Assembly: GCA_050014195.1 (NCBI GenBank)
Contig: JBEKDT010000001.1
Location: 426,296-490,295, forward strand
Reading direction: 5' to 3'
DNA length: 64,000 nt
Origin: Desulfomonilia bacterium
GTDB taxonomy: Bacteria; Desulfobacterota; Desulfomonilia; UBA1062
This document shows, piece by piece, positions 1-64,000 of this stretch; positions within the stretch are counted from its first letter, which is position 1, and each line of letters begins with the position of its first letter. Made by a program: the position numbers and the translations under genes. The notes under the pieces are model-generated. The model saw only the letters and a program-made list of their open reading frames with translations, ran no database searches and had not been told where the DNA came from.

Positions 1-535
1 GGAGATAGCTCAAATAAAGAGCGGCAGCGGCCGAGGTGTCGCCCGTGGAGGCGCAGATGCCGAGGACGCTACTTAAGTTTTTAACCCTGATGATGTGATT
101 AAGAAAGGATATCGCCGATGCCATGCCCCGGTCCTTGAAGCTGGCGGAAGGGTTCAACCCGTCGTTCTTTACGAAAAACGATGCACCCACCCACGTGCTT
201 AATTCAGGGTTTGCCCTGACCATAGGCGTTTGACCTTCACCCAGGTAGATAACGTCTTGAAGCGGTATGATGGGCAAAATCAGCTCATGGAAACGGAAGA
301 TGCCCTGGATCTCCAGGACATTACTGTTCCTACGGGCATCAAAGATATTCTTCCAAGTTCCGGGCGGTGTGGCCTTCAGTTCGTCGAAGGCCGTGTTCTC
401 AATCCTCAAAAGAGACTTGCAGGTCGGGCATGTGTAGATGAATTCGTAGATATCATAGCGCTGTCCGCATCCGATGCATGCATAAACCAGGTTCCCTCTT
501 TTCTTAGGCATGTATGGTTCGGACTTTTCCGGCAT
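1..535 (-). CDS. thrC: Threonine synthase, N-terminal part (runs off window start; not in ORF track)
   Basis: Manual translation from ATG 535: MPEKSEPY..CIGCG..CPTC..YLGEGQTP..KNDGLNPSASFKDRGM..CASTGDTSAAAA; PLP-lysine motif SFKDRG. Confidence 0.9.
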   Translation of the reverse strand, partial: MPEKSEPYMPKKRGNLVYACIGCGQRYDIYEFIYTCPTCKSLLRIENTAFDELKATPPGTWKNIFDARRNSNVLEIQGIFRFHELILPIIPLQDVIYLGEGQTPMVRANPELSTWVGASFFVKNDGLNPSASFKDRGMASAISFLNHIIRVKNLSSVLGICASTGDTSAAAALYLSYL

Positions 536-642
536 CACTTCCCCTTCAACCTATAAAGGCCCCACACTGTATAATAGACTATTGACTTTTTCAATACTTT
601 TTTGGCATCTTAACGGCTTATTTCTTCAGCCTGGGAGAACAT

Positions 643-1545
643 ATGGAAACCTTCACAAATATAGAATTTCCTGCTGTAAAAAAGTTGGGGAGCGGCAAGG
701 TCAGAGAGATATTTGATGCCGGCTCCGAGCATCTTCTTATTGTCACTACCGATCGCATCTCAGCCTTTGATGTGATCCTGCCCGATCCAATCCCTTCCAA
801 AGGCTGTGTCTTAAACCTACTCTCCCTGTTTTGGTTTGAAAAAGGATCATCCATCATCAAGAATCATGTGGTAACTTCAGCCGTGAACGCCTACACGGAG
901 CCATTTAAGGGAGACAGCCGCCTAGCCGGGAGGTCCATGCTGGTAAAAAAAACCAACCCTCTGCCCGTGGAGTGTATTGTAAGAGGGTACATCTCGGGCT
1001 CGGGCTGGAAAGAATACCTTAAACTCGGCTCCGTCTCCGGGGTGAAGCTCCCTACCGGACTAAGGGAATCAGACCGCCTTCCTGAACCTATATTTACTCC
1101 CTCCACCAAGGCACAGATCGGGCATCACGACATCAATATCGATATGAAGACCGCAGGAGACCTCGTGGGTCAGTCCCTTATCGAAGAGGTAAAGAGTATC
1201 TCACTTTCAATCTACTCCATGGCGGCGGCCCATGCGCTGGGAAAGGGTATCATCATTGCCGACACGAAATTCGAGTTCGGGCTTTTAGAGGGAGAGCTCA
1301 TCTGGATCGACGAGGCCCTCACTCCCGATTCCTCCAGGTTCTGGCCGCTTGAAGGGTACATGCCGGGAGGGCCGCAGAAGAGCTTTGATAAACAGTTTGT
1401 CCGCGACTACCTGGAAACTCTGGATTGGAACAAGACAGCACCGGGGCCCAATCTGCCGCAGGACATCATTAAGAAGACCTCTGAGAAGTATATTGCCGCC
1501 TATGAGCTGCTTACGGGAAGAATATTCGCACAAGAACGGGCATAG
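643..1545 (+). CDS. purC: SAICAR synthetase
   Basis: [52 protein letters not shown] motifs. Confidence 0.97.
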
Positions 1546-1597
1546 AATCCGCCCCTGCTGCTTTTTTAGAATGGTCTTTCATGATGCAGGAGCTCTA

Positions 1598-1634
1598 TAA
1601 AAAAAACCACCACTCAAGAAGGCGGTGGTTTTTT
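1598..1634. terminator. Bidirectional intrinsic terminator
   Basis: A-tract, ACCACC stem, loop, GGTGGT stem, T-tract between purC and minus-strand transcripts. Confidence 0.8.
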
Positions 1635-1812
1635 AGGAACGAGGATGACACTTTCTCAAGATGCAGGGTTCTTTCCGATCTCAATAAGGAGATGCCGGGG
1701 GTACCGAATAACAGGTCTGCGCGGCTCTATTTTTTATAGTTTCTTCATTTAACCTTATGGTCGGTTAGCCCGCCTAGGGATCGGTTTTTCGAATACCCCA
1801 GCTCTTCTCCCT
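1600..1812 (-). ncRNA. Candidate structured small RNA
   Basis: Long terminal stem 1687-1811 with G-U pairs favouring the minus strand, internal hairpins, upstream sigma28-like promoter, downstream terminator, only a 4-codon ORF seen. Confidence 0.55.
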
Positions 1813-1819
1813 AAGAAAT

Positions 1820-1846
1820 GTATCGGCAGCGATGTCGATTGCTTAA
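1820..1846 (-). promoter_or_regulatory. Sigma28 (FliA)-like promoter
   Basis: Minus strand TTAA-N15-GCCGATAC versus consensus TAAA-N15-GCCGATAA. Confidence 0.6.
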
Positions 1847-1908
1847 GCGTATTTCTTGAAAGAAAATTTCATGACGACCAGCGGTTCAATCTGGGTATTC
1901 CTCGCCTA

Positions 1909-2613
1909 TCATCTCAGGTTTTTATGGCCCCCCTGTGCAGACAAGAGATTGTTCACCCAGCTCCGGGCGGAGTCTGATACCGCACCGAAAGGTATCGGGG
2001 ACCCGACGATCAGATCCACAAGATGCTTCAGCATGCGTGCCGTGGCACCCCAGACTACGCCCCCCTCGATCTCAAGGAAATAGATGTTGACGCCCCTGCC
2101 CCGGAAATGAGACCGCTCAGCCATCCAGGCCGAATCACTCAGCGCCTTTCTCAAGGGGACCAGCAGCAGGATCTCGGACTCGCTGTTGATCTTAAAGTCG
2201 TACGGATAAGGGATGGCACCCACCACCGGCGTGATGTGATATCCCACAATGGATATATGGTCATCCAGTAGGCCCAGGACTTCCACGTCATCCCGGCAGA
2301 GCCCGATCTCCTCGTGGGCCTCCCGCAGAGCCGTCTCCACCAGGCCCTTATCGCCGGTCTCCACCCCTCCGCCCGGGAAGCAGATCTCTCCCTTGTGGTG
2401 CTCAACGTCCATGGACCGCATGGTGACAATCACCTGGGGATCACCGTCACTCCAGCACAGGGGGAGCAGGACGGCAGATTCCCGGAGGTCCTCCCGGGGG
2501 ATGATCCTCCTCTTGTGGGCGGCCAGCAGGGTACGGATATAATCCTTCAAGGCCTGCTCACTACCAAGAAGCTCATGGATTCTGGAACCTTGCATGGATG
2601 CTTCTATTACCAC
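1909..2613 (-). CDS. Nudix hydrolase, CoA pyrophosphatase (NudL/PCD1-like)
   Basis: SAVLLPL, HKGEICFPGG, Nudix box TALREAHEEIG, VWGATA. Confidence 0.9.
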   Translation of the reverse strand: MVIEASMQGSRIHELLGSEQALKDYIRTLLAAHKRRIIPREDLRESAVLLPLCWSDGDPQVIVTMRSMDVEHHKGEICFPGGGVETGDKGLVETALREAHEEIGLCRDDVEVLGLLDDHISIVGYHITPVVGAIPYPYDFKINSESEILLLVPLRKALSDSAWMAERSHFRGRGVNIYFLEIEGGVVWGATARMLKHLVDLIVGSPIPFGAVSDSARSWVNNLLSAQGGHKNLR

Positions 2614-2651
2614 AAAGAGCTTGCCATGAACAGGCTTGACCGCATGAGGTC

Positions 2652-3260
2652 TTGCTGTATATTATACCACTCATGAGAAGCAAAGGTGCAATCAAGAACT
2701 ACATCGTCCTCATCAGAGATCTGGTGAGTGATGTGGAACTCCTCCTGGATGACGACATTGAGCACGATTCTTCGCACAGGTGGAAGGAGCATGCAACACT
2801 CATCCTGGGTAAGATCCTCGGCAAGGATCACACCTATGTCAAACAATTCGCTGGGATAGAGTTCTGCACCCCTTTCTTCGACGACTTTGATGAGTTTATG
2901 GAGGAGGATACCTTCCGGCTCGCCCTGGAGGATGCCAGATCATTCCTCATCTCTCTCATCGACGAGCTTGAGAGCGAACACAACTGTACACCCGGCCTCA
3001 TGGACATGGAGAGCCTGTTCGCCGAGATGAACCGTTATGTCCTCGCCCGAGTGGGAGACCCGGGTATGCGCAGCAGCCTCCACAACCGGATCACAAGGCT
3101 GAGAAACGGCATGATGTCAGGCGAGATCTCAGGTGATGAGGTGCGCTACCACATGGAGCACATCGGCTGCCTTGATTCCGGGCTCTACGAGCGCATAGTC
3201 CCGCTCCTGACATGGTATTATATTCAGGGGGCGGGGTTTAAAGGGGCACACAACAACTAA
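2652..3260 (+). CDS. Hypothetical acidic protein (start uncertain)
   Basis: 202-aa ORF with host-like codon usage filling the gap before purH. Confidence 0.7.
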
Positions 3261-3312
3261 CCCATATCACACCTCCCTTATACATTCATTATTCCTAAGG
3301 AAAGGAGTTTAC

Positions 3313-4884
3313 ATGCCGAAGATCACAAGGGCCCTTGTGAGCGTTACTGATAAAAAAGACATTACGGAATTCATCAAAGAGCTCGCTTCATTCGGGGTGG
3401 AGATCATCTCAACGGGCGGCACCGCCAAGGCACTGAAGGATAACGGCATTAAGGTGGTGGACATCTCCGAGTATACAGGCTTCCCCGAGATGATGGACGG
3501 CAGGCTCAAGACCCTGCACCCCCTGGTACACGGCGGGATGCTTGCCGTGCGTGACAATCCCGAGCACGTCGAGGCCATGAAAAAGCATGGCATCAAGCCC
3601 ATTGATATGCTCGTAGTAAATCTCTACCGGTTTGAAGAGACCATTGCCAAGGGTGCATCTCTTAAAGAGGCCATCGAGAATATCGACATCGGCGGCCCCG
3701 CCATGGTAAGGGCCGCATCCAAGAACTACAAGTACGTGTCCGTGGTGACCGATACTTCCCAGTATCCCAAGATTATTGATGAGATGAAGCAGACCGGCGG
3801 CACGGTGAGTGAAAAGACCAACTTCGAGCTTGCCCGGGATGCATTCTCTCTCACCGCGCGCTATGATGCCGCCATATCCAACTACCTCCAGGGTATCGAT
3901 GTGGAGGAGGGGCAGTTCCCTCTCACGTATACGGTCCAGTACAAGCGCTCCCAGATCATGCGATATGGCGAGAACCCACACCAGAAGGCTGCATTCTACA
4001 GCGAACCCAACATAGACCAGCCCGCAATATCAAGCGCCGAGAAGCTCTGGGGCAAGGAGCTCTCGTACAATAATATCATGGATTCCGATGCGGCCCTTGA
4101 CCTCATCATGGAGTTCGACAAGCCCGCATGCGTGATACTCAAGCATTCCAACCCCTGCGGGGCAGCCCAATCTACAAGCTCTTTGGCCGAGGCATACCGC
4201 AAGGCCCTGGCCGTTGATACTACGAGCGCCTTCGGCGGCATCGTGGGCCTGAACCGGGTCGTGGATGCCGAGACGGCCAGGGCTATCGGCGAGATCTTTA
4301 CCGAGGTGGTTGTGGCGCCCGATTACACCCCAGAGGCCTTGGCCATCCTCGAGGAGAAGAAGAATGTACGCCTCCTGAAGGTTCCGGGAATTGCCCAGGG
4401 TATCAAGGCAAAGAAGCAGATGCTCTCTTCACGCAGGGTCACCGGCGGCCTGCTCCTCCAGGAACGCGATCTGGGCGACATCGACCTTACAAAGGCCCAG
4501 GTGGTTACCAGGCGCAAGCCCACCAGTGAGGAAATGGAGGCGTTGAAGTTTGCATGGAGGATCGTTAAATATGTCAAGTCCAACGCGGTCATTTATGCAA
4601 CAAAGGACCAGCTCATCGGTGTGGGTGCAGGCCAGATGAGCAGGGTGGACTCCTCGAAACTGGCTATCATCAAGGCTGCCAATGCAGGGCTTTCCACCAA
4701 GGGTACGGTAGTGGCATCGGATGCCTTCTTTCCCTTCAGGGACGGTATCGACGAGGCCGCCAAGGCAGGCGCAACGGCCGTGGTGCAACCGGGCGGTTCG
4801 GTGCGGGACGCGGAGGTCATCCAGGCAGCCGATGAGCATGACATGGCCATGATCTTTACCGGCATGCGTCATTTCAGGCACTAG
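3313..4884 (+). CDS. purH: Bifunctional AICAR transformylase/IMP cyclohydrolase
   Basis: [50 protein letters not shown]. Confidence 0.98.
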
Positions 4885-4894
4885 GAGGTATTTC

Positions 4895-6175
4895 ATGCGG
4901 GTGCTGGTGGTAGGCTCGGGCGGCAGGGAGCATACCCTGTGCTGGAAGATCGCACAGAGCAGCCTCGTGGACGAGGTGTTCTGCGCCCCCGGCAACGGCG
5001 GCATCGCCCAGGACGCAGTTTGCGTAGACATCGGGGCGGATGACATCGCAGGCCTGCTGAAGTTTGCAAAGAACAACCGTTTCGATCTCACTGTCGTGGG
5101 CCCCGAGGCGCCACTGACAGCAGGCATTGTGGATGCCTTCCGCTCAGAAGGCCTTGCCGTCTTCGGGCCGGACAAGGCGGCCGCAGCACTCGAGGGCTCA
5201 AAGGCCTTTGCCAAGGATGTGATGAAGGCCTGCGGCATCCCTACTGCAACCTATCGGGTATTCTCGGATGTGCATGCCGCCAGGACTTTTATTAAAGAGG
5301 CCCCCTACAACGTGGTGGTCAAAGCAGACGGCCTGGCAGCGGGCAAGGGAGTGCTCGTCACCTCGTCCAAGGAAGAGGCCTATGCAGCCATCGATGAGGT
5401 CATGGTGAAGAAGTCCTTCGGCGCGGCAGGAGACCGGGCTTTAGTAGAGGAGCTCCTCGATGGAGAGGAGGCCTCGTTCATTGCCATCTGCGACGGCGAG
5501 AACGTCCTGCCGCTGGCCTCGTCCCAGGACCACAAGCGGGTCTTTGACAACGATGAAGGGCCCAACACGGGCGGCATGGGCGCATACTCGCCTGCTCCCG
5601 TGGTGGATGATACAGTCACGGCTGCGGTGATGGAAAAGATCCTGAACCCCCTCGCCAGGGGCCTGAAGAAACAGGGCATCACATATCGGGGTGTCATTTA
5701 TGCAGGGCTCATGATCACCAAGACCGGCCCATCCGTGCTTGAGTTCAATGTGCGCTTGGGGGACCCTGAGACACAGCCCTTGCTCATGCGGTGCAAGAGC
5801 GACATTGTGCCGGTGCTCCTGGAAGTTGCGAATGGCGGGGTCATAAGAAACTATACTCTCGATTGGGAAGAAGGTCCCAGTGTATGCGTGGTCGTAGCCT
5901 CAGGGGGTTACCCGGGCTCCATCGAGAAGGGCAAGGTGATAAGCGGCATCGCTCAGGCTGACAAGATCGCCGGTGTGAAGGTCTTTCATGCCGGCACAAG
6001 GCTCCAGGGAGATGCCTTTGTCACCATAGGCGGCAGGGTACTGGGCGTGACTGCAAAGGCCCATGAGTTGAAGGCCGCCATCGACAAGGCATACCAGGCG
6101 ATATCCTTGATCTCCTTCGACAGGATGCACTTTCGCAAAGATATCGGGCACAAGGCCCTGAAGAGGTTGTCATGA
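4895..6175 (+). CDS. purD: Phosphoribosylamine-glycine ligase
   Basis: GSGGREH, APGNGG, LEGSKAFAK, KADGLAAGKGV, QDHKR, GPNTGGMG. Confidence 0.98.
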   Translation: MRVLVVGSGGREHTLCWKIAQSSLVDEVFCAPGNGGIAQDAVCVDIGADDIAGLLKFAKNNRFDLTVVGPEAPLTAGIVDAFRSEGLAVFGPDKAAAALEGSKAFAKDVMKACGIPTATYRVFSDVHAARTFIKEAPYNVVVKADGLAAGKGVLVTSSKEEAYAAIDEVMVKKSFGAAGDRALVEELLDGEEASFIAICDGENVLPLASSQDHKRVFDNDEGPNTGGMGAYSPAPVVDDTVTAAVMEKILNPLARGLKKQGITYRGVIYAGLMITKTGPSVLEFNVRLGDPETQPLLMRCKSDIVPVLLEVANGGVIRNYTLDWEEGPSVCVVVASGGYPGSIEKGKVISGIAQADKIAGVKVFHAGTRLQGDAFVTIGGRVLGVTAKAHELKAAIDKAYQAISLISFDRMHFRKDIGHKALKRLS

Positions 6176-6660
6176 AAGTAGCCGTTCTCATGGGAAGCAA
6201 GTCGGACCTTTCGATCATGGAGGAGGCATCGGTCGTACTCAAGCAGTTCGGCATCGATTGCGAGATGCGCATCATGTCTGCGCACCGTACGCCTGATGAG
6301 GTCCTGGCCTTCAGCAGGGATGCAAAGGCAAACGGGTTCTCGGTGATCATAGCAGGTGCGGGCATGGCAGCGCATTTGGCTGGAGTCATTGCAGCGCATA
6401 CAACCCTGCCTGTCATCGGCGTACCCATTGCCTCCTCTTCGCTGAACGGCATGGATGCCCTGCTCGCCATGGTGCAGATGCCTCCAGGCGTGCCGGTTGC
6501 TACGGTGAGCGTCGGCAAGGCAGGTGCGAAGAACGCGGCACTGCTTGCCGTGGAGATCCTTGCGCTCAACAATGAAAGGCTCCAGAAAAGACTGGCCCAG
6601 TACCGCTCCGACATGAGAAAGACCGTCCTGGAAGAAGACGACAGCATCAAGAACTCCTGA
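6172..6660 (+). CDS. purE: N5-CAIR mutase
   Basis: MGSKSD, SAHRTP, AGAGMAAHL, QMPPGVPVATV. Confidence 0.97.
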   Translation: MKVAVLMGSKSDLSIMEEASVVLKQFGIDCEMRIMSAHRTPDEVLAFSRDAKANGFSVIIAGAGMAAHLAGVIAAHTTLPVIGVPIASSSLNGMDALLAMVQMPPGVPVATVSVGKAGAKNAALLAVEILALNNERLQKRLAQYRSDMRKTVLEEDDSIKNS

Positions 6661-6663
6661 GCC

Positions 6664-7272
6664 ATGATCGTCACGAAAGATGCCTCAGCCATCGCCTCCC
6701 TACTCACCGGGCAGCCGGGCTCACTGGTCGCTTACCCCACCGAAACCTTTTACGGGCTTGGTGCACGGATCGCCGATCATAGTGCGCTTAATAGGCTGCT
6801 GCGCGTTAAAGGGAGGGATGCGACAAAAGGCATGATCGTGCTTGTGTCCGATCTGAGGATGGCATGCAGCATCGCGCGGATCAGCGACCCCTGGAAATCG
6901 ATACTGGAGAAATTCTGGCCCGGACCTATCAGTGTCGTGCTTTACGCACTCGATGATGTGGACCCGCTCATAGTCTCCCAGGGGAAAATAGCCCTCAGGA
7001 TCTCCCCCTTGAGCCTGGCTACATCGCTTGTAGAGCTGGCCGGCCCCATTACTTCCACCTCTGCAAATAGATCCGGCGAGCCGCCAGCACAGACAGCAGA
7101 AGAAGTGGCGAAACAAGGGTTAGATACCGACGCTATCCTGGACGGGGGCCGGACACCAGGAGGAAAACCCTCTACCCTCATCGACCTCACGGTCTGGCCG
7201 CCTTTATGCCTGAGGGAAGGGGCGGTACCCTTTCAGGAGATATTTGGACTTATTTCCCATGTTCTATCCTAG
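6664..7272 (+). CDS. tsaC: L-threonylcarbamoyladenylate synthase (YrdC/Sua5 family)
   Basis: PTETFYGL, KGR, FWPGP, TSTSANRSG motifs. Confidence 0.92.
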   Translation: MIVTKDASAIASLLTGQPGSLVAYPTETFYGLGARIADHSALNRLLRVKGRDATKGMIVLVSDLRMACSIARISDPWKSILEKFWPGPISVVLYALDDVDPLIVSQGKIALRISPLSLATSLVELAGPITSTSANRSGEPPAQTAEEVAKQGLDTDAILDGGRTPGGKPSTLIDLTVWPPLCLREGAVPFQEIFGLISHVLS

Positions 7273-7275
7273 GTT

Positions 7276-8061
7276 TCACCGGCCGGAAAAGCTCGGCTTA
7301 CGTCTCTCCAGCATGGCATCGATCCCTTCACGGGCATCATGTGTCCTGCCTGCCTCCATGATCCCGAGCCTTTCCTGCTCGAGCTGGTTTTCCAGGAGGG
7401 GGAGCATGGCACGGTTCAGGTTCTCCTTGGCAATGGCAAAGGCCGCAAGGGGTCCCTTCACGATGCGCTGAACCTTCTCAATGGTCTTCTTCTCCAGGTC
7501 GGCATCATCTACCACCTCGCCCACCAGGCCGATCTCATACGCCTTCTTGGCATCAATCATGGGGTCTGTGAAGATGAGCTCGGATGCCCTTCCGAACCCG
7601 ATGAGGAGCGGCACGTTCAGGCTCCAGGCCCCGTCGGGCGTCAGGCCCACCGAGGTATATGCCTGGCGGAAAACGGCCGATGCGCCGCAGATCCGCAGGT
7701 CGCAGGCTGCCGCAATGGACAGGCCCGCGCCCATACATACCCCGTTGATCATGGCGATCACCGGCTTATCCATCCGTCTGATACCCGAGATGAGGGGGTT
7801 GAAGAGCTTGGTCATCTGCCTGGTGGTATCGCCGATGTCCTCCGACTCCCTGAAGGCCGCAACATCACCACCTGCACAGAAGGCTTTACCCGAGCCGGTG
7901 ATTATGACCGCCTTGGTTGTGTCATCATCCCAGCACACCTCAAGGGCCTTCAGGAGATCTGCCGTGAGTTCGAAGTTCAGCGTGTTCATTTCCTTGAGCC
8001 GGTTCATTCGGATAATGGCAAGGTCATCCGATTGATCGAGAATGATGGTCTTAAAGTCCAT
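7276..8061 (-). CDS. Enoyl-CoA hydratase/isomerase (PaaG-like)
   Basis: AFCAGGD, KPVIAMINGVCMGAG, GLTPDG crotonase motifs. Confidence 0.92.
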   Translation of the reverse strand: MDFKTIILDQSDDLAIIRMNRLKEMNTLNFELTADLLKALEVCWDDDTTKAVIITGSGKAFCAGGDVAAFRESEDIGDTTRQMTKLFNPLISGIRRMDKPVIAMINGVCMGAGLSIAAACDLRICGASAVFRQAYTSVGLTPDGAWSLNVPLLIGFGRASELIFTDPMIDAKKAYEIGLVGEVVDDADLEKKTIEKVQRIVKGPLAAFAIAKENLNRAMLPLLENQLEQERLGIMEAGRTHDAREGIDAMLERRKPSFSGR

Positions 8062-8217
8062 AGAGCCTCCTCGTTATCATTATGCAAACCGACACTTGGG
8101 TAACTCATGCCCTGAATCAGCATATCTTTATACACCCCTTTGGATGCAAAACAAGCCTGCATAACCTCTCGAAGGGAATTATTTGATCAGATTGTTACGT
8201 ATGCCAAAACGATGCCG

Positions 8218-8345
8218 AGTCCTGTCGGATAAGACTAATCCTGCAACACAGGAAACCACTTCGAAATACCATGGTACACATATTTTAATAATCTAATGAA
8301 ATTATTGTGGAATTAATCTTTCGAAAAGTTGGTATAGGAATTGTA
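8218..8345 (+). promoter_or_regulatory. Tandem enhancer motif (8218-8257), AT-rich spacer and sigma54-like promoter TGGTATAGGAATTGTA (8330-8345)
   Basis: 40-bp motif aligns without gaps to copies at 28979 and 31851. Confidence 0.65.
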
Positions 8346-8376
8346 AGTACCCACCCCATGTCAATAATCTTTATTT

Positions 8377-8670
8377 TTGATGAGGAGCTCATATATGTAC
8401 AGGAAGAAGAACCGCGATGAGGTTTCAAAAACAAAGGAATTCACTGCTATCGACCCGTTGTACGATCTCATCGAGATCATGGGTGACCATCTCGTTCGAG
8501 TTTATGAGCACAGGGAGAAATCAAGAGAACAAATAGGTAGCTATAAACAACCCTGCCAGGACCGCCTGATCGTCGAAGCGATAGCTGAATTCCTTATGAC
8601 AGGCAAGTTCCAGCTCAGATGCCCGATCAACGAGTGGGAAAATGTCAGTGTGGGAAGGTTTGAACGCTGA
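8377..8670 (+). CDS. Small hypothetical protein, probable paralog of 29205-29468
   Basis: LYDLIE...FLMTGKFQL pattern shared with the 29205 ORF; start uncertain. Confidence 0.65.
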   Translation: MMRSSYMYRKKNRDEVSKTKEFTAIDPLYDLIEIMGDHLVRVYEHREKSREQIGSYKQPCQDRLIVEAIAEFLMTGKFQLRCPINEWENVSVGRFER

Positions 8671-8680
8671 GGGAGACTTT

Positions 8681-8875
8681 ATGAGCAGGGTTGTCTATCT
8701 TGTGGAAGAAGAATGTATCGGATGCGGAATGTGTCAGGATACATGCCCGGAGGTGTTCAAGCTTAACGAGGAAACCAACGTTGCCGAGGTCATCAAGCCT
8801 GAAGGAGGCCCTGAAGACCTCATCCAGGAGGCCATCGATTCATGCCCTGTCGAATGCATCCATTGGAAGGAATGA
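8681..8875 (+). CDS. Single-cluster ferredoxin
   Basis: CIGCGMCQDTCP and SCPVECI; RBS GGGAG before ATG 8681. Confidence 0.95.
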   Translation: MSRVVYLVEEECIGCGMCQDTCPEVFKLNEETNVAEVIKPEGGPEDLIQEAIDSCPVECIHWKE

Positions 8876-8947
8876 TCGCATCCATATGCGGGCTTGCATG
8901 GCTTCTATACATGCCGGCCACTTTGAGATTGAGATAGAATTCCTCTC

Positions 8948-9364
8948 TTACTCACCGATGATTTTCACCAGCACCCGCTTTTTCCGCCTCCCGTCGAACT
9001 CACCATAGAAGATCTGTTCCCAAGGTCCAAAATCGAGTTTACCATCAGTGACTGCCACGACCGCTTCACGTCCCATGATCTGGCGTTTCAAATGTCCGTC
9101 CGCATTATCCTCACCTACATTATGGTGGTACTGAGAAACAGGGCCGTGAGGAGCGAGCTTTTCGAGCCATACTTCAAAGTCATGGTGCAAACCACCCTCG
9201 TCATCATTGATGAACACACTGGCTGTGATGTGCATTGCATTCACCAGCACGAGACCTTCCTTTACGCCGCTTTCTTTCAGGCACTGCCTTACTTGAGGTG
9301 TGATGTTGATGAACTCGACACGTTTGTCCGTGTTGAACCAGAGTTCCTTGCGAAAGGAATTCAT
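8948..9364 (-). CDS. yjbQ: YjbQ/UPF0047 family protein
   Basis: [31 protein letters not shown]. Confidence 0.92.
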
Positions 9365-9846
9365 CGTTTATCCCCATCATGCCTTCTTAACTCCATTGCC
9401 CATGAGGATACCATTAACCCTTCGTGAAACAGCACTCCTCGGTTTTCGTACTGTTCCGGTTCAAGCTGCCGAAGGTATTCCATCCCTGTAGAGGCCCCGT
9501 CCTCTGAGCTGAATGCGGATAGAATGGAATCTCCTACAACGGCATAAACGCCATACAGCGTCCCAAGGGTGGGGTTCCGCGAGCACCAGGTAGTCGTAAG
9601 GCCGTCTCTTTCAAAGGGGACAATCTCATAGTGATTCGTAAATTCCAAGCGGTTCTCTCCGAGCATCTTCATGGTACCTTCATTCACCCATAGATCGCCC
9701 TGGTGAATGATGCTCACTGTTCCTTCAGCCGCAACAGCTTTACCCTGATTATCTATGTACGTGCCTAACGCATGCCATGTTCCCGGGTGGAACAGAAAGG
9801 TGTGCCTCGTGGTTTCCATGTTTGCCCCCCTTATGAGATACTTCAT
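9361..9846 (-). CDS. Hypothetical beta-rich protein
   Basis: ORF overlapping the yjbQ start (translational coupling); no family recognised. Confidence 0.75.
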
Positions 9847-10019
9847 GATGCATAAAAAAATCTAGTCCAGCATCCACACTGGCCTTGGTGATGATACGAG
9901 AATAATACAGCCGATGTATGAAGCGCAAGTGTTGAACATATTACGTTGCAGCAAAACAGGACAGGAGGACTTGATTATAACAACGGCAATGGAGACAAAA
10001 AGTTTTTGTATCTTGCGGC

Positions 10020-10589
10020 TTACCTTCTTTTCTTATAATCCTTTCCCGAGCAGAAGGCCTTGCCTGCATAGTCTCCAACTTTCCAGTATTGGTTGTCAGG
10101 CATGGTTAAAAGCAGGGGGTCCATCTTCTTGATATCGGGCCTGCCCTCCGTAAGGCATCCCTCACCGGCATAAGCCCCGACAATCTCACCTATGTAGAAG
10201 GTATTGGTAGGGAACTCCATGGTCTTATTGAGCTCGCACTCCAAACACAAAGGGCATTCCTCGATCATGGGTGCAGTTTTGAGCTTGCCGTAGAATACAT
10301 GAAAGAGGCCGGCTTTATCGGCCTTCTCGCCTGATACTATACCGCAGTAGTCGGTGATCTCCATCATCTCGGCGTTGGGGAAATTTATGCTGAAAGTCTT
10401 AGTCTCGGCTATGCCTGGACAGGTGTAGTGGTGCCTGCCCACACCCACGCCGATCATCGGCGGATTCGCATTGACCCGGGTGATCCACCCCAGGGCCATG
10501 AAGTTGGGCTTGGCGTTCACCTGGGTTCCCAGGAGGGTGACCGGCATGGGAAAGACAAACGTGTTCGCCCCGATATCCACTTTCTTCAA
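10020..10589 (-). CDS. Flavin reductase/flavoredoxin family protein
   Basis: PMPVTLLG, PNFMALGW, DYCGIVSG, APMIEECPLCLEC. Confidence 0.92.
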   Translation of the reverse strand: MKKVDIGANTFVFPMPVTLLGTQVNAKPNFMALGWITRVNANPPMIGVGVGRHHYTCPGIAETKTFSINFPNAEMMEITDYCGIVSGEKADKAGLFHVFYGKLKTAPMIEECPLCLECELNKTMEFPTNTFYIGEIVGAYAGEGCLTEGRPDIKKMDPLLLTMPDNQYWKVGDYAGKAFCSGKDYKKRR

Positions 10590-13500
10590 GCACTCTTCCC
10601 CTTCAGATAATTAATCATGGGCTGAGTGACCAGCGGCACCACCTCTCCTATCATGTGGGGCATGAGGTTGGCAACGACCTTTGGCATGAGCTCAGGCATC
10701 TGCTCGCGCATGTAGTCGGGCATGGGGATGCGCTCGGAGACCTTCTTGAGCATAGTAGGCATGACCTTGGGCATCATCATGGGCAGCAGCCTCGGGAACA
10801 GGACCGGGAACATGGGCTTCATGAGGTCGAGCGCACCCGGAATTTTGCCCATAATGCGCATCATGGGCCCCATGCCGAACGGCATGGCAGAGATGAGCTC
10901 GGACCACATGGTACCCATGAGGTCGGCGAACCCCTGCGGTGTCATGAGTGCTATCATGGCCTCGAACACGGCCCACTGCTTCTGCACTTCGGGATTGGGA
11001 TCAGGGAAATCATACCCCAGGGCGGAAGAGGCGAATCGCGCCAAGTCCACTATTTCGAGCGGCATCTTCTTTTTTTCCGCAGTGACCCGGAACTGGAACT
11101 CGCAGCACGGGCACAGGGCCAGGACCTTCTGGGCTCCGGCATCCAATGCCTCGTTCAGACGCGTCTCCCCGATATCGGCGGCTACCAGGGGCTCCTTGAG
11201 GAGGTTGAGCACGCTCCCGCAGCAGTGCGCCTCGGCATGATGATAATCCATCTCCACGAATTTCACATGGGGGATCGCCTTGATGAGGTCCCGTGGCTCT
11301 TCATAAACACCCGATACACGGCCCATGTGGCACGAGTCATGCCAGGTTACCGTAACCTCTTCCTGCCCCGTATCCGGGAAGGTGAACTCGCCCGATCTGA
11401 TCTTTTCCGAGAGGATCTCGCTGTAGTGGCGTGCCGTTATGTCATAATCGATACCCAGCTTTTTAGCCCATGTCGGGTAGACATGTCGCCACATCATATT
11501 GCATGCAGGGCAGGATGTAATAACGGTGTCACTGCCGGCTTCTTTGACAGCCTTAATGTTCCTCCTCATGATCGCTTCAAACACATCCCACTTGCCGGCA
11601 ACCAGCATGGGCGTGCCGCAGCAGTTTTCCTTGTTGCCAACATAGGTGAAATCCACCCCTGCCTTATCCAGCAGCCGCACACTCGCCATGCCGATGTCCT
11701 CTTCCACATAGCTCGCGGTACACCCTGCGAAATAGACGTTCTTGGCCTTTGTGCCGGGGCCGTGCTTCTCCTTGAGGTCTTCTGGGAACCACTTGGCTCG
11801 GTCCTTACGGTAGCCGGCCCATATGTTGCCTTCCTTCATGGCTGCCGCCGACATGATCTCAAAGGGAGGGAAGGTCATCTTCTTTTCCTCATCTACGAGC
11901 TTGCCCCTGAGCTTCATCCAGGAAGGCTCTATGGGAAGCGCTGCAGAGCAACGGAAATTGCAGAGCTCGCAGGTGGTGCAGACCAGTATGGTGTCCACCA
12001 TCTTCTGGTTCCACTCCTGCTTGCCTTTCATATACTCCCGCAACCAGTACCACTTGCCCCTTGGGCTCTGGCTCTCCCATCCGCGGCCGTAGAACTGATC
12101 ACACTCATCCACACAGTAGCCGCACTGGGAGCAGCTGTAGGCATACCAGGCCACATCAGGCGGGATATCCCGAACATCTTTTTCAGGCCTCTCCCCCACT
12201 TCCGTGATAATGGCATAACTGAAAGGCCTGATGAGCGGCTCGAATATGCTCCCCAGTCTGACGGCAGTCCCGATGAGTCCTCCTCCGAGCACCTTGCCGG
12301 GGTTCAGTATCCCCTTGGGGTCGACCTTCTTTTTGAATGACTTCATCCGGGCAAGGCGGTCTTTTCCGAGGACCGCCTTTGCCTTGTTCTTGAAATAGAG
12401 CCCTGTGGCATACGCTCGTCCGCCATATTTTTCAGCAATCTTCATGACCGTGAGCGACAGAGGGAAGACGAAGTTGTAGCTGAACTTCCGCTCATCGCTC
12501 GGGATGAATCCGAGGATGACCACCTCGGGCTTGCCGGATGCCGATTTCCTGATGACCACCCCCTCCTTGACCACGGGCTGCTGGATGGTGCTCTCCACCT
12601 TCTTCATGAAGTCGCCGAAGGAAGACAGCGGGATGACCACTTCGGCGGGTACAAGACTTGGACCCAAGCGCTTCACCACCATGAGCTTGAATCGGTGCTT
12701 CCATTCATGGTACGCAATTTTATCACTCAGGATCTCTGCCTCGCACAGTTTGATGATCTTGCCGAGGCCGCTCATAACCTGCCCTGCGTCCTTCTTACGG
12801 AAGGTGAGCGTGATGATGTAGGATGCAGGCAGGAGCACCCGCTCCTCTGCCGGGTGGCCCCAGTGCTCCATCATAGGTGCCTGGTTCTTCATCTCCGCCA
12901 TCTTCGGGTTGATGAACACGATGGACCATATGGGCAGGCCTTCGGATATCATTGCCTCCATGAGCTTCTGGAGGTCATGGGGGTTCGGACAGCCGATGGA
13001 GACCAGATCCATGGGCTCATCAAGCTGTACCTTAATGGTGATCTCGCCGATCAGCCCGGTTATGCCTTCCGCATCACTGATCATATCGAGATCTTTCCCC
13101 TCGAACACGCTGACCGTACCATCGGGAAGCACGACGCGGGCACTCAGCACGATGTCCCTGAACCAGCCGGCTTCAAACGAACCGAAGCCTGCACCTCCCT
13201 GGGCAAGCCAGCCTCCTGCTGTTGAGCTCGGGTAGCTGGAAGGATAGGTAAGCAGCGTGAGGCCTTTCTTCTTCAGCTCGCGGTCAAGCCCTTCCCAAAC
13301 AATACCAGGCTGGACAGTGGCTGTAAGCTTATCTTTATCGATAGAAAGCACCTTCTTCATGCGGTAGAAATCCACCACGATGCCGTTCTCAACGGGCAAA
13401 ACTCCGCCGTAGCCCGAAGAAGCCTTGCCCCTCGGGGTGAGCGGGATATGGTTTTTGGCGGCCCACATCACCAGTTCTTTCAGCTCCTCTTCGCTCTGGG

Positions 13501-13672
13501 GCTGCACCACGGCATCGGGGGTGGTATCGCCGATCAAGGGCTTGATAAGGCTCGGCATGGCGGCTATGTCATGCCCATAGAGCATTCGCTCCACGTCATC
13601 AAAGGTCACACGGTCCTTGAATTTTTCCTTGAGATATTCTTTATGGGCTTTGCTGAGATTCGACATGCTCAT
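10586..13672 (-). CDS. FAD-linked oxidoreductase (GlcD/Dld-type) fused to 2x[4Fe-4S] and CCG (GlpC/HdrD-like) domains, with Met/Pro-rich tail
   Basis: PRGKASSGYGG, VQPGIVW, DPKGILNPGK; CSQCGYC, CTTCELCNFRC; ENCCG, TWHDSCH, HCCG. Confidence 0.9.
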   Translation of the reverse strand: MSMSNLSKAHKEYLKEKFKDRVTFDDVERMLYGHDIAAMPSLIKPLIGDTTPDAVVQPQSEEELKELVMWAAKNHIPLTPRGKASSGYGGVLPVENGIVVDFYRMKKVLSIDKDKLTATVQPGIVWEGLDRELKKKGLTLLTYPSSYPSSTAGGWLAQGGAGFGSFEAGWFRDIVLSARVVLPDGTVSVFEGKDLDMISDAEGITGLIGEITIKVQLDEPMDLVSIGCPNPHDLQKLMEAMISEGLPIWSIVFINPKMAEMKNQAPMMEHWGHPAEERVLLPASYIITLTFRKKDAGQVMSGLGKIIKLCEAEILSDKIAYHEWKHRFKLMVVKRLGPSLVPAEVVIPLSSFGDFMKKVESTIQQPVVKEGVVIRKSASGKPEVVILGFIPSDERKFSYNFVFPLSLTVMKIAEKYGGRAYATGLYFKNKAKAVLGKDRLARMKSFKKKVDPKGILNPGKVLGGGLIGTAVRLGSIFEPLIRPFSYAIITEVGERPEKDVRDIPPDVAWYAYSCSQCGYCVDECDQFYGRGWESQSPRGKWYWLREYMKGKQEWNQKMVDTILVCTTCELCNFRCSAALPIEPSWMKLRGKLVDEEKKMTFPPFEIMSAAAMKEGNIWAGYRKDRAKWFPEDLKEKHGPGTKAKNVYFAGCTASYVEEDIGMASVRLLDKAGVDFTYVGNKENCCGTPMLVAGKWDVFEAIMRRNIKAVKEAGSDTVITSCPACNMMWRHVYPTWAKKLGIDYDITARHYSEILSEKIRSGEFTFPDTGQEEVTVTWHDSCHMGRVSGVYEEPRDLIKAIPHVKFVEMDYHHAEAHCCGSVLNLLKEPLVAADIGETRLNEALDAGAQKVLALCPCCEFQFRVTAEKKKMPLEIVDLARFASSALGYDFPDPNPEVQKQWAVFEAMIALMTPQGFADLMGTMWSELISAMPFGMGPMMRIMGKIPGALDLMKPMFPVLFPRLLPMMMPKVMPTMLKKVSERIPMPDYMREQMPELMPKVVANLMPHMIGEVVPLVTQPMINYLKGKSA

Positions 13673-13718
13673 GCCTCCTGTGTGCTATCCCGCTGAGTTA
13701 ATCGGAGCTGTTCCTGCA

Positions 13719-15008
13719 TTAAAAATACCATGTGAGTCCGAAGTCAAGGCTGTCCTCGCTCAGCGTGGACTTGAGGGAGACTGCCTGTCCGAACGGGTCG
13801 GTGCCGGACTCAGAGATGGTCTTCTCGAAGGCATGCATGTAGCCAAGGTTCATGGAGAACTGCTTGGTGAAATTGTATCCAACACCGCAGGTCACATGCT
13901 TTTCAGCAACGGCCGGGAAACCGATGATCCGGAAGGTCTCATAGTAATAGGCAGGGAATATGGTTCCCTGGACATTGACAGCGCTGTTGGGCATGCCGGT
14001 TGATGGATTGAAGCTCCCATTAAATCCGTTGTGCTCCTCAACAGGGTTTTTCGCATAGTTGAATCCGGCCCTGACAGTGAATTTCTTGATCGGCTCCGCC
14101 TTCAGCCCGATGGCATAGACCAACTGATTTTTCCAGTCAAAATCTTTATAGCCGGCGGCATTCGCCCAGTTCAGCCATTTGACATCTGTCTCCACAAGAA
14201 GATTCATTGCAGAGGGGATCTCATATGAAGCACCGACCCCAAGCTGAGTGGGTGACTCCAGCTTCAATCTATTCAGGTTGGGCAGGTTGATGTTGTCATG
14301 GATTGTCTCCTGGGGAGAAGTATAGCTCAATCCCAGGTTGATTGAATCCGTGGGCATGAAGATAAGACCCAACTGGCCCCCGGCGGAATAGGCCGGTGAA
14401 GTGCCGTTCCTCAGATCGAGCATTGCATAGTCGATGTGAACTGCCATACCAAGGGAGAGTTTGTCCGTGAGAAGCACACTTAAAGCCGGTGCGAACTTCA
14501 TGACCTGCAGTGAGGTATAATCTCCCTGGATGAGAGGTGCGGTTTTCCCTCCCCCGAAATTATAATATGAAGAATTATCAAGTGCCCCACCACGATAATC
14601 TACGCCGAGACCCGTCACGCCATACGCTGCAATCCCGAACCTCCACACAGGAAGCTTATCCGTGATAGGCACGGACAGGCCTATGGCAGGAATGGCATAG
14701 ACAGAACTCGCAGATGAGTCCTCTGCAACTGACCCTGCATGTACGACCTCTGCCTTCACATGGGGCATGAAGAGCGTACCTGCAAAATCAAAGGATGATG
14801 ACGGGCAGTACGGGCCGACGCACATGGCGGCAGGGTTGGCGAACACGGCACTGATCGCATCCTGCGGGGCGGCAATGCCTGTCCCTCCCATTGCACGGGC
14901 ATTGGGTCCGATGCCGATCAGGTTATCGCCGTTCGTGGCAAAGGCTCCTGAACCAAACGCCATAATGACCAGCAATATGATCGCCGAACTTATTGAACTT
15001 CTTTTCAT
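13719..15008 (-). CDS. FadL/OmpP1/TodX outer-membrane transporter
   Basis: Signal peptide, ATNG..IGPNARAMGG, NPA motif, C-terminal aromatic TWYF. Confidence 0.88.
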   Translation of the reverse strand: MKRSSISSAIILLVIMAFGSGAFATNGDNLIGIGPNARAMGGTGIAAPQDAISAVFANPAAMCVGPYCPSSSFDFAGTLFMPHVKAEVVHAGSVAEDSSASSVYAIPAIGLSVPITDKLPVWRFGIAAYGVTGLGVDYRGGALDNSSYYNFGGGKTAPLIQGDYTSLQVMKFAPALSVLLTDKLSLGMAVHIDYAMLDLRNGTSPAYSAGGQLGLIFMPTDSINLGLSYTSPQETIHDNINLPNLNRLKLESPTQLGVGASYEIPSAMNLLVETDVKWLNWANAAGYKDFDWKNQLVYAIGLKAEPIKKFTVRAGFNYAKNPVEEHNGFNGSFNPSTGMPNSAVNVQGTIFPAYYYETFRIIGFPAVAEKHVTCGVGYNFTKQFSMNLGYMHAFEKTISESGTDPFGQAVSLKSTLSEDSLDFGLTWYF

Positions 15009-15091
15009 AACTTCCTCCTTGTGTTTCTTAAGATATCGATACCTGGCTCATGCAGTGGGTACTCTGGATAAGAATCTCCTTTTACATGGTG

Positions 15092-15427
15092 TTACTTTAA
15101 GTTTCTGTCTATAAAAGCAGCGAGTTTGGCCTTGGGGAGTGAACCAATCTGCGTCCCCCGGACCAGTCCTCCTTTTATGAACAATAATGTGGGTATGCTC
15201 CGGACTCCGTATTTTCTCGATGTCTCAGGACTCTCATCAACATTCACCTTCACCATATTCACCCGTCCGTCATATTCCTTGGCTATGTCTTCCAGAACCG
15301 GTCCGATAGCCCGGCAGGGTCCGCACCATGGTGCCCAGAAATCCACCAGGGCAGGGCTTTCAGACTTTATAACAATGGCATCAAACGTGTTATCATCGGC
15401 ATGGGTTACATATTGCTTGCTCTCCAT
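15092..15427 (-). CDS. trxA: Thioredoxin
   Basis: DFWAPWCGPC, YGVRSIPT. Confidence 0.96.
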   Translation of the reverse strand: MESKQYVTHADDNTFDAIVIKSESPALVDFWAPWCGPCRAIGPVLEDIAKEYDGRVNMVKVNVDESPETSRKYGVRSIPTLLFIKGGLVRGTQIGSLPKAKLAAFIDRNLK

Positions 15428-15534
15428 TCTTCGCTCCTTAAAAGTGTTGATTTCTTTTGCACCGGGATTCTTGCTTATGATAACAAGGTCTCATCCCGTG
15501 AGGTTAAGCATAAACCAGCTCAGTGGCGCGGTCA

Positions 15535-15548
15535 TTGATCTAGATCAA
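15535..15548. promoter_or_regulatory. FNR-type box TTGATCTAGATCAA
   Basis: Perfect TTGAT-N4-ATCAA palindrome in the divergent intergenic region. Confidence 0.85.
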
Positions 15549-15563
15549 CGGAAATAGAAATTT

Positions 15564-16244
15564 ATGGATATACTGAAACAGATTCAGGACATCCCTCTCT
15601 TCCAGGGGCTCTCCAATGATGTATTGGAGGCCCTTTCCCTGCGTGTCCTGATCGGGACGTACCAGCCGGGAGAGGTGATTGTTGCCGAGACGGACCTGGT
15701 CAAGCAGTTCTTTGTCGTTATTACGGGGCAGGTGAAACTTTCCAAGAGCTCGATAGAGGGCAAGGAACAGACCCTGTACCTTTTAGGACAAGGGGAACCT
15801 TTCGGCCTGTGCACCGCCTTTGCCACCCATGACTTTCCCGCCGAGGCCCTGGCGCTCAAAAAGTCCGATATCCTCACCATTCCCGGAGCAGCCGTGGAGG
15901 AGATCGTCATGAAAGAGCCGGCACTCCTCCTGAACATCCTGAAGGTGCTATCCAACAGGCTCAAGGAATCCATGAGCCTCATCGAGTCCCTGGCGCTCAA
16001 GGAGATCCCCCAGCGCCTGGCCTCATTCATCATCCTCACCCAGCTAAGGGAAAATAAGGACAAAGGCGGCCGGATCGAGTTGTCAATTACCCATCGCGAG
16101 CTGTCGAAGATACTCGGGTCAACACCCGAGGCCCTCTCCCGTGCGTTGAGAAAAATGCAGAACGATGGAGTATTGGAAGTTCAGGGAAGGGTAATCACTA
16201 TCCTGAACCACAAGGCCCTGGAGGAACTCTCGGAAGGTGAGTAG
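15564..16244 (+). CDS. Crp/Fnr-family regulator (Dnr/HcpR-like, no N-terminal Cys cluster)
   Basis: cNMP-fold (GQVKL..GKEQTL..GEPFG) plus HTH ELSKILGSTPEALSR. Confidence 0.93.
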   Translation: MDILKQIQDIPLFQGLSNDVLEALSLRVLIGTYQPGEVIVAETDLVKQFFVVITGQVKLSKSSIEGKEQTLYLLGQGEPFGLCTAFATHDFPAEALALKKSDILTIPGAAVEEIVMKEPALLLNILKVLSNRLKESMSLIESLALKEIPQRLASFIILTQLRENKDKGGRIELSITHRELSKILGSTPEALSRALRKMQNDGVLEVQGRVITILNHKALEELSEGE

Positions 16245-16478
16245 GACCGGGTAGTACTCTTGATCACAATCCTTGAACTCTATGGTATTGAGTGCGCAGT
16301 ACCATGCCATGATACCTTCTGCTCTTGAATGATCACAGGGTAATAATCACCCAGATGAGTAACATTATTTTTTCGTTGTGGTCTTATAGAACCGATCCAG
16401 AAGAGGTCCGGGTGCTTTGTCCCAGGTGGATGCATCCTAGTCAAAATCCCGCCTTGGGTTTGTCATGGGCTCACTCCT

Positions 16479-17804
16479 TTATTTCCGAGGTGCAACTCTT
16501 CGGTAGTTCATATTTGACATCAGTGCAAACATCATCGAGGTGAAACTCCGCGTATTCTTCAAGGTAGAAACGGCTTTGCGAAGCAACACCGGCCAGGCGT
16601 AAATCTGCCGGTGGATCTCGATCATTTTTTGGGAAAGCTGCTCAGGCTCCATGCTGCCGGGACGATGGATCACCTCGGTCATGTCATAATGATTCCAATC
16701 TATGGGGAAGTTAGTATAGAGCAACCGATTCTCTTTATAATACCTGTCGAAAACCCGAGTGCCGGCAAGCGGCGTAAGAAATGTGGTTTGCATCACATCT
16801 ATTTGACTTCGGATCATAAAGTCGGCACGTTGCTGCAGTTTATCAGCCGTATCACCATCCATTCCGAAGATGAAGGCCCCTAAAACAGCAATCCCTGCCT
16901 TGTTGATGCGACGGAATGCCTGGGAGTAGTAATCTACTCCCCGCTTGATATTGAGTTGTTTGTGAACCTCTTCCAAGGCACCCTCATCCTCTGCTTCAAG
17001 CCCAAGGAAGACCATCCTGCAACCGGCACGCCTCGCCCAGAAAAGCACTTCCTCATCATCCCCGAAGTTAAGCGAGGCCTGGCAGAACCACCATTTGTTC
17101 AACTTACGCTCCACCATACCCTTGAAGATCGCCAATGCCTGATCCCGTGACTCTTTGCCGTACCCGATGATATTGTCATCCACAAAGAATATCCTTTTCT
17201 CAGGGATAGTCTCCAGTTCAGCCAGTACTTCCCCGGGGGGACGCCGCCGGTATCGCTTCCCATTAAAGGCTGTAACCGAGCAGAATTCGCAGTCCATGGG
17301 ACAACCCCGCGAGGTCTGCACGGAGGCGAACATATAGCGTGGATGAAATAAGTCACGTCGCGGGTTCGGTGCACCTGACAGGTCGGTCCATCCTCCCTTG
17401 TATATCTTTTGCAGATGTCCTGCCTCAACATCCGATATTACGTGCAGCCAGACGGCCTCTGCTTCGCCTATGACAACAGCATCAACATATTGAAGGGCTT
17501 CTTCCGGTCGGATTGACGCATGAATCCCGCCTATGACCACAGGTACCCTCCGCTGTCGATAGATCGAGGCAATTTCATATGCCCGATTGGCAGAAGCGGT
17601 AAAGGCTGTGATGCCCACTAAATCCGCATCTTGATATGAGAAAGACTCCCAGTTCTCATCAAGCAGCTTTACCTTCCAGGAAGATGGTGTGACTGCTGCG
17701 ACAATTCCCAAGCCGATAGGGGGAAACCGGGAAGACCTGTTGACCGTGAGACCAACACGCGCAGGGTTCACAGGGTTGATCAGGACCAGTCTTGGGCGCT
17801 TCAT
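16479..17804 (-). CDS. B12-binding-domain radical SAM protein
   Basis: PPIGL, GGIHAS, IGEAE, TSRGCPMDCEFC, FVDDN. Confidence 0.93.
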   Translation of the reverse strand: MKRPRLVLINPVNPARVGLTVNRSSRFPPIGLGIVAAVTPSSWKVKLLDENWESFSYQDADLVGITAFTASANRAYEIASIYRQRRVPVVIGGIHASIRPEEALQYVDAVVIGEAEAVWLHVISDVEAGHLQKIYKGGWTDLSGAPNPRRDLFHPRYMFASVQTSRGCPMDCEFCSVTAFNGKRYRRRPPGEVLAELETIPEKRIFFVDDNIIGYGKESRDQALAIFKGMVERKLNKWWFCQASLNFGDDEEVLFWARRAGCRMVFLGLEAEDEGALEEVHKQLNIKRGVDYYSQAFRRINKAGIAVLGAFIFGMDGDTADKLQQRADFMIRSQIDVMQTTFLTPLAGTRVFDRYYKENRLLYTNFPIDWNHYDMTEVIHRPGSMEPEQLSQKMIEIHRQIYAWPVLLRKAVSTLKNTRSFTSMMFALMSNMNYRRVAPRK

Positions 17805-17900
17805 GTTATAGACAATTCCTTGTTATGGTCGGTTATTACGTCCCGACCTCATTTAAAAATAAAATGAACAGCAGCATTATAATGTTGTAATACCCAACCA

Positions 17901-17916
17901 TTGTATTATAATACAA
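17901..17916. promoter_or_regulatory. Probable MarR operator TTGTATTATAATACAA
   Basis: Perfect 16-bp palindrome between the divergent radical SAM and MarR genes. Confidence 0.7.
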
Positions 17917-17956
17917 ATAGAGAATGCAACTATTATTGTGAAAGGAAGAAACTATA

Positions 17957-18406
17957 ATGCCTCTTACAGATAAGGAATCCCTGCAATTGAATCAGGCATT
18001 GTTCAGCATGTCACACGCCTACCATTTGCGTACTGCAAAATATGAAAAAAAGAATCCGACCGGTCTTGCCTTTTCTGATCGGGCGGTGCTCATGGTTTTG
18101 GGCCAGCTGGCGCCGATCAACTCCCGCCAATTATCGAACTTGATGACCATCAATCCCGGCACGATTTCTCAGTATGTCCATAGCCTTGTCAAGAAAGGGC
18201 TGGTCGAAAAAAAACAAGATGAAAATGACCGGCGTAAATGGTGGTTGAGTCTTACGAAAAAAGGGCAGGCCATCTATCAGGAAACAGTCTCAAAAGCGAT
18301 TGTATACACTAGAGATTTCATATCCTCACTGAGTGAAAAGGAACAAAAGACACTCCATCAATTGCTTTTAAAAGCGTCCCACGCCCTGGGATACGAGTGG
18401 CAATAG
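17957..18406 (+). CDS. MarR family regulator
   Basis: wHTH with LVKKGLVE..DENDRR..LTKKG. Confidence 0.92.
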   Translation: MPLTDKESLQLNQALFSMSHAYHLRTAKYEKKNPTGLAFSDRAVLMVLGQLAPINSRQLSNLMTINPGTISQYVHSLVKKGLVEKKQDENDRRKWWLSLTKKGQAIYQETVSKAIVYTRDFISSLSEKEQKTLHQLLLKASHALGYEWQ

Positions 18407-19584
18407 AAATGCGGATTTTGTGGGCAGTCAGCTCACTCGGCAAAGGTCACATCATGCGTGACATTGCAATAGTCAACCAACTTCAGAGGTTGACAGATGT
18501 AGAAGTTGACTGGCTTGTCCCTGATCCCGGCGGAGAATTCATGCGCAACAGGGGTTATACCGTCCTTGATCATTCAGGGCTCTTGTCCGGCAGCGGAAAG
18601 GTCTATGCCCAGGTTTTTGATGGCAGTTCAAACGAGATCAACCTGATGAGGTATACAAAGGCCGATACGAGACTTCACAAGCATGATTTTTTTGTGAGTA
18701 AGAAGGCATGGGAAGATAAGGTATATAATGTAATCATCGGTGACGAGGCCTTCTGGCTCCTCACCGGATTTGCTTCAAGATGGGCAGCTAAGCCTGCCCC
18801 TTTTATTTTCCTCACGGATTTTATCGGTGTAAAGTCAATGCAGCCCGACATGAATGATATTCTCTTTGCCTGGTATAACAATCTCAAGTTCACCATGAGT
18901 TTTTTAGGACCGGATATCTACATCTACATTGGATACGCAGAAGAAATCCCTGACGAGCCGATGGGTTTTCTGCTTCCGGGCAGGAGATCCTGGGCGCGGC
19001 GCCACTGCCGTTTTGTAAGACCCATTGTCAGCTTTGATCCTGAGGCCCTCCCTAATAAATCAACGCTGCGCGAAAATCTCGGATTGCCGGTTCATAAAAC
19101 ATTGTTCATTGCAACAGTAGGCCCGGAAGGAGACGCTTATAAACGAACAACAGACATAGAGTCGGTTCTGGAGCTCTTGCGGTCTGATTACCCGGATGCC
19201 CATTTTGTTATGGTCAGCCCGGAGGCAGGTAGGAAAGACTGGATTCAATACCATGGATACCTTGATGAGCTGTATAAATACTTTGCAGCAGCGGATTTCG
19301 TTTTGACCCAATCAGGATATGGGAAGGTTGCGGAGCTTGCTGCAACAGGAACGCCCTTCATCGCTGTTCCCCTGGATTTTCACTTTGAGCAGGAATACGT
19401 GATGGCTCACCGTTTGGACCACTACGGGGTGGGAAAGATAGTGACTCTTCGCAATAATTCCCCTGAAACGATTGCTGCAATGGCCCTTCAATTAATGGGT
19501 CAAGGTGGACGAAGGGTATCGGTAGACGACGGAACAGAGGTCGCCTGTATTATCCTGAAAGCAGGGAAGCACACAAGTGCATGA
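18397..19584 (+). CDS. GT-B glycosyltransferase (MurG/GT28-like)
   Basis: SSLGKGH, AADFVLTQSGYG..E, HFEQ. Confidence 0.85.
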   Translation: MAIEMRILWAVSSLGKGHIMRDIAIVNQLQRLTDVEVDWLVPDPGGEFMRNRGYTVLDHSGLLSGSGKVYAQVFDGSSNEINLMRYTKADTRLHKHDFFVSKKAWEDKVYNVIIGDEAFWLLTGFASRWAAKPAPFIFLTDFIGVKSMQPDMNDILFAWYNNLKFTMSFLGPDIYIYIGYAEEIPDEPMGFLLPGRRSWARRHCRFVRPIVSFDPEALPNKSTLRENLGLPVHKTLFIATVGPEGDAYKRTTDIESVLELLRSDYPDAHFVMVSPEAGRKDWIQYHGYLDELYKYFAAADFVLTQSGYGKVAELAATGTPFIAVPLDFHFEQEYVMAHRLDHYGVGKIVTLRNNSPETIAAMALQLMGQGGRRVSVDDGTEVACIILKAGKHTSA

Positions 19585-19842
19585 CAATACGTCAGTTCAA
19601 CACAGAGAAATTCTAAAAACGCTTTGCTTGAGTAAAAGGATAAGGGGGTCGGTAATTCTGCTCGGCTAGGTCCAGGAGATAAATACCAGGATAGAGTATA
19701 CCAGAATGCTTATTGCAAATAACATTCTCATCAACTTCTCCTTCATGGATGGGCTTGTTACAAGTTGGTGCCCACATATACCTTTGTTTTTCAAGTTTCA
19801 AGAGGAATTATTATGGAAACAAACCGTGATTGATCTTTTCCC

Positions 19843-20265
19843 TTACACGAGCTCTTCGAGGATTTTTACTGCATCTTGCACATATTTAACGCACCGGACG
19901 GCAAAGATGGCCTTTTCCCGGGCCTCGGCCAGTTGCTCGGGTTTGCCCAGGTCGTACCCGATAAGCTCGGTGCAGTTGATGGAGCCGTGGAGCCTGGTGA
20001 ACCGGTCAACGAACTCCCGCACGACCTCATAGGTCCCTTCCTTCATCTCGGGCCCGCCGCCGTGCTTCAGCCCGATAGCCATAAGAGCGCCTGTAACGGC
20101 ACCGCAGGTGAGACCCAGGTGCGAGATGCCGCCGCCGAATGCACATGCAACCTTCGATGCCGTAAGCTGGTCCATGCCGAAGTCCCCGGCAAAGGCCATG
20201 AGCACTGCCTGGGCGCAGGAGTGTTTGGTTGAGAACAATTGCATGGCATGTTCTGTCTTTGTCAT
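19843..20265 (-). CDS. C-GCAxxG-C-C family redox protein
   Basis: SCAQAV, FGGG, TCGAVTG, GSINCTEL, RCVKYV. Confidence 0.9.
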   Translation of the reverse strand: MTKTEHAMQLFSTKHSCAQAVLMAFAGDFGMDQLTASKVACAFGGGISHLGLTCGAVTGALMAIGLKHGGGPEMKEGTYEVVREFVDRFTRLHGSINCTELIGYDLGKPEQLAEAREKAIFAVRCVKYVQDAVKILEELV

Positions 20266-20366
20266 AGTTACCTTTATACATTATTTTTAAGAAAAAGGAA
20301 CGCCGCACTGTCATGAATGAGGTCGTAACAGCGCGGCGCGATATGCCTAGAGACGATGAGTGATCT

Positions 20367-20894
20367 TCAGATTTGGGGTTCTACCAAAGCAAGCTCTCCG
20401 TCCTGGCGTTTGTAGATAAGATTGAGCTGCTTTGAATCCGTGTTCTGGAAGATAATAAAGTTTTGTGGTGCTTCACCCATCTCCATGACGGCCTCGTCAA
20501 CACTCATGGGCCTGACGGGATAGTTCTTCTCATAGATGAGGCGCTGTTTTGCCTTTTTGCTGACCGGGGGCGCAGCTGCCACTGTTGCCGCCTTACCCTG
20601 CTGGGTCTTCTTACCCTGGAGCTTCTCCTTGTACTTCTTGAGCTGCCTTTCAAGCTTATCCATCACCATGTCGATGGCTGCATACAAGTCCTCGGTGATC
20701 TCTACGGCGTTGATGACCGTGCCGTCCGCGGTGAGGGTGACATCAGCCTTGTGCCGGCGCTTTTCCACAGAAAGGACGACATGCGCTTCAGCGGTGCGGT
20801 CGATGTATCTGTCCATCTTCGAGAGCCTTTTGAACGCGTAGTCTTTCAGCGCATCGGAAGAGTCAATGTTCTTAAAGGTAATGTCGGTCTGCAT
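20367..20894 (-). CDS. hpf: Long ribosome hibernation promoting factor
   Basis: DLYAAID..LERQLKKYKEK; C-terminal PMSVDEAV..YKRQDG; follows rpoN. Confidence 0.95.
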   Translation of the reverse strand: MQTDITFKNIDSSDALKDYAFKRLSKMDRYIDRTAEAHVVLSVEKRRHKADVTLTADGTVINAVEITEDLYAAIDMVMDKLERQLKKYKEKLQGKKTQQGKAATVAAAPPVSKKAKQRLIYEKNYPVRPMSVDEAVMEMGEAPQNFIIFQNTDSKQLNLIYKRQDGELALVEPQI

Positions 20895-20923
20895 AAATCC
20901 TCCTCTCGTGGTTAAACAATGAT

Positions 20924-22303
20924 TTAAAAGTGTTTCTTCCTCCGGTTTGAAGGAAGAATACCAAGCAGCTCACGGTACTTGGCAACGGTCCTGCGTGCTA
21001 TCCTCACCCCTTTCCCTTTCAGTTTATGGGCTATGGCCTGGTCGCTCAGGGGATGTTTGGCATCCTCCGCCTTGATGATATTTTCAATTTCATTCTTAAC
21101 GCTCTGGGATGCGATAAAACTTCCGTCGCTCTTGGATATACCGCTGTTGAAGAAATACTTGAGCTCGAATGTGCCCTGGGTCGTATGCACATATTTATTA
21201 GATGTAACCCTGCTGATGGTGGATTCATGCATGCCCACATCATCGGCAACGTCTCTGAGGACTAATGGTTTCAGGTTCGTGATACCGTGGTCGAGAAAAT
21301 CTTTCTGGAACTTGACGATGCTCTCTGTGACCTTGCACAGGGTATTCTGCCTCTGCTGGATGCTCTTTAAAAGCCACTGGGCAGACTTGTAGCAGTCGGA
21401 GAGGTAGTCCTTGGCCATCTTGCCCATATTGTCGGACTTCATCATGATCTGGTATTCTTTGTTGAGCTTGAGCATGGGCAGATCCTCCTCATTGAGCAGG
21501 ATCATATACTCCCCCTCCATTTTCACCACATACACATCCGGGACGATGTACTGGGGGGGATCGTCTGAGTAATCACGGGCGGGACGGGGTTCCATGTTGA
21601 CGATGATCTGGGCGGCCTGTGCCACATCATCCACGGTTGCAGAAAGCTCCTGGGCGATCTTGTTGTAGTTTTTGGTCTGGAGGTCCTCCAGGTGGGAATC
21701 GATTATCCTCCACACCAGGGTGTTCTCCAGGTCCAGTATTCTCGCCTGGATCCTGAGGCAGTCCTTCAGGTCACGCGCCGCGATGCCGGGAGGGTCGAAC
21801 CGCTGAACCTTGACAAGTACCGACTCAACTATGTCGGGTGTTGACCCGGTTTCCTGGCATATGGTCTCGGTATCAAGCCCCATGTAGCCGTTATGATCGA
21901 GGTTGCCGATGATGAAGAGGCCCACTTCCTGTTCTTTATCGGTAAAATCATTCAGTCTCAACTGCCAGAGGAGATGGTCCATGAGCCCTTCGGGTTTGCA
22001 GGTAGTGGACTCGATGGAGGGCCGCTCATCGTCTTCATAGTAGGGGATATTGTCCTGGCCGTATGTCTCCAGGTAGGCATCCCACCTTTGCCTGAGCTGT
22101 TCCTTCTCCTTGACGGATTCGGGGGTGTCCTCGCGTACACGGGCAATTTCCACATCGAGCAGCGGGTTTTGTTCGAGCTCGCTGTCGATATATTCCTGCA
22201 GCTCGAGCCTGCTAAGCTGCAGGAGTTTGATAGCCTGCTGGAGCTGTGGCGTCATTATGAGCTGCTGCGCCAGCTTGAGATGTTGCTTAAGCTCCAAGGC
22301 CAT
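20924..22303 (-). CDS. rpoN: RNA polymerase sigma-54
   Basis: TPQLQQAIKLLQL, HESTISR, RpoN box ARRTVAKYRE. Confidence 0.98.
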   Translation of the reverse strand: MALELKQHLKLAQQLIMTPQLQQAIKLLQLSRLELQEYIDSELEQNPLLDVEIARVREDTPESVKEKEQLRQRWDAYLETYGQDNIPYYEDDERPSIESTTCKPEGLMDHLLWQLRLNDFTDKEQEVGLFIIGNLDHNGYMGLDTETICQETGSTPDIVESVLVKVQRFDPPGIAARDLKDCLRIQARILDLENTLVWRIIDSHLEDLQTKNYNKIAQELSATVDDVAQAAQIIVNMEPRPARDYSDDPPQYIVPDVYVVKMEGEYMILLNEEDLPMLKLNKEYQIMMKSDNMGKMAKDYLSDCYKSAQWLLKSIQQRQNTLCKVTESIVKFQKDFLDHGITNLKPLVLRDVADDVGMHESTISRVTSNKYVHTTQGTFELKYFFNSGISKSDGSFIASQSVKNEIENIIKAEDAKHPLSDQAIAHKLKGKGVRIARRTVAKYRELLGILPSNRRKKHF

Positions 22304-22315
22304 CCTTAACTCCTC

Positions 22316-23044
22316 CTAGAGAGAAAAGTCCTTACCCACATAGATCTGCTTGACCTTCTCATTCGCCACAACCTGTTCCGGGGTTCCTTCCTCAATTACA
22401 AGACCCTGATGGATAATATATGCCCTGTCACATATCTTCAGGGTTTCTTTTACATTATGATCCGTAATAATGACACCAATTCCCAATTTTTTCAAGTTTA
22501 CTATCATATCCTGAATGTCATTGACCGTGATGGGGTCAATCCCTGCAAAAGGCTCATCCAGGAGCATGTATGCGGGGCTCAGGGCCATGGCCCTGGCGAT
22601 CTCCACCCGGCGCCTCTCACCTCCGGAGAGAGAGACGCCTTTTTGAGTACGCACTTGATCAAGACCGAAGCTTGCCACGATCTCATCACGGTGCTGTTTC
22701 AGCTCAATCCCTTTCAACCCCCTGGCCTCCAAGGGGACAGAGATGTTGTCTTCCACGCTCAACCCCCTGAACACAGAGGGCTCCTGGGGCAGGTAGCCGA
22801 TGCCTCGCATGGCGCGACCCGCGAGATCGATGCCGGTGATGTCGTCAGTACCGAGAAATACCTTGCCCTTGTCCGGGCGGATGAGACCCACGATCATGTA
22901 GAATGTCGTGGTCTTCCCCGCTCCGTTCGGGCCGAGCAGTCCGATGATCTCGCCCTTGTTGCAGGCAATGGAGAGGCCTCTGATGACGTACACCTTCCCA
23001 AAGCTCTTCTCAAGGCCATCGGCCTTCAGCGTCATTTCCCCCAT
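22316..23044 (-). CDS. lptB: LPS export ABC ATPase
   Basis: GPNGAGKTT, YLPQEPSVF, LSGGERRRVEIAR, DEPFAGIDP. Confidence 0.97.
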   Translation of the reverse strand: MGEMTLKADGLEKSFGKVYVIRGLSIACNKGEIIGLLGPNGAGKTTTFYMIVGLIRPDKGKVFLGTDDITGIDLAGRAMRGIGYLPQEPSVFRGLSVEDNISVPLEARGLKGIELKQHRDEIVASFGLDQVRTQKGVSLSGGERRRVEIARAMALSPAYMLLDEPFAGIDPITVNDIQDMIVNLKKLGIGVIITDHNVKETLKICDRAYIIHQGLVIEEGTPEQVVANEKVKQIYVGKDFSL

Positions 23045-23538
23045 TGCATGATCCCCGTACTCTCTCCGGCATTCACCCGAACTTTCACCCTGCGGCCGGC
23101 ACCTTCAACCACCTGAGTGTCGTTTTTCTTATCCAGTGTCACCTTCTGGCCGATGATTTTCTCCTGGCCTCTGGTGATGACGACATCACCCGTCATTACC
23201 ATTACATCACTGACAAGATCATACACCGCCTTGGCACATGTTGCCTCTTTGTCTTTCCATAAGATATCCACATCACCTTCAGCGGTTAACATGTTGACCT
23301 TGTGTGATTTCTGGTCGTAGACCAACGTCAGGGTATTTCCCTTGACCGTGATATCGGGTTTCGTAGCCTTCACTCTGCCTTTGAATATCGCTGTACCGTT
23401 CTTGGTGTTCACGTCCAGTCTGTCCGCCTCGATGTCAACCATATCGGATACCTTAGGCGGTGTCTTGAGGCCTTCCGCATGAAGGGCATACGGCCAGAGA
23501 AGGCTAAAGATTAAGAATATTCTGCATAACCTTTGCAT
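23032..23538 (-). CDS. lptA: LPS transport periplasmic protein (start moved to MQRLC signal peptide)
   Basis: IEADRL, AIFKGRV, MTGDVVI OstA fold; synteny. Confidence 0.88.
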   Translation of the reverse strand: MQRLCRIFLIFSLLWPYALHAEGLKTPPKVSDMVDIEADRLDVNTKNGTAIFKGRVKATKPDITVKGNTLTLVYDQKSHKVNMLTAEGDVDILWKDKEATCAKAVYDLVSDVMVMTGDVVITRGQEKIIGQKVTLDKKNDTQVVEGAGRRVKVRVNAGESTGIMQWGK

Positions 23539-24037
23539 GGACCCTTCCGATACAAGCGATATTGGTGAATTGGTCGGAAAATTCCGCCCTGTCGGCCGTG
23601 ATGACTCCACTTTCCCCCTCGATAACTATTGGGTTATCCGTATGGGCAAAATTCTTTACCCTATCCCAGGTGAGGTTATTGAGCCTGGCGCGGGACCCGT
23701 TTTGTGTTTCAATGTTCACCGGTCCCTTAACCTCAAGGATGGATTTGGCGCGATCGTAGAAGGCATCTACACCGCTCAGCTTTAGCCCGCCGGTCTGTGT
23801 AAGGACAAAGTCTTTGAGACGCACGTCTTGATCCCCTGTCTCATCCACCTCCCGGGCGGACACTTCCATGGTCTTGTTATTTTGGCGATTGCGTTCGTAC
23901 ATGACTACATTCATGGCCTGTCGCCTTGGCTGCGTGCCCTTATTCAGGGATGGCGCCATTTGATTATCGCGGGAAACGGAGATGATGAAAGCCAGTACGA
24001 CGATCACACCCGTCAATAGAATCAGCTTATTCCACAT
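23504..24037 (-). CDS. lptC: LPS export protein LptC-like
   Basis: N-terminal TM anchor plus beta-rich domain; lies between kdsC and lptA. Confidence 0.8.
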   Translation of the reverse strand: MWNKLILLTGVIVVLAFIISVSRDNQMAPSLNKGTQPRRQAMNVVMYERNRQNNKTMEVSAREVDETGDQDVRLKDFVLTQTGGLKLSGVDAFYDRAKSILEVKGPVNIETQNGSRARLNNLTWDRVKNFAHTDNPIVIEGESGVITADRAEFSDQFTNIACIGRVHAKVMQNILNL

Positions 24038-24530
24038 AGCGTTCCATGATCTTGTCGAAAAGCCCCTCGCGCTTCAGGATGATCTCTATGGCCTCCCTGA
24101 CGGCGCCGTGACCGCCCGGCCTCGTGGTAACCACTTCGGCCCTCTCCTTGACCATATCCATGGCATCGGCCGGGGCAAAGGTCATACCGCACAGGGCCAT
24201 GGGGGGAATGTCCACCACATCGTCCCCCATGTAGGCCATATTGGTCGTGCTTATGCCGAGTTTCTGCGCCGCTTCCAACAGTGCCGGCTTCTTGTCTATT
24301 GCCCCCTGGAAGACGTGCGTAATACCGAGCTCATGCGCCCTGTACTCCAGTGCCTTTGATGTCCTGCCGGTGATAATGACCACCTCGATACCGGCCCGCA
24401 GGAGCATCCTCAGCCCGTGTCCGTCCTTGCTGTTGAAGGCCTTGATCTGGATACCTTCATCGGTGAAGTAGATGGAAGAGTCTGTCAGTACGCCATCCAC
24501 ATCGAGCACCAGGCACGAGATCTTGTTCAT
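24027..24530 (-). CDS. kdsC: KDO8P phosphatase
   Basis: LDVDGVLTD, KDGHG, YMGDDVVD, GGHGAVRE. Confidence 0.96.
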   Translation of the reverse strand: MNKISCLVLDVDGVLTDSSIYFTDEGIQIKAFNSKDGHGLRMLLRAGIEVVIITGRTSKALEYRAHELGITHVFQGAIDKKPALLEAAQKLGISTTNMAYMGDDVVDIPPMALCGMTFAPADAMDMVKERAEVVTTRPGGHGAVREAIEIILKREGLFDKIMERYVE

Positions 24531-25354
24531 GAGGTTACCTCGTGGATCTTTTTCAGCTGTACTAAAAGAGGTTCCAGCCGATCGAGCCTCAGGCTGTTCG
24601 GGCCGTCGCTGAGTGCCTGATCCGGGTTGTCGTGCACCTCCAGGAAGATACCGTCAAGCCCGAAGGCCACACCGGCCCGGGCAAGCTGAACGATATACTC
24701 GGCATTGCCACCCGATGATGAGCCCTGTCCTCCGGGGAGTTGGAGACTGTGGGTCACATCGAGGATTACGGGAAAGCCGAGCGAACGCATGACGGCAAGG
24801 CTCCTCAAATCGCACACCAGGTTGTTGTAGCCCAGACTCACTCCGCGTTCGGTAAGGATAATAGCATTGTTCCCGGTGCTTTGCACCTTTGCTGTTACAT
24901 TGCCCATGTCCCAGGGTGCCATGAACTGTCCCTTCTTGATGTTTACCGGCAGGCCCGTCTTGCCTGCTGCAACGAGGAGATCGGTCTGCCTGCACAGAAA
25001 GGCAGGGATCTGGAGCATGTCCAGGACATGAGCGGCAGGACCTGCCTGCAAAGGGTCGTGGATGTCCGAGGTGACGGGGATGGAAAGACGTTTCTTGATA
25101 TCCAGAAGGATATGAAGGCCCATCTCGAGACCGGGCCCCCGGTATGAATCGATGGATGAGCGGTTCGCCTTATCAAAGGATGCCTTGAAGATATAGGGGA
25201 TCCCCATGCGGGAGGTGATATCGCGAATACTTTCCGCCATGAACAGGGCATGGTCCTGCGATTCAATGACGCACGGGCCCGCGACCAGCACCAGATCGCC
25301 GGAACCGATAGTGATGTCATGAATCTTTACCTTTTGCATATACCCCTGCCGCAC
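24527..25354 (-). CDS. kdsA: KDO8P synthase
   Basis: AGPCVIE, KASFDKANRS, QIPAFLCRQTDL, KKGQF. Confidence 0.97.
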   Translation of the reverse strand: MRQGYMQKVKIHDITIGSGDLVLVAGPCVIESQDHALFMAESIRDITSRMGIPYIFKASFDKANRSSIDSYRGPGLEMGLHILLDIKKRLSIPVTSDIHDPLQAGPAAHVLDMLQIPAFLCRQTDLLVAAGKTGLPVNIKKGQFMAPWDMGNVTAKVQSTGNNAIILTERGVSLGYNNLVCDLRSLAVMRSLGFPVILDVTHSLQLPGGQGSSSGGNAEYIVQLARAGVAFGLDGIFLEVHDNPDQALSDGPNSLRLDRLEPLLVQLKKIHEVTS

Positions 25355-25532
25355 GTGATTACTTTAGCCGCCGATCCAAAATGATAATCGGTGCTCCTGC
25401 TAGGGGATTTATCGTATGGTACGTGGGGTGTCAAGCAATCAGAAGATCAAAACACGCTAAAAGAGCACGGCTGTTTAGAGGGGCCGGGATAGGGGTTGAC
25501 TACTCGATTCTGGATACTAATTATCTTTCTCC

Positions 25533-27260
25533 GTGACCATGAAGGCATACCCGAGGGAAGATCTATCCATTGTGCTTTCCGGTGAAGCAGGACAGGGCCT
25601 GCAGACCTTGGAACAGCTGATGCTGAAGGTCTTCAAGCTCTCAGGATACCATGTCTTTTCCTATAGCGAATTCATGTCGAGGATCAGGGGTGGGAACAAC
25701 TCCACCCAGATACGGATCTCTGCAAAGAGGGTTGCGTCTTACCTCAGAAGGATCGATATATTCGTTCCGCTCAATGCCGGCGCCATGGAACGGTTTCACG
25801 ACCGGATAACCCGTGAAACGGTCATCCTGGGCGATCGTACATTCATTGACAAACAGTACTTCGATGAGGGCTATCCCATTGGGGAGGTACCCATTGGAGA
25901 AATTGCCAGGGGGATCGGCGGACCGGTTTATACGAATATCCTCGTGCTCGGGATATTTGCAGGGCTCTTAGGGCTTGAAATGGGTCTGCTTGAAAATCAG
26001 GTGAGGCAATTCTTCAGCAAAGCCGGAGATGAACGTACCGGCAAGAACATTGATGCGGTAAGGAAGGGCTTCGACACAGGCTCTCACGTGCTTAAATCGG
26101 GCCAGGTCCTTCCCGTCATCACAAAATCGGAAGAAGTGAAGAATGAGCTCCTCATGAACGGTGTCGATGCAATAGGCATAGGAGGTCTTGCCGGAGGATG
26201 CACGTTCGTCTCATCCTACCCCATGTCTCCATCAACCGATGTCCTGGTGTTTTATGCCAGGAATGCACACGATTTCGGGCTGGTGGTGGAACAGGCGGAA
26301 GATGAAATAAGCGCCGTCAACATGGCACTTGGTTCCTGGTATGCCGGGGGGAGGGCTTTGGTGACTACCTCAGGGGGAGGATTTGCGCTGATGGTGGAGG
26401 GGGTGAGCCTTGCCGGATGCATCGAGTCTCCCCTGGTCATCCATATCGGCCAGCGCCCCGGCCCTGCAACAGGCCTTCCTACCCGCACCGAACAGGCTGA
26501 CCTGGAGCATGCCCTCTACTCCGGCCATGGTGAATTCCCCAGGCTGATCCTGGCGCCCGGTACCATAGAAGAGGGGTTCTGGCTTACACGCCATGCCTTC
26601 CGGATGGCAGATAAGTACCATATCCCTGTTTTTATCCTTACGGATCAGCACTATCTCGAATCCAATCATACCTTGAACCGCCTGGATATCCCGGAGCCGT
26701 TAAACGAGAGCTTTATCAAAGAGACAGACACCGCATATAAACGCTATTTGTTCACGGAAAGCGGCATCTCACCAAGGGGCATACCCGGCTTCGGCCAGGG
26801 GCTGGTTTGCGTGGACAGCGACGAACATGATGAGAACGGATATATCACGGAAGACTGTTCGGTGCGATCTTCCATGGTTGAGAAGCGGCTTCGGAAACTT
26901 AAGGCCATGGAAACCGACACGATAGCGCCGACACTCACCGGAGGGGATGACTATCGGCATCTTGTCGTCGGGTGGGGTTCGACCTATAACGTCGTCAAGG
27001 AGGCCCTGGAAATCCTCCAACGAAAAGACCTCTCCTTCCTGCACTTCTCCCAGGTGTATCCACTCCACCCGAAGGCCCGTGAACTCATCAATCGGGCAAA
27101 AAAAAGGTTCATCATCGAGAACAATGCCACGGCCCAGTTCGGAAAATTGATCAGACTGCATACAGGAATCGAGCTTGATGGGAAGATTCTCAAGTTCGAC
27201 GGCATGCCGTTCATGCTCGAAGAAGTCGTAGAGCAGCTGGATGCCCTGATGGGAAGGTGA
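25533..27260 (-). other. No minus-strand feature: antisense ORFs over the oxidoreductase alpha gene are shadow frames
   Basis: Short minus ORFs here lack motifs; the plus-strand gene explains the region. Confidence 0.05.
25533..27260 (+). CDS. korA: 2-oxoacid:ferredoxin oxidoreductase alpha subunit (gamma-alpha fusion)
   Basis: GEAGQG, SRIRGG, YPMSPS, QAEDEISA, QRPGPATGLPT. Confidence 0.92.
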   Translation: MTMKAYPREDLSIVLSGEAGQGLQTLEQLMLKVFKLSGYHVFSYSEFMSRIRGGNNSTQIRISAKRVASYLRRIDIFVPLNAGAMERFHDRITRETVILGDRTFIDKQYFDEGYPIGEVPIGEIARGIGGPVYTNILVLGIFAGLLGLEMGLLENQVRQFFSKAGDERTGKNIDAVRKGFDTGSHVLKSGQVLPVITKSEEVKNELLMNGVDAIGIGGLAGGCTFVSSYPMSPSTDVLVFYARNAHDFGLVVEQAEDEISAVNMALGSWYAGGRALVTTSGGGFALMVEGVSLAGCIESPLVIHIGQRPGPATGLPTRTEQADLEHALYSGHGEFPRLILAPGTIEEGFWLTRHAFRMADKYHIPVFILTDQHYLESNHTLNRLDIPEPLNESFIKETDTAYKRYLFTESGISPRGIPGFGQGLVCVDSDEHDENGYITEDCSVRSSMVEKRLRKLKAMETDTIAPTLTGGDDYRHLVVGWGSTYNVVKEALEILQRKDLSFLHFSQVYPLHPKARELINRAKKRFIIENNATAQFGKLIRLHTGIELDGKILKFDGMPFMLEEVVEQLDALMGR

Positions 27261-27263
27261 GGA

Positions 27264-28127
27264 ATGGGAACGGAATTCGACATTGATTACCCTGCGGATA
27301 TTGCGTGGTGCCCCGGATGCGGAAACTATCATATCCTCACGGCGCTCAAGGCCGCTCTTTCGGAGCTGGCACTCCATCCGGCATCGCTCGTCTTCGTATC
27401 CGGAATCGGACAGGCGGCCAAGACCCCTCAATATCTGAAGACCAACTACTTTAACGGCCTCCATGGGAGATCTCTGCCTGTTGCCACGGCGGTCAAGGTG
27501 ACGAATCCGGAGCTTACGGTCATTGCTCAGAGTGGTGATGGATGCATGTACGGCGAAGGGGGCAACCATTTCCTCCATGCCATTCGAAGAAACCCGGACA
27601 TCACGGTGATCATCCACAACAATATGGTGTACGGGCTTACCAAGGGACAGGCATCTCCCACGAGCATGCGGGGCTTTGTTACACCCATACAGGTGGGTGG
27701 GGTATGCATGGAGCCCTTCAATCCTCTGGCCCTTGCCATTGCCCTGAATGCATCGTTTGTTGCGAGGGCCAATGCAGGGGACGAGGAGCAGACAAAGGAA
27801 ATCCTGAAAAAGGCCATCACTCATAAAGGATTCGCAATCGTTGACATATTGCAACCCTGCGTATCATTCAACAGGGTTAACACCTACCAGTGGTACAAGG
27901 ATCATACGTATTATCTCGATGATTCCCACAATCCATCCGACAGGGATGCCGCCTTCTCAGCAGCAACCCGATCGGACAGGTTTGCCCTGGGACTGATTTA
28001 TATCGGTTCAGGAATACCCACCTTCTCCGAGTGTCAGGATGTCTATAAGACCGATCCCCGGCCGCTCTATCAACATATGGCGAGCCGTGAAAAGATCGAA
28101 TCCTTGCTGAATGCAAAGAGGATATGA
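27264..28127 (+). CDS. korB: 2-oxoacid:ferredoxin oxidoreductase beta subunit
   Basis: [16 protein letters not shown] motif [16 protein letters not shown]. Confidence 0.93.
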
Positions 28128-28924
28128 GAATGAACCTTACAGGCAGGGTAGCCGTCATAACCGGTGCAGGACGAGGTCTTGGCAAGGCTATAGCCCTTGC
28201 TTTTGAACTATCAGGTGCCAATGTTACTTTGTTCAGCCTGTTGGAGGATGAACTGAAAGATATCGCCGCCGACCTTGAAAAGCTCGGCGGAGAATATCTC
28301 CTGCATACCGGAGATGTGTCGGATGAGCATGATGCGGCTTCTGTGGTTGCTGAAACTTTTGCACGGTTCAGCAGAATAGACATCCTTGTGAACAATGCAG
28401 GCATCATCGGGCCGGCGCGGTTCCTTGAGGATGCCGTGCCGTCAGAATGGAAGCAGACATTAGATGTGAATCTTACCGGAAGCTATCTCTTTTGCCGGGA
28501 GGTGATTCCTTACATGATCAAACAGGGAGGCGGTAAAATCATCAATATCGTTTCCGGACTCGGGCAGATGCCGTTCCCGCGTTTCTGTGCATATTCGGTA
28601 TCCAAAGCCGGTCTCATCCAGCTTACTCGGTCGCTCTCTGAAGAATTGAACCCCTTCAATATTCAGGTTAATGCCATCGATCCCGGCCTGATGGATACAA
28701 CTATGGGAAATGAAATTCGCGCTATGGGCCCTGACGCACTTGGCCAGGGCCTGTACAACCAGATGATCGGGTATAAGGAGCAGGGTATATTAAAAGACCC
28801 CAGAGACATAGCGGATCTCGCGGCATTTCTTGCATCATCCGATTCAGGGGATATGACAGGTCATATCGGAACCACGAAATACTACCGTACTCTCGGATGG
28901 AAACCAAGCGAGCCGAATATTTAG
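28124..28924 (+). CDS. SDR family oxidoreductase
   Basis: [17 protein letters not shown]. Confidence 0.93.
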
Positions 28925-28978
28925 CAAGTACTCCTTTTTTAAATCATATCAACACCGATCTTCATCCTAAGATTCGAT

Positions 28979-29117
28979 ATTCCTGCGAAAAAGGATTTGT
29001 CCTGTCCCACAAGACAATCAGCGATAAACCACAAGGAATGAGGAAACCCGTAGATGCTAATAATATAATGAAATTATTTAACATTAAATATTCTACCGCG
29101 ATGGCACGCCTATTGAA
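28979..29117 (+). promoter_or_regulatory. Tandem enhancer motif (28979-29018), AT-rich spacer and sigma54 promoter TGGCACGCCTATTGAA (29102-29117)
   Basis: Perfect -24 element TGGCACG; enhancer motif shared with 8218 and 31851. Confidence 0.8.
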
Positions 29118-29204
29118 TACATCAGATGATAAGAGATATGAGTGCCAGCCATGTAATCAAAGGCAGGACTCGGGTTATGAAGATTAATCACGTGGAGGTT
29201 AGTC

Positions 29205-29468
29205 ATGAATTCATATACGGAATCAAGCTTAGGCAAGGATGGATCGAACACTACGAGAATAACCACACTCTACGATCTTATGGAAGAGATCAATGCAGAA
29301 CAGATCAGCCCACAAAGGGATCCAGGCAGTTACAGTATCCAGGACCCTGCGGGGAATGGTCGATTCAGTCCGGCGGCAGAGAAGGTTTTTCAGATGTTTG
29401 AATCGGGACAAATCAGGTTCAAGAATCTCCAGGATGTCAAAAGAAAATATGCTGGGTGGCTATTCTGA
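29205..29468 (+). CDS. Small hypothetical protein, probable paralog of 8377-8670
   Basis: GGAGG RBS; TTLYDLMEE...MFESGQIRF. Confidence 0.75.
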   Translation: MNSYTESSLGKDGSNTTRITTLYDLMEEINAEQISPQRDPGSYSIQDPAGNGRFSPAAEKVFQMFESGQIRFKNLQDVKRKYAGWLF

Positions 29469-29533
29469 CATCAGTCATGAACACCAAGGTTAAATTCGGC
29501 AATAAATGCCACGCCTGACGGCATGGTAATTCT

Positions 29534-30334
29534 ATGGGGAAGGAAATACCTATGGACAACTCTTATGATTATATGGATTTTCAACAATACTACAGGGAAA
29601 TTCAGCAATACCCAACTCTAACCCATGAGAAAGAGTATGAACTGGCAAAACAATATCAAAAGGGCGACGAAGCTGCCGGACAGCAATTAATCCAGGCGAA
29701 CCTCAGGTTTGTGGTGAGGGTGAGCAGGAAATATTTTTATTGCGGTCACCATTGCCTCGAGATCATTCAGGAAGGAAACCTTGGTCTCATCAGAGCCCTT
29801 AATCGTTTTGACCCTGAGCGAGGGATACCTTTTGTCTACTATGCAGTTTGGTGGGTTGAAGCCTTCATCAAGGCTTTCATGCACAAGAGCGGAAAGGTGA
29901 ACACGGGGAGTCTGAGTCATGCCAAGAAATTGCACTCATTGGATGAACACCTTGGAAACGATGACGATAAAGACCGATGGATTGATTTTCTCACAGATGG
30001 TGCTGATCCGGAGAAAATGTATAATGGCAGGGAGTCATCTCAAAATATTTCATCCGTACTCCATCATTGCTTCACCTTCCTCTCTCCAAGGGAAATATCT
30101 GTCCTGAAACAACGATTTTATTCTGATCCGCCTGTTAAGCTTAAGGAAATAGGGATGCAACTTGGTGTAAGCAGAGAACGTGTCAGACAAATCCAGACAA
30201 GATCCATGGAAAAATTAAAACAAATTTTAGAAGATCAGGTAAAGGGCCTTTGGGAGTCAACAACCCATGATTCCCATCCACTCACCGAGATCAATCAACT
30301 GGGGTTTATACGGAGAGGAGAATATCAAAACTGA
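29534..30334 (+). CDS. Sigma70-family factor (RpoH/group 3-like, shortened region 3)
   Basis: Region 1.2 YYREIQQYPTL, region 2 ANLRFVV..IQEGNLGL..FDPERG..YAVWW, region 4 LKEIG..GVSRERVRQI. Confidence 0.92.
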   Translation: MGKEIPMDNSYDYMDFQQYYREIQQYPTLTHEKEYELAKQYQKGDEAAGQQLIQANLRFVVRVSRKYFYCGHHCLEIIQEGNLGLIRALNRFDPERGIPFVYYAVWWVEAFIKAFMHKSGKVNTGSLSHAKKLHSLDEHLGNDDDKDRWIDFLTDGADPEKMYNGRESSQNISSVLHHCFTFLSPREISVLKQRFYSDPPVKLKEIGMQLGVSRERVRQIQTRSMEKLKQILEDQVKGLWESTTHDSHPLTEINQLGFIRRGEYQN

Positions 30335-30391
30335 AGTATCCCTCTTTACTGAAACACTCTGGCATGTTTTGATCTAAGATTTCTTTACATC

Positions 30392-31822
30392 TTGGAGAAA
30401 AGACTTTATCATGTTCAAGTGCCCATAGGTAATCAGGAAAAGATACTTGTTATCGATGATGACAATCTTGTCTGCAGTTCCATAGCAAACGTTGCTAAAG
30501 CCTTGGGATACAATGCTACGACAGCCCTTACCCTGAAAGAAGGCATCGAGTCGGTTAACAAGGAACCGTATGATGTAGTGTTTCTTGATGTGCATATGCC
30601 TGATGGGAACGGGATCGAAATGCTTCCCAAAATCTGCCAGAGTGGCGGCCGACCTGAAGTTATCGTCATAACCGCCTATGGAGATCCGGAATCAGTCGAG
30701 ACAGCCCTTTCCCGGGGGGCCTGGGATTACATTGAAAAACCCTTTTCGAAGAACGATCTTGTCCATCTGTTAAAAGATGCAATTCTCTTTCATGAAAGCA
30801 ATAAGCAACCATTGATCAGCGTAGATTTTGAGAAAGAGGGGATCATTGGTAAGAGTTCCCAGATGAGAGAATGCCTGGCATTACTAAGCAAGACATTAAA
30901 CAGTGATGCCAATGTGCTGCTTACCGGCGAAACAGGAACGGGTAAAGATCTCTTTGCGCTGGCAATCCACAATAACTCCAGCCGCGCCAAGAATAACTTT
31001 ATTGTGGTCGACTGTGCCTCCTTGCCCCCGAATCTGGTGGAAAGCATTCTTTTCGGTCACGAGAAGGGATCATATACCAGTGCGGATAAAGCGCAGCAAG
31101 GTCTGGTCATACAGGCCCACAGGGGGACACTGTTTCTGGATGAAGTGGGTGAACTCCCCCTGTCCATCCAGCAAAAGTTCCTGCGTATCCTCCAGGAGGG
31201 TCGCTTCCGTCCTGTCGGAAAACCCACTGAGATTGAAAGCGATTTCAGAATCATATCTGCCACAAACCAGAATCTGGACAATTTAGCAGAGATAAAAAGA
31301 TTCCGAAAAGATCTCCTCTTCAGACTCAAATCCATCACCATCCATCTCCCTGCACTCAGAGATCGACCCGAGGATATCCTGGAATTGACAAATCACTACC
31401 TGCAAAAACTCTGCAAGAAATATGGCATGAAACCAAAGCGCCTCAGTACTGCATTTAGAGATACCATCATGCAGTATGCCTGGCCCGGTAATGTACGTGA
31501 ATTGATTCACGCACTGGAGAGCTCGCTTACGGTTGCACATGATAGTGCCATCCTGGTCCCAAAACATCTTCCACACCATATTCATGTGCAGGTGAAGCAA
31601 AATACTGTTGCAGCTAAAAAAAAGAAACCGCTGCGCATTGCGACAAACAACAGCCTTTCCAGCCTCAATGAGGTGCGGGAAGAGGCTATCGCTGAGATAG
31701 AACAGCAGTATCTTAAGGAGTTGATGATCCGGACAAAAGCCCATATTGAGACAGCCTGCAGAATATCCGGGCTATCCCGCTCGCGTCTCTACGCCTTGCT
31801 GAAGAAGTACAACATATCATAG
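30392..31822 (+). CDS. Sigma54-dependent response regulator (NtrC family bEBP)
   Basis: REC domain; AAA+ GETGTGK, ESILFGHEKGSYTSA (GAFTGA variant), LFLDEVGE, WPGNVREL; Fis-type HTH. Confidence 0.95.
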   Translation: MEKRLYHVQVPIGNQEKILVIDDDNLVCSSIANVAKALGYNATTALTLKEGIESVNKEPYDVVFLDVHMPDGNGIEMLPKICQSGGRPEVIVITAYGDPESVETALSRGAWDYIEKPFSKNDLVHLLKDAILFHESNKQPLISVDFEKEGIIGKSSQMRECLALLSKTLNSDANVLLTGETGTGKDLFALAIHNNSSRAKNNFIVVDCASLPPNLVESILFGHEKGSYTSADKAQQGLVIQAHRGTLFLDEVGELPLSIQQKFLRILQEGRFRPVGKPTEIESDFRIISATNQNLDNLAEIKRFRKDLLFRLKSITIHLPALRDRPEDILELTNHYLQKLCKKYGMKPKRLSTAFRDTIMQYAWPGNVRELIHALESSLTVAHDSAILVPKHLPHHIHVQVKQNTVAAKKKKPLRIATNNSLSSLNEVREEAIAEIEQQYLKELMIRTKAHIETACRISGLSRSRLYALLKKYNIS

Positions 31823-31850
31823 TATTCTTGAATCGATATTTCATACGTGC

Positions 31851-31988
31851 ATTCCTGCCGGAAGAGACTAGTCCTCCCACACAGGACAATCAGCATTCAC
31901 TCTTGAAAGATATGCGTATCATGAAATCATGTAACAAACTAATATTACATGCTGTCTCTTAATCTTCAACAATGGCATGGTAATTGAG
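31851..31988 (+). promoter_or_regulatory. Tandem enhancer motif (31851-31890), AT-rich spacer and sigma54 promoter TGGCATGGTAATTGAG (31973-31988)
   Basis: Third copy of the motif, same spacing to -24 as the 28979 copy. Confidence 0.78.
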
Positions 31989-32032
31989 TATCCTTGTACG
32001 AAGGCATCCCAGAGAGAAAGGTACTGAACGAT

Positions 32033-32356
32033 ATGGAAAATAAGATTTTGCTGTTGTCAGTAATTATGTTTTTCGGATTCTCGGTCCTTTCAGGGGCTAC
32101 ACCCATTGAATTTAAAAATCGGCATGTAATCCTTGGCTATACCCCCATAACCTTGAGACAGCCTTCGGCCCAAGTGGGTAAGGCCTTCTCTGTCGGGGTG
32201 CATAACATTAAAAACACACTCGCGTTTTCTATGAGTGAACTCAAGAATACTTCTGCTCCCGCCCCTCTACCCAAGCCCTCAACCCTTTTTCTTCTTGGTT
32301 GTGGAATTATTTTCTCCGTTGGTTTCAGCAAAAGATACAGGCAACACAAAGAATGA
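32033..32356 (+). CDS. Secreted protein with PEP-CTERM-like tail (PKP variant); start moved to MENKILL
   Basis: Signal peptide; C-terminus LPKPSTLFLLGCGIIFSVGFSKRYR (motif, TM helix, basic residues). Confidence 0.72.
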   Translation: MENKILLLSVIMFFGFSVLSGATPIEFKNRHVILGYTPITLRQPSAQVGKAFSVGVHNIKNTLAFSMSELKNTSAPAPLPKPSTLFLLGCGIIFSVGFSKRYRQHKE

Positions 32357-32464
32357 CTCACATTCTGTGTTAATGCGTCACTACAGCACTATGACTTAAG
32401 CGAAAAGATTAATACCCGGGCAATGATACATTGAATACTTGGAGAAATTCAGCAGGAGGTTATC

Positions 32465-32830
32465 ATGAATGCTACTCAGACCGAGACCAGATATTATATT
32501 TTCAAGTGTCGAGACCATGAATGCAATGAAACTATACCGGTAATATCTTTCATCTCTCAATATGCCTTTTCAGCAGGGAGTATCTATCTGAAAAGACAAG
32601 CCATTGAGAGAGACTATGACCTCATCACCGTCGATGTCATATGTCCGTTCTGCTGCGCAGCAAATCACTTCCAGATAATGGAAAATAAAAAGGAGTTAAG
32701 CAGGCAGGATTATGATGAAGCAAGCAAGGTCATGGAGGTAAAATTGGCGTTGAGACATGAGCTCAATAAGATACTTGCACATGATTACAAGGGTCAGCCA
32801 GATGTTGTCTCTACAATACCCTTAAGGTAA
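32465..32830 (+). CDS. Hypothetical protein with putative Zn ribbon
   Basis: AGGAGG RBS; CRDHEC and CPFC pairs. Confidence 0.75.
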   Translation: MNATQTETRYYIFKCRDHECNETIPVISFISQYAFSAGSIYLKRQAIERDYDLITVDVICPFCCAANHFQIMENKKELSRQDYDEASKVMEVKLALRHELNKILAHDYKGQPDVVSTIPLR

Positions 32831-32878
32831 CTGAGCCAACTAGCCATAAGAAACAAAGCTATAACCCCCATAACTCTT

Positions 32879-32914
32879 GAGGGAGGGTATCAAGATGACC
32901 CTCTCTCGTTTTTT
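32879..32914 (+). terminator. Intrinsic terminator
   Basis: GAGGGAGGGT stem, loop, ACCCTCTCTC stem followed by a T-run. Confidence 0.75.
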
Positions 32915-33475
32915 GTAATTTTGCTCATCATCACCCACTCATCTCATCTCATCTTCAGCATCATGATCACCCATTCTTCTCGAACACACTCCCTGTAAGA
33001 TAGCCAATTCCCAGGCTCGAAGCCTTTCCTCCAGATATAAAGAAGCCCTTGGGGTGTCACAAAAGATCGGACTTGTTCGGATAAGTTTTAAAGAATTTTG
33101 GGCTTTGACTGTGCCTTTTCACTGTGTTAGGGAGAGGCTATCATGAGTAGTGACGAGAGCAGCAGTAGTCATAGATTTTAATACCCTTGTCCCGGTATAG
33201 ATCGTCTGTCCATGGGCAAGGGAGAGATGATCGTGCCGGACATGTACCGTTTGCAATTTTCAGATAACCGGACGATCCTGTCAATAGATACGAGCAGGGT
33301 GCGGATGTATGCTGAGACATCACCGAGTCTCTTTTTGCGGGATGAAAGGATGGTTTTCAAACACCACGGCACATCCATGCCCTGTTCAGAGAAGTGATTT
33401 CCCCTGCTTGCAAGAAGCTAGCTTTATCGGACCTGTGTGCGAACATGTATGTGAAAGCGAAAAGAGGATTTCAGC

Positions 33476-34783
33476 ATGTATTGGCTGAGTAAATCTTTTC
33501 ATCGCATCGATCGCTTTAAAAAAAGGCTCTTCGTCTTTCTTGCGGTCCTCGGCCCGGGAATCATCGTGATGATCGCCGACAACGATGCAGGCGGTATTTC
33601 CACCTATGCGGTTACCGGCTCAAAATACGGGTTCAATCTTCTCTGGATGTTTGTCATCCTCCTGCCCATGGCCTATTATGTACAGGAAATGACCGTCCGT
33701 CTTGGCGCTGTGACAAAACGCGGCCACGCAGAGGCTATCTTTGACGGCTTCGGGCCTTTCTGGGGCTGGTTCTCCATTGTGGACCTGATCATTACCAACT
33801 GGCTCACCCTGGTCACGGAATATGTGGGAATGACGGCTGGCATGAGTCTCTTGGGCGTTCCTCCTTGGTTGACAATCATTGTCGTAACAGCAATCTTGTT
33901 CAGCATTGTTCTATCAGGGCAATACTGGACCTTTGAAAAGATCACCCTTTTCTTTTGCTGCTTTAATTTCGTATACATTCCGGCTGCTATCTGGGCTATG
34001 GATATGCCCTCGGCACCGGCATGGAACCACGTCTTTCAAGGATTCTACAATCCGAAGATGGGCGGTTTCACCATGGATCTCATCTTCATTCTTCTCGCCA
34101 ACATCGGCACTACGATTGCCCCATGGATGCTCTTCTTCCAACAGAGTGCCGTTGTGGACAAGGGTCTTGACATACACGACGTGACCTACGGGAAAATCGA
34201 GACATTTGTCGGTTCTTTTTTCACCTGCCTCGTTGCCGTCTTTATTATTATCGCAACAGGTGCAGCCTTTTTCTATCACCATCCACCGATCACGATTGAA
34301 GACGCCAAGCAGACCGCCGAGGCTATAGTGCCTCTTCTGCCTTTTGGTTATGGAGAACTCGCCAGGAAGCTCTTCGCCATCGGTCTCTTTGATGCCGGAT
34401 TCCTTGGTGCACTCTGTATCTCTCTGGCCAGTTCTTGGGCCGTAGGAGAGGTTTTTGGCTGGGCACACTCCTTAAATCAAAAAGTCAAGGACGCCCCGTG
34501 GTTTTACATCGTTTACCTCGTGATGCTGATCACTTCAGGTGCCGTGGTCTTAATACCAGGAGCTCCTCTTATTACTATCACCATGTTTGTCCAGGTGGTG
34601 GCGGTCACCCTTCTACCGGCCGCCCTGGTATTTCTCCTGCTCCTCCTGAATGATAAACCCCTTATGGGCGAGCACGTTAATACGCGCTCACAGAACATCA
34701 TGAATTGGATGATTGTCCTCTTTGTCGTTATTATGTCCTCGCTGCTGGGAATAGGTACCCTGTTCCCGGGGTTATTCACATGA
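33476..34783 (+). CDS. Nramp-related divalent cation transporter (MgtE-associated type)
   Basis: GPGII..DNDAGGISTY, VQEMTVRLG, IGTTIAPW..FFQQS; many TM helices. Confidence 0.9.
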   Translation: MYWLSKSFHRIDRFKKRLFVFLAVLGPGIIVMIADNDAGGISTYAVTGSKYGFNLLWMFVILLPMAYYVQEMTVRLGAVTKRGHAEAIFDGFGPFWGWFSIVDLIITNWLTLVTEYVGMTAGMSLLGVPPWLTIIVVTAILFSIVLSGQYWTFEKITLFFCCFNFVYIPAAIWAMDMPSAPAWNHVFQGFYNPKMGGFTMDLIFILLANIGTTIAPWMLFFQQSAVVDKGLDIHDVTYGKIETFVGSFFTCLVAVFIIIATGAAFFYHHPPITIEDAKQTAEAIVPLLPFGYGELARKLFAIGLFDAGFLGALCISLASSWAVGEVFGWAHSLNQKVKDAPWFYIVYLVMLITSGAVVLIPGAPLITITMFVQVVAVTLLPAALVFLLLLLNDKPLMGEHVNTRSQNIMNWMIVLFVVIMSSLLGIGTLFPGLFT

Positions 34784-34802
34784 GTACCAGGGAGGTAACA
34801 GC

Positions 34803-36089
34803 ATGATCGCGGATAAAAATTTTAAAATGAAGACAAACGATCAGCACCCCGGTTTTGAACAGTTTCGATTTCTCTTCTTCTCCGAGCTGCTCAAACTGCC
34901 TGTGTGCAGGGAAAAGATCAAGAACCGCATCGGAAAACTGAGCGACCTTGTCTTTCTCCATAAAGAGCCGTATCCGGAAGCGGTAGGCATCTATATAGAG
35001 CACGGCTGGGGAAAACCCACCGAGTTCATTCCCTGGTCAAAGGTGATCAAGATTGAGGATGATGCAATCTTTGTCAGGCCGCCGGACAGCGGGGACGTGT
35101 ATCCGCCCTTTGTCGATCAGCCGGGCTGGATCCTCATGGACAAGCATCTCATGGGTAAGACTGTCCTCGATATAGACGGCAGGCAGGTTGAGGTGGTCAA
35201 TGATGTCCATTTCATCGAGACACGGGGTCTTTTGCTCCTGGTCCATGTGGATATCTCATTTGGCGGCTTCTTTCGCAGATGGGGCCTGGGTAAGTTCGAA
35301 CTGGTCAACAGCAACCTCATCTCCTGGAAATATATCCAGCCGCTTTCTGTCGAGGATGCGGTTTCCACCGACAAGGTGACCCTCTCCGTAACCAAGAACC
35401 AGATGCTGGAGCTCCCCAGCGAGGATCTGGCCGATTTCCTGGAAGAGCTGCCCAATGAGGAGCAGCAGGTTCTTTTCTCGGCCCTTGATACGGAAAAGGC
35501 CGCCGAGACCCTCATGGAGGCTGAGCCCAGGGCTCAGCGCCAGATCATCGCCAATCTGCGGGAGGAAAAGGCCCGCAAGATCCTTTCGGAGATGTCGACC
35601 CCGCAGCTGGCAGGCCTGTTCACGGTCCTGCCGCACGACGATGTCACCGAGCTCATGGCTTTCCTGAGCAAGGAGCAGGCCGAGCGAGTCCGCAATATCC
35701 TTTCCCAGCGTGAAATTCAGGCGAGAAATATCATGTCTTCCGATTATGTCGTTGCACAAAAATCAGACAAGGCCGGTGATGTCCTCACCGCGATCAGGGG
35801 TTCCGGCAGAGATCCCAAGAGCATCTCATACATCTATGTGGTCAATGGTGACGGCAAGACCCTGCTCGGGGTGGTTGATCTCCGTGACCTGGTTCTCGCA
35901 CAGGAGCATCTGACCATGAGCGATGTCATGGTCTCGCCGGTGGTTTCAGCAGAAGAGGATGATGTACAGGATGATCTGGTGGAAATGTTTGTGAAGTATC
36001 AATACCACATGATCCCTGTTGTAGACAGGAATGACCGGATCCTTGGGGTGCTCTATCACAATGACATTGATAATCTCATATCACAATAA
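34803..36089 (+). CDS. Soluble MgtE N-domain/CBS-pair protein with N-terminal PRC-like region
   Basis: DLADFLEEL, AAETLME, YIYVVN..LLGVVDLRDL, IPVVD; no TM region. Confidence 0.88.
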   Translation: MIADKNFKMKTNDQHPGFEQFRFLFFSELLKLPVCREKIKNRIGKLSDLVFLHKEPYPEAVGIYIEHGWGKPTEFIPWSKVIKIEDDAIFVRPPDSGDVYPPFVDQPGWILMDKHLMGKTVLDIDGRQVEVVNDVHFIETRGLLLLVHVDISFGGFFRRWGLGKFELVNSNLISWKYIQPLSVEDAVSTDKVTLSVTKNQMLELPSEDLADFLEELPNEEQQVLFSALDTEKAAETLMEAEPRAQRQIIANLREEKARKILSEMSTPQLAGLFTVLPHDDVTELMAFLSKEQAERVRNILSQREIQARNIMSSDYVVAQKSDKAGDVLTAIRGSGRDPKSISYIYVVNGDGKTLLGVVDLRDLVLAQEHLTMSDVMVSPVVSAEEDDVQDDLVEMFVKYQYHMIPVVDRNDRILGVLYHNDIDNLISQ

Positions 36090-36137
36090 CAGTTTCTCAA
36101 GGGGTAAAGGCATGCAAACAGTTATGGAGAGACGATT

Positions 36138-36251
36138 ATGCCGCGCGTGAAGATAACAAAGATGAGCAGGATTGCTTTGTATTTCTTACGATTCTACCTA
36201 ATCTTTCTGATTGGTCTTTTGCTGGTCAAGTTCCTGAAAGTGGTTCACTGA
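36138..36251 (+). CDS. 37-aa single-TM micro-protein (below ORF track cutoff)
   Basis: GGAG RBS; MPRVKITKMSRIALYFLRFYLIFLIGLLLVKFLKVVH. Confidence 0.7.
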   Translation: MPRVKITKMSRIALYFLRFYLIFLIGLLLVKFLKVVH

Positions 36252-36309
36252 TAATTGGTATAAGGCACTCGAATAGTACCTTCTCCTCAGGTATTACCAT
36301 GAACATCCT

Positions 36310-36446
36310 TGTCCGGATTTTCACAACCTTCCACGGATTTGGTTACGAAAAATGATTCCCCATGTACAAATCTGTAGGCGGAACCTCTGATGGTGATATG
36401 TAACTGGCTGATAAAATAGACTGATAAAAAATGGCTCATATTTTGC
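36310..36446 (+). promoter_or_regulatory. TGT-N10-ACA box (36310-36325) and sigma54 promoter TGGCTCATATTTTGC (36432-36446)
   Basis: GG-N10-GC spacing intact; upstream palindromic box at enhancer distance. Confidence 0.6.
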
Positions 36447-36532
36447 GTCCATCAAATCAGTACAATGGAACTACTGGAAACAATCGTATGAGGCCAAGCT
36501 TAAAAACCCTATCGGATAAGGGGGATATCATC

Positions 36533-37885
36533 ATGAAAAATGAAAAATTATTCTATGAGAAGAGAGAAAAGTCGGCAGGCGCAAGATACACGATCGGTAA
36601 ATTTGATAAGGTACCGGAATCCTGTAAGCTTAAGAAGTGTCGATGGATTAAATGGTGCGCTACCCCTGCCGAAAACCTGATTTATGCCACAGCCGCCGAT
36701 TTCACAGATCATAAGCCTGCCGATGCGGCGCAAAAAGAGAGGCTTGAGAATAAATTTATCCAGACCCGGGAAATTGAGTCTATCGAAAAAGGTGGTATTG
36801 CCCATGATTTCAATAACATCCTCACAGCCATTATGGGGTATACAGAGCTTGCAATAGATAATGCCTCAGAACCGGATAAGGTAAAGCAGAATCTGAAGAA
36901 GGCACTCATGGCGAGCACCCGGGCAAGAGACCTTGTGAGCCAGATCATAACCTTCAGCCGTCAGGCCGATAAAAAGTTCACCCCTATAAAGTTTAACTTT
37001 GCCATAATAGAATCACTCTGGATGTTACGTCCAATGATACCCTCGAACATCAAGATCAGACAGAATCTTAAGGTCCCTGCTATGGTCATGGCTGATCCCA
37101 CCCAGATTCACCAGGTCATGATGAACCTCTGTTCCAATGCGGTCCATGCCATGGTCGAGGATGGGGGTGAGTTGGATGTAAGGTTGGAAAAATCGATTAT
37201 TTATGGTGATACGAATGCCCATGATCCGGATCTGCCCGCAGGGTCCTATGTAAAGCTTACCATCAGTGATACCGGGCAGGGCATGCCCCCCGAGGTCATG
37301 AAACGGATCTTTGATCCTTATTTCACCACAAAAGAAAAAGAATTAGGACGCGGCAGAGGCCTGGGTTTATCGGTCGTTCATGGGATCGTGAAAAGTCATG
37401 GAGGCGCGATCACCTGTATGAGCACACCAGGAGAAGGGACTTCCTTTGTCATATATCTCCCTGAGATTGAATCCGGGAAAGAGACCATCGGAACCATCGA
37501 GGAAACGTCTCTCCCCACGGGAACCGAGCGGATTCTTTTTATAGATGATGAGCAGGTTATTGTGAATCTGGCAGAAGAGATGCTGAGTAAGCTGGGATAT
37601 GATGTCGTTGCCAAAACAAGCAGCGTCGAGGCCCTTGCGTTATTTCAAGAAAACCCTGACAAATTTGACCTGATCATTACCGATATGTCCATGCCGGCCA
37701 TGACAGGAGATAGTCTGGCTCAAAATATCCTTGGTCTGCGCAGCGATATCCCCATCATCCTGTGCACCGGATATAGTAAAGATATCACTGAGGAGAAGGC
37801 AAAGAGTATCGGCATTCGAGAGTTTATCATGAAGCCGGTAGAAATGAGGGTGATGGCTGAAACCATCCGGAAGGTGCTTGATTAA
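36533..37885 (+). CDS. Cytoplasmic hybrid histidine kinase/receiver protein (start moved downstream of promoter)
   Basis: H-box GGIAHDFNNIL, N-box QVMMNLCSNA, DTGQG, FTTK, GLGL; C-terminal REC domain. Confidence 0.9.
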   Translation: MKNEKLFYEKREKSAGARYTIGKFDKVPESCKLKKCRWIKWCATPAENLIYATAADFTDHKPADAAQKERLENKFIQTREIESIEKGGIAHDFNNILTAIMGYTELAIDNASEPDKVKQNLKKALMASTRARDLVSQIITFSRQADKKFTPIKFNFAIIESLWMLRPMIPSNIKIRQNLKVPAMVMADPTQIHQVMMNLCSNAVHAMVEDGGELDVRLEKSIIYGDTNAHDPDLPAGSYVKLTISDTGQGMPPEVMKRIFDPYFTTKEKELGRGRGLGLSVVHGIVKSHGGAITCMSTPGEGTSFVIYLPEIESGKETIGTIEETSLPTGTERILFIDDEQVIVNLAEEMLSKLGYDVVAKTSSVEALALFQENPDKFDLIITDMSMPAMTGDSLAQNILGLRSDIPIILCTGYSKDITEEKAKSIGIREFIMKPVEMRVMAETIRKVLD

Positions 37886-37944
37886 AACCAACTTCATGTA
37901 TCAATACGTTTAAAAATTCAGCACCATTATAATAGTTCTCTTTC

Positions 37945-40167
37945 CTATTGACCTTGGCGGGCTGATCCGACAAGACGCTGGGTAAACCTGGTGAAGCGTG
38001 TTTTGCTCCGGCTGTTCTCCACGCTGAGCTTGACCGCCCGGGCAGAGCCAATAGTCAAAACCAGTCGCTTGCCTCTTGTCACTGCGGTATAGAGCAGGTT
38101 TCTTGCCAGCATGACATAGTGCTGCGTGTGGACAGGCAGGATCACCGAAGTATATTCAGACCCTTGAGCCTTATGGATGGTCGTTGCATAGGCGATAACC
38201 AGATCATCCGCTTCGGAGGAACTGTATAAAACGACACGATCGTCATACCCGACCTGGAATGAGCCGTCCTTCTCGTTGATGTCCATCAGATACCCGATAT
38301 CACCATTAAAGACCTCCAGCTCATAATTATTGCGGGTCTGCATAACCTTGTCACCAACCCGGAATTCAGTATTGCCCCTCCTGTAAGGCCTGCCGTCCGG
38401 ATTGAGGGCCTGCTGCAAATGCTTATTTAAGTTTTCAACCCCCAGGATGCCTTTATGCATGGGGCTCAACACCTGTACGTCCCACAAGGGATCCAGACCG
38501 TATTTTTGAGGCAGCTCCTCCCTCACCTGGCGGATGATCTCGGCCAGGATCTTTTCAGGGTCTTCCTCTGAAATGAAGCGATATTCTCCGTTGCCGTCTT
38601 GGCTAACCTCCGGCATCTTGCCCTGATTGATGCGGTGGCTGTTGACGATGATCCGGCTCTCCAGACCCTGCCTGAAGATCGTGTCAAGCCTCACCACAGG
38701 GATGATCCCGGATGCGATGATGTCCCTCAGGCAGTTGCCCGGGCCTACTGATGGGAGCTGATCGACATCGCCCACACATACAAGGGTGGTCCCGGGGGTA
38801 ATTGCGCCGAGAAGATGGTGGAGGAGTAAGATATCCACCATGGAAAACTCATCCACAATAATAAGATCTGCCTCCAGGGGGGTTTCAGCATTGCGCTGGA
38901 AAACACCTTGGATAGGATTGAACTCGAGCAGCCTGTGGATCGTGCATGCCTCCTTGCCGGTAGCCTCGGTCATGCGCTTGGCAGCACGACCCGTCGGGGC
39001 ACACAGGAGGATCTGTGCATCCACCTCCTCAAACATGTGGATAATGGCGGTGATCGTATATGTCTTCCCCGTGCCGGGCCCACCCGTGAGGACCATGCAC
39101 GTGTTCTTTGCCGCACACCTTACCGCTTCTCTCTGCAGTTCGGACAGGTTGATGTTATAGCTGTCTTCCATCCATCTGGTCGCCCCATTCGGGTCTATAT
39201 CGGAAGTGCTTTTATCGGCCTCGTTCATCCTCGACAGGTTCGCAGCCGCATGCTTCTCTGCCTGGTGAAGTGAAGCAAGGTATATTGCGTCTTCGGAATC
39301 CGTCTTGCCCTGGACCTTCTCTGTGTACACGTAGTTCATCGACTCGAGTTCTGTGATATTCTCCGAGATCAGCCTCCTGTCGACCCCAAGGAGTCTCGAC
39401 GCCTCCTGCAGCAGGAGACGGCGGGGAAAATAGGTATGGCCCTGTGTTGCGGCAAGCTCGAGTACATAGATGATGCCTCCGCAGATTCTCTCAGGGGCAT
39501 CCCTGGCAATGCCTGTCTTCTCGGCGATCCGGTCGGCGGTCATAAAGCCCACGCCCGGGATATCGACGGCGAGACGGTACGGGTTGTTTCTGATCACGTC
39601 AATCGTATTGTTCCGGTACTTCTTGAAGACCTTGGCAGCGAGGCCGGCCGTAATGCCCTGGCTGTAGAGGAAGACAAACGTATCGCGCAGGTTCGTATGG
39701 TCCTTCCAAGCCCTGAGGATGGCCTCGGCGCGCTTTCTGCCTATGCCGCTTACCTCCCTGAGGCGATACGGCTCCAGGTCGATGATCGTAAATGTGTCCA
39801 TGCCGAAGGCGTCAACGATGCGCTTTGCGAGCTCCGGGCCTATCTCGTCGATCTCGGAGGTAAGATAAGCCTTTATGCCCTCCACGGTCACCGGGGGCTT
39901 GGCCTCGAACTCTACAGCCTTAAATTGCAGGCCGTACTTCGGGTGCTCCACCCAGGATCCCTTGAACTGGTAAAGGTCCCCGATGCGAGGAGAGGGAAGG
40001 AAGGCCACGACGTTTACTTTTGAATCATCATGCCCCTGGAGCCTGACCCGTGCGATGGTGTAGCCCGTATCAGAGCGGTGAAAGCGCACCTGCTCGATCT
40101 CCCCTGACAGGACCACAGGAGTATTCGCTGCGCCGTTCTTCTGTGAGGGTTTCTCAGCACCGCTCAT
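37945..40167 (-). CDS. recD2: RecD2-like SF1B helicase
   Basis: HPKYGLQF, HhH GIGRK, NPYRL, GGPGTGKT, APTGRAAKR, VDEFSM, TIHKAQGSE, LLYTAVTR. Confidence 0.95.
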   Translation of the reverse strand: MSGAEKPSQKNGAANTPVVLSGEIEQVRFHRSDTGYTIARVRLQGHDDSKVNVVAFLPSPRIGDLYQFKGSWVEHPKYGLQFKAVEFEAKPPVTVEGIKAYLTSEIDEIGPELAKRIVDAFGMDTFTIIDLEPYRLREVSGIGRKRAEAILRAWKDHTNLRDTFVFLYSQGITAGLAAKVFKKYRNNTIDVIRNNPYRLAVDIPGVGFMTADRIAEKTGIARDAPERICGGIIYVLELAATQGHTYFPRRLLLQEASRLLGVDRRLISENITELESMNYVYTEKVQGKTDSEDAIYLASLHQAEKHAAANLSRMNEADKSTSDIDPNGATRWMEDSYNINLSELQREAVRCAAKNTCMVLTGGPGTGKTYTITAIIHMFEEVDAQILLCAPTGRAAKRMTEATGKEACTIHRLLEFNPIQGVFQRNAETPLEADLIIVDEFSMVDILLLHHLLGAITPGTTLVCVGDVDQLPSVGPGNCLRDIIASGIIPVVRLDTIFRQGLESRIIVNSHRINQGKMPEVSQDGNGEYRFISEEDPEKILAEIIRQVREELPQKYGLDPLWDVQVLSPMHKGILGVENLNKHLQQALNPDGRPYRRGNTEFRVGDKVMQTRNNYELEVFNGDIGYLMDINEKDGSFQVGYDDRVVLYSSSEADDLVIAYATTIHKAQGSEYTSVILPVHTQHYVMLARNLLYTAVTRGKRLVLTIGSARAVKLSVENSRSKTRFTRFTQRLVGSARQGQ

Positions 40168-40243
40168 GTCCCGGACTATTCCATCTCCTTGAGAGATTAT
40201 ACATCATGATGTTCCGGCAGGAACTACGAAAATCAATCTTTCC

Positions 40244-40268
40244 GTCATACCCGCAGAGGCGGGAATCC
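40244..40268. repeat. Isolated REP-like palindrome GTCATACCCGCAGAGGCGGGAATCC
   Basis: Same unit as inside the MITE copies (GTCGTTCCCGCGGAAGCGGGAATCC). Confidence 0.7.
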
Positions 40269-40450
40269 GGAGAAATAGCATGCAGGGTAAGTGGAGCACA
40301 GCCCGCCAGGTCCTCTTAGTATAATCCTCATAAATGACTCCACCCACCTTGCGCAAAGCACCCGTGTTGCATTATGTCATAATCGGCTTTATATGATCTG
40401 AAGGAATTGGAATGAAGTGTTTTCTTAAAAGCGCGCAGGGGTGATGCCAC

Positions 40451-41332
40451 TTGAAATCCGGAGAAGCCAGCCGAACTGCCGAGTTTAATGCGCTGTTCCG
40501 TGCTATCGAATCATCACGCCGCCCTCGGAGCAAGCGGCTTTTTGAGGACCCTCTTGCCCCCGGCTTCCTCGATAGATTGAAGTGCGCCTATTTTATATCA
40601 CGATTGCCGTTGGTCGGCCGGCTCATACCCTTATTTATCGACTGGAACTGGACCGGGGTCAGGGCCTCGGCCATCGGCCGGACATGCTGGATAGATGAGC
40701 AGCTTCGCGTTGCGCTCGAGGGCGGCATTAGACAGGTCGTAATACTCGGAGCCGGTTACGATTGCCGCGCCTACAGGCTCTCAGGCATCGAACGGACCCG
40801 GGTGTTTGAGCTCGACCATCCAAGTACCCTGGCTGTGAAAGTAAAGCGCCTGAAATATCTCTTGGGCGCTATCCCAAAGCATGTGAGCTTCGTGGAAGTG
40901 GATTTCGACCGGCAGGACTTTGCTTTACTGCTTGAAACTTCGGGATTCGATCGCTTCGTTCCCACATTCTTTCTCTGGGAAGGGGTCATGCACTATCTTA
41001 AAGCCGAGGCCGTCGACATGACTATACGCTCGATCGCGTCCTTGTCCGCACCCGGGAGCCGCCTCGTCTTCACCTACATCCACAGCGGCCTGCTCGACGG
41101 CTCGGTCCGCTTCGGAGACATGGGCCGTGTACCTGCCACACTGCGGAAGACCGGCGAGACGTGGACATTCGGACTTCGTCCGGAGGAACTCCCGGGTTAT
41201 CTTGACGGGCGTGGGTTCTCGCTTGTTACAGACATCGGCTCCACCGAGTACCGGGTACGTTACATGGGGGAGAAAGGCCGCCACCTGAAGGGCTTTGAGT
41301 TCTACCGGGCAGCGCTGGCCGAGGTGAAATGA
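40451..41332 (+). CDS. SAM-dependent methyltransferase (LCM/YktD family)
   Basis: LFEDPLA, QVVILGAGYDCRAYR, FELDHP, WEGVMHYL. Confidence 0.92.
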   Translation: MKSGEASRTAEFNALFRAIESSRRPRSKRLFEDPLAPGFLDRLKCAYFISRLPLVGRLIPLFIDWNWTGVRASAIGRTCWIDEQLRVALEGGIRQVVILGAGYDCRAYRLSGIERTRVFELDHPSTLAVKVKRLKYLLGAIPKHVSFVEVDFDRQDFALLLETSGFDRFVPTFFLWEGVMHYLKAEAVDMTIRSIASLSAPGSRLVFTYIHSGLLDGSVRFGDMGRVPATLRKTGETWTFGLRPEELPGYLDGRGFSLVTDIGSTEYRVRYMGEKGRHLKGFEFYRAALAEVK

Positions 41333-41378
41333 GGATAATTGGTTAGCTTGGTCCGACCCTGAACCTGACAATAATTTT

Positions 41379-41574
41379 AGGGTACCTCTAATAATGCAGG
41401 GGATTTCATATGAATTTATTTTTATTGTCACCCTGGTCCCCACTTTCGTGGGGATAAACTCCAGCGGGGGTCCAGAACTACTCAAAATAACTGGATTCGA
41501 AGCTTCCGCGGGAATGACACTGGGGGTGAGATCGCTCATTCTTTTTCGAGATCATCAATTTTTTGAGGTGCCTT
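41379..41574 (+). mobile_element. MITE-like element, copy 1
   Basis: TIRs AGGGTACCTCTAA / TTTGAGGTGCCTT; near-identical reverse-complement copy at 48667-48839. Confidence 0.85.
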
Positions 41575-42412
41575 TTAACCTTTGAGAGGTGATTCTACTC
41601 AAGGGAATCACTTCGACCTGATTCGACAATCGATAGGTCTTTTCGCCTGGATAGACCACGATCAGACGATCAAGATCCAGATCCGCAAGTGCGATCTTCA
41701 TCGAGGGAGTTAACCGGGGGGCATCCATGCGTTTGCATTCAAGACCGATCTTTCGGCCGTCTATGATCATCAGGAGATCAAGTTCAGCCCCGTTATGTGT
41801 GGCCCAGAAATAGAATTCCCTGGGATGAAATGCCTTAATGGATTCTTCTATCACATAGCCTTCCCAGGATGCACCGCACTTGGGGTGGGTGAGGAGTTTC
41901 TTTTCTGTTCGTATGCCGAGCAAACTGTGTAAAAGGCCCATATCCGTGAAGTAGATCTTGGGTGCCTTAACCTGGCGTTTTTTTAGGTTTGCGTGCCACG
42001 GCATCAGCTGCCGGATCATAAACACACCATCGAGAAGATCGAGGTATCGCCTTGCTGTGGACTCATTAACACCGAGCGTCCGAGCGGGCTCGGCAGCATT
42101 CCAGATCTGCCCATGATAGTGGGCAAGAATGGTCCAGAATCTCATGAGCGTTGTTGTCGATGCCCCTATCCCCATGATAGGCAGGTCACGCTCTAAAAAA
42201 GTCCGGATGAATGCGCTCCTCCAGGAGAAGCTTTCTGATTCGCTTTCAGCAAGGAATGAAAGAGGCAGACCTCCTCTGAGCCAATGTCTGGCCTGGTTTT
42301 CAATGCCGACTTCAGACAGTGAGAACCCGCTCAACGTGATGGTTTCCATTCGCCCTGTAAGAGACTCAGATGACTGCCGGAGCCATTGCCTGGATGCACT
42401 GCCGAATACCAT
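41555..42412 (-). pseudogene. 5'-truncated AAA+ ATPase/DUF4143 protein
   Basis: Begins at the mid-protein motif GSAS..QSSESLTGR; Walker A/B region absent; KAPKIYFTD, GASWEG, ELDL present. Confidence 0.8.
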
Positions 42413-42462
42413 GATATTGCTGCATGTAAAGCGGGAATTTCATGGAAATAGAACGGGGTTGT

Positions 42463-43101
42463 TCAAGTGCCGTCCCAGCCCGAGTCCAGGAGTATCCTGA
42501 TACCCTCAGCCCTGGTTAATCCTATACCCTCGACTTTCTGAAGCTCCTCAACAGAGGCATTCATGACCCTTGATATCGACCCGAAATGCCCCATCAATCT
42601 CTTTGCAAGCCTTGGCCCTATCAGCGGAAGCCCCTGAAGGAGATACAACTGCCGTGACCTGAGCCTCCTGGGCCGATATCCGCCTCGCAAAGGAACAACG
42701 TCCATGTCTTTATCATACTGTGATCCTATCATAATCAAAATGTCTCTGGTGTGTTCCTTTGAGCGGGAAAATATCACCGGGGTATGCCAGATCGTCTGAA
42801 CCGATATGATTGACCCTCTTATGGCATTGCTGTTGAAATCAAGGTCTGTCATGTATGGATCGCCTTCTATGAGAAGGATCGGACGGCGGCAATACTTTTT
42901 CAAATTCGAGAGTTGCCTGAATAACCGCGTGTCAACTAAAGAGATGAGGAAATCCTTTGCGGTCTTTCTCTCGATGGTTATGGAATCGTTGATCACATAG
43001 TCGCCATACGGCAGAGCCTTGACCCGAATCTGGATATCATCTCGTGCAAGCTGGTCAATGAGGCCGGAGTCTTTTTCCCGATAATCTATATCTATCCTCA
43101 T
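42463..43101 (-). CDS. ERCC4 (XPF/Mus81/Hef-type) nuclease with tandem HhH
   Basis: IDYRE, GDY..IERKTAKD (ERKxxxD), LLIEG, LPLIGP, VEGIG. Confidence 0.9.
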   Translation of the reverse strand: MRIDIDYREKDSGLIDQLARDDIQIRVKALPYGDYVINDSITIERKTAKDFLISLVDTRLFRQLSNLKKYCRRPILLIEGDPYMTDLDFNSNAIRGSIISVQTIWHTPVIFSRSKEHTRDILIMIGSQYDKDMDVVPLRGGYRPRRLRSRQLYLLQGLPLIGPRLAKRLMGHFGSISRVMNASVEELQKVEGIGLTRAEGIRILLDSGWDGT

Positions 43102-43134
43102 AGCGATTTCATTTCAGTGAATCATGGGATGAAG

Positions 43135-43638
43135 CTAAAACATTTTCTTGTATTGAATCCTCAAAATCTTTCCCTTATTGATATTGTCTCTAAACACCTT
43201 TTCACGGTGTCTGGGATAGAGATTCTTGCCATGTCTTCCTATCCCCTCCAATGCCTTCTCCACGCTGATGGATGTATGTTCAAGTTCCATATATGAGATT
43301 AGCTGGATGGCGGAATGATCACATGTGCAGAACAGTATGTTCTTCACTGATGTGCTCAGGTAGGCAATGGATTCCGTTTCTCCGGGATCAATTCCGAGGA
43401 AGGCTTCCCGTGCTTCCAGCTTCACCTTCTTCAGCAACTGCTCATCAAGAACATCTACAATCGTAACTTTGTCCTTGATATCAATCGGGAGGGCCTGATC
43501 TTTATATGGATAAAATCGTGCTTCCCGAAAGACTGTACGGACAACGTAAACATCATAACCTCTGGTAATAGCATCAAAGAGCTGAAGCGAGTGAAGGTCG
43601 ATGATCACATCCGCATCAAGCAACACCAATTTTTTCAT
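43135..43638 (-). CDS. PIN-domain protein
   Basis: VLLDADVII, IDPGETESI, CTCD acidic PIN pattern; overlaps upstream gene. Confidence 0.8.
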   Translation of the reverse strand: MKKLVLLDADVIIDLHSLQLFDAITRGYDVYVVRTVFREARFYPYKDQALPIDIKDKVTIVDVLDEQLLKKVKLEAREAFLGIDPGETESIAYLSTSVKNILFCTCDHSAIQLISYMELEHTSISVEKALEGIGRHGKNLYPRHREKVFRDNINKGKILRIQYKKMF

Positions 43639-44764
43639 AGTGCTCTTCCACAAAGCCTTTCCCTGCTAAATAGGAATCTACCTCGTGGCGCTCGATGCTT
43701 AGGTATTGTGCGAACAACCCCCGTGAGATCCGTCCTTCCATCAGGCAGCGGCATGCCAGTGATACATATCTCTGTGGGAACACCGGAGGCGTCTCCTCAT
43801 CCTGCGCTTCCTGCCTGAGAGACCGGTCCAACTCGCGAACCTCGGGGTCTGCAAGATGGGCCTCCACATCCTTTTTCTTCAGTTTTCCAAGATTGACCAG
43901 CCTCCACAGAATGGCTTCCATTGATACCTCAAACTCAAGGGCAAGCTCGATGAGGTCTATGATGCGTATCTCGCCTCCAACAGAGATTTCCCTGAGCGCT
44001 TCCAGAAGAGCTGTCTCGGGCAGGAGCAGGTATGAAGCAAAGATATCCGCGTACTGTTCCGGTCTCGTCTTCTTCCCTTCGCCGATCTCTTTGTGGCTGA
44101 ATAACTCCCAGGTGAGTACATGAAAAAACTCATGTGCCAGGTCGTAGTTCCTTCTCCATGGCTTATCGCTGCTGTTGATGAGGATGCCCACCCCCAGGGC
44201 ATCATCCACGACACAAGCCCCGGATATGGATTTATCGAACTGCATATGAAAGATCCGGTATCTGAGTGTCTGTTCAAGAATGTTCCGTAATTTAGATGCA
44301 GGCCTGCTCCCCAGATCGAGAATGCGGTGGATATCGTGTGCAAGGTTAGCCGCACACTCATATCCATGGCTGTCGAAGTTGGTACGCTCGCAGTTGACCG
44401 GAAGCCTCCGTATCTGGGGCTTTATCTGCAGGAGTCGTTCGAGCTCGGTATAATGCTCCAGGTGCTCAAGGAAGGTACGCTCCTGCTTTTTCACATCCGT
44501 ATCGGGCGATTTTCTCCACAACGGCTTGGGGTCGGGCCTTATGTCCTGATCGAAGAAGTACAGGATGTCGCGTCGGTACAGACGGGCCATTGAGATGAGC
44601 TCGTGAGCATTGATGCTGCGCTTGCCCTTCTCGATGTCCGAGAGGGTCTGGTAATTGTTGAATCCGAGCTCTTTTGAAGCTTCTTTGAGGTTGTACCCTG
44701 CGGTATCCCTGGCCGTTACGAGCCGGTCTACGAGGATCTTCTGCTTTTCTTGTGTCATAAGCAC
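43616..44764 (-). CDS. Xre HTH fused to ImmA/IrrE (M78) metallopeptidase
   Basis: N-terminal HTH (QTLSDIEKGKR), RRNYDLAHEFFH, EQYADIFASYLLLP, FEVS. Confidence 0.92.
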   Translation of the reverse strand: MLMTQEKQKILVDRLVTARDTAGYNLKEASKELGFNNYQTLSDIEKGKRSINAHELISMARLYRRDILYFFDQDIRPDPKPLWRKSPDTDVKKQERTFLEHLEHYTELERLLQIKPQIRRLPVNCERTNFDSHGYECAANLAHDIHRILDLGSRPASKLRNILEQTLRYRIFHMQFDKSISGACVVDDALGVGILINSSDKPWRRNYDLAHEFFHVLTWELFSHKEIGEGKKTRPEQYADIFASYLLLPETALLEALREISVGGEIRIIDLIELALEFEVSMEAILWRLVNLGKLKKKDVEAHLADPEVRELDRSLRQEAQDEETPPVFPQRYVSLACRCLMEGRISRGLFAQYLSIERHEVDSYLAGKGFVEEHYEKIGVA

Positions 44765-44772
44765 CCTTTGAT

Positions 44773-44842
44773 AGATAAGATATTCTTATCTTTTCCATTA
44801 TAATATCGTCAATAGAATAAGATTAATTTATGGTCTTGTCAA
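44773..44842 (-). promoter_or_regulatory. Sigma70 promoter TTGACA-N17-TATTCT with downstream operator AGATAAGA-TAT-TCTTATCT (44773-44791)
   Basis: Consensus -35 and spacing; palindrome just before the Xre-IrrE start. Confidence 0.65.
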
Positions 44843-44962
44843 GAGTTGGTTGTCTGTGAAATGTGTATCTATGTGGTATCAATTTCATGATTGATGATTA
44901 TTTTGGAAAAGGAGATCTATGGGGAGGATCACTCGGTACGACCCGTTAGAAACGTCCCCTTT

Positions 44963-45481
44963 TTACCCCTGCTCCAGGATGAACCGGAAATCGCAATGTG
45001 GTGCTCCCTGCATGATGGTCTGAGTTCGCAACAGCCTTATCCGAGGGTTGAAGCCCCTCGCAAATGGTTCATCCCGGCTGCAGGAAAGGCAGAAGCCGAA
45101 CTCCCTCAAGCCCATCCTGTCATACAGCTCGACATAGCCACAGCGGATCACATCGAAGCTCAGCTTCAGCTCGGACTCTTCACGCATACGAATCACAATG
45201 GCATCATCTTCGGACCATATTTCCTTTACCACGCGGCTCAATTCTCTCAGGGAATTCCCGCCGTACTTATCGGCCATCATCCTGCCTGAGGCCAGCGCAT
45301 CGGCCTGAATAGCCGCAGTTGCGGCTTCCATGGCTTTATCATGACCCAGAACACTTCCGAATCCCCTTATGAGACACGCTGCTATCGGCGCTTGAATCTC
45401 CCGGCGCATGAGATGGCTGATCGCAAGCGAAGGTTGTTGAATGTTCTGACTGTCGGGGCTGTGCTGGTCTTCTCTGCTCAT
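44963..45481 (-). CDS. L-2-amino-thiazoline-4-carboxylate hydrolase-like family protein
   Basis: RREIQA, FDVIRCGY, LSCSRD, RTQTIMQGAPHCDFRF. Confidence 0.85.
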   Translation of the reverse strand: MSREDQHSPDSQNIQQPSLAISHLMRREIQAPIAACLIRGFGSVLGHDKAMEAATAAIQADALASGRMMADKYGGNSLRELSRVVKEIWSEDDAIVIRMREESELKLSFDVIRCGYVELYDRMGLREFGFCLSCSRDEPFARGFNPRIRLLRTQTIMQGAPHCDFRFILEQG

Positions 45482-45505
45482 CTCTTTCCCTATATTTCAG
45501 ATGGT

Positions 45506-45680
45506 TCCCTGCAGCCTGCTGCAGGGTCCTTAACTTCCTCGCCCCTCGAGGGAGTGATTCGGGACATCCATGTCCCTCACCCTGAAGGGCGCACGTAAAG
45601 TGCGTCCAATTCGTCTATCCTGACGAATTGTGGACCGAGGAGAGGGGGAACCGAATAACCCTTCGCTTCCCCGCAGCTTC
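45506..45680. repeat. Composite palindromic intergenic element with nested hairpin insert
   Basis: CCCTGCAGC/GCTGCAGGG, GGGACAT/ATGTCCC, CGCAC/GTGCG, CAATTCGTC/GACGAATTG stems. Confidence 0.7.
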
Positions 45681-45692
45681 ATTTGCCCGATC

Positions 45693-46346
45693 TTATCGCA
45701 CATCTTTCCCTGCAAACCGGGCTCCCATTTCAAAGGCCTTTCTGCAATCTTCCGGAAACACCTCTCTGCGCCTTTTAGCCTTTTTCACGGGATCAAACCG
45801 GGATGAAACCACTTTTGCATAATCCTCGAACTGATAGGTATCGAAACAGAAGAGCGACTCGGACGCGCCGAATATCATCTGCAGAACCATCTCCTGTATG
45901 CCCAGGTGCAGGGCGTAGCCCCATTCTTTCAGCTCCTCTTCCTTGATATTCATCGTATAGATCAACCCGGTATGAATCTTTCTCGGGAAGATCGCCTGGT
46001 ATGGATCCGTATACGCGGTGAAGGGGAACATCAGGCGCTCCATGAACGATTTCATCTCTCCGGTAACCGTTCCGAAATAAATCGGGGAGCCAAGGATGAC
46101 GGCATCGGCTTCTTCGACTTTTTTGAACACAGGAGCCAGATCATCTTTTACCGCGCACCTGCCGTAACTCTTTCCACCTATGGTCTTGCAGGCAAAACAG
46201 CTTATGCAGCCTTTATAGTTCAGATCGTAGAGATGAATGAGCTCGGTTTCAGCCCCCTGTGACGAAGCCCCTTCCAGGGCCTTTTCAAGCAGAGTTGCCG
46301 TATTCCATTTCTTTCTCGGACTTCCGTTTATTGCCATGACCTTCAT
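45693..46346 (-). CDS. Flavodoxin family / iron-sulfur flavoprotein
   Basis: NGSPRKKWNT, GCISCFACK..C, GSPIYF. Confidence 0.92.
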   Translation of the reverse strand: MKVMAINGSPRKKWNTATLLEKALEGASSQGAETELIHLYDLNYKGCISCFACKTIGGKSYGRCAVKDDLAPVFKKVEEADAVILGSPIYFGTVTGEMKSFMERLMFPFTAYTDPYQAIFPRKIHTGLIYTMNIKEEELKEWGYALHLGIQEMVLQMIFGASESLFCFDTYQFEDYAKVVSSRFDPVKKAKRRREVFPEDCRKAFEMGARFAGKDVR

Positions 46347-46450
46347 AGGCTTCACCTCCTTATTTATGTTACAATACAAAAATAAAAATGGATTGACAAT
46401 GAGAGTAGGGAGAGTTCTTTATTTCAGATAGAAACGTCCCCTTATATTTG

Positions 46451-46610
46451 AAGGTGCTTATCCAGGCAGTAAAACGTAATATCGACCGTTTTCTGATGAT
46501 TTTATGTTTCAACTTTCCAGAGAAGAATTTGAAAACTTGAGGTCACAAATTGTGACCTTAAATAGAGGCGGCCGTCGCTATCTCCCTTATGCATTCACAG
46601 AACAAGGCTT
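46451..46610 (+). pseudogene. ORF6N-domain DNA-binding protein remnant
   Basis: [14 protein letters not shown] / frameshift / [36 protein letters not shown]; truncated at both ends. Confidence 0.85.
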
Positions 46611-46830
46611 GATGCAAGGCGAACAAGCCGATGAAATCCGGGGACACCATTGCTTGTGATGCTGATATATACCGTTTCAAGTTATCACCCGATGCCTAAT
46701 GCCTCATCAGGAACAATTCAAGATACTTGTATATCACAAAAAGAAAACCCGTTATTGCAGTCAAGATAGCTACAAACATTTTCAGCTTTTCCATATGTAC
46801 GCCCCCGCCCTTTCTTTCCAATGGGAAGAG

Positions 46831-47334
46831 CTATATAGATTCTTGAGCACCAATATCGATTATCCTTTGTTTAAGAGCATTTATAATATCTTGAGGAATT
46901 TCCTTGTATTTCTTAAGCAATCCTTTTACGACGTAATACGGGTTTAAAATCAGTATGTAATTGTAATCACCTGATGCACCTGGTTTCGCCTCAATAAATC
47001 CAAGTTCTGTTAATATTTTCATTCGATCTTTCCATGTCCTTTCTGCTCTTTCTCCTGTAAAGCCGGATTCAAGGGCAAACATTCTTGGATTATCGATTGT
47101 CACCATTGCCTCATCAAAAACATGGTGCCACAAGGCCATATAGGTCGATGATAAGGGTTTGCCTGAAGAGAGATGGTTCATTATGAGGCAGAAGTACGTC
47201 AATGTCCTCGGAATTGTTGTATAACCATCACTGGTTTTTCTGTTCCACAGCTTATCTTCAGGAATCTCATTCCAAAGCTGATCTCTGAGGTCCATTTTTT
47301 TCTTATGAATTCTTTGTGATCTTTTCTGTGACAT
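46831..47334 (-). CDS. Hypothetical protein, probable winged-helix fold (start moved to MSQKRS)
   Basis: AGGAG RBS; GYTTIPR, ESGFTGERAERTWKDRMKILTELGFI. Confidence 0.8.
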   Translation of the reverse strand: MSQKRSQRIHKKKMDLRDQLWNEIPEDKLWNRKTSDGYTTIPRTLTYFCLIMNHLSSGKPLSSTYMALWHHVFDEAMVTIDNPRMFALESGFTGERAERTWKDRMKILTELGFIEAKPGASGDYNYILILNPYYVVKGLLKKYKEIPQDIINALKQRIIDIGAQESI

Positions 47335-47556
47335 TGTTTTCTCCTTTCTTTCAAGTATTATATTGCTGACTAATATATTATTAAGCAAGCAATAACAAGG
47401 ACTTATGTAATACAAATAAAATAAGCATGCCCGTGTTAACTGTTATCTCGATATATCAGTAGGCAAATACATGTCAACTCAATATTCAATAGGAATAAAA
47501 AGGCGTTATAAAAATCAATTGCTCCTATAAATTCAAAATGATTGCGATTTTGCACT

Positions 47557-47612
47557 GTGCTCTATGTGCTTATAGTGCTTATTTGTGCTGCTTGTCCTCA
47601 TGGTGCTCATGT
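47557..47612. repeat. Six degenerate ~9-bp tandem units with GTGCT core
   Basis: GTGCTCTAT GTGCTTATA GTGCTTATTT GTGCTGCTT GTCCTCATG GTGCTCAT. Confidence 0.8.
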
Positions 47613-47737
47613 GGGTTCCAAGGGAGGCACTATCTGATACATAAAATTATGGATCATGATAATTAAAGATACCATTACCTTAAAGAGATGAGGGTCAGGT
47701 CCCAACAATTAACACCCTTCTTGAAGCTATCACCGAA

Positions 47738-48625
47738 TCATGACTCATGAGGCCGTGTCCCTTTGCATTTGGGAAAGGTGGAACAGCCGTAAAACAAGCT
47801 CCCAGCTGTGGGTCCCTTCTTTGCAGTACGCAACACCATAGCGCTGCCGCATAAGGGGCAAAGAATAGGGGTGGGGTTGTCGTGGACAGGCATCTTAATG
47901 ACTGCCGGTTTAACTTTATGGATTGGTATTGCCGTGTTTTTGATTCTGCCGATCATTGCATACAGCTCTTTGCCGTTGACGAGCTGGATGGGGTTGCCTC
48001 TGGCAAAATCTATCGCCTCCTGGGTAAAGGTGCCCGAGGTAATGACGATCCCTCCCGATGCCTTCTTGTCATAGACCACACCGAGCAGTTGCCTGACGAT
48101 GACGACGCCCACGCTCTCCATCTTCCAGTGCTTGCACTGGACAAAGATGGTCTCGCCGTTCTTCTTCAGCACAAGGTCCACCCCGCCGTCTGCCCCGCCT
48201 CCTCCTGTCTCGATGATGGTGTATCCTCTTCTTCTGTATGCCTCGCCCACGAGCCACTCGAAATCCTGCCAGCTCAACGATCGAATCGTTTCCCTGTTCT
48301 TCTGGCTCTTGAAAAGAACGATCCTCTCTTTGCGGTTGAAGACTGAATTCACGAAGGAGAGGCCTGCTATCACGAGAAAAAAGAACAAGGCCGAGTTGGC
48401 GAATGTTGGTCCTGCTTGCGCCAGGTTTCTCAAAAAGACATCGGGTGGAATGCCGTTGGGACCTGGTGCTGCATGGGAATTACCCCACATTGCCGGAATC
48501 GCATACTTCAATAATCCATAGCTGAGAACAGCAAGAATGACGATAATCCACCACGATGCTTCAATCAGGTCATCGGCGAATGAGGTATTTCTTCGTGCCA
48601 TGATCGAACCCTTTCCTAGTTTCAT
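47738..48625 (-). CDS. Mrr-family restriction endonuclease with N-terminal TM helices and C-terminal topoisomerase-type Zn ribbon
   Basis: LSWQDFEWLV, ADGGVDL, VQCKHW, TSGTFT; CPLCGSAMVLR..FYGCSTFPKC. Confidence 0.9.
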   Translation of the reverse strand: MKLGKGSIMARRNTSFADDLIEASWWIIVILAVLSYGLLKYAIPAMWGNSHAAPGPNGIPPDVFLRNLAQAGPTFANSALFFFLVIAGLSFVNSVFNRKERIVLFKSQKNRETIRSLSWQDFEWLVGEAYRRRGYTIIETGGGGADGGVDLVLKKNGETIFVQCKHWKMESVGVVIVRQLLGVVYDKKASGGIVITSGTFTQEAIDFARGNPIQLVNGKELYAMIGRIKNTAIPIHKVKPAVIKMPVHDNPTPILCPLCGSAMVLRTAKKGPTAGSLFYGCSTFPKCKGTRPHES

Positions 48626-48666
48626 TCATTATTATAACTTTATCGAATTCTTTTATTGTTTTATTA

Positions 48667-48839
48667 AAGGTACCTCTAAAATTTGATGATCTCGAAAAAG
48701 AATGAGCGATTTCACCCTCAGTGTCGTTCCCGCGGAAGCGGGAATCCAGTTATTTTGAGTAGTTCTGGACCCCCGCTTTCGCGGGGGTGACAATAAAAAT
48801 AAATTCGTATGAAATCCCCTGCATTATTAGAGGTACCCT
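48667..48839 (-). mobile_element. MITE-like element, copy 2
   Basis: TIRs AAGGTACCTCTAA / TTAGAGGTACCCT flanked by TA; inverted copy of 41379-41574. Confidence 0.85.
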
Positions 48840-49137
48840 TAATATTGACTCCTACACAACATCATGAACTCTCGTTGCGTGGAGAGTCAGCAATGAAACG
48901 AGTTTCGTAGGGATGACATAATGGGACTTTTGCAATTGGTGCTTATTATTTGATTTGTATGGTTCACTGCTGCAGAATAGGAGCGGTCAAAGAATGCCAG
49001 GCCCTCATCGATGCACAGTGATATGTTTATACCACATGTGTTATCATTCTCCAGTACGATTTCTCCCGGAAGGGGAACGATGGGGGCTTTCCATGCATAC
49101 TCCATCTTTCACTGCTCCGTATAACAGGAGATAGACA

Positions 49138-49980
49138 ATGGATCAGTTTGTGCGGGTAAACAATATTCAATTGCACTATCTCGATCACCAGGGTGGCGAC
49201 CCGCCCCTGGTGCTCATGCCGGGCTTGACGGCAAATGCCTGTTCGTTTGACGGCCTCATCAAGGCCGGGCTAAGTCCGGCGCTGAGGGTGTTGGCCCTTG
49301 ATCTTAGGGGACGCGGCCTGAGCCACAAACCTGACAGCGGCTACAGCATGGCCGACCATGCCGCCGACGTGCTCGGCCTGCTGGATACGTTGGAGCTCCG
49401 GCAGGTCGTGCTGGGCGGCCACTCGTTCGGGGGCTTGCTGTCCATCTATATGGCTGCCAAAAATCCTGAGCGGGTCAGTAAACTGGTGATCATCGATGCT
49501 GCCGGATCGATGCACCCCCGGGTGCGGGAGTTGATCAAACCCTCTGTTGACCGCCTTGGTAAAGTGCTGCCCTCGTGGGAGGCTTACCTTGAGGCCATGA
49601 AGCAGATGCCTTTCTACCAGGGCTGGTGGGACCCGACAATCGAAAGCTACTACCGGGCAGACGTAGAAATCCGCGGCGACGGCACGGTCAAGCCCCGCTC
49701 GCGTCCCGAAGCGATCATCGAAGCGGTGGAAAAGTCCCTGGCTGAGGATTGGGCTCAACTCTTGAGAGCAGTCGGGCAGCCGGTGCTGCTGCTCAACGCC
49801 CCCGGCCCCTTCGGCCCGCCGGGGACTCCGCCGGTTCTGCCTCGTGAACAGGCAATGGATACGGTCAATATGCTCTCTGATGGGCGATACGGAGAAATCC
49901 CCGGCAACCATATGACCATGCTCTTCGGTGAAGGGGCGCAGCGGATTGTTGAGGCCATTTTAGCTTTTGTGTGCCAATAG
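49138..49980 (+). CDS. Alpha/beta hydrolase
   Basis: DLRGRGLS, GHSFGG nucleophile elbow, PGNH. Confidence 0.92.
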   Translation: MDQFVRVNNIQLHYLDHQGGDPPLVLMPGLTANACSFDGLIKAGLSPALRVLALDLRGRGLSHKPDSGYSMADHAADVLGLLDTLELRQVVLGGHSFGGLLSIYMAAKNPERVSKLVIIDAAGSMHPRVRELIKPSVDRLGKVLPSWEAYLEAMKQMPFYQGWWDPTIESYYRADVEIRGDGTVKPRSRPEAIIEAVEKSLAEDWAQLLRAVGQPVLLLNAPGPFGPPGTPPVLPREQAMDTVNMLSDGRYGEIPGNHMTMLFGEGAQRIVEAILAFVCQ

Positions 49981-50019
49981 TATGCAAGGTTCGTTCAGTA
50001 ACATGAGGAGGTGTTCATA

Positions 50020-50457
50020 ATGAAAACAATAGCCTTTGACTCCATCGTGGTGGGTGATGCACTTGAACCGGTAGTTCGAAGCGTGACACAGGAGACGTTT
50101 TGGAAATTCTCGGCTGCATCTCTTGACTATAATCCGGTTCACAACGACCTGGAATGGGTGAAAACCGCACAACCTTTCGGCATTGATCAGACGGTAGGCC
50201 ACGGCATGATGACGATTGCTTTTATGATGAGTGTGGTTTCCAACTGGGCCTATCCATCAATGCTGATGATCAGAAAAAGCGAGTCAAAGCTTATCTTTCC
50301 TGTCCTGGCAGGATGGACCGTTACCTGTACCGGTATCATTGCGGAAAAGCACCTCATATGCCCCGGTAAAAATTTTGTGGTGATAGATCTTGAGGCAAAA
50401 AACCAGGATGGACAGTTACTTGGTGTATGTAAAGCAGAGGTCGTCTTCCCTGACTGA
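50020..50457 (+). CDS. MaoC-family dehydratase
   Basis: SLDYNPVHND, VGHGM. Confidence 0.88.
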   Translation: MKTIAFDSIVVGDALEPVVRSVTQETFWKFSAASLDYNPVHNDLEWVKTAQPFGIDQTVGHGMMTIAFMMSVVSNWAYPSMLMIRKSESKLIFPVLAGWTVTCTGIIAEKHLICPGKNFVVIDLEAKNQDGQLLGVCKAEVVFPD

Positions 50458-50511
50458 GGAGATGAAACCCTTTGAAAAAGGTTCGCCCCGAATATACGAA
50501 GGAGAAGCATA

Positions 50512-50976
50512 ATGGGCAAAGATCTCTTTTCAAAATATATAACGACTGAAAAGCAGAAGCAGTTCGATACAAACTTCTTCAAGGATGCACAGAGCTATGA
50601 AGTATGGGATGAGATCGATTTTTCAAACATCGAAGAGGTGGATGGTGAACAGACCTTTGAGATCAAAGCTGAGGATGTTAAGTATTTTGCAGAAGCCGTC
50701 ATGGATGACAATCCCCTCATGAGGGATGAATCATATGCAAAGAACTCTCCCTACGGCGGACTGGTCCCTCATCCTGTATTCGCTACCACGATCATCTTCT
50801 GGTGTATCGGCACAAAGGGGCGGGGCAACTGGATCAGGACTCCCGGCGCACGAAACCCCGGCCAGTATATGGAATTGTATGAGAATTTTCGTATCGGCGA
50901 AGTAATCCACATCAAGATGAAGCCCTTTGACCGGTACATCAAGATCAGAAGGTTCCTCCAGGGGATGCACCCCTGA
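50512..50976 (+). CDS. MaoC_N/hot-dog dehydratase partner, possibly 3'-truncated
   Basis: FAEAVMDDNPL..YAKNSPYGGLVPHP; ends abruptly after DRYIK. Confidence 0.75.
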   Translation: MGKDLFSKYITTEKQKQFDTNFFKDAQSYEVWDEIDFSNIEEVDGEQTFEIKAEDVKYFAEAVMDDNPLMRDESYAKNSPYGGLVPHPVFATTIIFWCIGTKGRGNWIRTPGARNPGQYMELYENFRIGEVIHIKMKPFDRYIKIRRFLQGMHP

Positions 50977-51215
50977 AAAATTGCCTTAAGGTGAAGCTCA
51001 CCGGGTTCTCGGGTGTCTCTTAAATACCGGGGAAGAAAACTGTTCACTGCTTCGGCATTGAATGCTAGTATGTGTTGCCGGGAATTCCGGCCTGAGAGGG
51101 CCGCCGGCGCAGAGTCCATAAACCGGTGAGTCGGTTCGAACGCCGTGTCCATGGGCGCGCCTCCCTGAAGATTCGGGGATCGGGGATGGGCTTTTCAACC
51201 AGGGGAGGGAGTTGT

Positions 51216-53063
51216 ATGGGGCGTATCAATCTGAAAACCATCATTCGAAACTTTCTGTGGTTCGTCAATTTCAGGACCATGATCAAACTGAACATGTGGT
51301 GGCTGTGGCCGCGGCGCAAGCGGACCTTCTTCATCTTTGAAGGCAGGGAATATACCTATCGCGAGGTCTATCAGCAATCTCAGCGCTATGCCGGTTTCTT
51401 TCTCTCCGAGCGGCATAAACTGGTTGTAAGCGGGAAATTGGGCAAGGATGAGCGGTTGGCGCTGGGGATTTATATGGACAACACCCCGGAATTCATCTTT
51501 GCGGCCCTCGGGGCCGGATTGAGCAATTCGATCCTCTTTGCGATCAACACCGGGTTCCGCGGCGAAACGCTGGCAAAGGTCATCAACCAGGCGAAGATCG
51601 CCCGCCTGATCACGAACGCGAGCGTGGCCGCGGAGGTGGAGAGCATCATCCCGGATCTGACCGTACTCGGCCGTGAAGATATTTTGTATGCCGGAGAGGA
51701 AGGCGAGATTGTCGGCACGGGCTACCGGCTGCTGGAGCTCTCCGTTGCCGGCGCCACGTCCAAGGCCGCGCAGCAAAGCATGGTGCCCATTGACAATTTC
51801 AGCCCGGTCATCGTCATCTATACCTCCGGTACGACCAGCCTTCCCAAAGCGGTGCCCTGTACGCACATCAAGCTCGTGGGCGCGGGTGTTGTCGTTGAGA
51901 AAGATGTCCGCCTCACCAAAAAGGACCGCGGCTACATTTCCATGCCGCTCTTTCACTCGAATGCCTGGTACATCGGCATCCTCACGCAGATGGTCGCGGG
52001 AAGCAGCTTTGTGCTCAAGCGCCGCTTCAGCGCACGGGCCTTTGAGGATGACATGCTGGCCTACGGTGTGACCTTCCTGAATTATGTCGGCCAGCCGCTT
52101 CACTACATCATTGATGCCCTGGAAAAGAAATACGGAAGCGGCGAAGCGGTCGAGAAGGCCCTGGCAGGGCATCCGAAAAACCGGTTCCGGATCGCCTATG
52201 GGAACGGGGCCTCGGTCGTGGACCGCAAGAAACTGATGCGCTACCTCGGCATGGAACACATCTTTGAAATCTATGGATCAACAGAGGCGGTCATCACCAC
52301 AGCAAACCGGCCCGGCGATCCGATCGAATCCGTCGGCCAAGCGCAGGATTCGGTTATGATCCTTAATGAGCAGGACAGCGAGTGCCCCCCGGGGATCGTG
52401 GATGCGGGCGGGCGGCTCAAAAACTACGATCAGGCCGTGGGTGAGATCTGCGCCAAGGTCGGCGATGACAACCTCAGATTCGAAGGCTACCTTGACAATG
52501 CCAAAGCCACCACGCAAAAGTTCCGCAACGGAATCTACCATTCAGGCGATCTGGGCCATATCCGGATCGTGAACGGCAAGCGGTACCTGTATTTCAACGG
52601 GCGTACCGATGACTGGATCCGCAAGGACGGCGAGAACTTCTCTGCCGAGAATGTCCTGCAGTTTGCCCAGCAGATGCCCTGTGTGGACTGCGCGATCGCC
52701 TACGGCGCGCCGTGTGACGTATCGGATGAAAGGGTTATGGTGACAATCCAGCTCAAGAAAGACGCTCGATTCGATCCGGATGCGGTACATGCCTGGCTGA
52801 TCCGGCAGCAGAAAGAGGGCGGTATGGACCCCAAATGGATGCCCGACTTTATCCGTATCATCGAGAGCTTCCCCGTGACCGACACCCACAAGATCGTGGT
52901 GCGTCCCTATAAGCGGGAGCATTACAATATCGAGTGCAACCCCGATATGGTGGTTTATTTCAGGACCAAGAGCGATGCCACCTACACCCTTCTGACGCCG
53001 GAAAAGTACCAGGGCATGAAGGAATGCTTCATCAGGAACGGCCGGGAATCTTTACTCCTCTAG
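51216..53063 (+). CDS. Long-chain acyl-CoA synthetase (FATP/FadD17-like)
   Basis: YTSGTTSLPK, MPLFHSNA, YGSTE, SGDLG, GRTDDWIRKDGEN. Confidence 0.92.
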   Translation: MGRINLKTIIRNFLWFVNFRTMIKLNMWWLWPRRKRTFFIFEGREYTYREVYQQSQRYAGFFLSERHKLVVSGKLGKDERLALGIYMDNTPEFIFAALGAGLSNSILFAINTGFRGETLAKVINQAKIARLITNASVAAEVESIIPDLTVLGREDILYAGEEGEIVGTGYRLLELSVAGATSKAAQQSMVPIDNFSPVIVIYTSGTTSLPKAVPCTHIKLVGAGVVVEKDVRLTKKDRGYISMPLFHSNAWYIGILTQMVAGSSFVLKRRFSARAFEDDMLAYGVTFLNYVGQPLHYIIDALEKKYGSGEAVEKALAGHPKNRFRIAYGNGASVVDRKKLMRYLGMEHIFEIYGSTEAVITTANRPGDPIESVGQAQDSVMILNEQDSECPPGIVDAGGRLKNYDQAVGEICAKVGDDNLRFEGYLDNAKATTQKFRNGIYHSGDLGHIRIVNGKRYLYFNGRTDDWIRKDGENFSAENVLQFAQQMPCVDCAIAYGAPCDVSDERVMVTIQLKKDARFDPDAVHAWLIRQQKEGGMDPKWMPDFIRIIESFPVTDTHKIVVRPYKREHYNIECNPDMVVYFRTKSDATYTLLTPEKYQGMKECFIRNGRESLLL

Positions 53064-53088
53064 TCGTTTACGAAAGTATTACCCATGA

Positions 53089-54099
53089 CTATACGGAAAA
53101 GGCCTTGGTGATCTCATCTGTTCTGAACTGGGGCAGGGGGGTTTGTTTCCCGTCCCGGTAGAGGATAAGACCCTGCGATGAGGTTATGGTCCCGATATTG
53201 GCGCCGCAGATGCCGGCCTGGCTCCAGGCCGCCAGGATTGCCTGAGCATATTCCGGCCTGCAGCACACGATGAGCGACCCCGATGCCAGGGCCCCCAATG
53301 GGTCTATGGAAAAGACAGGAAGAATTTTCTCGGCAAGGGCTATGAGGGGAATGTGCTCCAGATGGACCTCCATGCCGCAGCCGCTTGCGCCTGCCAGCTC
53401 GAAGAGCCCGGTGGCAAGGCCTCCCTCCGTAGGGTCATGCATGGCAGTTACCCCGCCTGTTTCCAGGGCGATCCGTGCATCGCGGGTAACGCCGATCCCG
53501 GGGTCATAGATCAGGTTTTGCGCCTGCTTCAAGGTTACTTCATCAAGGCCCAGCTTGCCGGCAAACTCACGTGCAAGGAGCGCTGTTGCCTCAATGGGAA
53601 TGCCCTTGCTCAGGAGGACGGCATCACCCGGTTTCGCGCCGGAGGAGCGTATGATGCCGTGACCGGAGACTGTGCCTATCATAAATCCGATGGCGATCGG
53701 TCTTTCGATTCCGTAGGTTATCTCGGTATGGCCTCCGACCAAGGTAATGCCGTTTGCCGTACATGCCTCTTTAAGCCTTGAGAAGACGGCATGTGCACCA
53801 TCCCTGGTCGTGGCTCCCTGGGGCAGGAGGAAGGTCACCAGCAGGTATTTGGGAATGCCGCCCATGCAGGCGATGTCGTTGGCATTTACCGTGACGAGAT
53901 ACCAGGCTATATCGTCCGTTGCAAAGGTAATGGGGTCGGTCTTGAAGACGAGCTGTTCTTGTCCGAAACGGATAACCGCGGCATCCATGCCGATGCCGGG
54001 CCCCACGATCACGTCCGGGTCGGTGGTGGCAAGCTCTTTCAGAAATTGACTGAGAAGCTCGACGGGCAGCTTGCCGATGGGCAGCTTGTCTTCAGCCAT
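53089..54099 (-). CDS. AIR synthase-related (PurM/HypE-like) protein
   Basis: GKLP, GPGIGMDAA, KTDPIT, NANDIA, GGHTE, MHDPTEGG. Confidence 0.88.
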   Translation of the reverse strand: MAEDKLPIGKLPVELLSQFLKELATTDPDVIVGPGIGMDAAVIRFGQEQLVFKTDPITFATDDIAWYLVTVNANDIACMGGIPKYLLVTFLLPQGATTRDGAHAVFSRLKEACTANGITLVGGHTEITYGIERPIAIGFMIGTVSGHGIIRSSGAKPGDAVLLSKGIPIEATALLAREFAGKLGLDEVTLKQAQNLIYDPGIGVTRDARIALETGGVTAMHDPTEGGLATGLFELAGASGCGMEVHLEHIPLIALAEKILPVFSIDPLGALASGSLIVCCRPEYAQAILAAWSQAGICGANIGTITSSQGLILYRDGKQTPLPQFRTDEITKAFSV

Positions 54100-54868
54100 G
54101 CGGCAGCTCGCTCTCGATATATGCGTAGGCACTGTGGTTGTGGATGCTCTCGATATTTTCCGCCTCCACCGAAAACCAGGAGAACTCGCTGCGCCGGCTT
54201 AAAAGGGAGGCCGCCTGCCTCACGACATCCTCAACGAACTTGGGATTCCGGTAGGCCGATTCCGTGACAAACTTCTCATCAGGTCTCTTAAGGACTGGAT
54301 AGACCGGACTGGAGCCGCACTGTTCGATGAGCTCGATGAGATCCTCCATCCAGAAAAACTTTTCATAGCGAACCACCGCCGTCACGATGCCCCGCTGATT
54401 GTGCGCCCCGAAGTCGCTTATCTCTCTCGAGCAGGGGCACAGGGTCTGGATGGGCACCTTGACGCCGACCTTGAATTCACGGCGTTGACCCACCATGCCC
54501 ATGAGTGAACAGCGATATTCCATGAGCCCTACCGAACCCGTCACCGGCGCCGTCTTCTCGATGAAATAGGGGAACTCCACTTCCAGGTGGGCACTCTCGG
54601 CCTCAAGAGACCGTTTGATGTCATTGAGGATGTGTTCAAAGTTCTTGATATGGATCTCTTCCTTGTGCTCGTTGAGCACCTCGATAAAGCGGCTCATGTG
54701 GGTGCCCTTGAATTCCCGGGGCAGATCCACGTAGAGGTTGATGGAGGCAACGGTGTGCTGCGTGCCCTTTTTCTTGTCCGATACCACGATGGGGTATGAA
54801 ACGCCCTTGACTCCTACCTTTTCTATATAGAGGGGATTGTCGGGTCTTTGCTTTTGCACATCCTTCAT
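54092..54868 (-). CDS. folE2: GTP cyclohydrolase IB
   Basis: DVQ, KGTHMSRF, LCPCS, GAHNQR, LKRPDEK, NPKFVED, ESIHNH. Confidence 0.96.
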   Translation of the reverse strand: MKDVQKQRPDNPLYIEKVGVKGVSYPIVVSDKKKGTQHTVASINLYVDLPREFKGTHMSRFIEVLNEHKEEIHIKNFEHILNDIKRSLEAESAHLEVEFPYFIEKTAPVTGSVGLMEYRCSLMGMVGQRREFKVGVKVPIQTLCPCSREISDFGAHNQRGIVTAVVRYEKFFWMEDLIELIEQCGSSPVYPVLKRPDEKFVTESAYRNPKFVEDVVRQAASLLSRRSEFSWFSVEAENIESIHNHSAYAYIESELPHG

Positions 54869-55272
54869 GGTTTAGGTCCAACCGAGCCGGAATAGGTCAC
54901 ACAGGAGGAATCGTTCTCCCAGACAGTGACTTCTTTCAGCCGCACAGGGGGCACAACCGCACCGGAGATGGAATGGAAAACATATTTGGCGATGTTCTCG
55001 GCTGAAGGGTTTAGCGTTGTGAAGGGCTCGATCTCGTTCAGGTACTGATGGTCCAGCCCGGCAAGCACCTTCTTGAGGTGCTGCTTGAGGTCGCGGAAAT
55101 CCGCGACGATGCCGCACGTATCGAGCGTGGATGACTCCACCGCAATTTCCACGCGGTAGTTGTGACCGTGCAGCCTCTCACAGTCGCCCTGGTAACCCCT
55201 GAGGCTGTGTGCCGCGCTGAAGCCCTCTATGACCTTTGCCGTGAACATGTGGAGTACATAATACAATGTCAT
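54865..55272 (-). CDS. queD: 6-carboxytetrahydropterin synthase
   Basis: FSAAHSL, CERLHGHNY, LDHQYLN, PSAENIA, VWE. Confidence 0.94.
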   Translation of the reverse strand: MTLYYVLHMFTAKVIEGFSAAHSLRGYQGDCERLHGHNYRVEIAVESSTLDTCGIVADFRDLKQHLKKVLAGLDHQYLNEIEPFTTLNPSAENIAKYVFHSISGAVVPPVRLKEVTVWENDSSCVTYSGSVGPKP

Positions 55273-55398
55273 ACGATCTGCAAGAGGGGCATTAGCAAAG
55301 AAGATCTTTTCATGATATGATATTCTTAACTTACACGCAGAATGACATGAGAGGGTGTTGCGGGATCATCCGGAAATGAATGGGGGAAGGTTAAGACT

Positions 55399-55795
55399 CA
55401 TGGGCAGACAGGAAGTGAAACGTTTTGTGCGGGGTACACTGGGGTGCGCCTGCCCTGATGAGGTGTTTGAGCATATAGCTGTCAATCCTCTTAACCCCTG
55501 TCCCGGTCTCCCTGTTGACGGTTCCCTGGAGGTTGGCGGCCGTCTTCTGATCTATATCACGTTTAAAGATGATATCCAGGTACTCAAGGAGAGCCTTAAA
55601 GAGATCATCCGGCAGGGCAAAGAAATAAGGGACCGCAGGGGCTTCAACCGGTTCCGATATGTAGTTGTGGCAAATGAAGTTGAAGCGCTCAATGCGGCCT
55701 TGGTCCCGTTGTTCAATTCGATGCCGTTTATTGATGAGAAGGTCCACCTGCACATCATCACGGATGATAGTATCAGAACATGGATAACGGCCTGA
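55399..55795 (+). CDS. Hypothetical protein
   Basis: FVRGTLGCACPDEVF, RDRRGFNRFR, DEKVHLH; start uncertain. Confidence 0.75.
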
Positions 55796-55904
55796 TAAAC
55801 CCCCAGCGAGGCGAGAAAGCCGTAAGGGGAATGCCCTTGTCAGATGGGTTGAATTGGTATATTCCGAAATCAGTAAGAAGAAAAGAGGCGCTACACAACC
55901 TAAA

Positions 55905-56849
55905 ATGCCCACGATCGATTTTGCAGACACGCATATCCTGCGGCAGCTCGCCGGCGACAGCTGTTCCCACCTGAAGATCCTCGAGGAATCCATCGGCGTT
56001 AAATGCGCGCTCAAGGGCAACACCATCGAGCTTTCGGGCGAGAGCTTCGACGTGGAGCTCGCAGAGCACGCCCTGAAAGATCTCTACAAACTCATAAAAG
56101 GCGGGTTCCCCATCTATCCGGATGACGTGTGGTATGCGGTGCGGATGATCGCCAAGGACCACAATGTCGACCTGGAGGACGTGTTCAAGGACAATATATA
56201 CATTTCCTCCACCAAGAAGGTCATCTTCCCCAAGAGCCTCCAGCAGAAACGCTATATCGATGCCATGCGGTTCAAGGACATCCTCTTCGGCATAGGCCCT
56301 GCAGGCACAGGCAAAACCTACCTTGCCCTTGCCATGGGTGTACACTACCTGCTGAAAAAGAAGGTGGAACGCATCGTGCTGACCCGGCCTGCGGTGGAGG
56401 CCGGAGAAAGGCTCGGCTTTCTGCCCGGCGATCTGCAGGAAAAGGTAAACCCCTACTTAAGGCCGCTCTATGACGCGTTGTACGACATGCTGGAGCGCGA
56501 CCATGTCCTGAGGCTCATGGCCAGGGATCATATCGAGGTCGCTCCGCTTGCCTTTATGCGCGGCAGGACGCTGAACGACGCCTTCATTATTTTAGATGAG
56601 GCCCAGAACACCACTTCAGAGCAGATGAAGATGTTCCTCACCCGGCTTGGTTACAACTCGAAGGCCGTGGTCACGGGAGATATCACCCAGATCGACCTGC
56701 CCCAGGGCTCGATATCGGGCCTTGTGGAGGCTTCTCAAATCCTCAAGGAAATCGATGAGCTGGGCTTCGTGTATTTCTCTGAAGATGATGTGGTTAGGCA
56801 CAAGGTCGTGGCAAAGATTATTAGGGCCTATGATAAGAGCGGCAGATGA
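55905..56849 (+). CDS. phoH: PhoH-family ATPase
   Basis: GPAGTGKT, RPAVEAGE.LGFLPGD, AFMRGRTL, DEAQN, GDITQIDL. Confidence 0.95.
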   Translation: MPTIDFADTHILRQLAGDSCSHLKILEESIGVKCALKGNTIELSGESFDVELAEHALKDLYKLIKGGFPIYPDDVWYAVRMIAKDHNVDLEDVFKDNIYISSTKKVIFPKSLQQKRYIDAMRFKDILFGIGPAGTGKTYLALAMGVHYLLKKKVERIVLTRPAVEAGERLGFLPGDLQEKVNPYLRPLYDALYDMLERDHVLRLMARDHIEVAPLAFMRGRTLNDAFIILDEAQNTTSEQMKMFLTRLGYNSKAVVTGDITQIDLPQGSISGLVEASQILKEIDELGFVYFSEDDVVRHKVVAKIIRAYDKSGR

Positions 56850-57298
56850 ACCTCATTGACATCATCAAAGAGCAGGAGGCCTTCGAAGTCGATAGCGACC
56901 TCATCGGGCCCTGGGCGGTGAGAATCCTCGAAATCCTCGGCAGGCAGGACGTGGAGCTGTGTGTGGTGCTCACCGATAACAAGCACATAAAGGAATTGAA
57001 CAAAGAATACTTGGGCAGGGACAAGCCCACCAACGTCATATCCTTTCCCCAGCAGGAGGGTGAAGGCCCTGAAGGCAGCCACCTTGGGGATATAATCATC
57101 TCGGTGGAGAAGGCTGCACAAGAGGCCCATGATGCCGGTATGGACTTGGTTGATCGCCTCAAACAGCTTCTCGTCCACGGGATATGCCACCTTTGCGGGT
57201 ATGACCATGAAGGGGTCTCCGAAGAGATGGTACGCGAGATGGAGGCCGTTGAAGAGCAGGTGCTTTCCCTTCTCAATGGAGATTCTGTAGAGAGTTAG
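56846..57298 (+). CDS. ybeY: rRNA maturation RNase
   Basis: LNKEY..DKPTNVISF, LGDIII, HGICHLCGYDH. Confidence 0.95.
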   Translation: MNLIDIIKEQEAFEVDSDLIGPWAVRILEILGRQDVELCVVLTDNKHIKELNKEYLGRDKPTNVISFPQQEGEGPEGSHLGDIIISVEKAAQEAHDAGMDLVDRLKQLLVHGICHLCGYDHEGVSEEMVREMEAVEEQVLSLLNGDSVES

Positions 57299-57420
57299 CC
57301 TGGCTTTATCATCACGGACGAAGCGAAATAACTTTAATAATTATAGTTGGTTATTTGCAATACAGGCTGCGGAAAAAGTGCTTGCCATGCCATGAGACCC
57401 TCTGCTATAAGGCTCCACTA

Positions 57421-57498
<78 letters not shown>

Positions 57499-57515
57499 TA
57501 GCAGGGGCGAAGTGG

Positions 57516-57592
<77 letters not shown>

Positions 57593-57602
57593 GAGCATAT
57601 AT

Positions 57603-57679
57603 GGTGAGTGTAGCTCAGATGGTAGAGCGCAGGATTGTGGCTCCTGTGGCCGAGGGTTCGATCCCCTTCACTCACCCCA
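57603..57679 (+). tRNA. tRNA-His(GTG)
   Basis: Anticodon GTG; G-1/C73 signature; CCA end. Confidence 0.96.
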
Positions 57680-57692
57680 TTATTGAAGGGAA

Positions 57693-57769
57693 GCGCCCGT
57701 AGCTCAGCAGGATAGAGCGTCGGACTTCGAATCCGCAGGTCGGGCGTTCGAGTCGCCCCGGGCGTACCA
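57693..57769 (+). tRNA. tRNA-Arg(TCG)
   Basis: Anticodon loop CT-TCG-AA; CCA end. Confidence 0.94.
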
Positions 57770-57778
57770 AAATGGTAT

Positions 57779-57854
57779 GGGCCATTAGCTCAACTGGTAG
57801 AGCAACTGACTCTTAATCAGTAGGTCCCTGGTTCGAGCCCAGGATGGCCCACCA
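57779..57854 (+). tRNA. tRNA-Lys(CTT), probable integration site
   Basis: GGGCCAT..ATGGCCC-ACCA; anticodon CTT; abuts the integrase stop codon. Confidence 0.96.
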
Positions 57855-57855
57855 A

Positions 57856-58941
57856 TTAAATTAAGGACTTAGCAGATATTGCTAGGTCCTTTTTCATTAA
57901 ACTGTGCACTTTTTGTGCAGTTGATTTTTCATTCAAGACACCATCAAGTATATCCACTGCGTTCACCTTATGACTAGGGGCAAGATGTGCATATCTTAAA
58001 GTCATTGTGAGTGTCTTATGTCCTAGGAGCTCTTTCACTGTTGTGATGTCAACCCCTGCCATGACAAGGTGACTTGCAAAGGTGTGCCTGAGGTCGTGGA
58101 AGTGAAAGTCGTGGATCTTAGACCGCCGGAGTGCCCCCGCGAAACTGCGTTTTACATCCTGTAGGGCCTTCCCGGTTCTCGGATCATAGAATATATAGGG
58201 AACGTCAAGCCGTGGGATAATGCTCTGTAGTGCTGCTCTCAAGGTGCTATTAATGGGAAGCTCTCGCCGATCACCATTTTTAGTGATCTCAAGTAAGATG
58301 AAACCATGCTTCAGATCAACTTGATCCCACCTTAAGCCTAGGATCTCGCCTTTCCTCATACCCGTGTTAAGTGCAGTGATCACCACGGGCTTCAGATGTG
58401 CATCACAAGCATTAATCAGGTTCAGGCACTCATCCCGGTTAAGGTAACGCAATCGTCGGTTATTTTCTTGTAGTAGCCTTGCCCTTCTAATCCTCTTAAG
58501 TGTCTCTTCCTCAACCATGTCCCATTCAACCGCCTTGCTGAACATATGCTTAAGGGTTGCAAGTAGCCGGTTGACCGTGGAGGGTTTGTTCCCCTTTTGA
58601 AGTCTCTCGGTCTGTAACTGCTCCACAAGCATTGTATTAAACCGCCTAAGGGGTAGGGGACCATACTTCTCATTAAGCTGGTTCACAAAACCTTGTTTGC
58701 TTCTGAAACTTCGTTGCCGCTCTGCCCATACCAGATATTGCTCTGTGAGCTCCGAGAAGGTGCAATTCTTGATCTGTTTGATCTCAGGTGCTTTCCCTTC
58801 CTTGATTCCCTGCCTTCGCCTGATTAGTAGGGTCTCTGCCGCTCGGTACTTCTCAGAGCTAGAGCTTTCACGAATGATATGCCCATCCAGGCCCGCGTAT
58901 CTTACCCAGTAAACATTGCCTCTTTTATAGATCCCTTTCAT
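57856..58941 (-). CDS. Tyrosine integrase
   Basis: TGMRKGE, TKNG, HDLRHTFAS, LLGHK, RYAH catalytic residues. Confidence 0.97.
   Translation of the reverse strand: MKGIYKRGNVYWVRYAGLDGHIIRESSSSEKYRAAETLLIRRRQGIKEGKAPEIKQIKNCTFSELTEQYLVWAERQRSFRSKQGFVNQLNEKYGPLPLRRFNTMLVEQLQTERLQKGNKPSTVNRLLATLKHMFSKAVEWDMVEEETLKRIRRARLLQENNRRLRYLNRDECLNLINACDAHLKPVVITALNTGMRKGEILGLRWDQVDLKHGFILLEITKNGDRRELPINSTLRAALQSIIPRLDVPYIFYDPRTGKALQDVKRSFAGALRRSKIHDFHFHDLRHTFASHLVMAGVDITTVKELLGHKTLTMTLRYAHLAPSHKVNAVDILDGVLNEKSTAQKVHSLMKKDLAISAKSLI
57863..57894 (+). terminator. Terminator for the tRNA operon, supplied by the element
   Basis: AAGGACTTAGCA stem, loop, TGCTAGGTCCTT stem, T-run. Confidence 0.7.
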
Positions 58942-59287
58942 TGGTTATCCCCCTTATATCCGTGTTCTCCACGGTTTATTTGCACAGGGAACACACCGGA
59001 AGGGTAGAGGTATGGGGAGGGTATAGAAGGAAGATACAGATCTTGATTGAAGATTAAAAAATGATGTAAGTTCAATACCAGCCATATGCCTGCCATCCTC
59101 AGGTGTGTGGTTAGGTTCGGCGTGGTGTTATCAGCACTGCGCTGAACCGCTTTTAATAATACACCATCAAAAACAAAATTCAAGTAAAATCCGATGAAAT
59201 CAACTGCACAATTTACTGCACATGGGTTAGTAACTAATTGCTTTATCATATGGTTTTTCTCTGTATGTTTGATTAGTAGTCAACGGG

Positions 59288-59581
59288 TCACCTTGCCAGT
59301 TTTATGGGAGAAGTGACTTGTATAGAGCTTCTTTCAAGATGCTTGTCTATTGCCGCTTTGGAAAACCTCAGATACTTGCCCAGCTTGGTATGAGGAAGTG
59401 CTCCATACTGAACCTGTTTATAGATCCATGATGTATCAACCCGGAGATAATCAGCAAGCCCATGGACATCAAAGATTGTATCTTCATACCTTTTCCCGTT
59501 GTTACTTAGAGCGGGCCTTAGAAGATCATAAACCCGTCGGGCTATCGCTTCAATGTCTTGGGCTTCAAGCTCTGTTCTCAT
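59288..59581 (-). CDS. Excisionase-like HTH_17 protein
   Basis: FDVHGLADYLRVDTSWIYK..LPHTKLGKYLRF. Confidence 0.88.
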   Translation of the reverse strand: MRTELEAQDIEAIARRVYDLLRPALSNNGKRYEDTIFDVHGLADYLRVDTSWIYKQVQYGALPHTKLGKYLRFSKAAIDKHLERSSIQVTSPIKLAR

Positions 59582-59759
59582 GTTCTACCTACTAGAGAAT
59601 CACCATACCCTTACCCCTGGGTTACCCTGCTAGATATGGTACATATATACTTGTCAGTCATTCTTGACTTACGGTGAAGGTTTCTATCTATCATCATGTC
59701 CCGTTTACTCTCATACGGCATCAATAAAGGTTTTTTAACCATTGCCTCTTCAATATCCC

Positions 59760-59844
59760 CACAGTCATTTTTGACACCCCTCCCCTCCATTATTGACTGT
59801 GGTCTCACAGTCATTTTTGACTATTAACCACAGTCATTATTGAC
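59760..59844. repeat. Four iteron-like repeats with core CATT(T/A)TTGAC at 22-24 bp spacing
   Basis: Cores at 59766, 59788, 59812 and 59835; three are full CACAGTCATTWTTGAC. Confidence 0.85.
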
Positions 59845-60345
59845 TGGCATTTTTTGCTTTTTCTCATTTCTAGTCTTATTGAATTCATCAAATCCTGAAC
59901 TATACCTTATCGTTTTCGGCCTCACACCCGGCTCAAATCCAGGCTTTCCATATTCCTTCCAATTCTCAATATACATGAACTGTGTATAGTCTTGCTTATC
60001 TCCGAGTGTTCCGCCTTGGTGTTCAACGGTAATAAACCCAAGATTGCAAAGCTGCTCAAGAGAACGGTCAAATGTCGATCCTGGAATGCCCATGATTTTG
60101 GCTTCACTATATGGGAATCTTAGTCCACCATTCTTATAATCATTGTAATCCCAATCCTTCTTCCTCCCCCTCCTATCAGTCCATGTCCGCTTCTGCATGA
60201 AGCGGTGAAGGATGTGAATAGATGATGCTGTTAAGGTTCTGTATGCATCTGAATACATCAGTTCGGAGGTAAGATTTACATGGCGTTTAAGTTCAAGATG
60301 CTTGTTCTTGAACTCTTTCACGTTAATGATATGTTTCATTTTCAT
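59824..60345 (-). CDS. Winged-helix protein, candidate replication initiator
   Basis: SDAYRTLT, NGGLRFPYSE..STFDRSLEQLCNLGFI; iterons at 3' end. Confidence 0.7.
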   Translation of the reverse strand: MKMKHIINVKEFKNKHLELKRHVNLTSELMYSDAYRTLTASSIHILHRFMQKRTWTDRRGRKKDWDYNDYKNGGLRFPYSEAKIMGIPGSTFDRSLEQLCNLGFITVEHQGGTLGDKQDYTQFMYIENWKEYGKPGFEPGVRPKTIRYSSGFDEFNKTRNEKKQKMPVNNDCG

Positions 60346-60797
60346 TCCTGAGTCAGGATTTTGGGTGTTTTATTAACTTTACCCATAGTAGATGTCTTCA
60401 GCTGTCTCACATTCAAAACACCCTCGCCGGTGAGCGATTTTTGCAAAAGAGGCACATTCTTGGTAGTCTTCTCAACTGCTCCACGGTAAGGATAAAGTGG
60501 ACATGAAGTAGTAGGACACAGACGAACCTCTCCAGGTTTATTACAACAGCACCATAAGCAATATCGACGTATAGATTTGTTCCGGTCTTTAGGGTCCTGT
60601 TTTCCTCGTCCCATTCTGAATGGGTAGAGAGGGCAATCCTTAAATATACATTCTTTAACTTCTTTCATGTTCCCTGCACTGCAATCTGTGCAGCGATAAC
60701 GAATAGATCGCCGCCTGTTGATGCTAATAGTCTTTTTACCTGCTTGGGTTTGGATATGATTTTCATAGGATTTCCTACTCACTACTTGCTGGATCAT
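60342..60797 (-). CDS. Protein with two tandem Cys4 repeats
   Basis: SIR..CxxC..EV..C....CPLYP(F/Y)R twice. Confidence 0.75.
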   Translation of the reverse strand: MIQQVVSRKSYENHIQTQAGKKTISINRRRSIRYRCTDCSAGNMKEVKECIFKDCPLYPFRMGRGKQDPKDRNKSIRRYCLWCCCNKPGEVRLCPTTSCPLYPYRGAVEKTTKNVPLLQKSLTGEGVLNVRQLKTSTMGKVNKTPKILTQE

Positions 60798-60990
60798 CAG
60801 AGAAGGCCTCTTCTATGGTCATCCCAATGTAATCACAGAGTGCTTTTACTCGCGGATCATCAGGTCCTGGGTGGTCTATCCCAGCCGTAATCTTATAAAG
60901 TCGGTTCGGTGATAAACCACATGCCCAGGCAATTTCATGAAGAGGTTTTCCAGTAGTTCTTAATTTTTGAAAGAATTTCTGTGAAAGCAT
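60775..60990 (-). CDS. Small Cro/Xre-like HTH protein
   Basis: LHEIAWACGLSPNRLYKI; AAGGGGG RBS. Confidence 0.75.
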   Translation of the reverse strand: MLSQKFFQKLRTTGKPLHEIAWACGLSPNRLYKITAGIDHPGPDDPRVKALCDYIGMTIEEAFSDDPASSE

Positions 60991-61068
60991 ATATAACCCC
61001 CTTTTTGTTGTTGTTTCTCTAAATATGAAAAAGGGGAAAATAAGGGGGGATGCTTTTTTTATTCGGAT

Positions 61069-62112
61069 CTATGATTCGTCTATTTGAGCTAATTCCGATA
61101 AATAGCCTTGGAGTGAATCTTTACGATATTCTTCATGCATTGACGTTCCTTGCCTCATGCCTATTTTATCTTGATTTACATATCCCAAAACATCAGGACA
61201 TAGATCACGGCAATACAGTCTTACTTCACATGTGTTACAGTGACGTTTTAAGTATTCTTTTTTAATCTCAGGTTGCAGGTAGGTTGCTGAGTTATATTTT
61301 TCACCATAAATAAGTTCATAAGCACGGTAAAATTGCTTTCTTGCTGTGGCCGCTGCAATGCCTGTAATAGATTTAATCCCAGTATACGGTATCCTCTCTG
61401 CACGAAGATCCCATATGATTATGTGAGATTTCCATTTCTCAGGGGCTTGCTTTGAATCACCTCGGTTTGTTTTTGGCCTTACATGTCTTTTCAATAGTTT
61501 TTCAAAATTCGCTCTTAGATCATCACGTGTGGCAGTCAGAGAAATACCAATAAACAAAGTCTGTTGTTCTTTTTCCCTTGGTTCACTTGAACGAGGATCA
61601 GGTGCGAGAATGTCATGAACAAAGTCATACATTGCATATTCTGGATCATGAGAGTGCCAAATTTGATCATACAAAATTTTCTTTACTTTCCAAGTGTTTT
61701 TAATTGCTCGTTCAAGTTCAAAGCTAGTCAATGCCTTTATAGGTGAAACAGGCCTTCTAGTAGTTAAAGGTTTTGCTTGATCCGGAAATTTAATATATTT
61801 TAGTTTTGGGTCTGGAATGTTTAATCCATATTCTTTTGCTTTATAAAATGGCTTTATCTGAAATATTTCTTCAACATAGTAGCATTGACTCAGCGGACAT
61901 TTCATTGGGCCTTGCGATTTGACTTTACATGAAAAGCAATCCAGGTTTTTACACGTATCCTCGGCATTTATTTGTAACTGTAACATTTCATCATATGCTT
62001 GTCGATAACCCTCATTTCTCCGTGTAATTTCCCAATGCCAACCATCAGCATCAAGGTTTTCCAAGTAGTCATAATCAGATAGGTTGATTTGGACTGATGG
62101 TTTATACTTCAA
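61069..62112 (-). CDS. DUF6499-like putative transcriptional regulator
   Basis: N-terminal GWHWEITRRNEGY resembling AWEFLRRN; C-terminal HTH-like segment; Cys clusters. Confidence 0.65.
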   Translation of the reverse strand: MKYKPSVQINLSDYDYLENLDADGWHWEITRRNEGYRQAYDEMLQLQINAEDTCKNLDCFSCKVKSQGPMKCPLSQCYYVEEIFQIKPFYKAKEYGLNIPDPKLKYIKFPDQAKPLTTRRPVSPIKALTSFELERAIKNTWKVKKILYDQIWHSHDPEYAMYDFVHDILAPDPRSSEPREKEQQTLFIGISLTATRDDLRANFEKLLKRHVRPKTNRGDSKQAPEKWKSHIIIWDLRAERIPYTGIKSITGIAAATARKQFYRAYELIYGEKYNSATYLQPEIKKEYLKRHCNTCEVRLYCRDLCPDVLGYVNQDKIGMRQGTSMHEEYRKDSLQGYLSELAQIDES

Positions 62113-62145
62113 TCCCTGCCCTCACAAGGTCCCCCAAAAGTATAT

Positions 62146-62206
62146 CAGGGGAAGCGGTTGAGGGTTCCGTTTTCAACCCGGTTCATGACACCGAGTCTAT
62201 CCCCTG
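62146..62206. ncRNA. Three-stem structured leader or antisense-type RNA
   Basis: CAGGGGA/TCCCCTG outer stem enclosing two hairpins, upstream of the DUF6499-like gene. Confidence 0.55.
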
Positions 62207-62290
62207 CCATTACTTACCAATAATTATTATTTCATGGATAAATCCCTCTTGTGTGTGTGTTCATTGAACCCCCATATTTCTCATTTATCC

Positions 62291-62725
62291 TTACAAGTCC
62301 TCTTCAAGGTCGATAACCTTGATAGAATCTATGCCTAGATGCTTAAATGCCAGTTCTGCGGCTTGTTCTAGATAAACGTCATTATTTTGCTGATAGATGT
62401 TTTGAACAAATATACTCTGTGTATATGAGGCTAGAGCCCCGATGCTTTCCAGTATCTTGGCTGAGTATTTGAGCTTGAGCGGCCTGTCATCTTTCTCTTT
62501 TGAATTGATTATCTCCTTTATATTAACAAGGGCCTGCTCTGCACATTCGACAATAGTTCGTTCCCGGATTGTCTCTATAAGGACTTTTATATCAGGTTTT
62601 CTTGTGATCTGATCAACACGCTGTTGAGAAATGCCATATTCCTGTGCTACCTGTGTCTGTGAGCATCCAGAGGCAACCTTTACAGCGATATCTCTATTTC
62701 TTTCCCTGGATAGTTGCCTTTCCAT
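62291..62725 (-). CDS. HTH protein, possibly small-terminase-like
   Basis: SQTQVAQEYGISQQRVDQI followed by a helical region. Confidence 0.65.
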   Translation of the reverse strand: MERQLSRERNRDIAVKVASGCSQTQVAQEYGISQQRVDQITRKPDIKVLIETIRERTIVECAEQALVNIKEIINSKEKDDRPLKLKYSAKILESIGALASYTQSIFVQNIYQQNNDVYLEQAAELAFKHLGIDSIKVIDLEEDL

Positions 62726-63001
62726 GCTTTTAATATAGCATATATCACAAGGCTTTTACAAGACACCGCGCCATTCGTTTCTAACTGAATAATCCCTTTC
62801 TATGGCACATTGCATAGAGTTATTTTCAAGATCATCAGCTTATCCAAATCTTTTGAGAGCGACTATTTATCGCAGTAATCTCTGATTATGCCTGAGTGAG
62901 GTGAACCTATAGGAATCTATGCTGTGACTTTTTTTCCGCTAGTAATGATCTCCTTATCTCCTTAAACAGTTCTCAATTTCTAAATTATTTATGATTAAAC
63001 C

Positions 63002-63853
63002 TTAAAATAAACTGATTTGAGCATCATCTCCCTTTTTTCTTTTCATTTTCATGGGATTTTTCTTTAAGAGTTCTTCAACTAGTTCATTAAGTTTATGGAG
63101 TTTTTCTACTACAATCTCCCTAGACTCTGTACGCATTTTGCCGGTTAACCCCTTCATTTTTGTTGAATATAGCGAGAGAAGATCGTGACACTCAATGGCG
63201 ATGTTACTTATTTTTTTATGTACTATGTTTTCAGAATTGTAAGTGGGAATATTGCATGCTTCAAATGGGCGGCGATGAATATCACGTTCGCCTTTCAACC
63301 CATGTGTTTGTAGAGGCTTTATAGAATTATTTACTACATTAGAATTAAGTATACCTACTAGATAATGAGCTTCCTCCAGTGATTCAGTTGCATACCAATA
63401 GCATTTTGAATCAACTACAAAACCTTGTATAGGAATACCATTGATATCGTTTATTCTAGTTGTATCAAGAACAGCAGCTGATAAGTTTTTCCCAGATTGG
63501 TTATATAAAACATAATAATGTGTTTTAACAGGTTGTTTAGTCAATAGACTATCGTAGTTTAATCTTTGGTAAATCGTATAATCGTCTTTATTTCGATACT
63601 TATCCCATGTCTCTTCAGCAAGTTTGAACCAATCATATGCTTTTGTAAACCCAGTTGCTAAAGCTTCGTCTGAATCAATCATTTTCGTTTTTTCGTCTTG
63701 TGTTATTCTTATTGGCAGAACAACAAGACTATATTGCTTTATTGCAAAGGGCAAAACATCTTTCGCCAAAAGTGTACCAAAAAGAAAATCGTTTTCAATT
63801 TGGCCTTTAAACTTCATTGTCCATGGTTTTTTAGCATTAGCGTGAGCTTCCAT
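63002..63853 (-). pseudogene. C-terminal (target-recognition) part of a Type IIG/Eco57I-like RM enzyme; frame blocked upstream
   Basis: VLYNQSG, FVVDSKCY, EAHYLVGILNS pattern; in-frame TAA near 63903 separates it from any methyltransferase domain. Confidence 0.6.
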
Positions 63854-64000
63854 TGAAGTGCATAAATATGGACTAGTTAGTGCCCATCCGGAAACCCTTG
63901 TTTACAAAGAGCCAACGCTCTGAAAACGGGTCGAATTATCCCCTTCTTTGCCTTTAATATGTCCGATATACGCTCAGAAGGGAAGATATCTCCATTTTTG

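Follow-up and report, generated by a model that had tools for sequence, protein, structure and literature searches.

We propose that three 40-bp elements in a 64,000-nucleotide stretch of Desulfomonilia DNA (the window, by which we mean the whole stretch analysed) serve as upstream activator sites for a small sigma-54 regulon, with the NtrC-type bEBP encoded at 30392 as the putative activator. We give this reading a probability of about 0.7. A small autoregulated regulon is supported by comparative evidence: the enhancer-plus-promoter unit is kept in relatives that carry an ortholog of this bEBP, and before the same gene families, which agrees with the regulon suggested in an earlier note on this DNA. 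All of that suggestion that sequence analysis could probe was borne out.

Results

The three 40-mers start at 8218, 28979 and 31851 on the plus strand and are, letter for letter, those given in the earlier note. Each contains two TCCT-N7-RRGA palindromes 19 bp apart, as had been described, with TCCT at positions 3 and 22; the palindrome unit is an imperfect 17-mer with the consensus GTCCT-N7-AGGAC. Aligned pairwise without gaps, the 40-mers agree at 23, 30 and 29 of 40 positions, and all three have the same letter in 21 columns. The GG of a -24 element begins at 8331, 29103 and 31974, so that the distances from the start of each 40-mer are the 113, 124 and 123 bp previously claimed. The elements are as follows, with scores from a position weight matrix (PWM) that was built from 17 sites of other genomes only.

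8218-8257, plus strand: predicted upstream activator site 1; two palindromes 19 bp apart; PWM score 27.1, third in the genome
8286-8306, plus strand: AT-rich spacer element of site 1, common to site 2
8330-8344, plus strand: sigma-54 promoter-like element 1, TGGTATAGGAATTGT; -12 TTGT; same element in the G003 ortholog
28979-29018, plus strand: predicted upstream activator site 2; PWM score 52.8, top of the genome
29058-29078, plus strand: AT-rich spacer element of site 2, common to site 1
29102-29116, plus strand: sigma-54 promoter-like element 2, TGGCACGCCTATTGA; -12 TTGA
31851-31890, plus strand: predicted upstream activator site 3; PWM score 41.3, second in the genome
31973-31987, plus strand: sigma-54 promoter-like element 3, TGGCATGGTAATTGA; -12 TTGA

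With up to one mismatch allowed, the tandem pattern TCCT-N7-RRGA-N4-TCCT-N7-RRGA has five matches in the window, where 0.03 are expected from 100 shuffles, none of which reached five. The five matches are the three sites, two of them matched on the opposite strand as well. Genome-wide (4,215,580 bp, both strands) there are three exact matches, and all three are these sites. Chance origin of the tandem sites is excluded. In a PWM scan of the genome, a check proposed in the earlier note, the three sites rank first and the next unrelated match scores 19.2.

The -24 hexamers are TGGTAT at 8330, TGGCAC at 29102 and TGGCAT at 31973. The pattern TGGYAY-N5-TTGW occurs four times in the window against 1.01 expected, and three of the four stand behind the 40-mers. 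None of the three -12 elements (0/3) reads TTGC, which confirms the deviation noted before. The 21-mer TAATAAT[C/A]TAATGAAATTATT, said to be shared by the first two spacers, is indeed present in both (8286-8306 and 29058-29078). The IHF consensus is WATCAANNNNTTR, and AATGAAATTATTG (8295-8307) differs from it by one mismatch. A search with this consensus, allowing one mismatch or fewer, gave no match at window sites 2 and 3; across the units described below it matched 6 of the 16 units with long spacing, always at -41, and 2 of the 7 with short spacing, at -35. Some relatives have a clear IHF-like site, and at window sites 2 and 3 the resemblance is weak. The genome has 11 genes of the HU/IHF family.

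Across the window and nine relatives, the tandem motif with -24/-12 elements behind it at a fixed distance forms 23 distinct units; G004 adds one more. The gene behind the 23 units encodes small protein A (nine), small protein B (five), a PEP-CTERM protein (five), the sigma factor directly (two) or the Cys-rich protein (one), and is unclear in one. Enhancer orientation is constant in 23/23. Seven units have a TCCT-to-TGG distance of 108-112 bp and 16 have one of 119-122 bp, and no unit falls between these ranges; the two classes, about one turn apart, bear out the helical-turn offset that had been read from the three sites. The -24 GG is kept in all 23 units, one of them with CGGCAC. The GG-N10-GC spacing and TTG are likewise present throughout and the C is missing, in 13 units as TTGA and in 10 as TTGT; the G004 unit also has TTGA, so that the -12 C is absent from 24/24 promoters examined. 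As a genome baseline, TGGYAY-N5-TTGN in non-coding-like DNA has C 34, A 14, T 9 and G 6 times at this position.

Exact motif matches occur in 10 of 41 genomes (reversed-pattern control, 0/41), and orthologs of the bEBP, with 67-97% identity and a threshold of E<=1e-100, also in 10 of 41. Both are present in nine genomes and neither in 30; one genome has only the ortholog and one only the motif. G004 (71% complete) has two sites and no bEBP ortholog at E<=1e-100, and G006 has the ortholog and a site only with one mismatch. The regulatory genes considered here are as follows.

20924-22303, minus strand: rpoN (sigma-54), the required factor; all three sigma-54 Pfam domains; lptB-rpoN-hpf cluster
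30392-31822, plus strand: NtrC-type bEBP, proposed activator; receiver, AAA+ sigma-54 interaction domain and a C-terminus bearing a Fis-type HTH; L1 loop GSYTSA
36431-37885, plus strand: hybrid histidine kinase (HisKA, HATPase, receiver), candidate displaced partner

The bEBP has the domains PF00158 (207.6 bits), PF00072 and AAA_lid_14, and aligns over its full length, through the C-terminal HTH, to the NtrC and AtoC models. Its acidic pocket, phospho-acceptor Asp, Walker A, Walker B and C-terminal HTH segment are invariant among orthologs, and its dN/dS against G003 is 0.20; judged by these features, the protein looks functional. Its contact loop departs from GAFTGA: the window and G003 have GSYTSA, seven orthologs GSYTGA and G001 GAYTGA, with the Thr retained in all. 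Among the 25 genomic bEBPs it alone has Tyr in this loop. The single variants GSFTGA and GAYTGA are described as compatible with activation in two papers (PMC6615313; PMC4641369). The earlier note had also pointed to rpoN in the window; the gene is present, and because it lies in the usual lptB-rpoN-hpf cluster its nearness is incidental and carries no weight as support.

A kinase gene lies directly before the bEBP gene in seven relatives (G001, G002, G006, G007, G011, G018 and G024). In five of them small A and the sigma factor come ahead of the kinase-bEBP pair, with one enhancer and promoter in front of all; the exceptions are G002, whose copy has no small A, and G018, where the order differs. 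These kinases have PAS/GAF domains or no sensory domain. In this genome (G000) the operon kinase is absent between sigma factor and bEBP. The kinase at 36431 is 30-39% identical to those of the seven relatives and, because identity is in this range, we put forward its partnership with the bEBP only tentatively. Behind the bEBP gene, G003, G007, G011, G018 and G024 have a second enhancer and promoter, which precede a PEP-CTERM gene (G003, G007, G011), a second sigma-like gene (G024) or small A and the sigma factor (G018).

Because the genome encodes 24 other bEBP AAA+ domains (25 in all), the assignment to the 30392 protein rests on linkage and on co-occurrence among kin, which are not independent. 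The sites may be real sigma-54 enhancers that are bound by another bEBP or by a separate modulating DNA-binding protein, with the linkage to 30392 reflecting coincidence or co-regulation, an explanation that we consider unlikely, if by no means negligible. G004 has the motif and no detected ortholog, one motif-bearing operon of G002 is about 14 kb away from the bEBP gene, and a stand-alone 80-aa Fis-type HTH protein is encoded beside a site in G007, G011 and G018. However, G004 is merely 71% complete, the ortholog is found in 9/10 genomes with the motif and is absent from 30/31 without it, and the bEBP gene has the motif immediately beside it in the window, G003, G007, G011, G018 and G024. In addition, a 50%-identical bEBP paralog (L012), which has the loop GAYTGA and stands before a TTGA promoter, has directly behind its gene a tandem palindrome of its own, GTCCGG-N5-CCGGAC, related to but distinct from the present motif; this fits an arrangement in which each paralog would have its own site.

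The candidate target genes are as follows.

8395-8670, plus strand: small protein B, 91 aa; lineage-restricted; distant homolog of small protein A
8642-8875, plus strand: small 4Fe-4S ferredoxin ORF, directly behind small protein B
29205-29468, plus strand: small protein A, 87 aa; leads the proposed autoregulated operon
29534-30334, plus strand: sigma-70-family factor, RpoH/RpoS-like; below both curated cut-offs
32033-32356, plus strand: small secreted PEP-CTERM-type protein; weak PEP-CTERM family match, E 0.0035
32465-32830, plus strand: Cys-rich (zinc-ribbon-like) protein, 121 aa, behind the PEP-CTERM-type gene

Small proteins A and B belong to families of 72 and 27 clusters, respectively, all hypothetical, and A has no Pfam domain; hhalign relates the two at 93.6% (E 2.2e-7). 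The sources of their homologs label the lineage Desulfomonilia. The true start of the ferredoxin is probably later within its ORF. The sigma factor scores 167.9 of the 323.1 bits of the RpoH cut-off and 149.5 of 378.7 for RpoS. The PEP-CTERM-type protein of the window has no Pfam match and reads PKP at the motif; its ortholog in G003 and its counterparts in G007, G011 and G013 have PEP, and that of G007 passes PF07589 at 30.2 bits. The Cys-rich gene is probably co-transcribed with the gene at 32033; the G007 homolog (L017) has an enhancer and promoter of its own, and in G002 the gene is located behind small A and the sigma factor. All reading frames at the three loci are open.

It is very unlikely, in our view, that the system is a decaying remnant here, with the kinase lost, the L1 loop drifted to GSYTSA, PEP changed to PKP, and sites that persist without function. 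G000 and G003 are the only genomes without a kinase between sigma factor and bEBP and the only ones with GSYTSA, and the PKP protein has a dN/dS of 0.92, on 8 substitutions. Nevertheless, dN/dS is low for the bEBP (as given above) and is 0.30 for small A (G000 versus G003), every reading frame is open, and both genomes have the three enhancers and promoters intact, with changes limited to unconserved positions, those of site 2 being in the spacer. That the palindromes are instead RNA or DNA structure (terminators of upstream genes or a dispersed repeat) with fortuitous -24/-12 matches is scarcely credible: a scan predicts minus-strand terminators at the second palindrome of both site 1 and site 2, and site 3 starts 29 bp past the bEBP stop codon, but the stems have just 5-6 pairs with 7-nt loops, the TCCT/AGGA arms are conserved with no compensatory change seen (letters that the search pattern fixes) as are the unfixed flanks (an A preceding the first palindrome and a CA following the second), orientation and promoter distance are fixed in 23/23 units, site 1 is in a divergent intergenic region with no gene end, and the motif is missing from 31 of the 41 related genomes, unlike a generic repeat.

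Discussion

Under the bEBP-driven regulon that we favour, each 17-bp palindrome would bind one dimer of the 30392-31822 response regulator through its Fis-type HTH, and two neighbouring dimers would seed an AAA+ ring. By DNA looping, and on the same helix face for either spacing class, this ring may reach the sigma-54 holoenzyme about 110 or 120 bp downstream and open the promoter. Promoter 2 would drive small protein A, the RpoH/RpoS-like sigma factor and the bEBP itself, which would make the circuit positively autoregulated and set up a cascade from sigma-54 to a sigma-70-family factor. Promoter 3 would serve the PEP-CTERM-type secreted protein and the Cys-rich protein, and promoter 1 small protein B and the ferredoxin. 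In relatives the signal probably comes from the PAS/GAF hybrid kinase encoded between sigma factor and bEBP. The missing -12 C or the altered L1 loop could mean weak or altered activity.

Coupling between the L1 loop and the -12 region has so far reportedly been studied with PspF mutants (by Dago in 2007 and Zhang in 2009). We think it quite unlikely that the A or T in place of the near-universal -12 C and the loop, altered at two or three positions (GSYTGA/GSYTSA), have co-evolved into a private promoter dialect, with the -12 base as a second layer of specificity. If loop and fork junction had done so, the -12 base would insulate the regulon from the other 24 activators, and this would be a natural case of such coupling.

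NtrC-type enhancers are tandem dimer sites about 100-150 bp upstream of sigma-54 promoters, often, though not obligatorily, with IHF. Palindromic activator sites of bEBP-dependent promoters lie about 80-150 bp upstream, a span that covers the 108-122 bp (TCCT to TGG) seen here. The bEBP regulons of Desulfovibrio vulgaris have been reconstructed comparatively, with regulators assigned as here, by co-localisation and conservation (PMC4641369). Like these, the present system has a bEBP of the response-regulator type, palindromes upstream, a -24/-12 promoter and a proposed autoregulation. It is new in its motif, two GTCCT-N7-AGGAC palindromes with centres 19 bp apart, in its lineage and in its predicted target genes, and the L1 loop differs in being GSYTSA or GSYTGA. 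The -12 C is missing from all promoters here, whereas by our hand count it is missing from 9/87 in the D. vulgaris list (PMC4641369).

A second relative is the PrsR/PrsK/PrsT "PEP-CTERM box" system (Haft et al. 2006, PMC1569441), which likewise has a sigma-54 promoter and upstream activator motif before single PEP-CTERM genes and an NtrC-like receiver/AAA+/Fis-HTH regulator with a histidine kinase partner; our motif-promoter gap of 72-83 nt falls inside the 32-92 nt published there. The 30392 bEBP is not PrsR, scoring 299.5 bits against a TIGR02915 cut-off of 502.6 (23rd of 25 genomic matches); the true PrsR, at 557 bits, is on another contig (C17:17414-18745), near an exosortase. Motif 1 of the box, as described there, lies before the sigma-54 promoter and is 17 nt long with TTTACA at its end (PMC1569441); TTTACA was absent from the three regions between 40-mer start and promoter. 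The targets of PrsR are PEP-CTERM genes. Of the three predicted targets in the window, one resembles such genes, with PKP in place of PEP and no Pfam match, and its counterparts in relatives have PEP. The kinases of the relatives, with PAS/GAF or no sensory domain, contrast with PrsK, for which a transmembrane kinase is described.

The Rrp2-RpoN-RpoS pathway of Borrelia is a sigma-54 to alternative-sigma cascade. HrpR/HrpS-sigma54-hrpL is another (PMC3105312; PMC5263251). In both, as proposed here, a bEBP acts with sigma-54 to switch on the gene for a sigma-70-family factor, and the HrpS loop also has Tyr (GAYTGA). In contrast to those cascades, the sigma factor, small-protein and bEBP genes here would form one autoregulated operon, and the sigma factor does not belong to the ECF type and is not a curated RpoS or RpoH either.

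The mechanism is a familiar, textbook one and the gene set is new; the value of the system therefore is in annotation and as a test bed, not in a new principle. For an uncultured lineage of peat and wetland, the proposal offers a wiring diagram that is complete and can be tested, in which a sensor kinase (in relatives) would act through an NtrC-type activator and sigma-54 on an alternative sigma factor, two small proteins from a family not yet catalogued, a ferredoxin and a PEP-CTERM surface protein. It would also give a first context to two unannotated protein families, those of small proteins A and B. With the -12 C lost throughout and a loop that is unusual, this may be a natural system for the study of how much activator-promoter specificity resides outside the enhancer.

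Three tandem sites and the genes behind them

The earlier note described three 40-mers at 8218, 28979 and 31851 (sites 1, 2 and 3), and these were found as quoted, all on the plus strand, with the GG of the -24 element beginning 113, 124 and 123 bp past their starts and an AT-rich 21-mer common to sites 1 and 2 at 8286-8306 and 29058-29078. Each 40-mer carries two TCCT-N7-RRGA units whose TCCT starts lie 19 bp apart. Pairwise identity among them is 23, 30 and 29 of 40, with 21 columns the same in all three, and the promoter-like elements that follow are TGGTATAGGAATTGT, TGGCACGCCTATTGA and TGGCATGGTAATTGA, respectively. With at most one mismatch, the tandem pattern matched the window five times (the three sites, two of them also on the opposite strand) against an expectation of 0.03 from 100 shuffles, and exact matches in the whole genome (4,215,580 bp) number three. 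Chance does not explain the three sites. Because the search pattern was derived from these same sites, an independent weight matrix was built from 17 sites of other genomes only; in the genome scan with this matrix, a check that had been proposed at the outset, the window sites scored 52.8, 41.3 and 27.1, against 19.2 for the highest-scoring unrelated position. Searches near the sites for sigma-70 promoters and for terminators gave counts at or close to those expected from shuffles, and the promoter hits accounted for nothing. A fourth TGGCAT-N5-TTGA in the window, at 42822-42836, has no tandem motif upstream, overlaps an opposite-strand ORF (42463-43101) and is probably a chance match.

Genes of the window considered here:
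8395-8670, small B, 91 aa, behind site 1, which lies in a divergent intergenic region
With small B behind site 1, a small 4Fe-4S ferredoxin ORF
20924-22303, minus strand, rpoN, within an ordinary lptB-rpoN-hpf cluster
29205-29468, small A, 87 aa, behind site 2
29534-30334, sigma-70-family factor with regions 1.2, 2 and 4, behind site 2
30392-31822, plus strand, NtrC-type sigma-54 activator (bEBP) with receiver, AAA+ and lid domains, behind site 2
32033-32356, secreted protein of 107 aa with a PEP-CTERM-like tail, behind site 3, which starts 29 bp past the bEBP stop
Also behind site 3, a Cys-rich protein of 121 aa

At its C-terminus the bEBP can be aligned with the HTH end of the NtrC and AtoC models. 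Its orthologs show no variation in the acidic receiver pocket, the acceptor Asp, Walker A or Walker B, and a dN/dS of 0.20 between the window genome (G000) and its sister G003 indicates purifying selection; the value for small A is 0.30. The sigma factor is RpoH- and RpoS-like, far under both curated cut-offs. Small A, small B and the Cys-rich protein match no Pfam or NCBIfam family. The presence of rpoN in the window, which had been listed in favor of the regulon, is real, but its nearness is incidental given the ordinary cluster in which it lies.

The PEP-CTERM-type protein at 32033-32356 has LPKPSTLFLLG, with PKP replacing PEP, where its G003 ortholog has VPEPSTLFLLG. Its dN/dS between the two genomes is 0.92, on only 8 substitutions, and its sorting signal may be impaired in the window genome.

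Conservation in related genomes

Orthologs of the bEBP (67-97% identity) occur in 9 of 40 related genomes, and other matches there, at 50% identity or less, are paralogs. The tandem motif with its -24/-12 element (together, a unit) adjoins the ortholog genes and recurs elsewhere in those genomes, giving 23 distinct units in the window and relatives and a 24th in the relative G004. Units stand before the same gene families across genomes: small A (9 units), small B (5), a PEP-CTERM protein (5; one of these targets passes PF07589 and one was read directly), a sigma factor directly downstream (2) and a Cys-rich protein (1), with one downstream gene unclear. Exact motif matches were found in 10 of 41 genomes, and a reversed-pattern control gave none in all 41. 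The ortholog is present in nine of the ten genomes with an exact motif, and 30 genomes have neither; in G006 the ortholog is accompanied by a site with one mismatch, followed by a promoter, and by no exact site, and G004 (71% complete) has two sites, with no ortholog found at E<=1e-100. As the 41 genomes are kin, we take this co-occurrence as a pattern and not as a statistical test. The comparative evidence supports the earlier note's reading of a sigma-54 regulon that would be activated by the bEBP. In a search of sequencing runs, all 24 that were listed are DNA contigs from peat or wetland, and none is of RNA.

Small proteins A and B

Related clusters number 72 for small A and 27 for small B; all are named hypothetical, no Pfam domain was found in any of them, and their named sources are Desulfomonilia or Syntrophaceae metagenome bins. 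Compared by a single BLASTP, small A and small B showed no significant match (E 0.36), and a comparison of small profiles reached 50.8%; only the enlarged profiles gave a probability of 93.6% (E 2.2e-7, 63 columns). On this enlarged-profile match, small A and small B are distant homologs, and both would be driven by the putative regulon. That they act as feedback regulators of the sigma factor or the bEBP is a guess. An AlphaFold2 model of small A from 28 rows is weak (mean pLDDT 57.7), with three short helices and disordered ends, and the ESM Atlas held no usable match for this protein. The predicted complex of the sigma factor with small A scored 0.01 against a mark of 0.32, without controls, and bears neither way on binding.

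Geometry of the units and IHF

Distance from the first TCCT to the promoter TGG, with number of units:
Short class (7 units): 108 (3), 109 (1), 110 (2), 112 (1)
Long class (16 units): 119 (4), 120 (4), 121 (7), 122 (1)

The suggestion that the spacings differ by about one helical turn is borne out across the units by these short and long classes; no unit falls between 112 and 119, though the search accepted 91 to 149. Unit orientation is constant. Beyond the letters fixed by the pattern, conservation extends to an A in front of the first unit, a G following the first TCCT, RCA preceding the last GGA and CA just past it; these positions point to an activator site that is asymmetric and about 40 bp long.

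Help from IHF is plausible from the sequence. In 6 of 16 long-class units a match to the IHF consensus stands at a constant -41, and a TGATATCA-type sequence occupies the same place in other long-class units. Two of the seven short-class units, window site 1 included, have a forward match at -35. At window sites 2 and 3, no match with one mismatch or fewer was found. The genome has 11 HU/IHF-family genes.

Operon order and the kinase

In seven relatives (G001, G002, G006, G007, G011, G018 and G024) the gene immediately upstream of the bEBP encodes a hybrid histidine kinase. Five of the seven share the arrangement enhancer and promoter, small A, sigma factor, kinase, bEBP; the G002 copy has no small A, and G018 has small A and the sigma factor behind the bEBP gene. 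The five kinases covered by the Pfam scan (421-1398 aa) have zero to several PAS/GAF domains before a HisKA-HATPase-receiver core, with PAS or GAF domains in four. In the window genome and the 97%-identical G003 no kinase stands between sigma factor and bEBP, where the gap is only 57 bp (30334-30392 in the window; compare relatives' loci L063 and L065-L070), so this sub-lineage has either lost the operon kinase or moved it elsewhere. A hybrid kinase of 484 aa that has the HisKA-HATPase-receiver core is encoded at 36431-37885, 4.6 kb downstream; it shares only 30-39% identity with the relatives' upstream kinases, and its partnership with the bEBP is thus a guess.

A second enhancer and promoter lie 3' of the bEBP gene in G003, G007, G011, G024 and G018. 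They are followed by a PEP-CTERM gene in the first three, by a second sigma-like gene in G024, and by small A and the sigma factor in G018.

Between the bEBP gene and this downstream enhancer, three relatives encode an 80-aa stand-alone Fis-type HTH protein (PF02954; L063:6231-6473 in G007, L070:10061-10303 in G011, L067:5811-6053 in G018), preceded by TGGCAC/T-N5-TTGT. It is absent from the window, has 44-50% identity to the bEBP C-terminus and could compete for the same sites. Separately, in G003 (L072:7541-10161) three ORFs correspond to the Nramp gene and two to the MgtE-N/CBS gene, perhaps as pseudogenes or through assembly errors; the window has both genes whole (33476-34783 and 34803-36089).

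The -12 base and the contact loop

With the base after TTG left free in the promoter search, A or T replaces the -12 C in all 23 promoters (13 TTGA, 10 TTGT), and likewise in the 24th, from G004. The genome baseline for TGGYAY-N5-TTGN in non-coding-like DNA is C 34, A 14, T 9 and G 6, and 9 of 87 promoters in the D. vulgaris list, counted by hand, lack the -12 C (PMC4641369). The sigma-54 contact loop of the bEBP is GSYTSA in both the window genome and G003; of the other orthologs, seven have GSYTGA and that of G001 has GAYTGA. Among the 25 bEBP AAA+ domains of the genome only this one has the Tyr; the others are 17 GAFTGA, 4 GSFTGA, 2 GAFSGA and 1 GSFSGA. In G011, a paralogous kinase and bEBP (50% identity to the window bEBP, GAYTGA) are followed, at L012:1230-1380 (G011:C27, minus strand), by tandem GTCCGG-N5-CCGGAC palindromes spaced by 20 bp, with TGGCATGGATATTGA 145 bp beyond them. 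This is a sister system, with the GTCC-N9-GGAC core in common and the -12 C again absent.

A general rule that the loop Tyr goes with a non-C -12 was rejected against D. vulgaris. Two Tyr-loop activators there, DVU0679 (GAYTGS) and DVU2275 (GAYTDA), use promoters that retain the canonical GC, and the nine C-less promoters include ones assigned to GAFTGA activators, e.g., DVU0804 and DVU0621 (PMC4641369). Given these Tyr-loop activators with GC promoters, co-evolution of loop and promoter is improbable.

Four other non-coding sigma-54-like promoters of the window genome (C8:200274, C1:337433, C17:60156 and C14:63654) have TTGAAT or TTGTAT at -12 with no tandem TCCT motif upstream. These may be served by other activators, ones able to tolerate a -12 without the C.

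Relation to known systems

The architecture is the classical one of an NtrC-type enhancer. Among named systems, the nearest is the PEP-CTERM box with PrsR/PrsK/PrsT (Haft et al. 2006, PMC1569441), for which that paper describes a 17-nt motif ending in TTTACA, 32-92 nt before the sigma-54 promoter of PEP-CTERM genes. The window motif differs from it, and only one of the three window targets is a PEP-CTERM gene. Identity of the bEBP with PrsR is ruled out by its score, 299.5 bits where the cut-off is 502.6. Contig C17 encodes a true PrsR (557 bits; 17414-18745) and, about 11 kb away, one exosortase (29935-30696); hence, the canonical PEP-CTERM regulatory system coexists with the three-site regulon. 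The proposed step from sigma-54 to an alternative sigma factor resembles the Rrp2-RpoN-RpoS cascade. It is also like HrpR/HrpS-hrpL, as described in PMC3105312 and PMC5263251, and regulon reconstruction of this kind is established practice, as in PMC4641369 and PMC6615313. Our literature searches gave no description of the three-site regulon or of sigma-54 regulation in Desulfomonilia, and look-ups by sequence and by words for earlier findings on the motif returned nothing. The three-site regulon thus appears, on comparative sequence evidence, to be a previously undescribed and lineage-restricted one of a well-known kind.

Follow-up and report, generated by a model that had tools for sequence, protein, structure and literature searches.

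Three tightly linked genes on the minus strand of the DNA analysed here (a stretch of 64,000 nucleotides, the window) are probably two independent units lying side by side, namely an exchangeable Xre-M78/PIN toxin-antitoxin cassette and a chromosomal short XPF-type nuclease gene (ERCC4) that travels with recD2 and the flanking genes. The features concerned are as follows, where L001 denotes an orthologous locus found in our genome scan.

37945..40167, minus strand: recD2, an SF1B helicase scoring above the TIGR01448 cut-off, directly downstream of ERCC4 in L001
40451..41332, plus strand: LCM-family SAM methyltransferase, absent from L001
41555..42412, minus strand: AAA_14-DUF4143 gene resembling PDC-S01 and truncated at the N terminus; it is not present in L001 and belongs to the DNA between ERCC4 and recD2
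42463..43101, minus strand: short XPF-type structure-specific nuclease, ERCC4-(HhH)2, with intact catalytic motif (Pfam, structure, DNA identity to L001)
43103..44940, minus strand: extent of the cassette replaced relative to L001, with patchy identity of 69-75% inside it and 93-96% to either side (blastn, four-fold sites, boundary alignments)
43135..43638, minus strand: VapC-type PIN RNase of 167 aa, probably the toxin, whose family lacks a Pfam model (fold, conserved acidic residues)
43616..44764, minus strand: Xre HTH-M78 repressor-metalloprotease (ImmA/IrrE, COG2856/DUF955, RmrA-like), probable antitoxin (Pfam, PADLOC, HExxH)
44773..44791, no strand: palindrome of 19 bp with perfect arms of 8 bp, lying past the promoter and ahead of the start codon; likely operator with predicted Xre binding
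44814..44842, minus strand: predicted sigma70-like promoter of the cassette, TTGACA-17-TATTCT (motif scan; equivalent site in L001)

The initial annotation had described three linked minus-strand genes with intact HEFFH, PIN acidic residues and ERKxxxD motif behind one promoter with a palindromic operator, recD2 downstream on the same strand and Mrr nearby, and this description was borne out. The Xre-M78 gene runs from one of two candidate starts, 44764 or 44758, to 43616 and overlaps the PIN gene (43638-43135) by 23 nt, a gap of 33 nt parts the latter from the ERCC4 gene (43101-42463), and recD2 and Mrr lie at 37945-40167 and 47738-48625. The closest named homologues come from Deltaproteobacteria/Desulfobacterota. 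The same annotation proposed that the three genes act as one defence or DNA-damage system, and it is this proposal that was not supported.

The Xre-M78 protein matches Pfam HTH_3 (E 5.5e-7) and Peptidase_M78 (E 6e-12), and H211, E212 and H215 of its HExxH motif, together with E236 as the third ligand, are invariant in 33 of 33 aligned sequences. Thirteen RmrA profiles of PADLOC match the protein, the best at E 6.5e-22 over residues 8-298, a sign of homology with no curated cut-off attached, and capP matches at E 4e-15. A single sigma70-like promoter stands ahead of the three genes; this count of one is below the shuffle mean of 4.1, so that the promoter call rests on its position and on its conservation in L001. 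Likewise, stems of at least 6 bp arise in 18% of shuffles of the AT-rich palindrome stretch, and the support for the palindrome is therefore its core, ATAAGA-N3-TCTTAT, which is retained in the diverged L001 allele. No minus-strand terminator is predicted in 41300-45100.

The PIN protein has no match in Pfam, NCBIfam, PADLOC or PHROGs, and tblastn against plasmids and phages gave no match. Its family counts 930 representatives at E<=0.001, and none of 71 representatives compared with Pfam reaches a curated cut-off. The AlphaFold model (pLDDT 93) matches PIN/VapC chains, best 1y82_A with Z 11.1 and rmsd 3.5 over 130 aligned residues, and the top 39 rows of the structure search are nearly all PIN chains. 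All 49 of 49 sequences share D10, D16, E89 and D109 (numbering from 43644), and 44 of them have E41. Among the neighbours in the ESM Atlas are clusters of DUF3368 (26% and 96% of members), and the family may be one of the PIN_14, PIN_20 or PIN_26 clusters of Matelska 2017 (PMC5499597). A PIN-ERCC4 fusion was considered and rejected: the two ORFs are in frame, yet two stops lie between them, and none of the five longer PIN representatives examined matched the ERCC4 profile.

The domain calls hold, and so does the initial reading of HTH-M78 plus PIN as a toxin-antitoxin-like pair, which is a known, described architecture. Passages of Makarova 2009 (PMC2701414) and Matelska 2017 (PMC5499597) present HTH-COG2856/DUF955 plus PIN as a predicted protease-controlled system in which, as here, a fused Xre HTH-HExxH protease lies directly upstream of a co-oriented PIN gene. 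The pair recurs as such modules do: four of six plasmid Xre-M78 loci (six of 22 matches examined) have a PIN-profile match immediately downstream, L001 keeps a remnant, and PIN and Xre relatives appear to share five contigs against 0.04 expected. It is unlike the described modules in that its PIN family has no Pfam model, and no ERCC4 gene appears in the passages of these two papers. RosmerTA, according to passages of Millman 2022 (10.1101/2022.05.11.491447; PMC10440598), has an antitoxin with HTH and Zn-peptidase, RmrA, that pairs with diverse toxins; the Xre-M78 protein resembles it through the RmrA match given above, whereas the toxin here is a PIN protein with 0 PADLOC matches at E<=0.01 (no RmrT), and a defence role is putative. 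In passages of PMC4257102 pneumococcal COG2856 proteins are not toxic; passages of PMC7690668 were among the literature compared, and passing mentions stand in passages of PMC5303251, 10.1101/2025.11.08.687337, PMC10710014 and PMC8307549. CapP/CapH and ImmA/ImmR share with the window an M78-family protease, as the capP match indicates, and an Xre repressor, but here protease and HTH are fused, the operon carries a predicted toxin, and a scan of 10 neighbouring proteins turned up no CBASS gene. CapP is activated by ssDNA.

In the proposed circuit, the Xre domain would bind the palindrome behind the promoter and the operon would be autorepressed, with the overlapping PIN gene translationally coupled to Xre-M78. 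A stress or phage signal may then switch the Zn-protease domain, through self-cleavage of the HTH or loss of neutralisation, after which the PIN RNase would cut tRNA or rRNA and bring about cell arrest or abortive infection. The trigger may be DNA damage if ImmA and IrrE are a guide, or a phage signal if RosmerTA is. The pair would exemplify a long-predicted, little-validated protease-controlled PIN toxin-antitoxin circuit, with a large PIN family that Pfam does not model.

The third gene encodes a protein with Pfam ERCC4 (E 6.6e-28) and HhH matches, and the ERCC4-(HhH)2 architecture without a helicase domain was confirmed. All 44 of 44 sequences keep D6, R8, E9, G33, D34, E44, R45, K46 and D50, and the catalytic GDxnERKx3D motif as a whole is invariant among them. 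Of the solved structures Aeropyrum XPF is the nearest, aligning over the full length at E 3e-34 (Foldseek E 6e-19, 32-33% identity). The same ERCC4-(HhH)2 and the same catalytic motif are found in the crenarchaeal short XPF (Aeropyrum pernix, 2bgw/2bhn) and in the nuclease-HhH part of euryarchaeal Hef. The differences from the crenarchaeal enzyme are the bacterial host, the lack of a conserved PCNA-motif tail (on inspection of the alignment by eye, no PCNA-interaction motif was seen, and the sequence beyond the last helix is short and not conserved), and scores below the NCBIfam cut-offs, with 119.2 bits against 300 for Arch_Xpf and the Hef cut-off likewise missed. Judging from Aeropyrum XPF and Hef, the protein would dimerise and nick duplex DNA beside flaps or forks. 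It most likely works with a separately encoded helicase, for which RecD2 is the candidate partner here, in fork rescue or recombination.

What separates the two units is the comparison with L001. ERCC4, recD2 and the flanks of this locus are 93-96% identical in DNA to the window (ERCC4 96%), and identity resumes at the ERCC4 ATG. Differences at four-fold sites amount to 0.12 in the upstream gene, 0.04 in ERCC4 and 0.13 in recD2, against 0.64, a value close to saturation, in Xre-M78. The L001 Xre-M78 protein is 59% identical to that of the window and 97% to database protein P0363; its gene carries a frameshift, which may be an assembly error since the 97%-identical P0363 is intact. PIN is reduced in L001 to a stub of 33 codons, and ERCC4 is intact. 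Both genomes have this cassette family in the slot ahead of ERCC4, each with its own allele, a point that favours linkage. From the discordant identity and the loss of PIN we conclude that the pair is an exchangeable cassette and that ERCC4 moves with the chromosome. In the window, ERCC4 is likely co-transcribed with the cassette by read-through because only 33 nt and no predicted terminator lie between them; this is probably incidental, a result of where the cassette sits.

To see how far the linkage extends, one genome scan seeded with an ERCC4 alignment was used, which gave 181 candidates, of which 122 were confirmed and the best 80 kept, making 79 loci. Nine are Hef-type (eight by long ORFs, L076 by context) and 70 short-type, and 53 of these 70 non-Hef loci have at least 1.8 kb of upstream sequence. 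They were searched by tblastn and with profiles built from 204 PIN and 40 Xre-M78 sequences. Among the 79 loci (best 80 of 122 ERCC4 matches) an intact PIN of the window family occurs in none and an Xre-M78 gene in one, which is L001. The intact trio was likewise found in 0 of the 79 genome loci, 0 of four plasmid ERCC4 loci and 0 of the six plasmid Xre-M78 loci; the four ERCC4 loci, examined out of 155, hold neither Xre-M78 nor PIN, and none of the six Xre-M78 loci has ERCC4 within about 3 kb. As an indirect measure of linkage we also compared 84 PIN, 119 of 478 ERCC4 and 119 of 661 Xre-M78 matches, excluding the window clusters, for contigs of at least 5 kb that appear to be shared by having equal size: PIN and Xre apparently share five, PIN and ERCC4 one, and Xre and ERCC4 none, with 0.04-0.12 expected. 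P0003 (83%) and P0088 (84%), both on a 12,211-nt contig, suggest that a close relative keeps PIN with ERCC4, and this pairing would make the PIN-ERCC4 linkage older than one genome. A different PIN-like gene (DUF5615) lies directly upstream of ERCC4 at one further locus (L003), and several ERCC4 loci adjoin other toxin-antitoxin genes.

L001 also bears on the possibility, which we hold to be unlikely, that the arrangement was co-opted within one lineage, Xre-M78 having become an IrrE/ImmA-like damage switch for an ERCC4-recD2 repair operon with PIN as dispensable cargo. There, Xre-M78, the PIN stub, ERCC4 and recD2 follow one another on one strand, recD2 starting within about 100 nt of ERCC4, and no plus-strand terminator is predicted in L001 8400-10800. 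Promoter and operator core are retained across the two alleles, and ImmA and IrrE cleave HTH repressors according to passages of PMC2701414 and PMC5499597. Such an operon is, however, known from one small lineage only, its Xre-M78 allele has been replaced wholesale, and two unrelated genes, one of them on the opposite strand, part ERCC4 from recD2 in the window. The regulator is moreover missing from 78 of the 79 ERCC4 loci (best 80 of 122 matches).

Away from the cassette, the nuclease belongs to a family of its own. The initial annotation had called ERCC4 nucleases mainly archaeal and eukaryotic, and reviews say so, passages of PMC3424549 placing ERCC4/XPF/Mus81 in archaea and eukaryotes with no transfer observed and passages of PMC6320978 giving no direct orthologues in bacteria and a PCNA motif on short XPF; but we found the family in several bacterial phyla. 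Short XPF relatives occur in Desulfobacterota, Bacteroidota, Brocadiae (anammox Planctomycetota) and on large plasmids, with relatives on 155 plasmids in all, and the phage matches are 9 archaeal-virus records only, at 23-36% identity. Since NCBI labels such plasmid proteins "ERCC4 domain-containing protein" and a Chryseobacterium paper, in the passage concerned, lists COG1948, the bacterial occurrence of ERCC4 is already recorded in annotation. In a tree with a midpoint root, from which no donor is claimed, the 67 rows of sampled chromosomal short-type proteins group in a single supported branch, and the nine Hef and four plasmid rows fall outside it. An enzyme of known type thus turns up, as the bacterial short XPF, in a domain of life where it was not expected, and we rate it as more important than the pair; a conserved XPF in bacteria runs against the confinement stated in two reviews.

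The commonest context of the gene is the head of surface-polysaccharide operons (25 of the 70 short-type loci, with MarR_EPS, UpxY and sugar epimerases/aminotransferases within three genes), and ComEA lies near it in 14 of 70. SF1/SF2 helicases make up 11 of 136 ORFs adjacent to ERCC4 against 4 of 632 ORFs at a distance of at least three genes. The seeds behind this contrast came for the most part from adjacent genes; when 44 ORFs were rechecked by motif, the only additions were a restriction-type helicase domain, RuvB and two SecA at a distance. The adjoining helicases are RecD2, YoaA/DinG, RecQ, AddA, PIF1-like, UvrB and SNF2, and 59 of 70 loci have no adjacent helicase. At least seven changes on the tree are needed for this adjacency (four partial loci left out), which argues for repeated events. 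If the XPF protein works with RecD2, RecQ, YoaA or AddA, bacteria would possess flap and fork cutting in parallel to Hef and MUS81, without PCNA.

In the polysaccharide-type loci, ERCC4 is flanked by a bipartite hairpin in which a short linker joins a GC stem to an AT stem. A model of this repeat, whose training copies came mostly from near ERCC4, detects it 74 times in 24 of 83 loci, for the most part at the head of such operons. Of these copies 62 fall within 400 nt of ERCC4, in a zone covering 6% of the repeat-bearing loci, and ERCC4 has copies on both sides in 11 loci. All 384 cells of the alignment pair; both partners have changed in 13 of them, compared with 3.2 in shuffles, a figure that is inflated by related sequences and by pattern-based selection of the copies. 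Some copies border other genes of the same operons (L019, L051, L058). Rfam found tRNAs only in six loci, five of them repeat-bearing, and did not match the repeat; in the window too it found tRNAs only. The repeat is absent from the window (best E 3 with the model) and from L001, and a weak hairpin at 42409-42445, considered as a degenerate copy, was rejected. The repeat may be a lineage-wide REP-like element, and the leader could be read as ops-like. We regard the repeat around XPF relatives as a separate, unexplained lead.

One speculative and rather improbable account would join these observations. The undescribed stand-alone XPF proteins of anaerobic bacteria would be repeat-associated mobile cassettes. 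Where UpxY/RfaH-controlled polysaccharide operons begin, the double hairpins flanking the gene would fold into cruciform-like substrates, and by cutting them the nuclease would move itself and shuffle surface-sugar genes; the copies without repeats would have been domesticated beside repair helicases, as a split Hef rebuilt, and the window copy, paired with recD2, would have come newly under a protease-controlled toxin-antitoxin promoter. A related account, which we think quite improbable, makes the bacterial XPF a mobile cassette gene in the first place rather than mainly a repair partner, with the window copy displaced, stripped of its repeats and of little current function. The many different neighbourhoods, the 25 loci at the head of polysaccharide operons, the plasmid relatives and the clustering of the repeat close to and on both sides of the gene would suit such mobility, but copies that border other genes and a model trained mostly near ERCC4 weaken the association, and the protein is strongly conserved while the window and L001 are both without the repeat. 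In the mainly open-access literature we found no published description of the trio, the bacterial XPF family or the double-hairpin repeat.

The idea that the trio is a conserved system for defence or DNA damage, its protease triggering de-repression and so releasing an RNase and a fork/flap nuclease that act together, could draw on the tight linkage, the one promoter, the intact active sites of all three genes, a defence slot 2-4 kb upstream and one further contig that seems to carry relatives of both PIN and ERCC4, but with no intact trio in 79 genome loci or 10 plasmid loci, discordant gene histories and no PADLOC model matching PIN or ERCC4 it is very improbable. The initial annotation had itself named, beforehand, the lack of ERCC4 linkage to the pair elsewhere as evidence against the system, and this is largely what the co-occurrence check returned; of the PADLOC check that it had suggested, the RmrA and capP matches of Xre-M78 came out positive and the other two genes negative. 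The trio is therefore not a priority for phage screens.

The defence slot itself is variable, holding Mrr and a RepL-like gene in the window; in L001 it contains DarTG, PDC-M05 and a type III methyltransferase accompanied by a restriction-like partner. These contents fit a defensive role for the Xre-M78/PIN pair and have no bearing on ERCC4.

Between the window and its orthologous locus L001, the ERCC4 gene, a short XPF-type nuclease gene that lies downstream of the putative Xre-M78/PIN toxin-antitoxin pair, shows differences at just 4% of its four-fold sites, against 12-13% for the flanking genes. This disparity hints that the two lineages exchanged ERCC4 recently. The two loci also carry different genes in a variable slot:

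window 42463-43101, minus strand: ERCC4 as compared
L001 10001-10630: ERCC4 as compared
window 46831-48625: variable slot, occupied by a hypothetical gene that is RepL-like and by Mrr, which has a zinc ribbon
L001 1-6850: variable slot, occupied by DarTG, PDC-M05 and a type III methyltransferase accompanied by a restriction-like partner

ERCC4 flanks in 24 loci (L004, L006, L008, L010, L011, L014, L015, L017, L019, L021, L022 and 13 more) hold a covarying double-hairpin repeat of ~41-57 nt, composed of a GC stem and an AT stem. The copies are frequently inverted pairs and concentrate at both ends of ERCC4, and some lie at other gene boundaries within polysaccharide operons. Rfam gave no match for the repeat in the five repeat-bearing loci scanned, and the repeat was not found in the window. 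A GGGGCGGAGC motif, which resembles an RfaH ops site, recurs 5′ of ERCC4, in the interval that separates this gene from the UpxY/NusG-type gene region, in L004, L006, L008, L011, L014, L019, L022 and L054.

Among the other ERCC4 loci, L041 encodes two paralogues (8168-8794 and 10001-10636) separated by ~1.2 kb. L005, L017, L036 and L071 comprise delta-type ERCC4 under archaeal or Bacillota record titles and Hef, the euryarchaeal type, under a Binatia title, possibly reflecting mislabelled bins or transfers. A full-length ERCC4-(HhH)2 relative is also encoded on 155 plasmids of a plasmid collection (e.g., L080-L083), 136 of them from Pseudomonas, with ~32-36% identity among the 30 matches listed. 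Plasmid loci L086, L087 and L089 carry a four-gene array of hypothetical, QueC-like, distantly related Xre-M78 and PIN-like genes, with a PDC-S70 match in L086; in plasmid locus L084, a methyltransferase and DISARM drmA flank the Xre-M78/PIN pair.

Elsewhere in the window, an AAA_14-DUF4143 gene (41555-42412) lacks its N-terminal part; genes of this family also occur close to ERCC4 in four further loci (L015, L031, L032, L055). The tRNA genes for Pro, Arg, His, Arg and Lys, five in all, cluster at 57421-57854, after which GC content is low (37-45%) through the window end.
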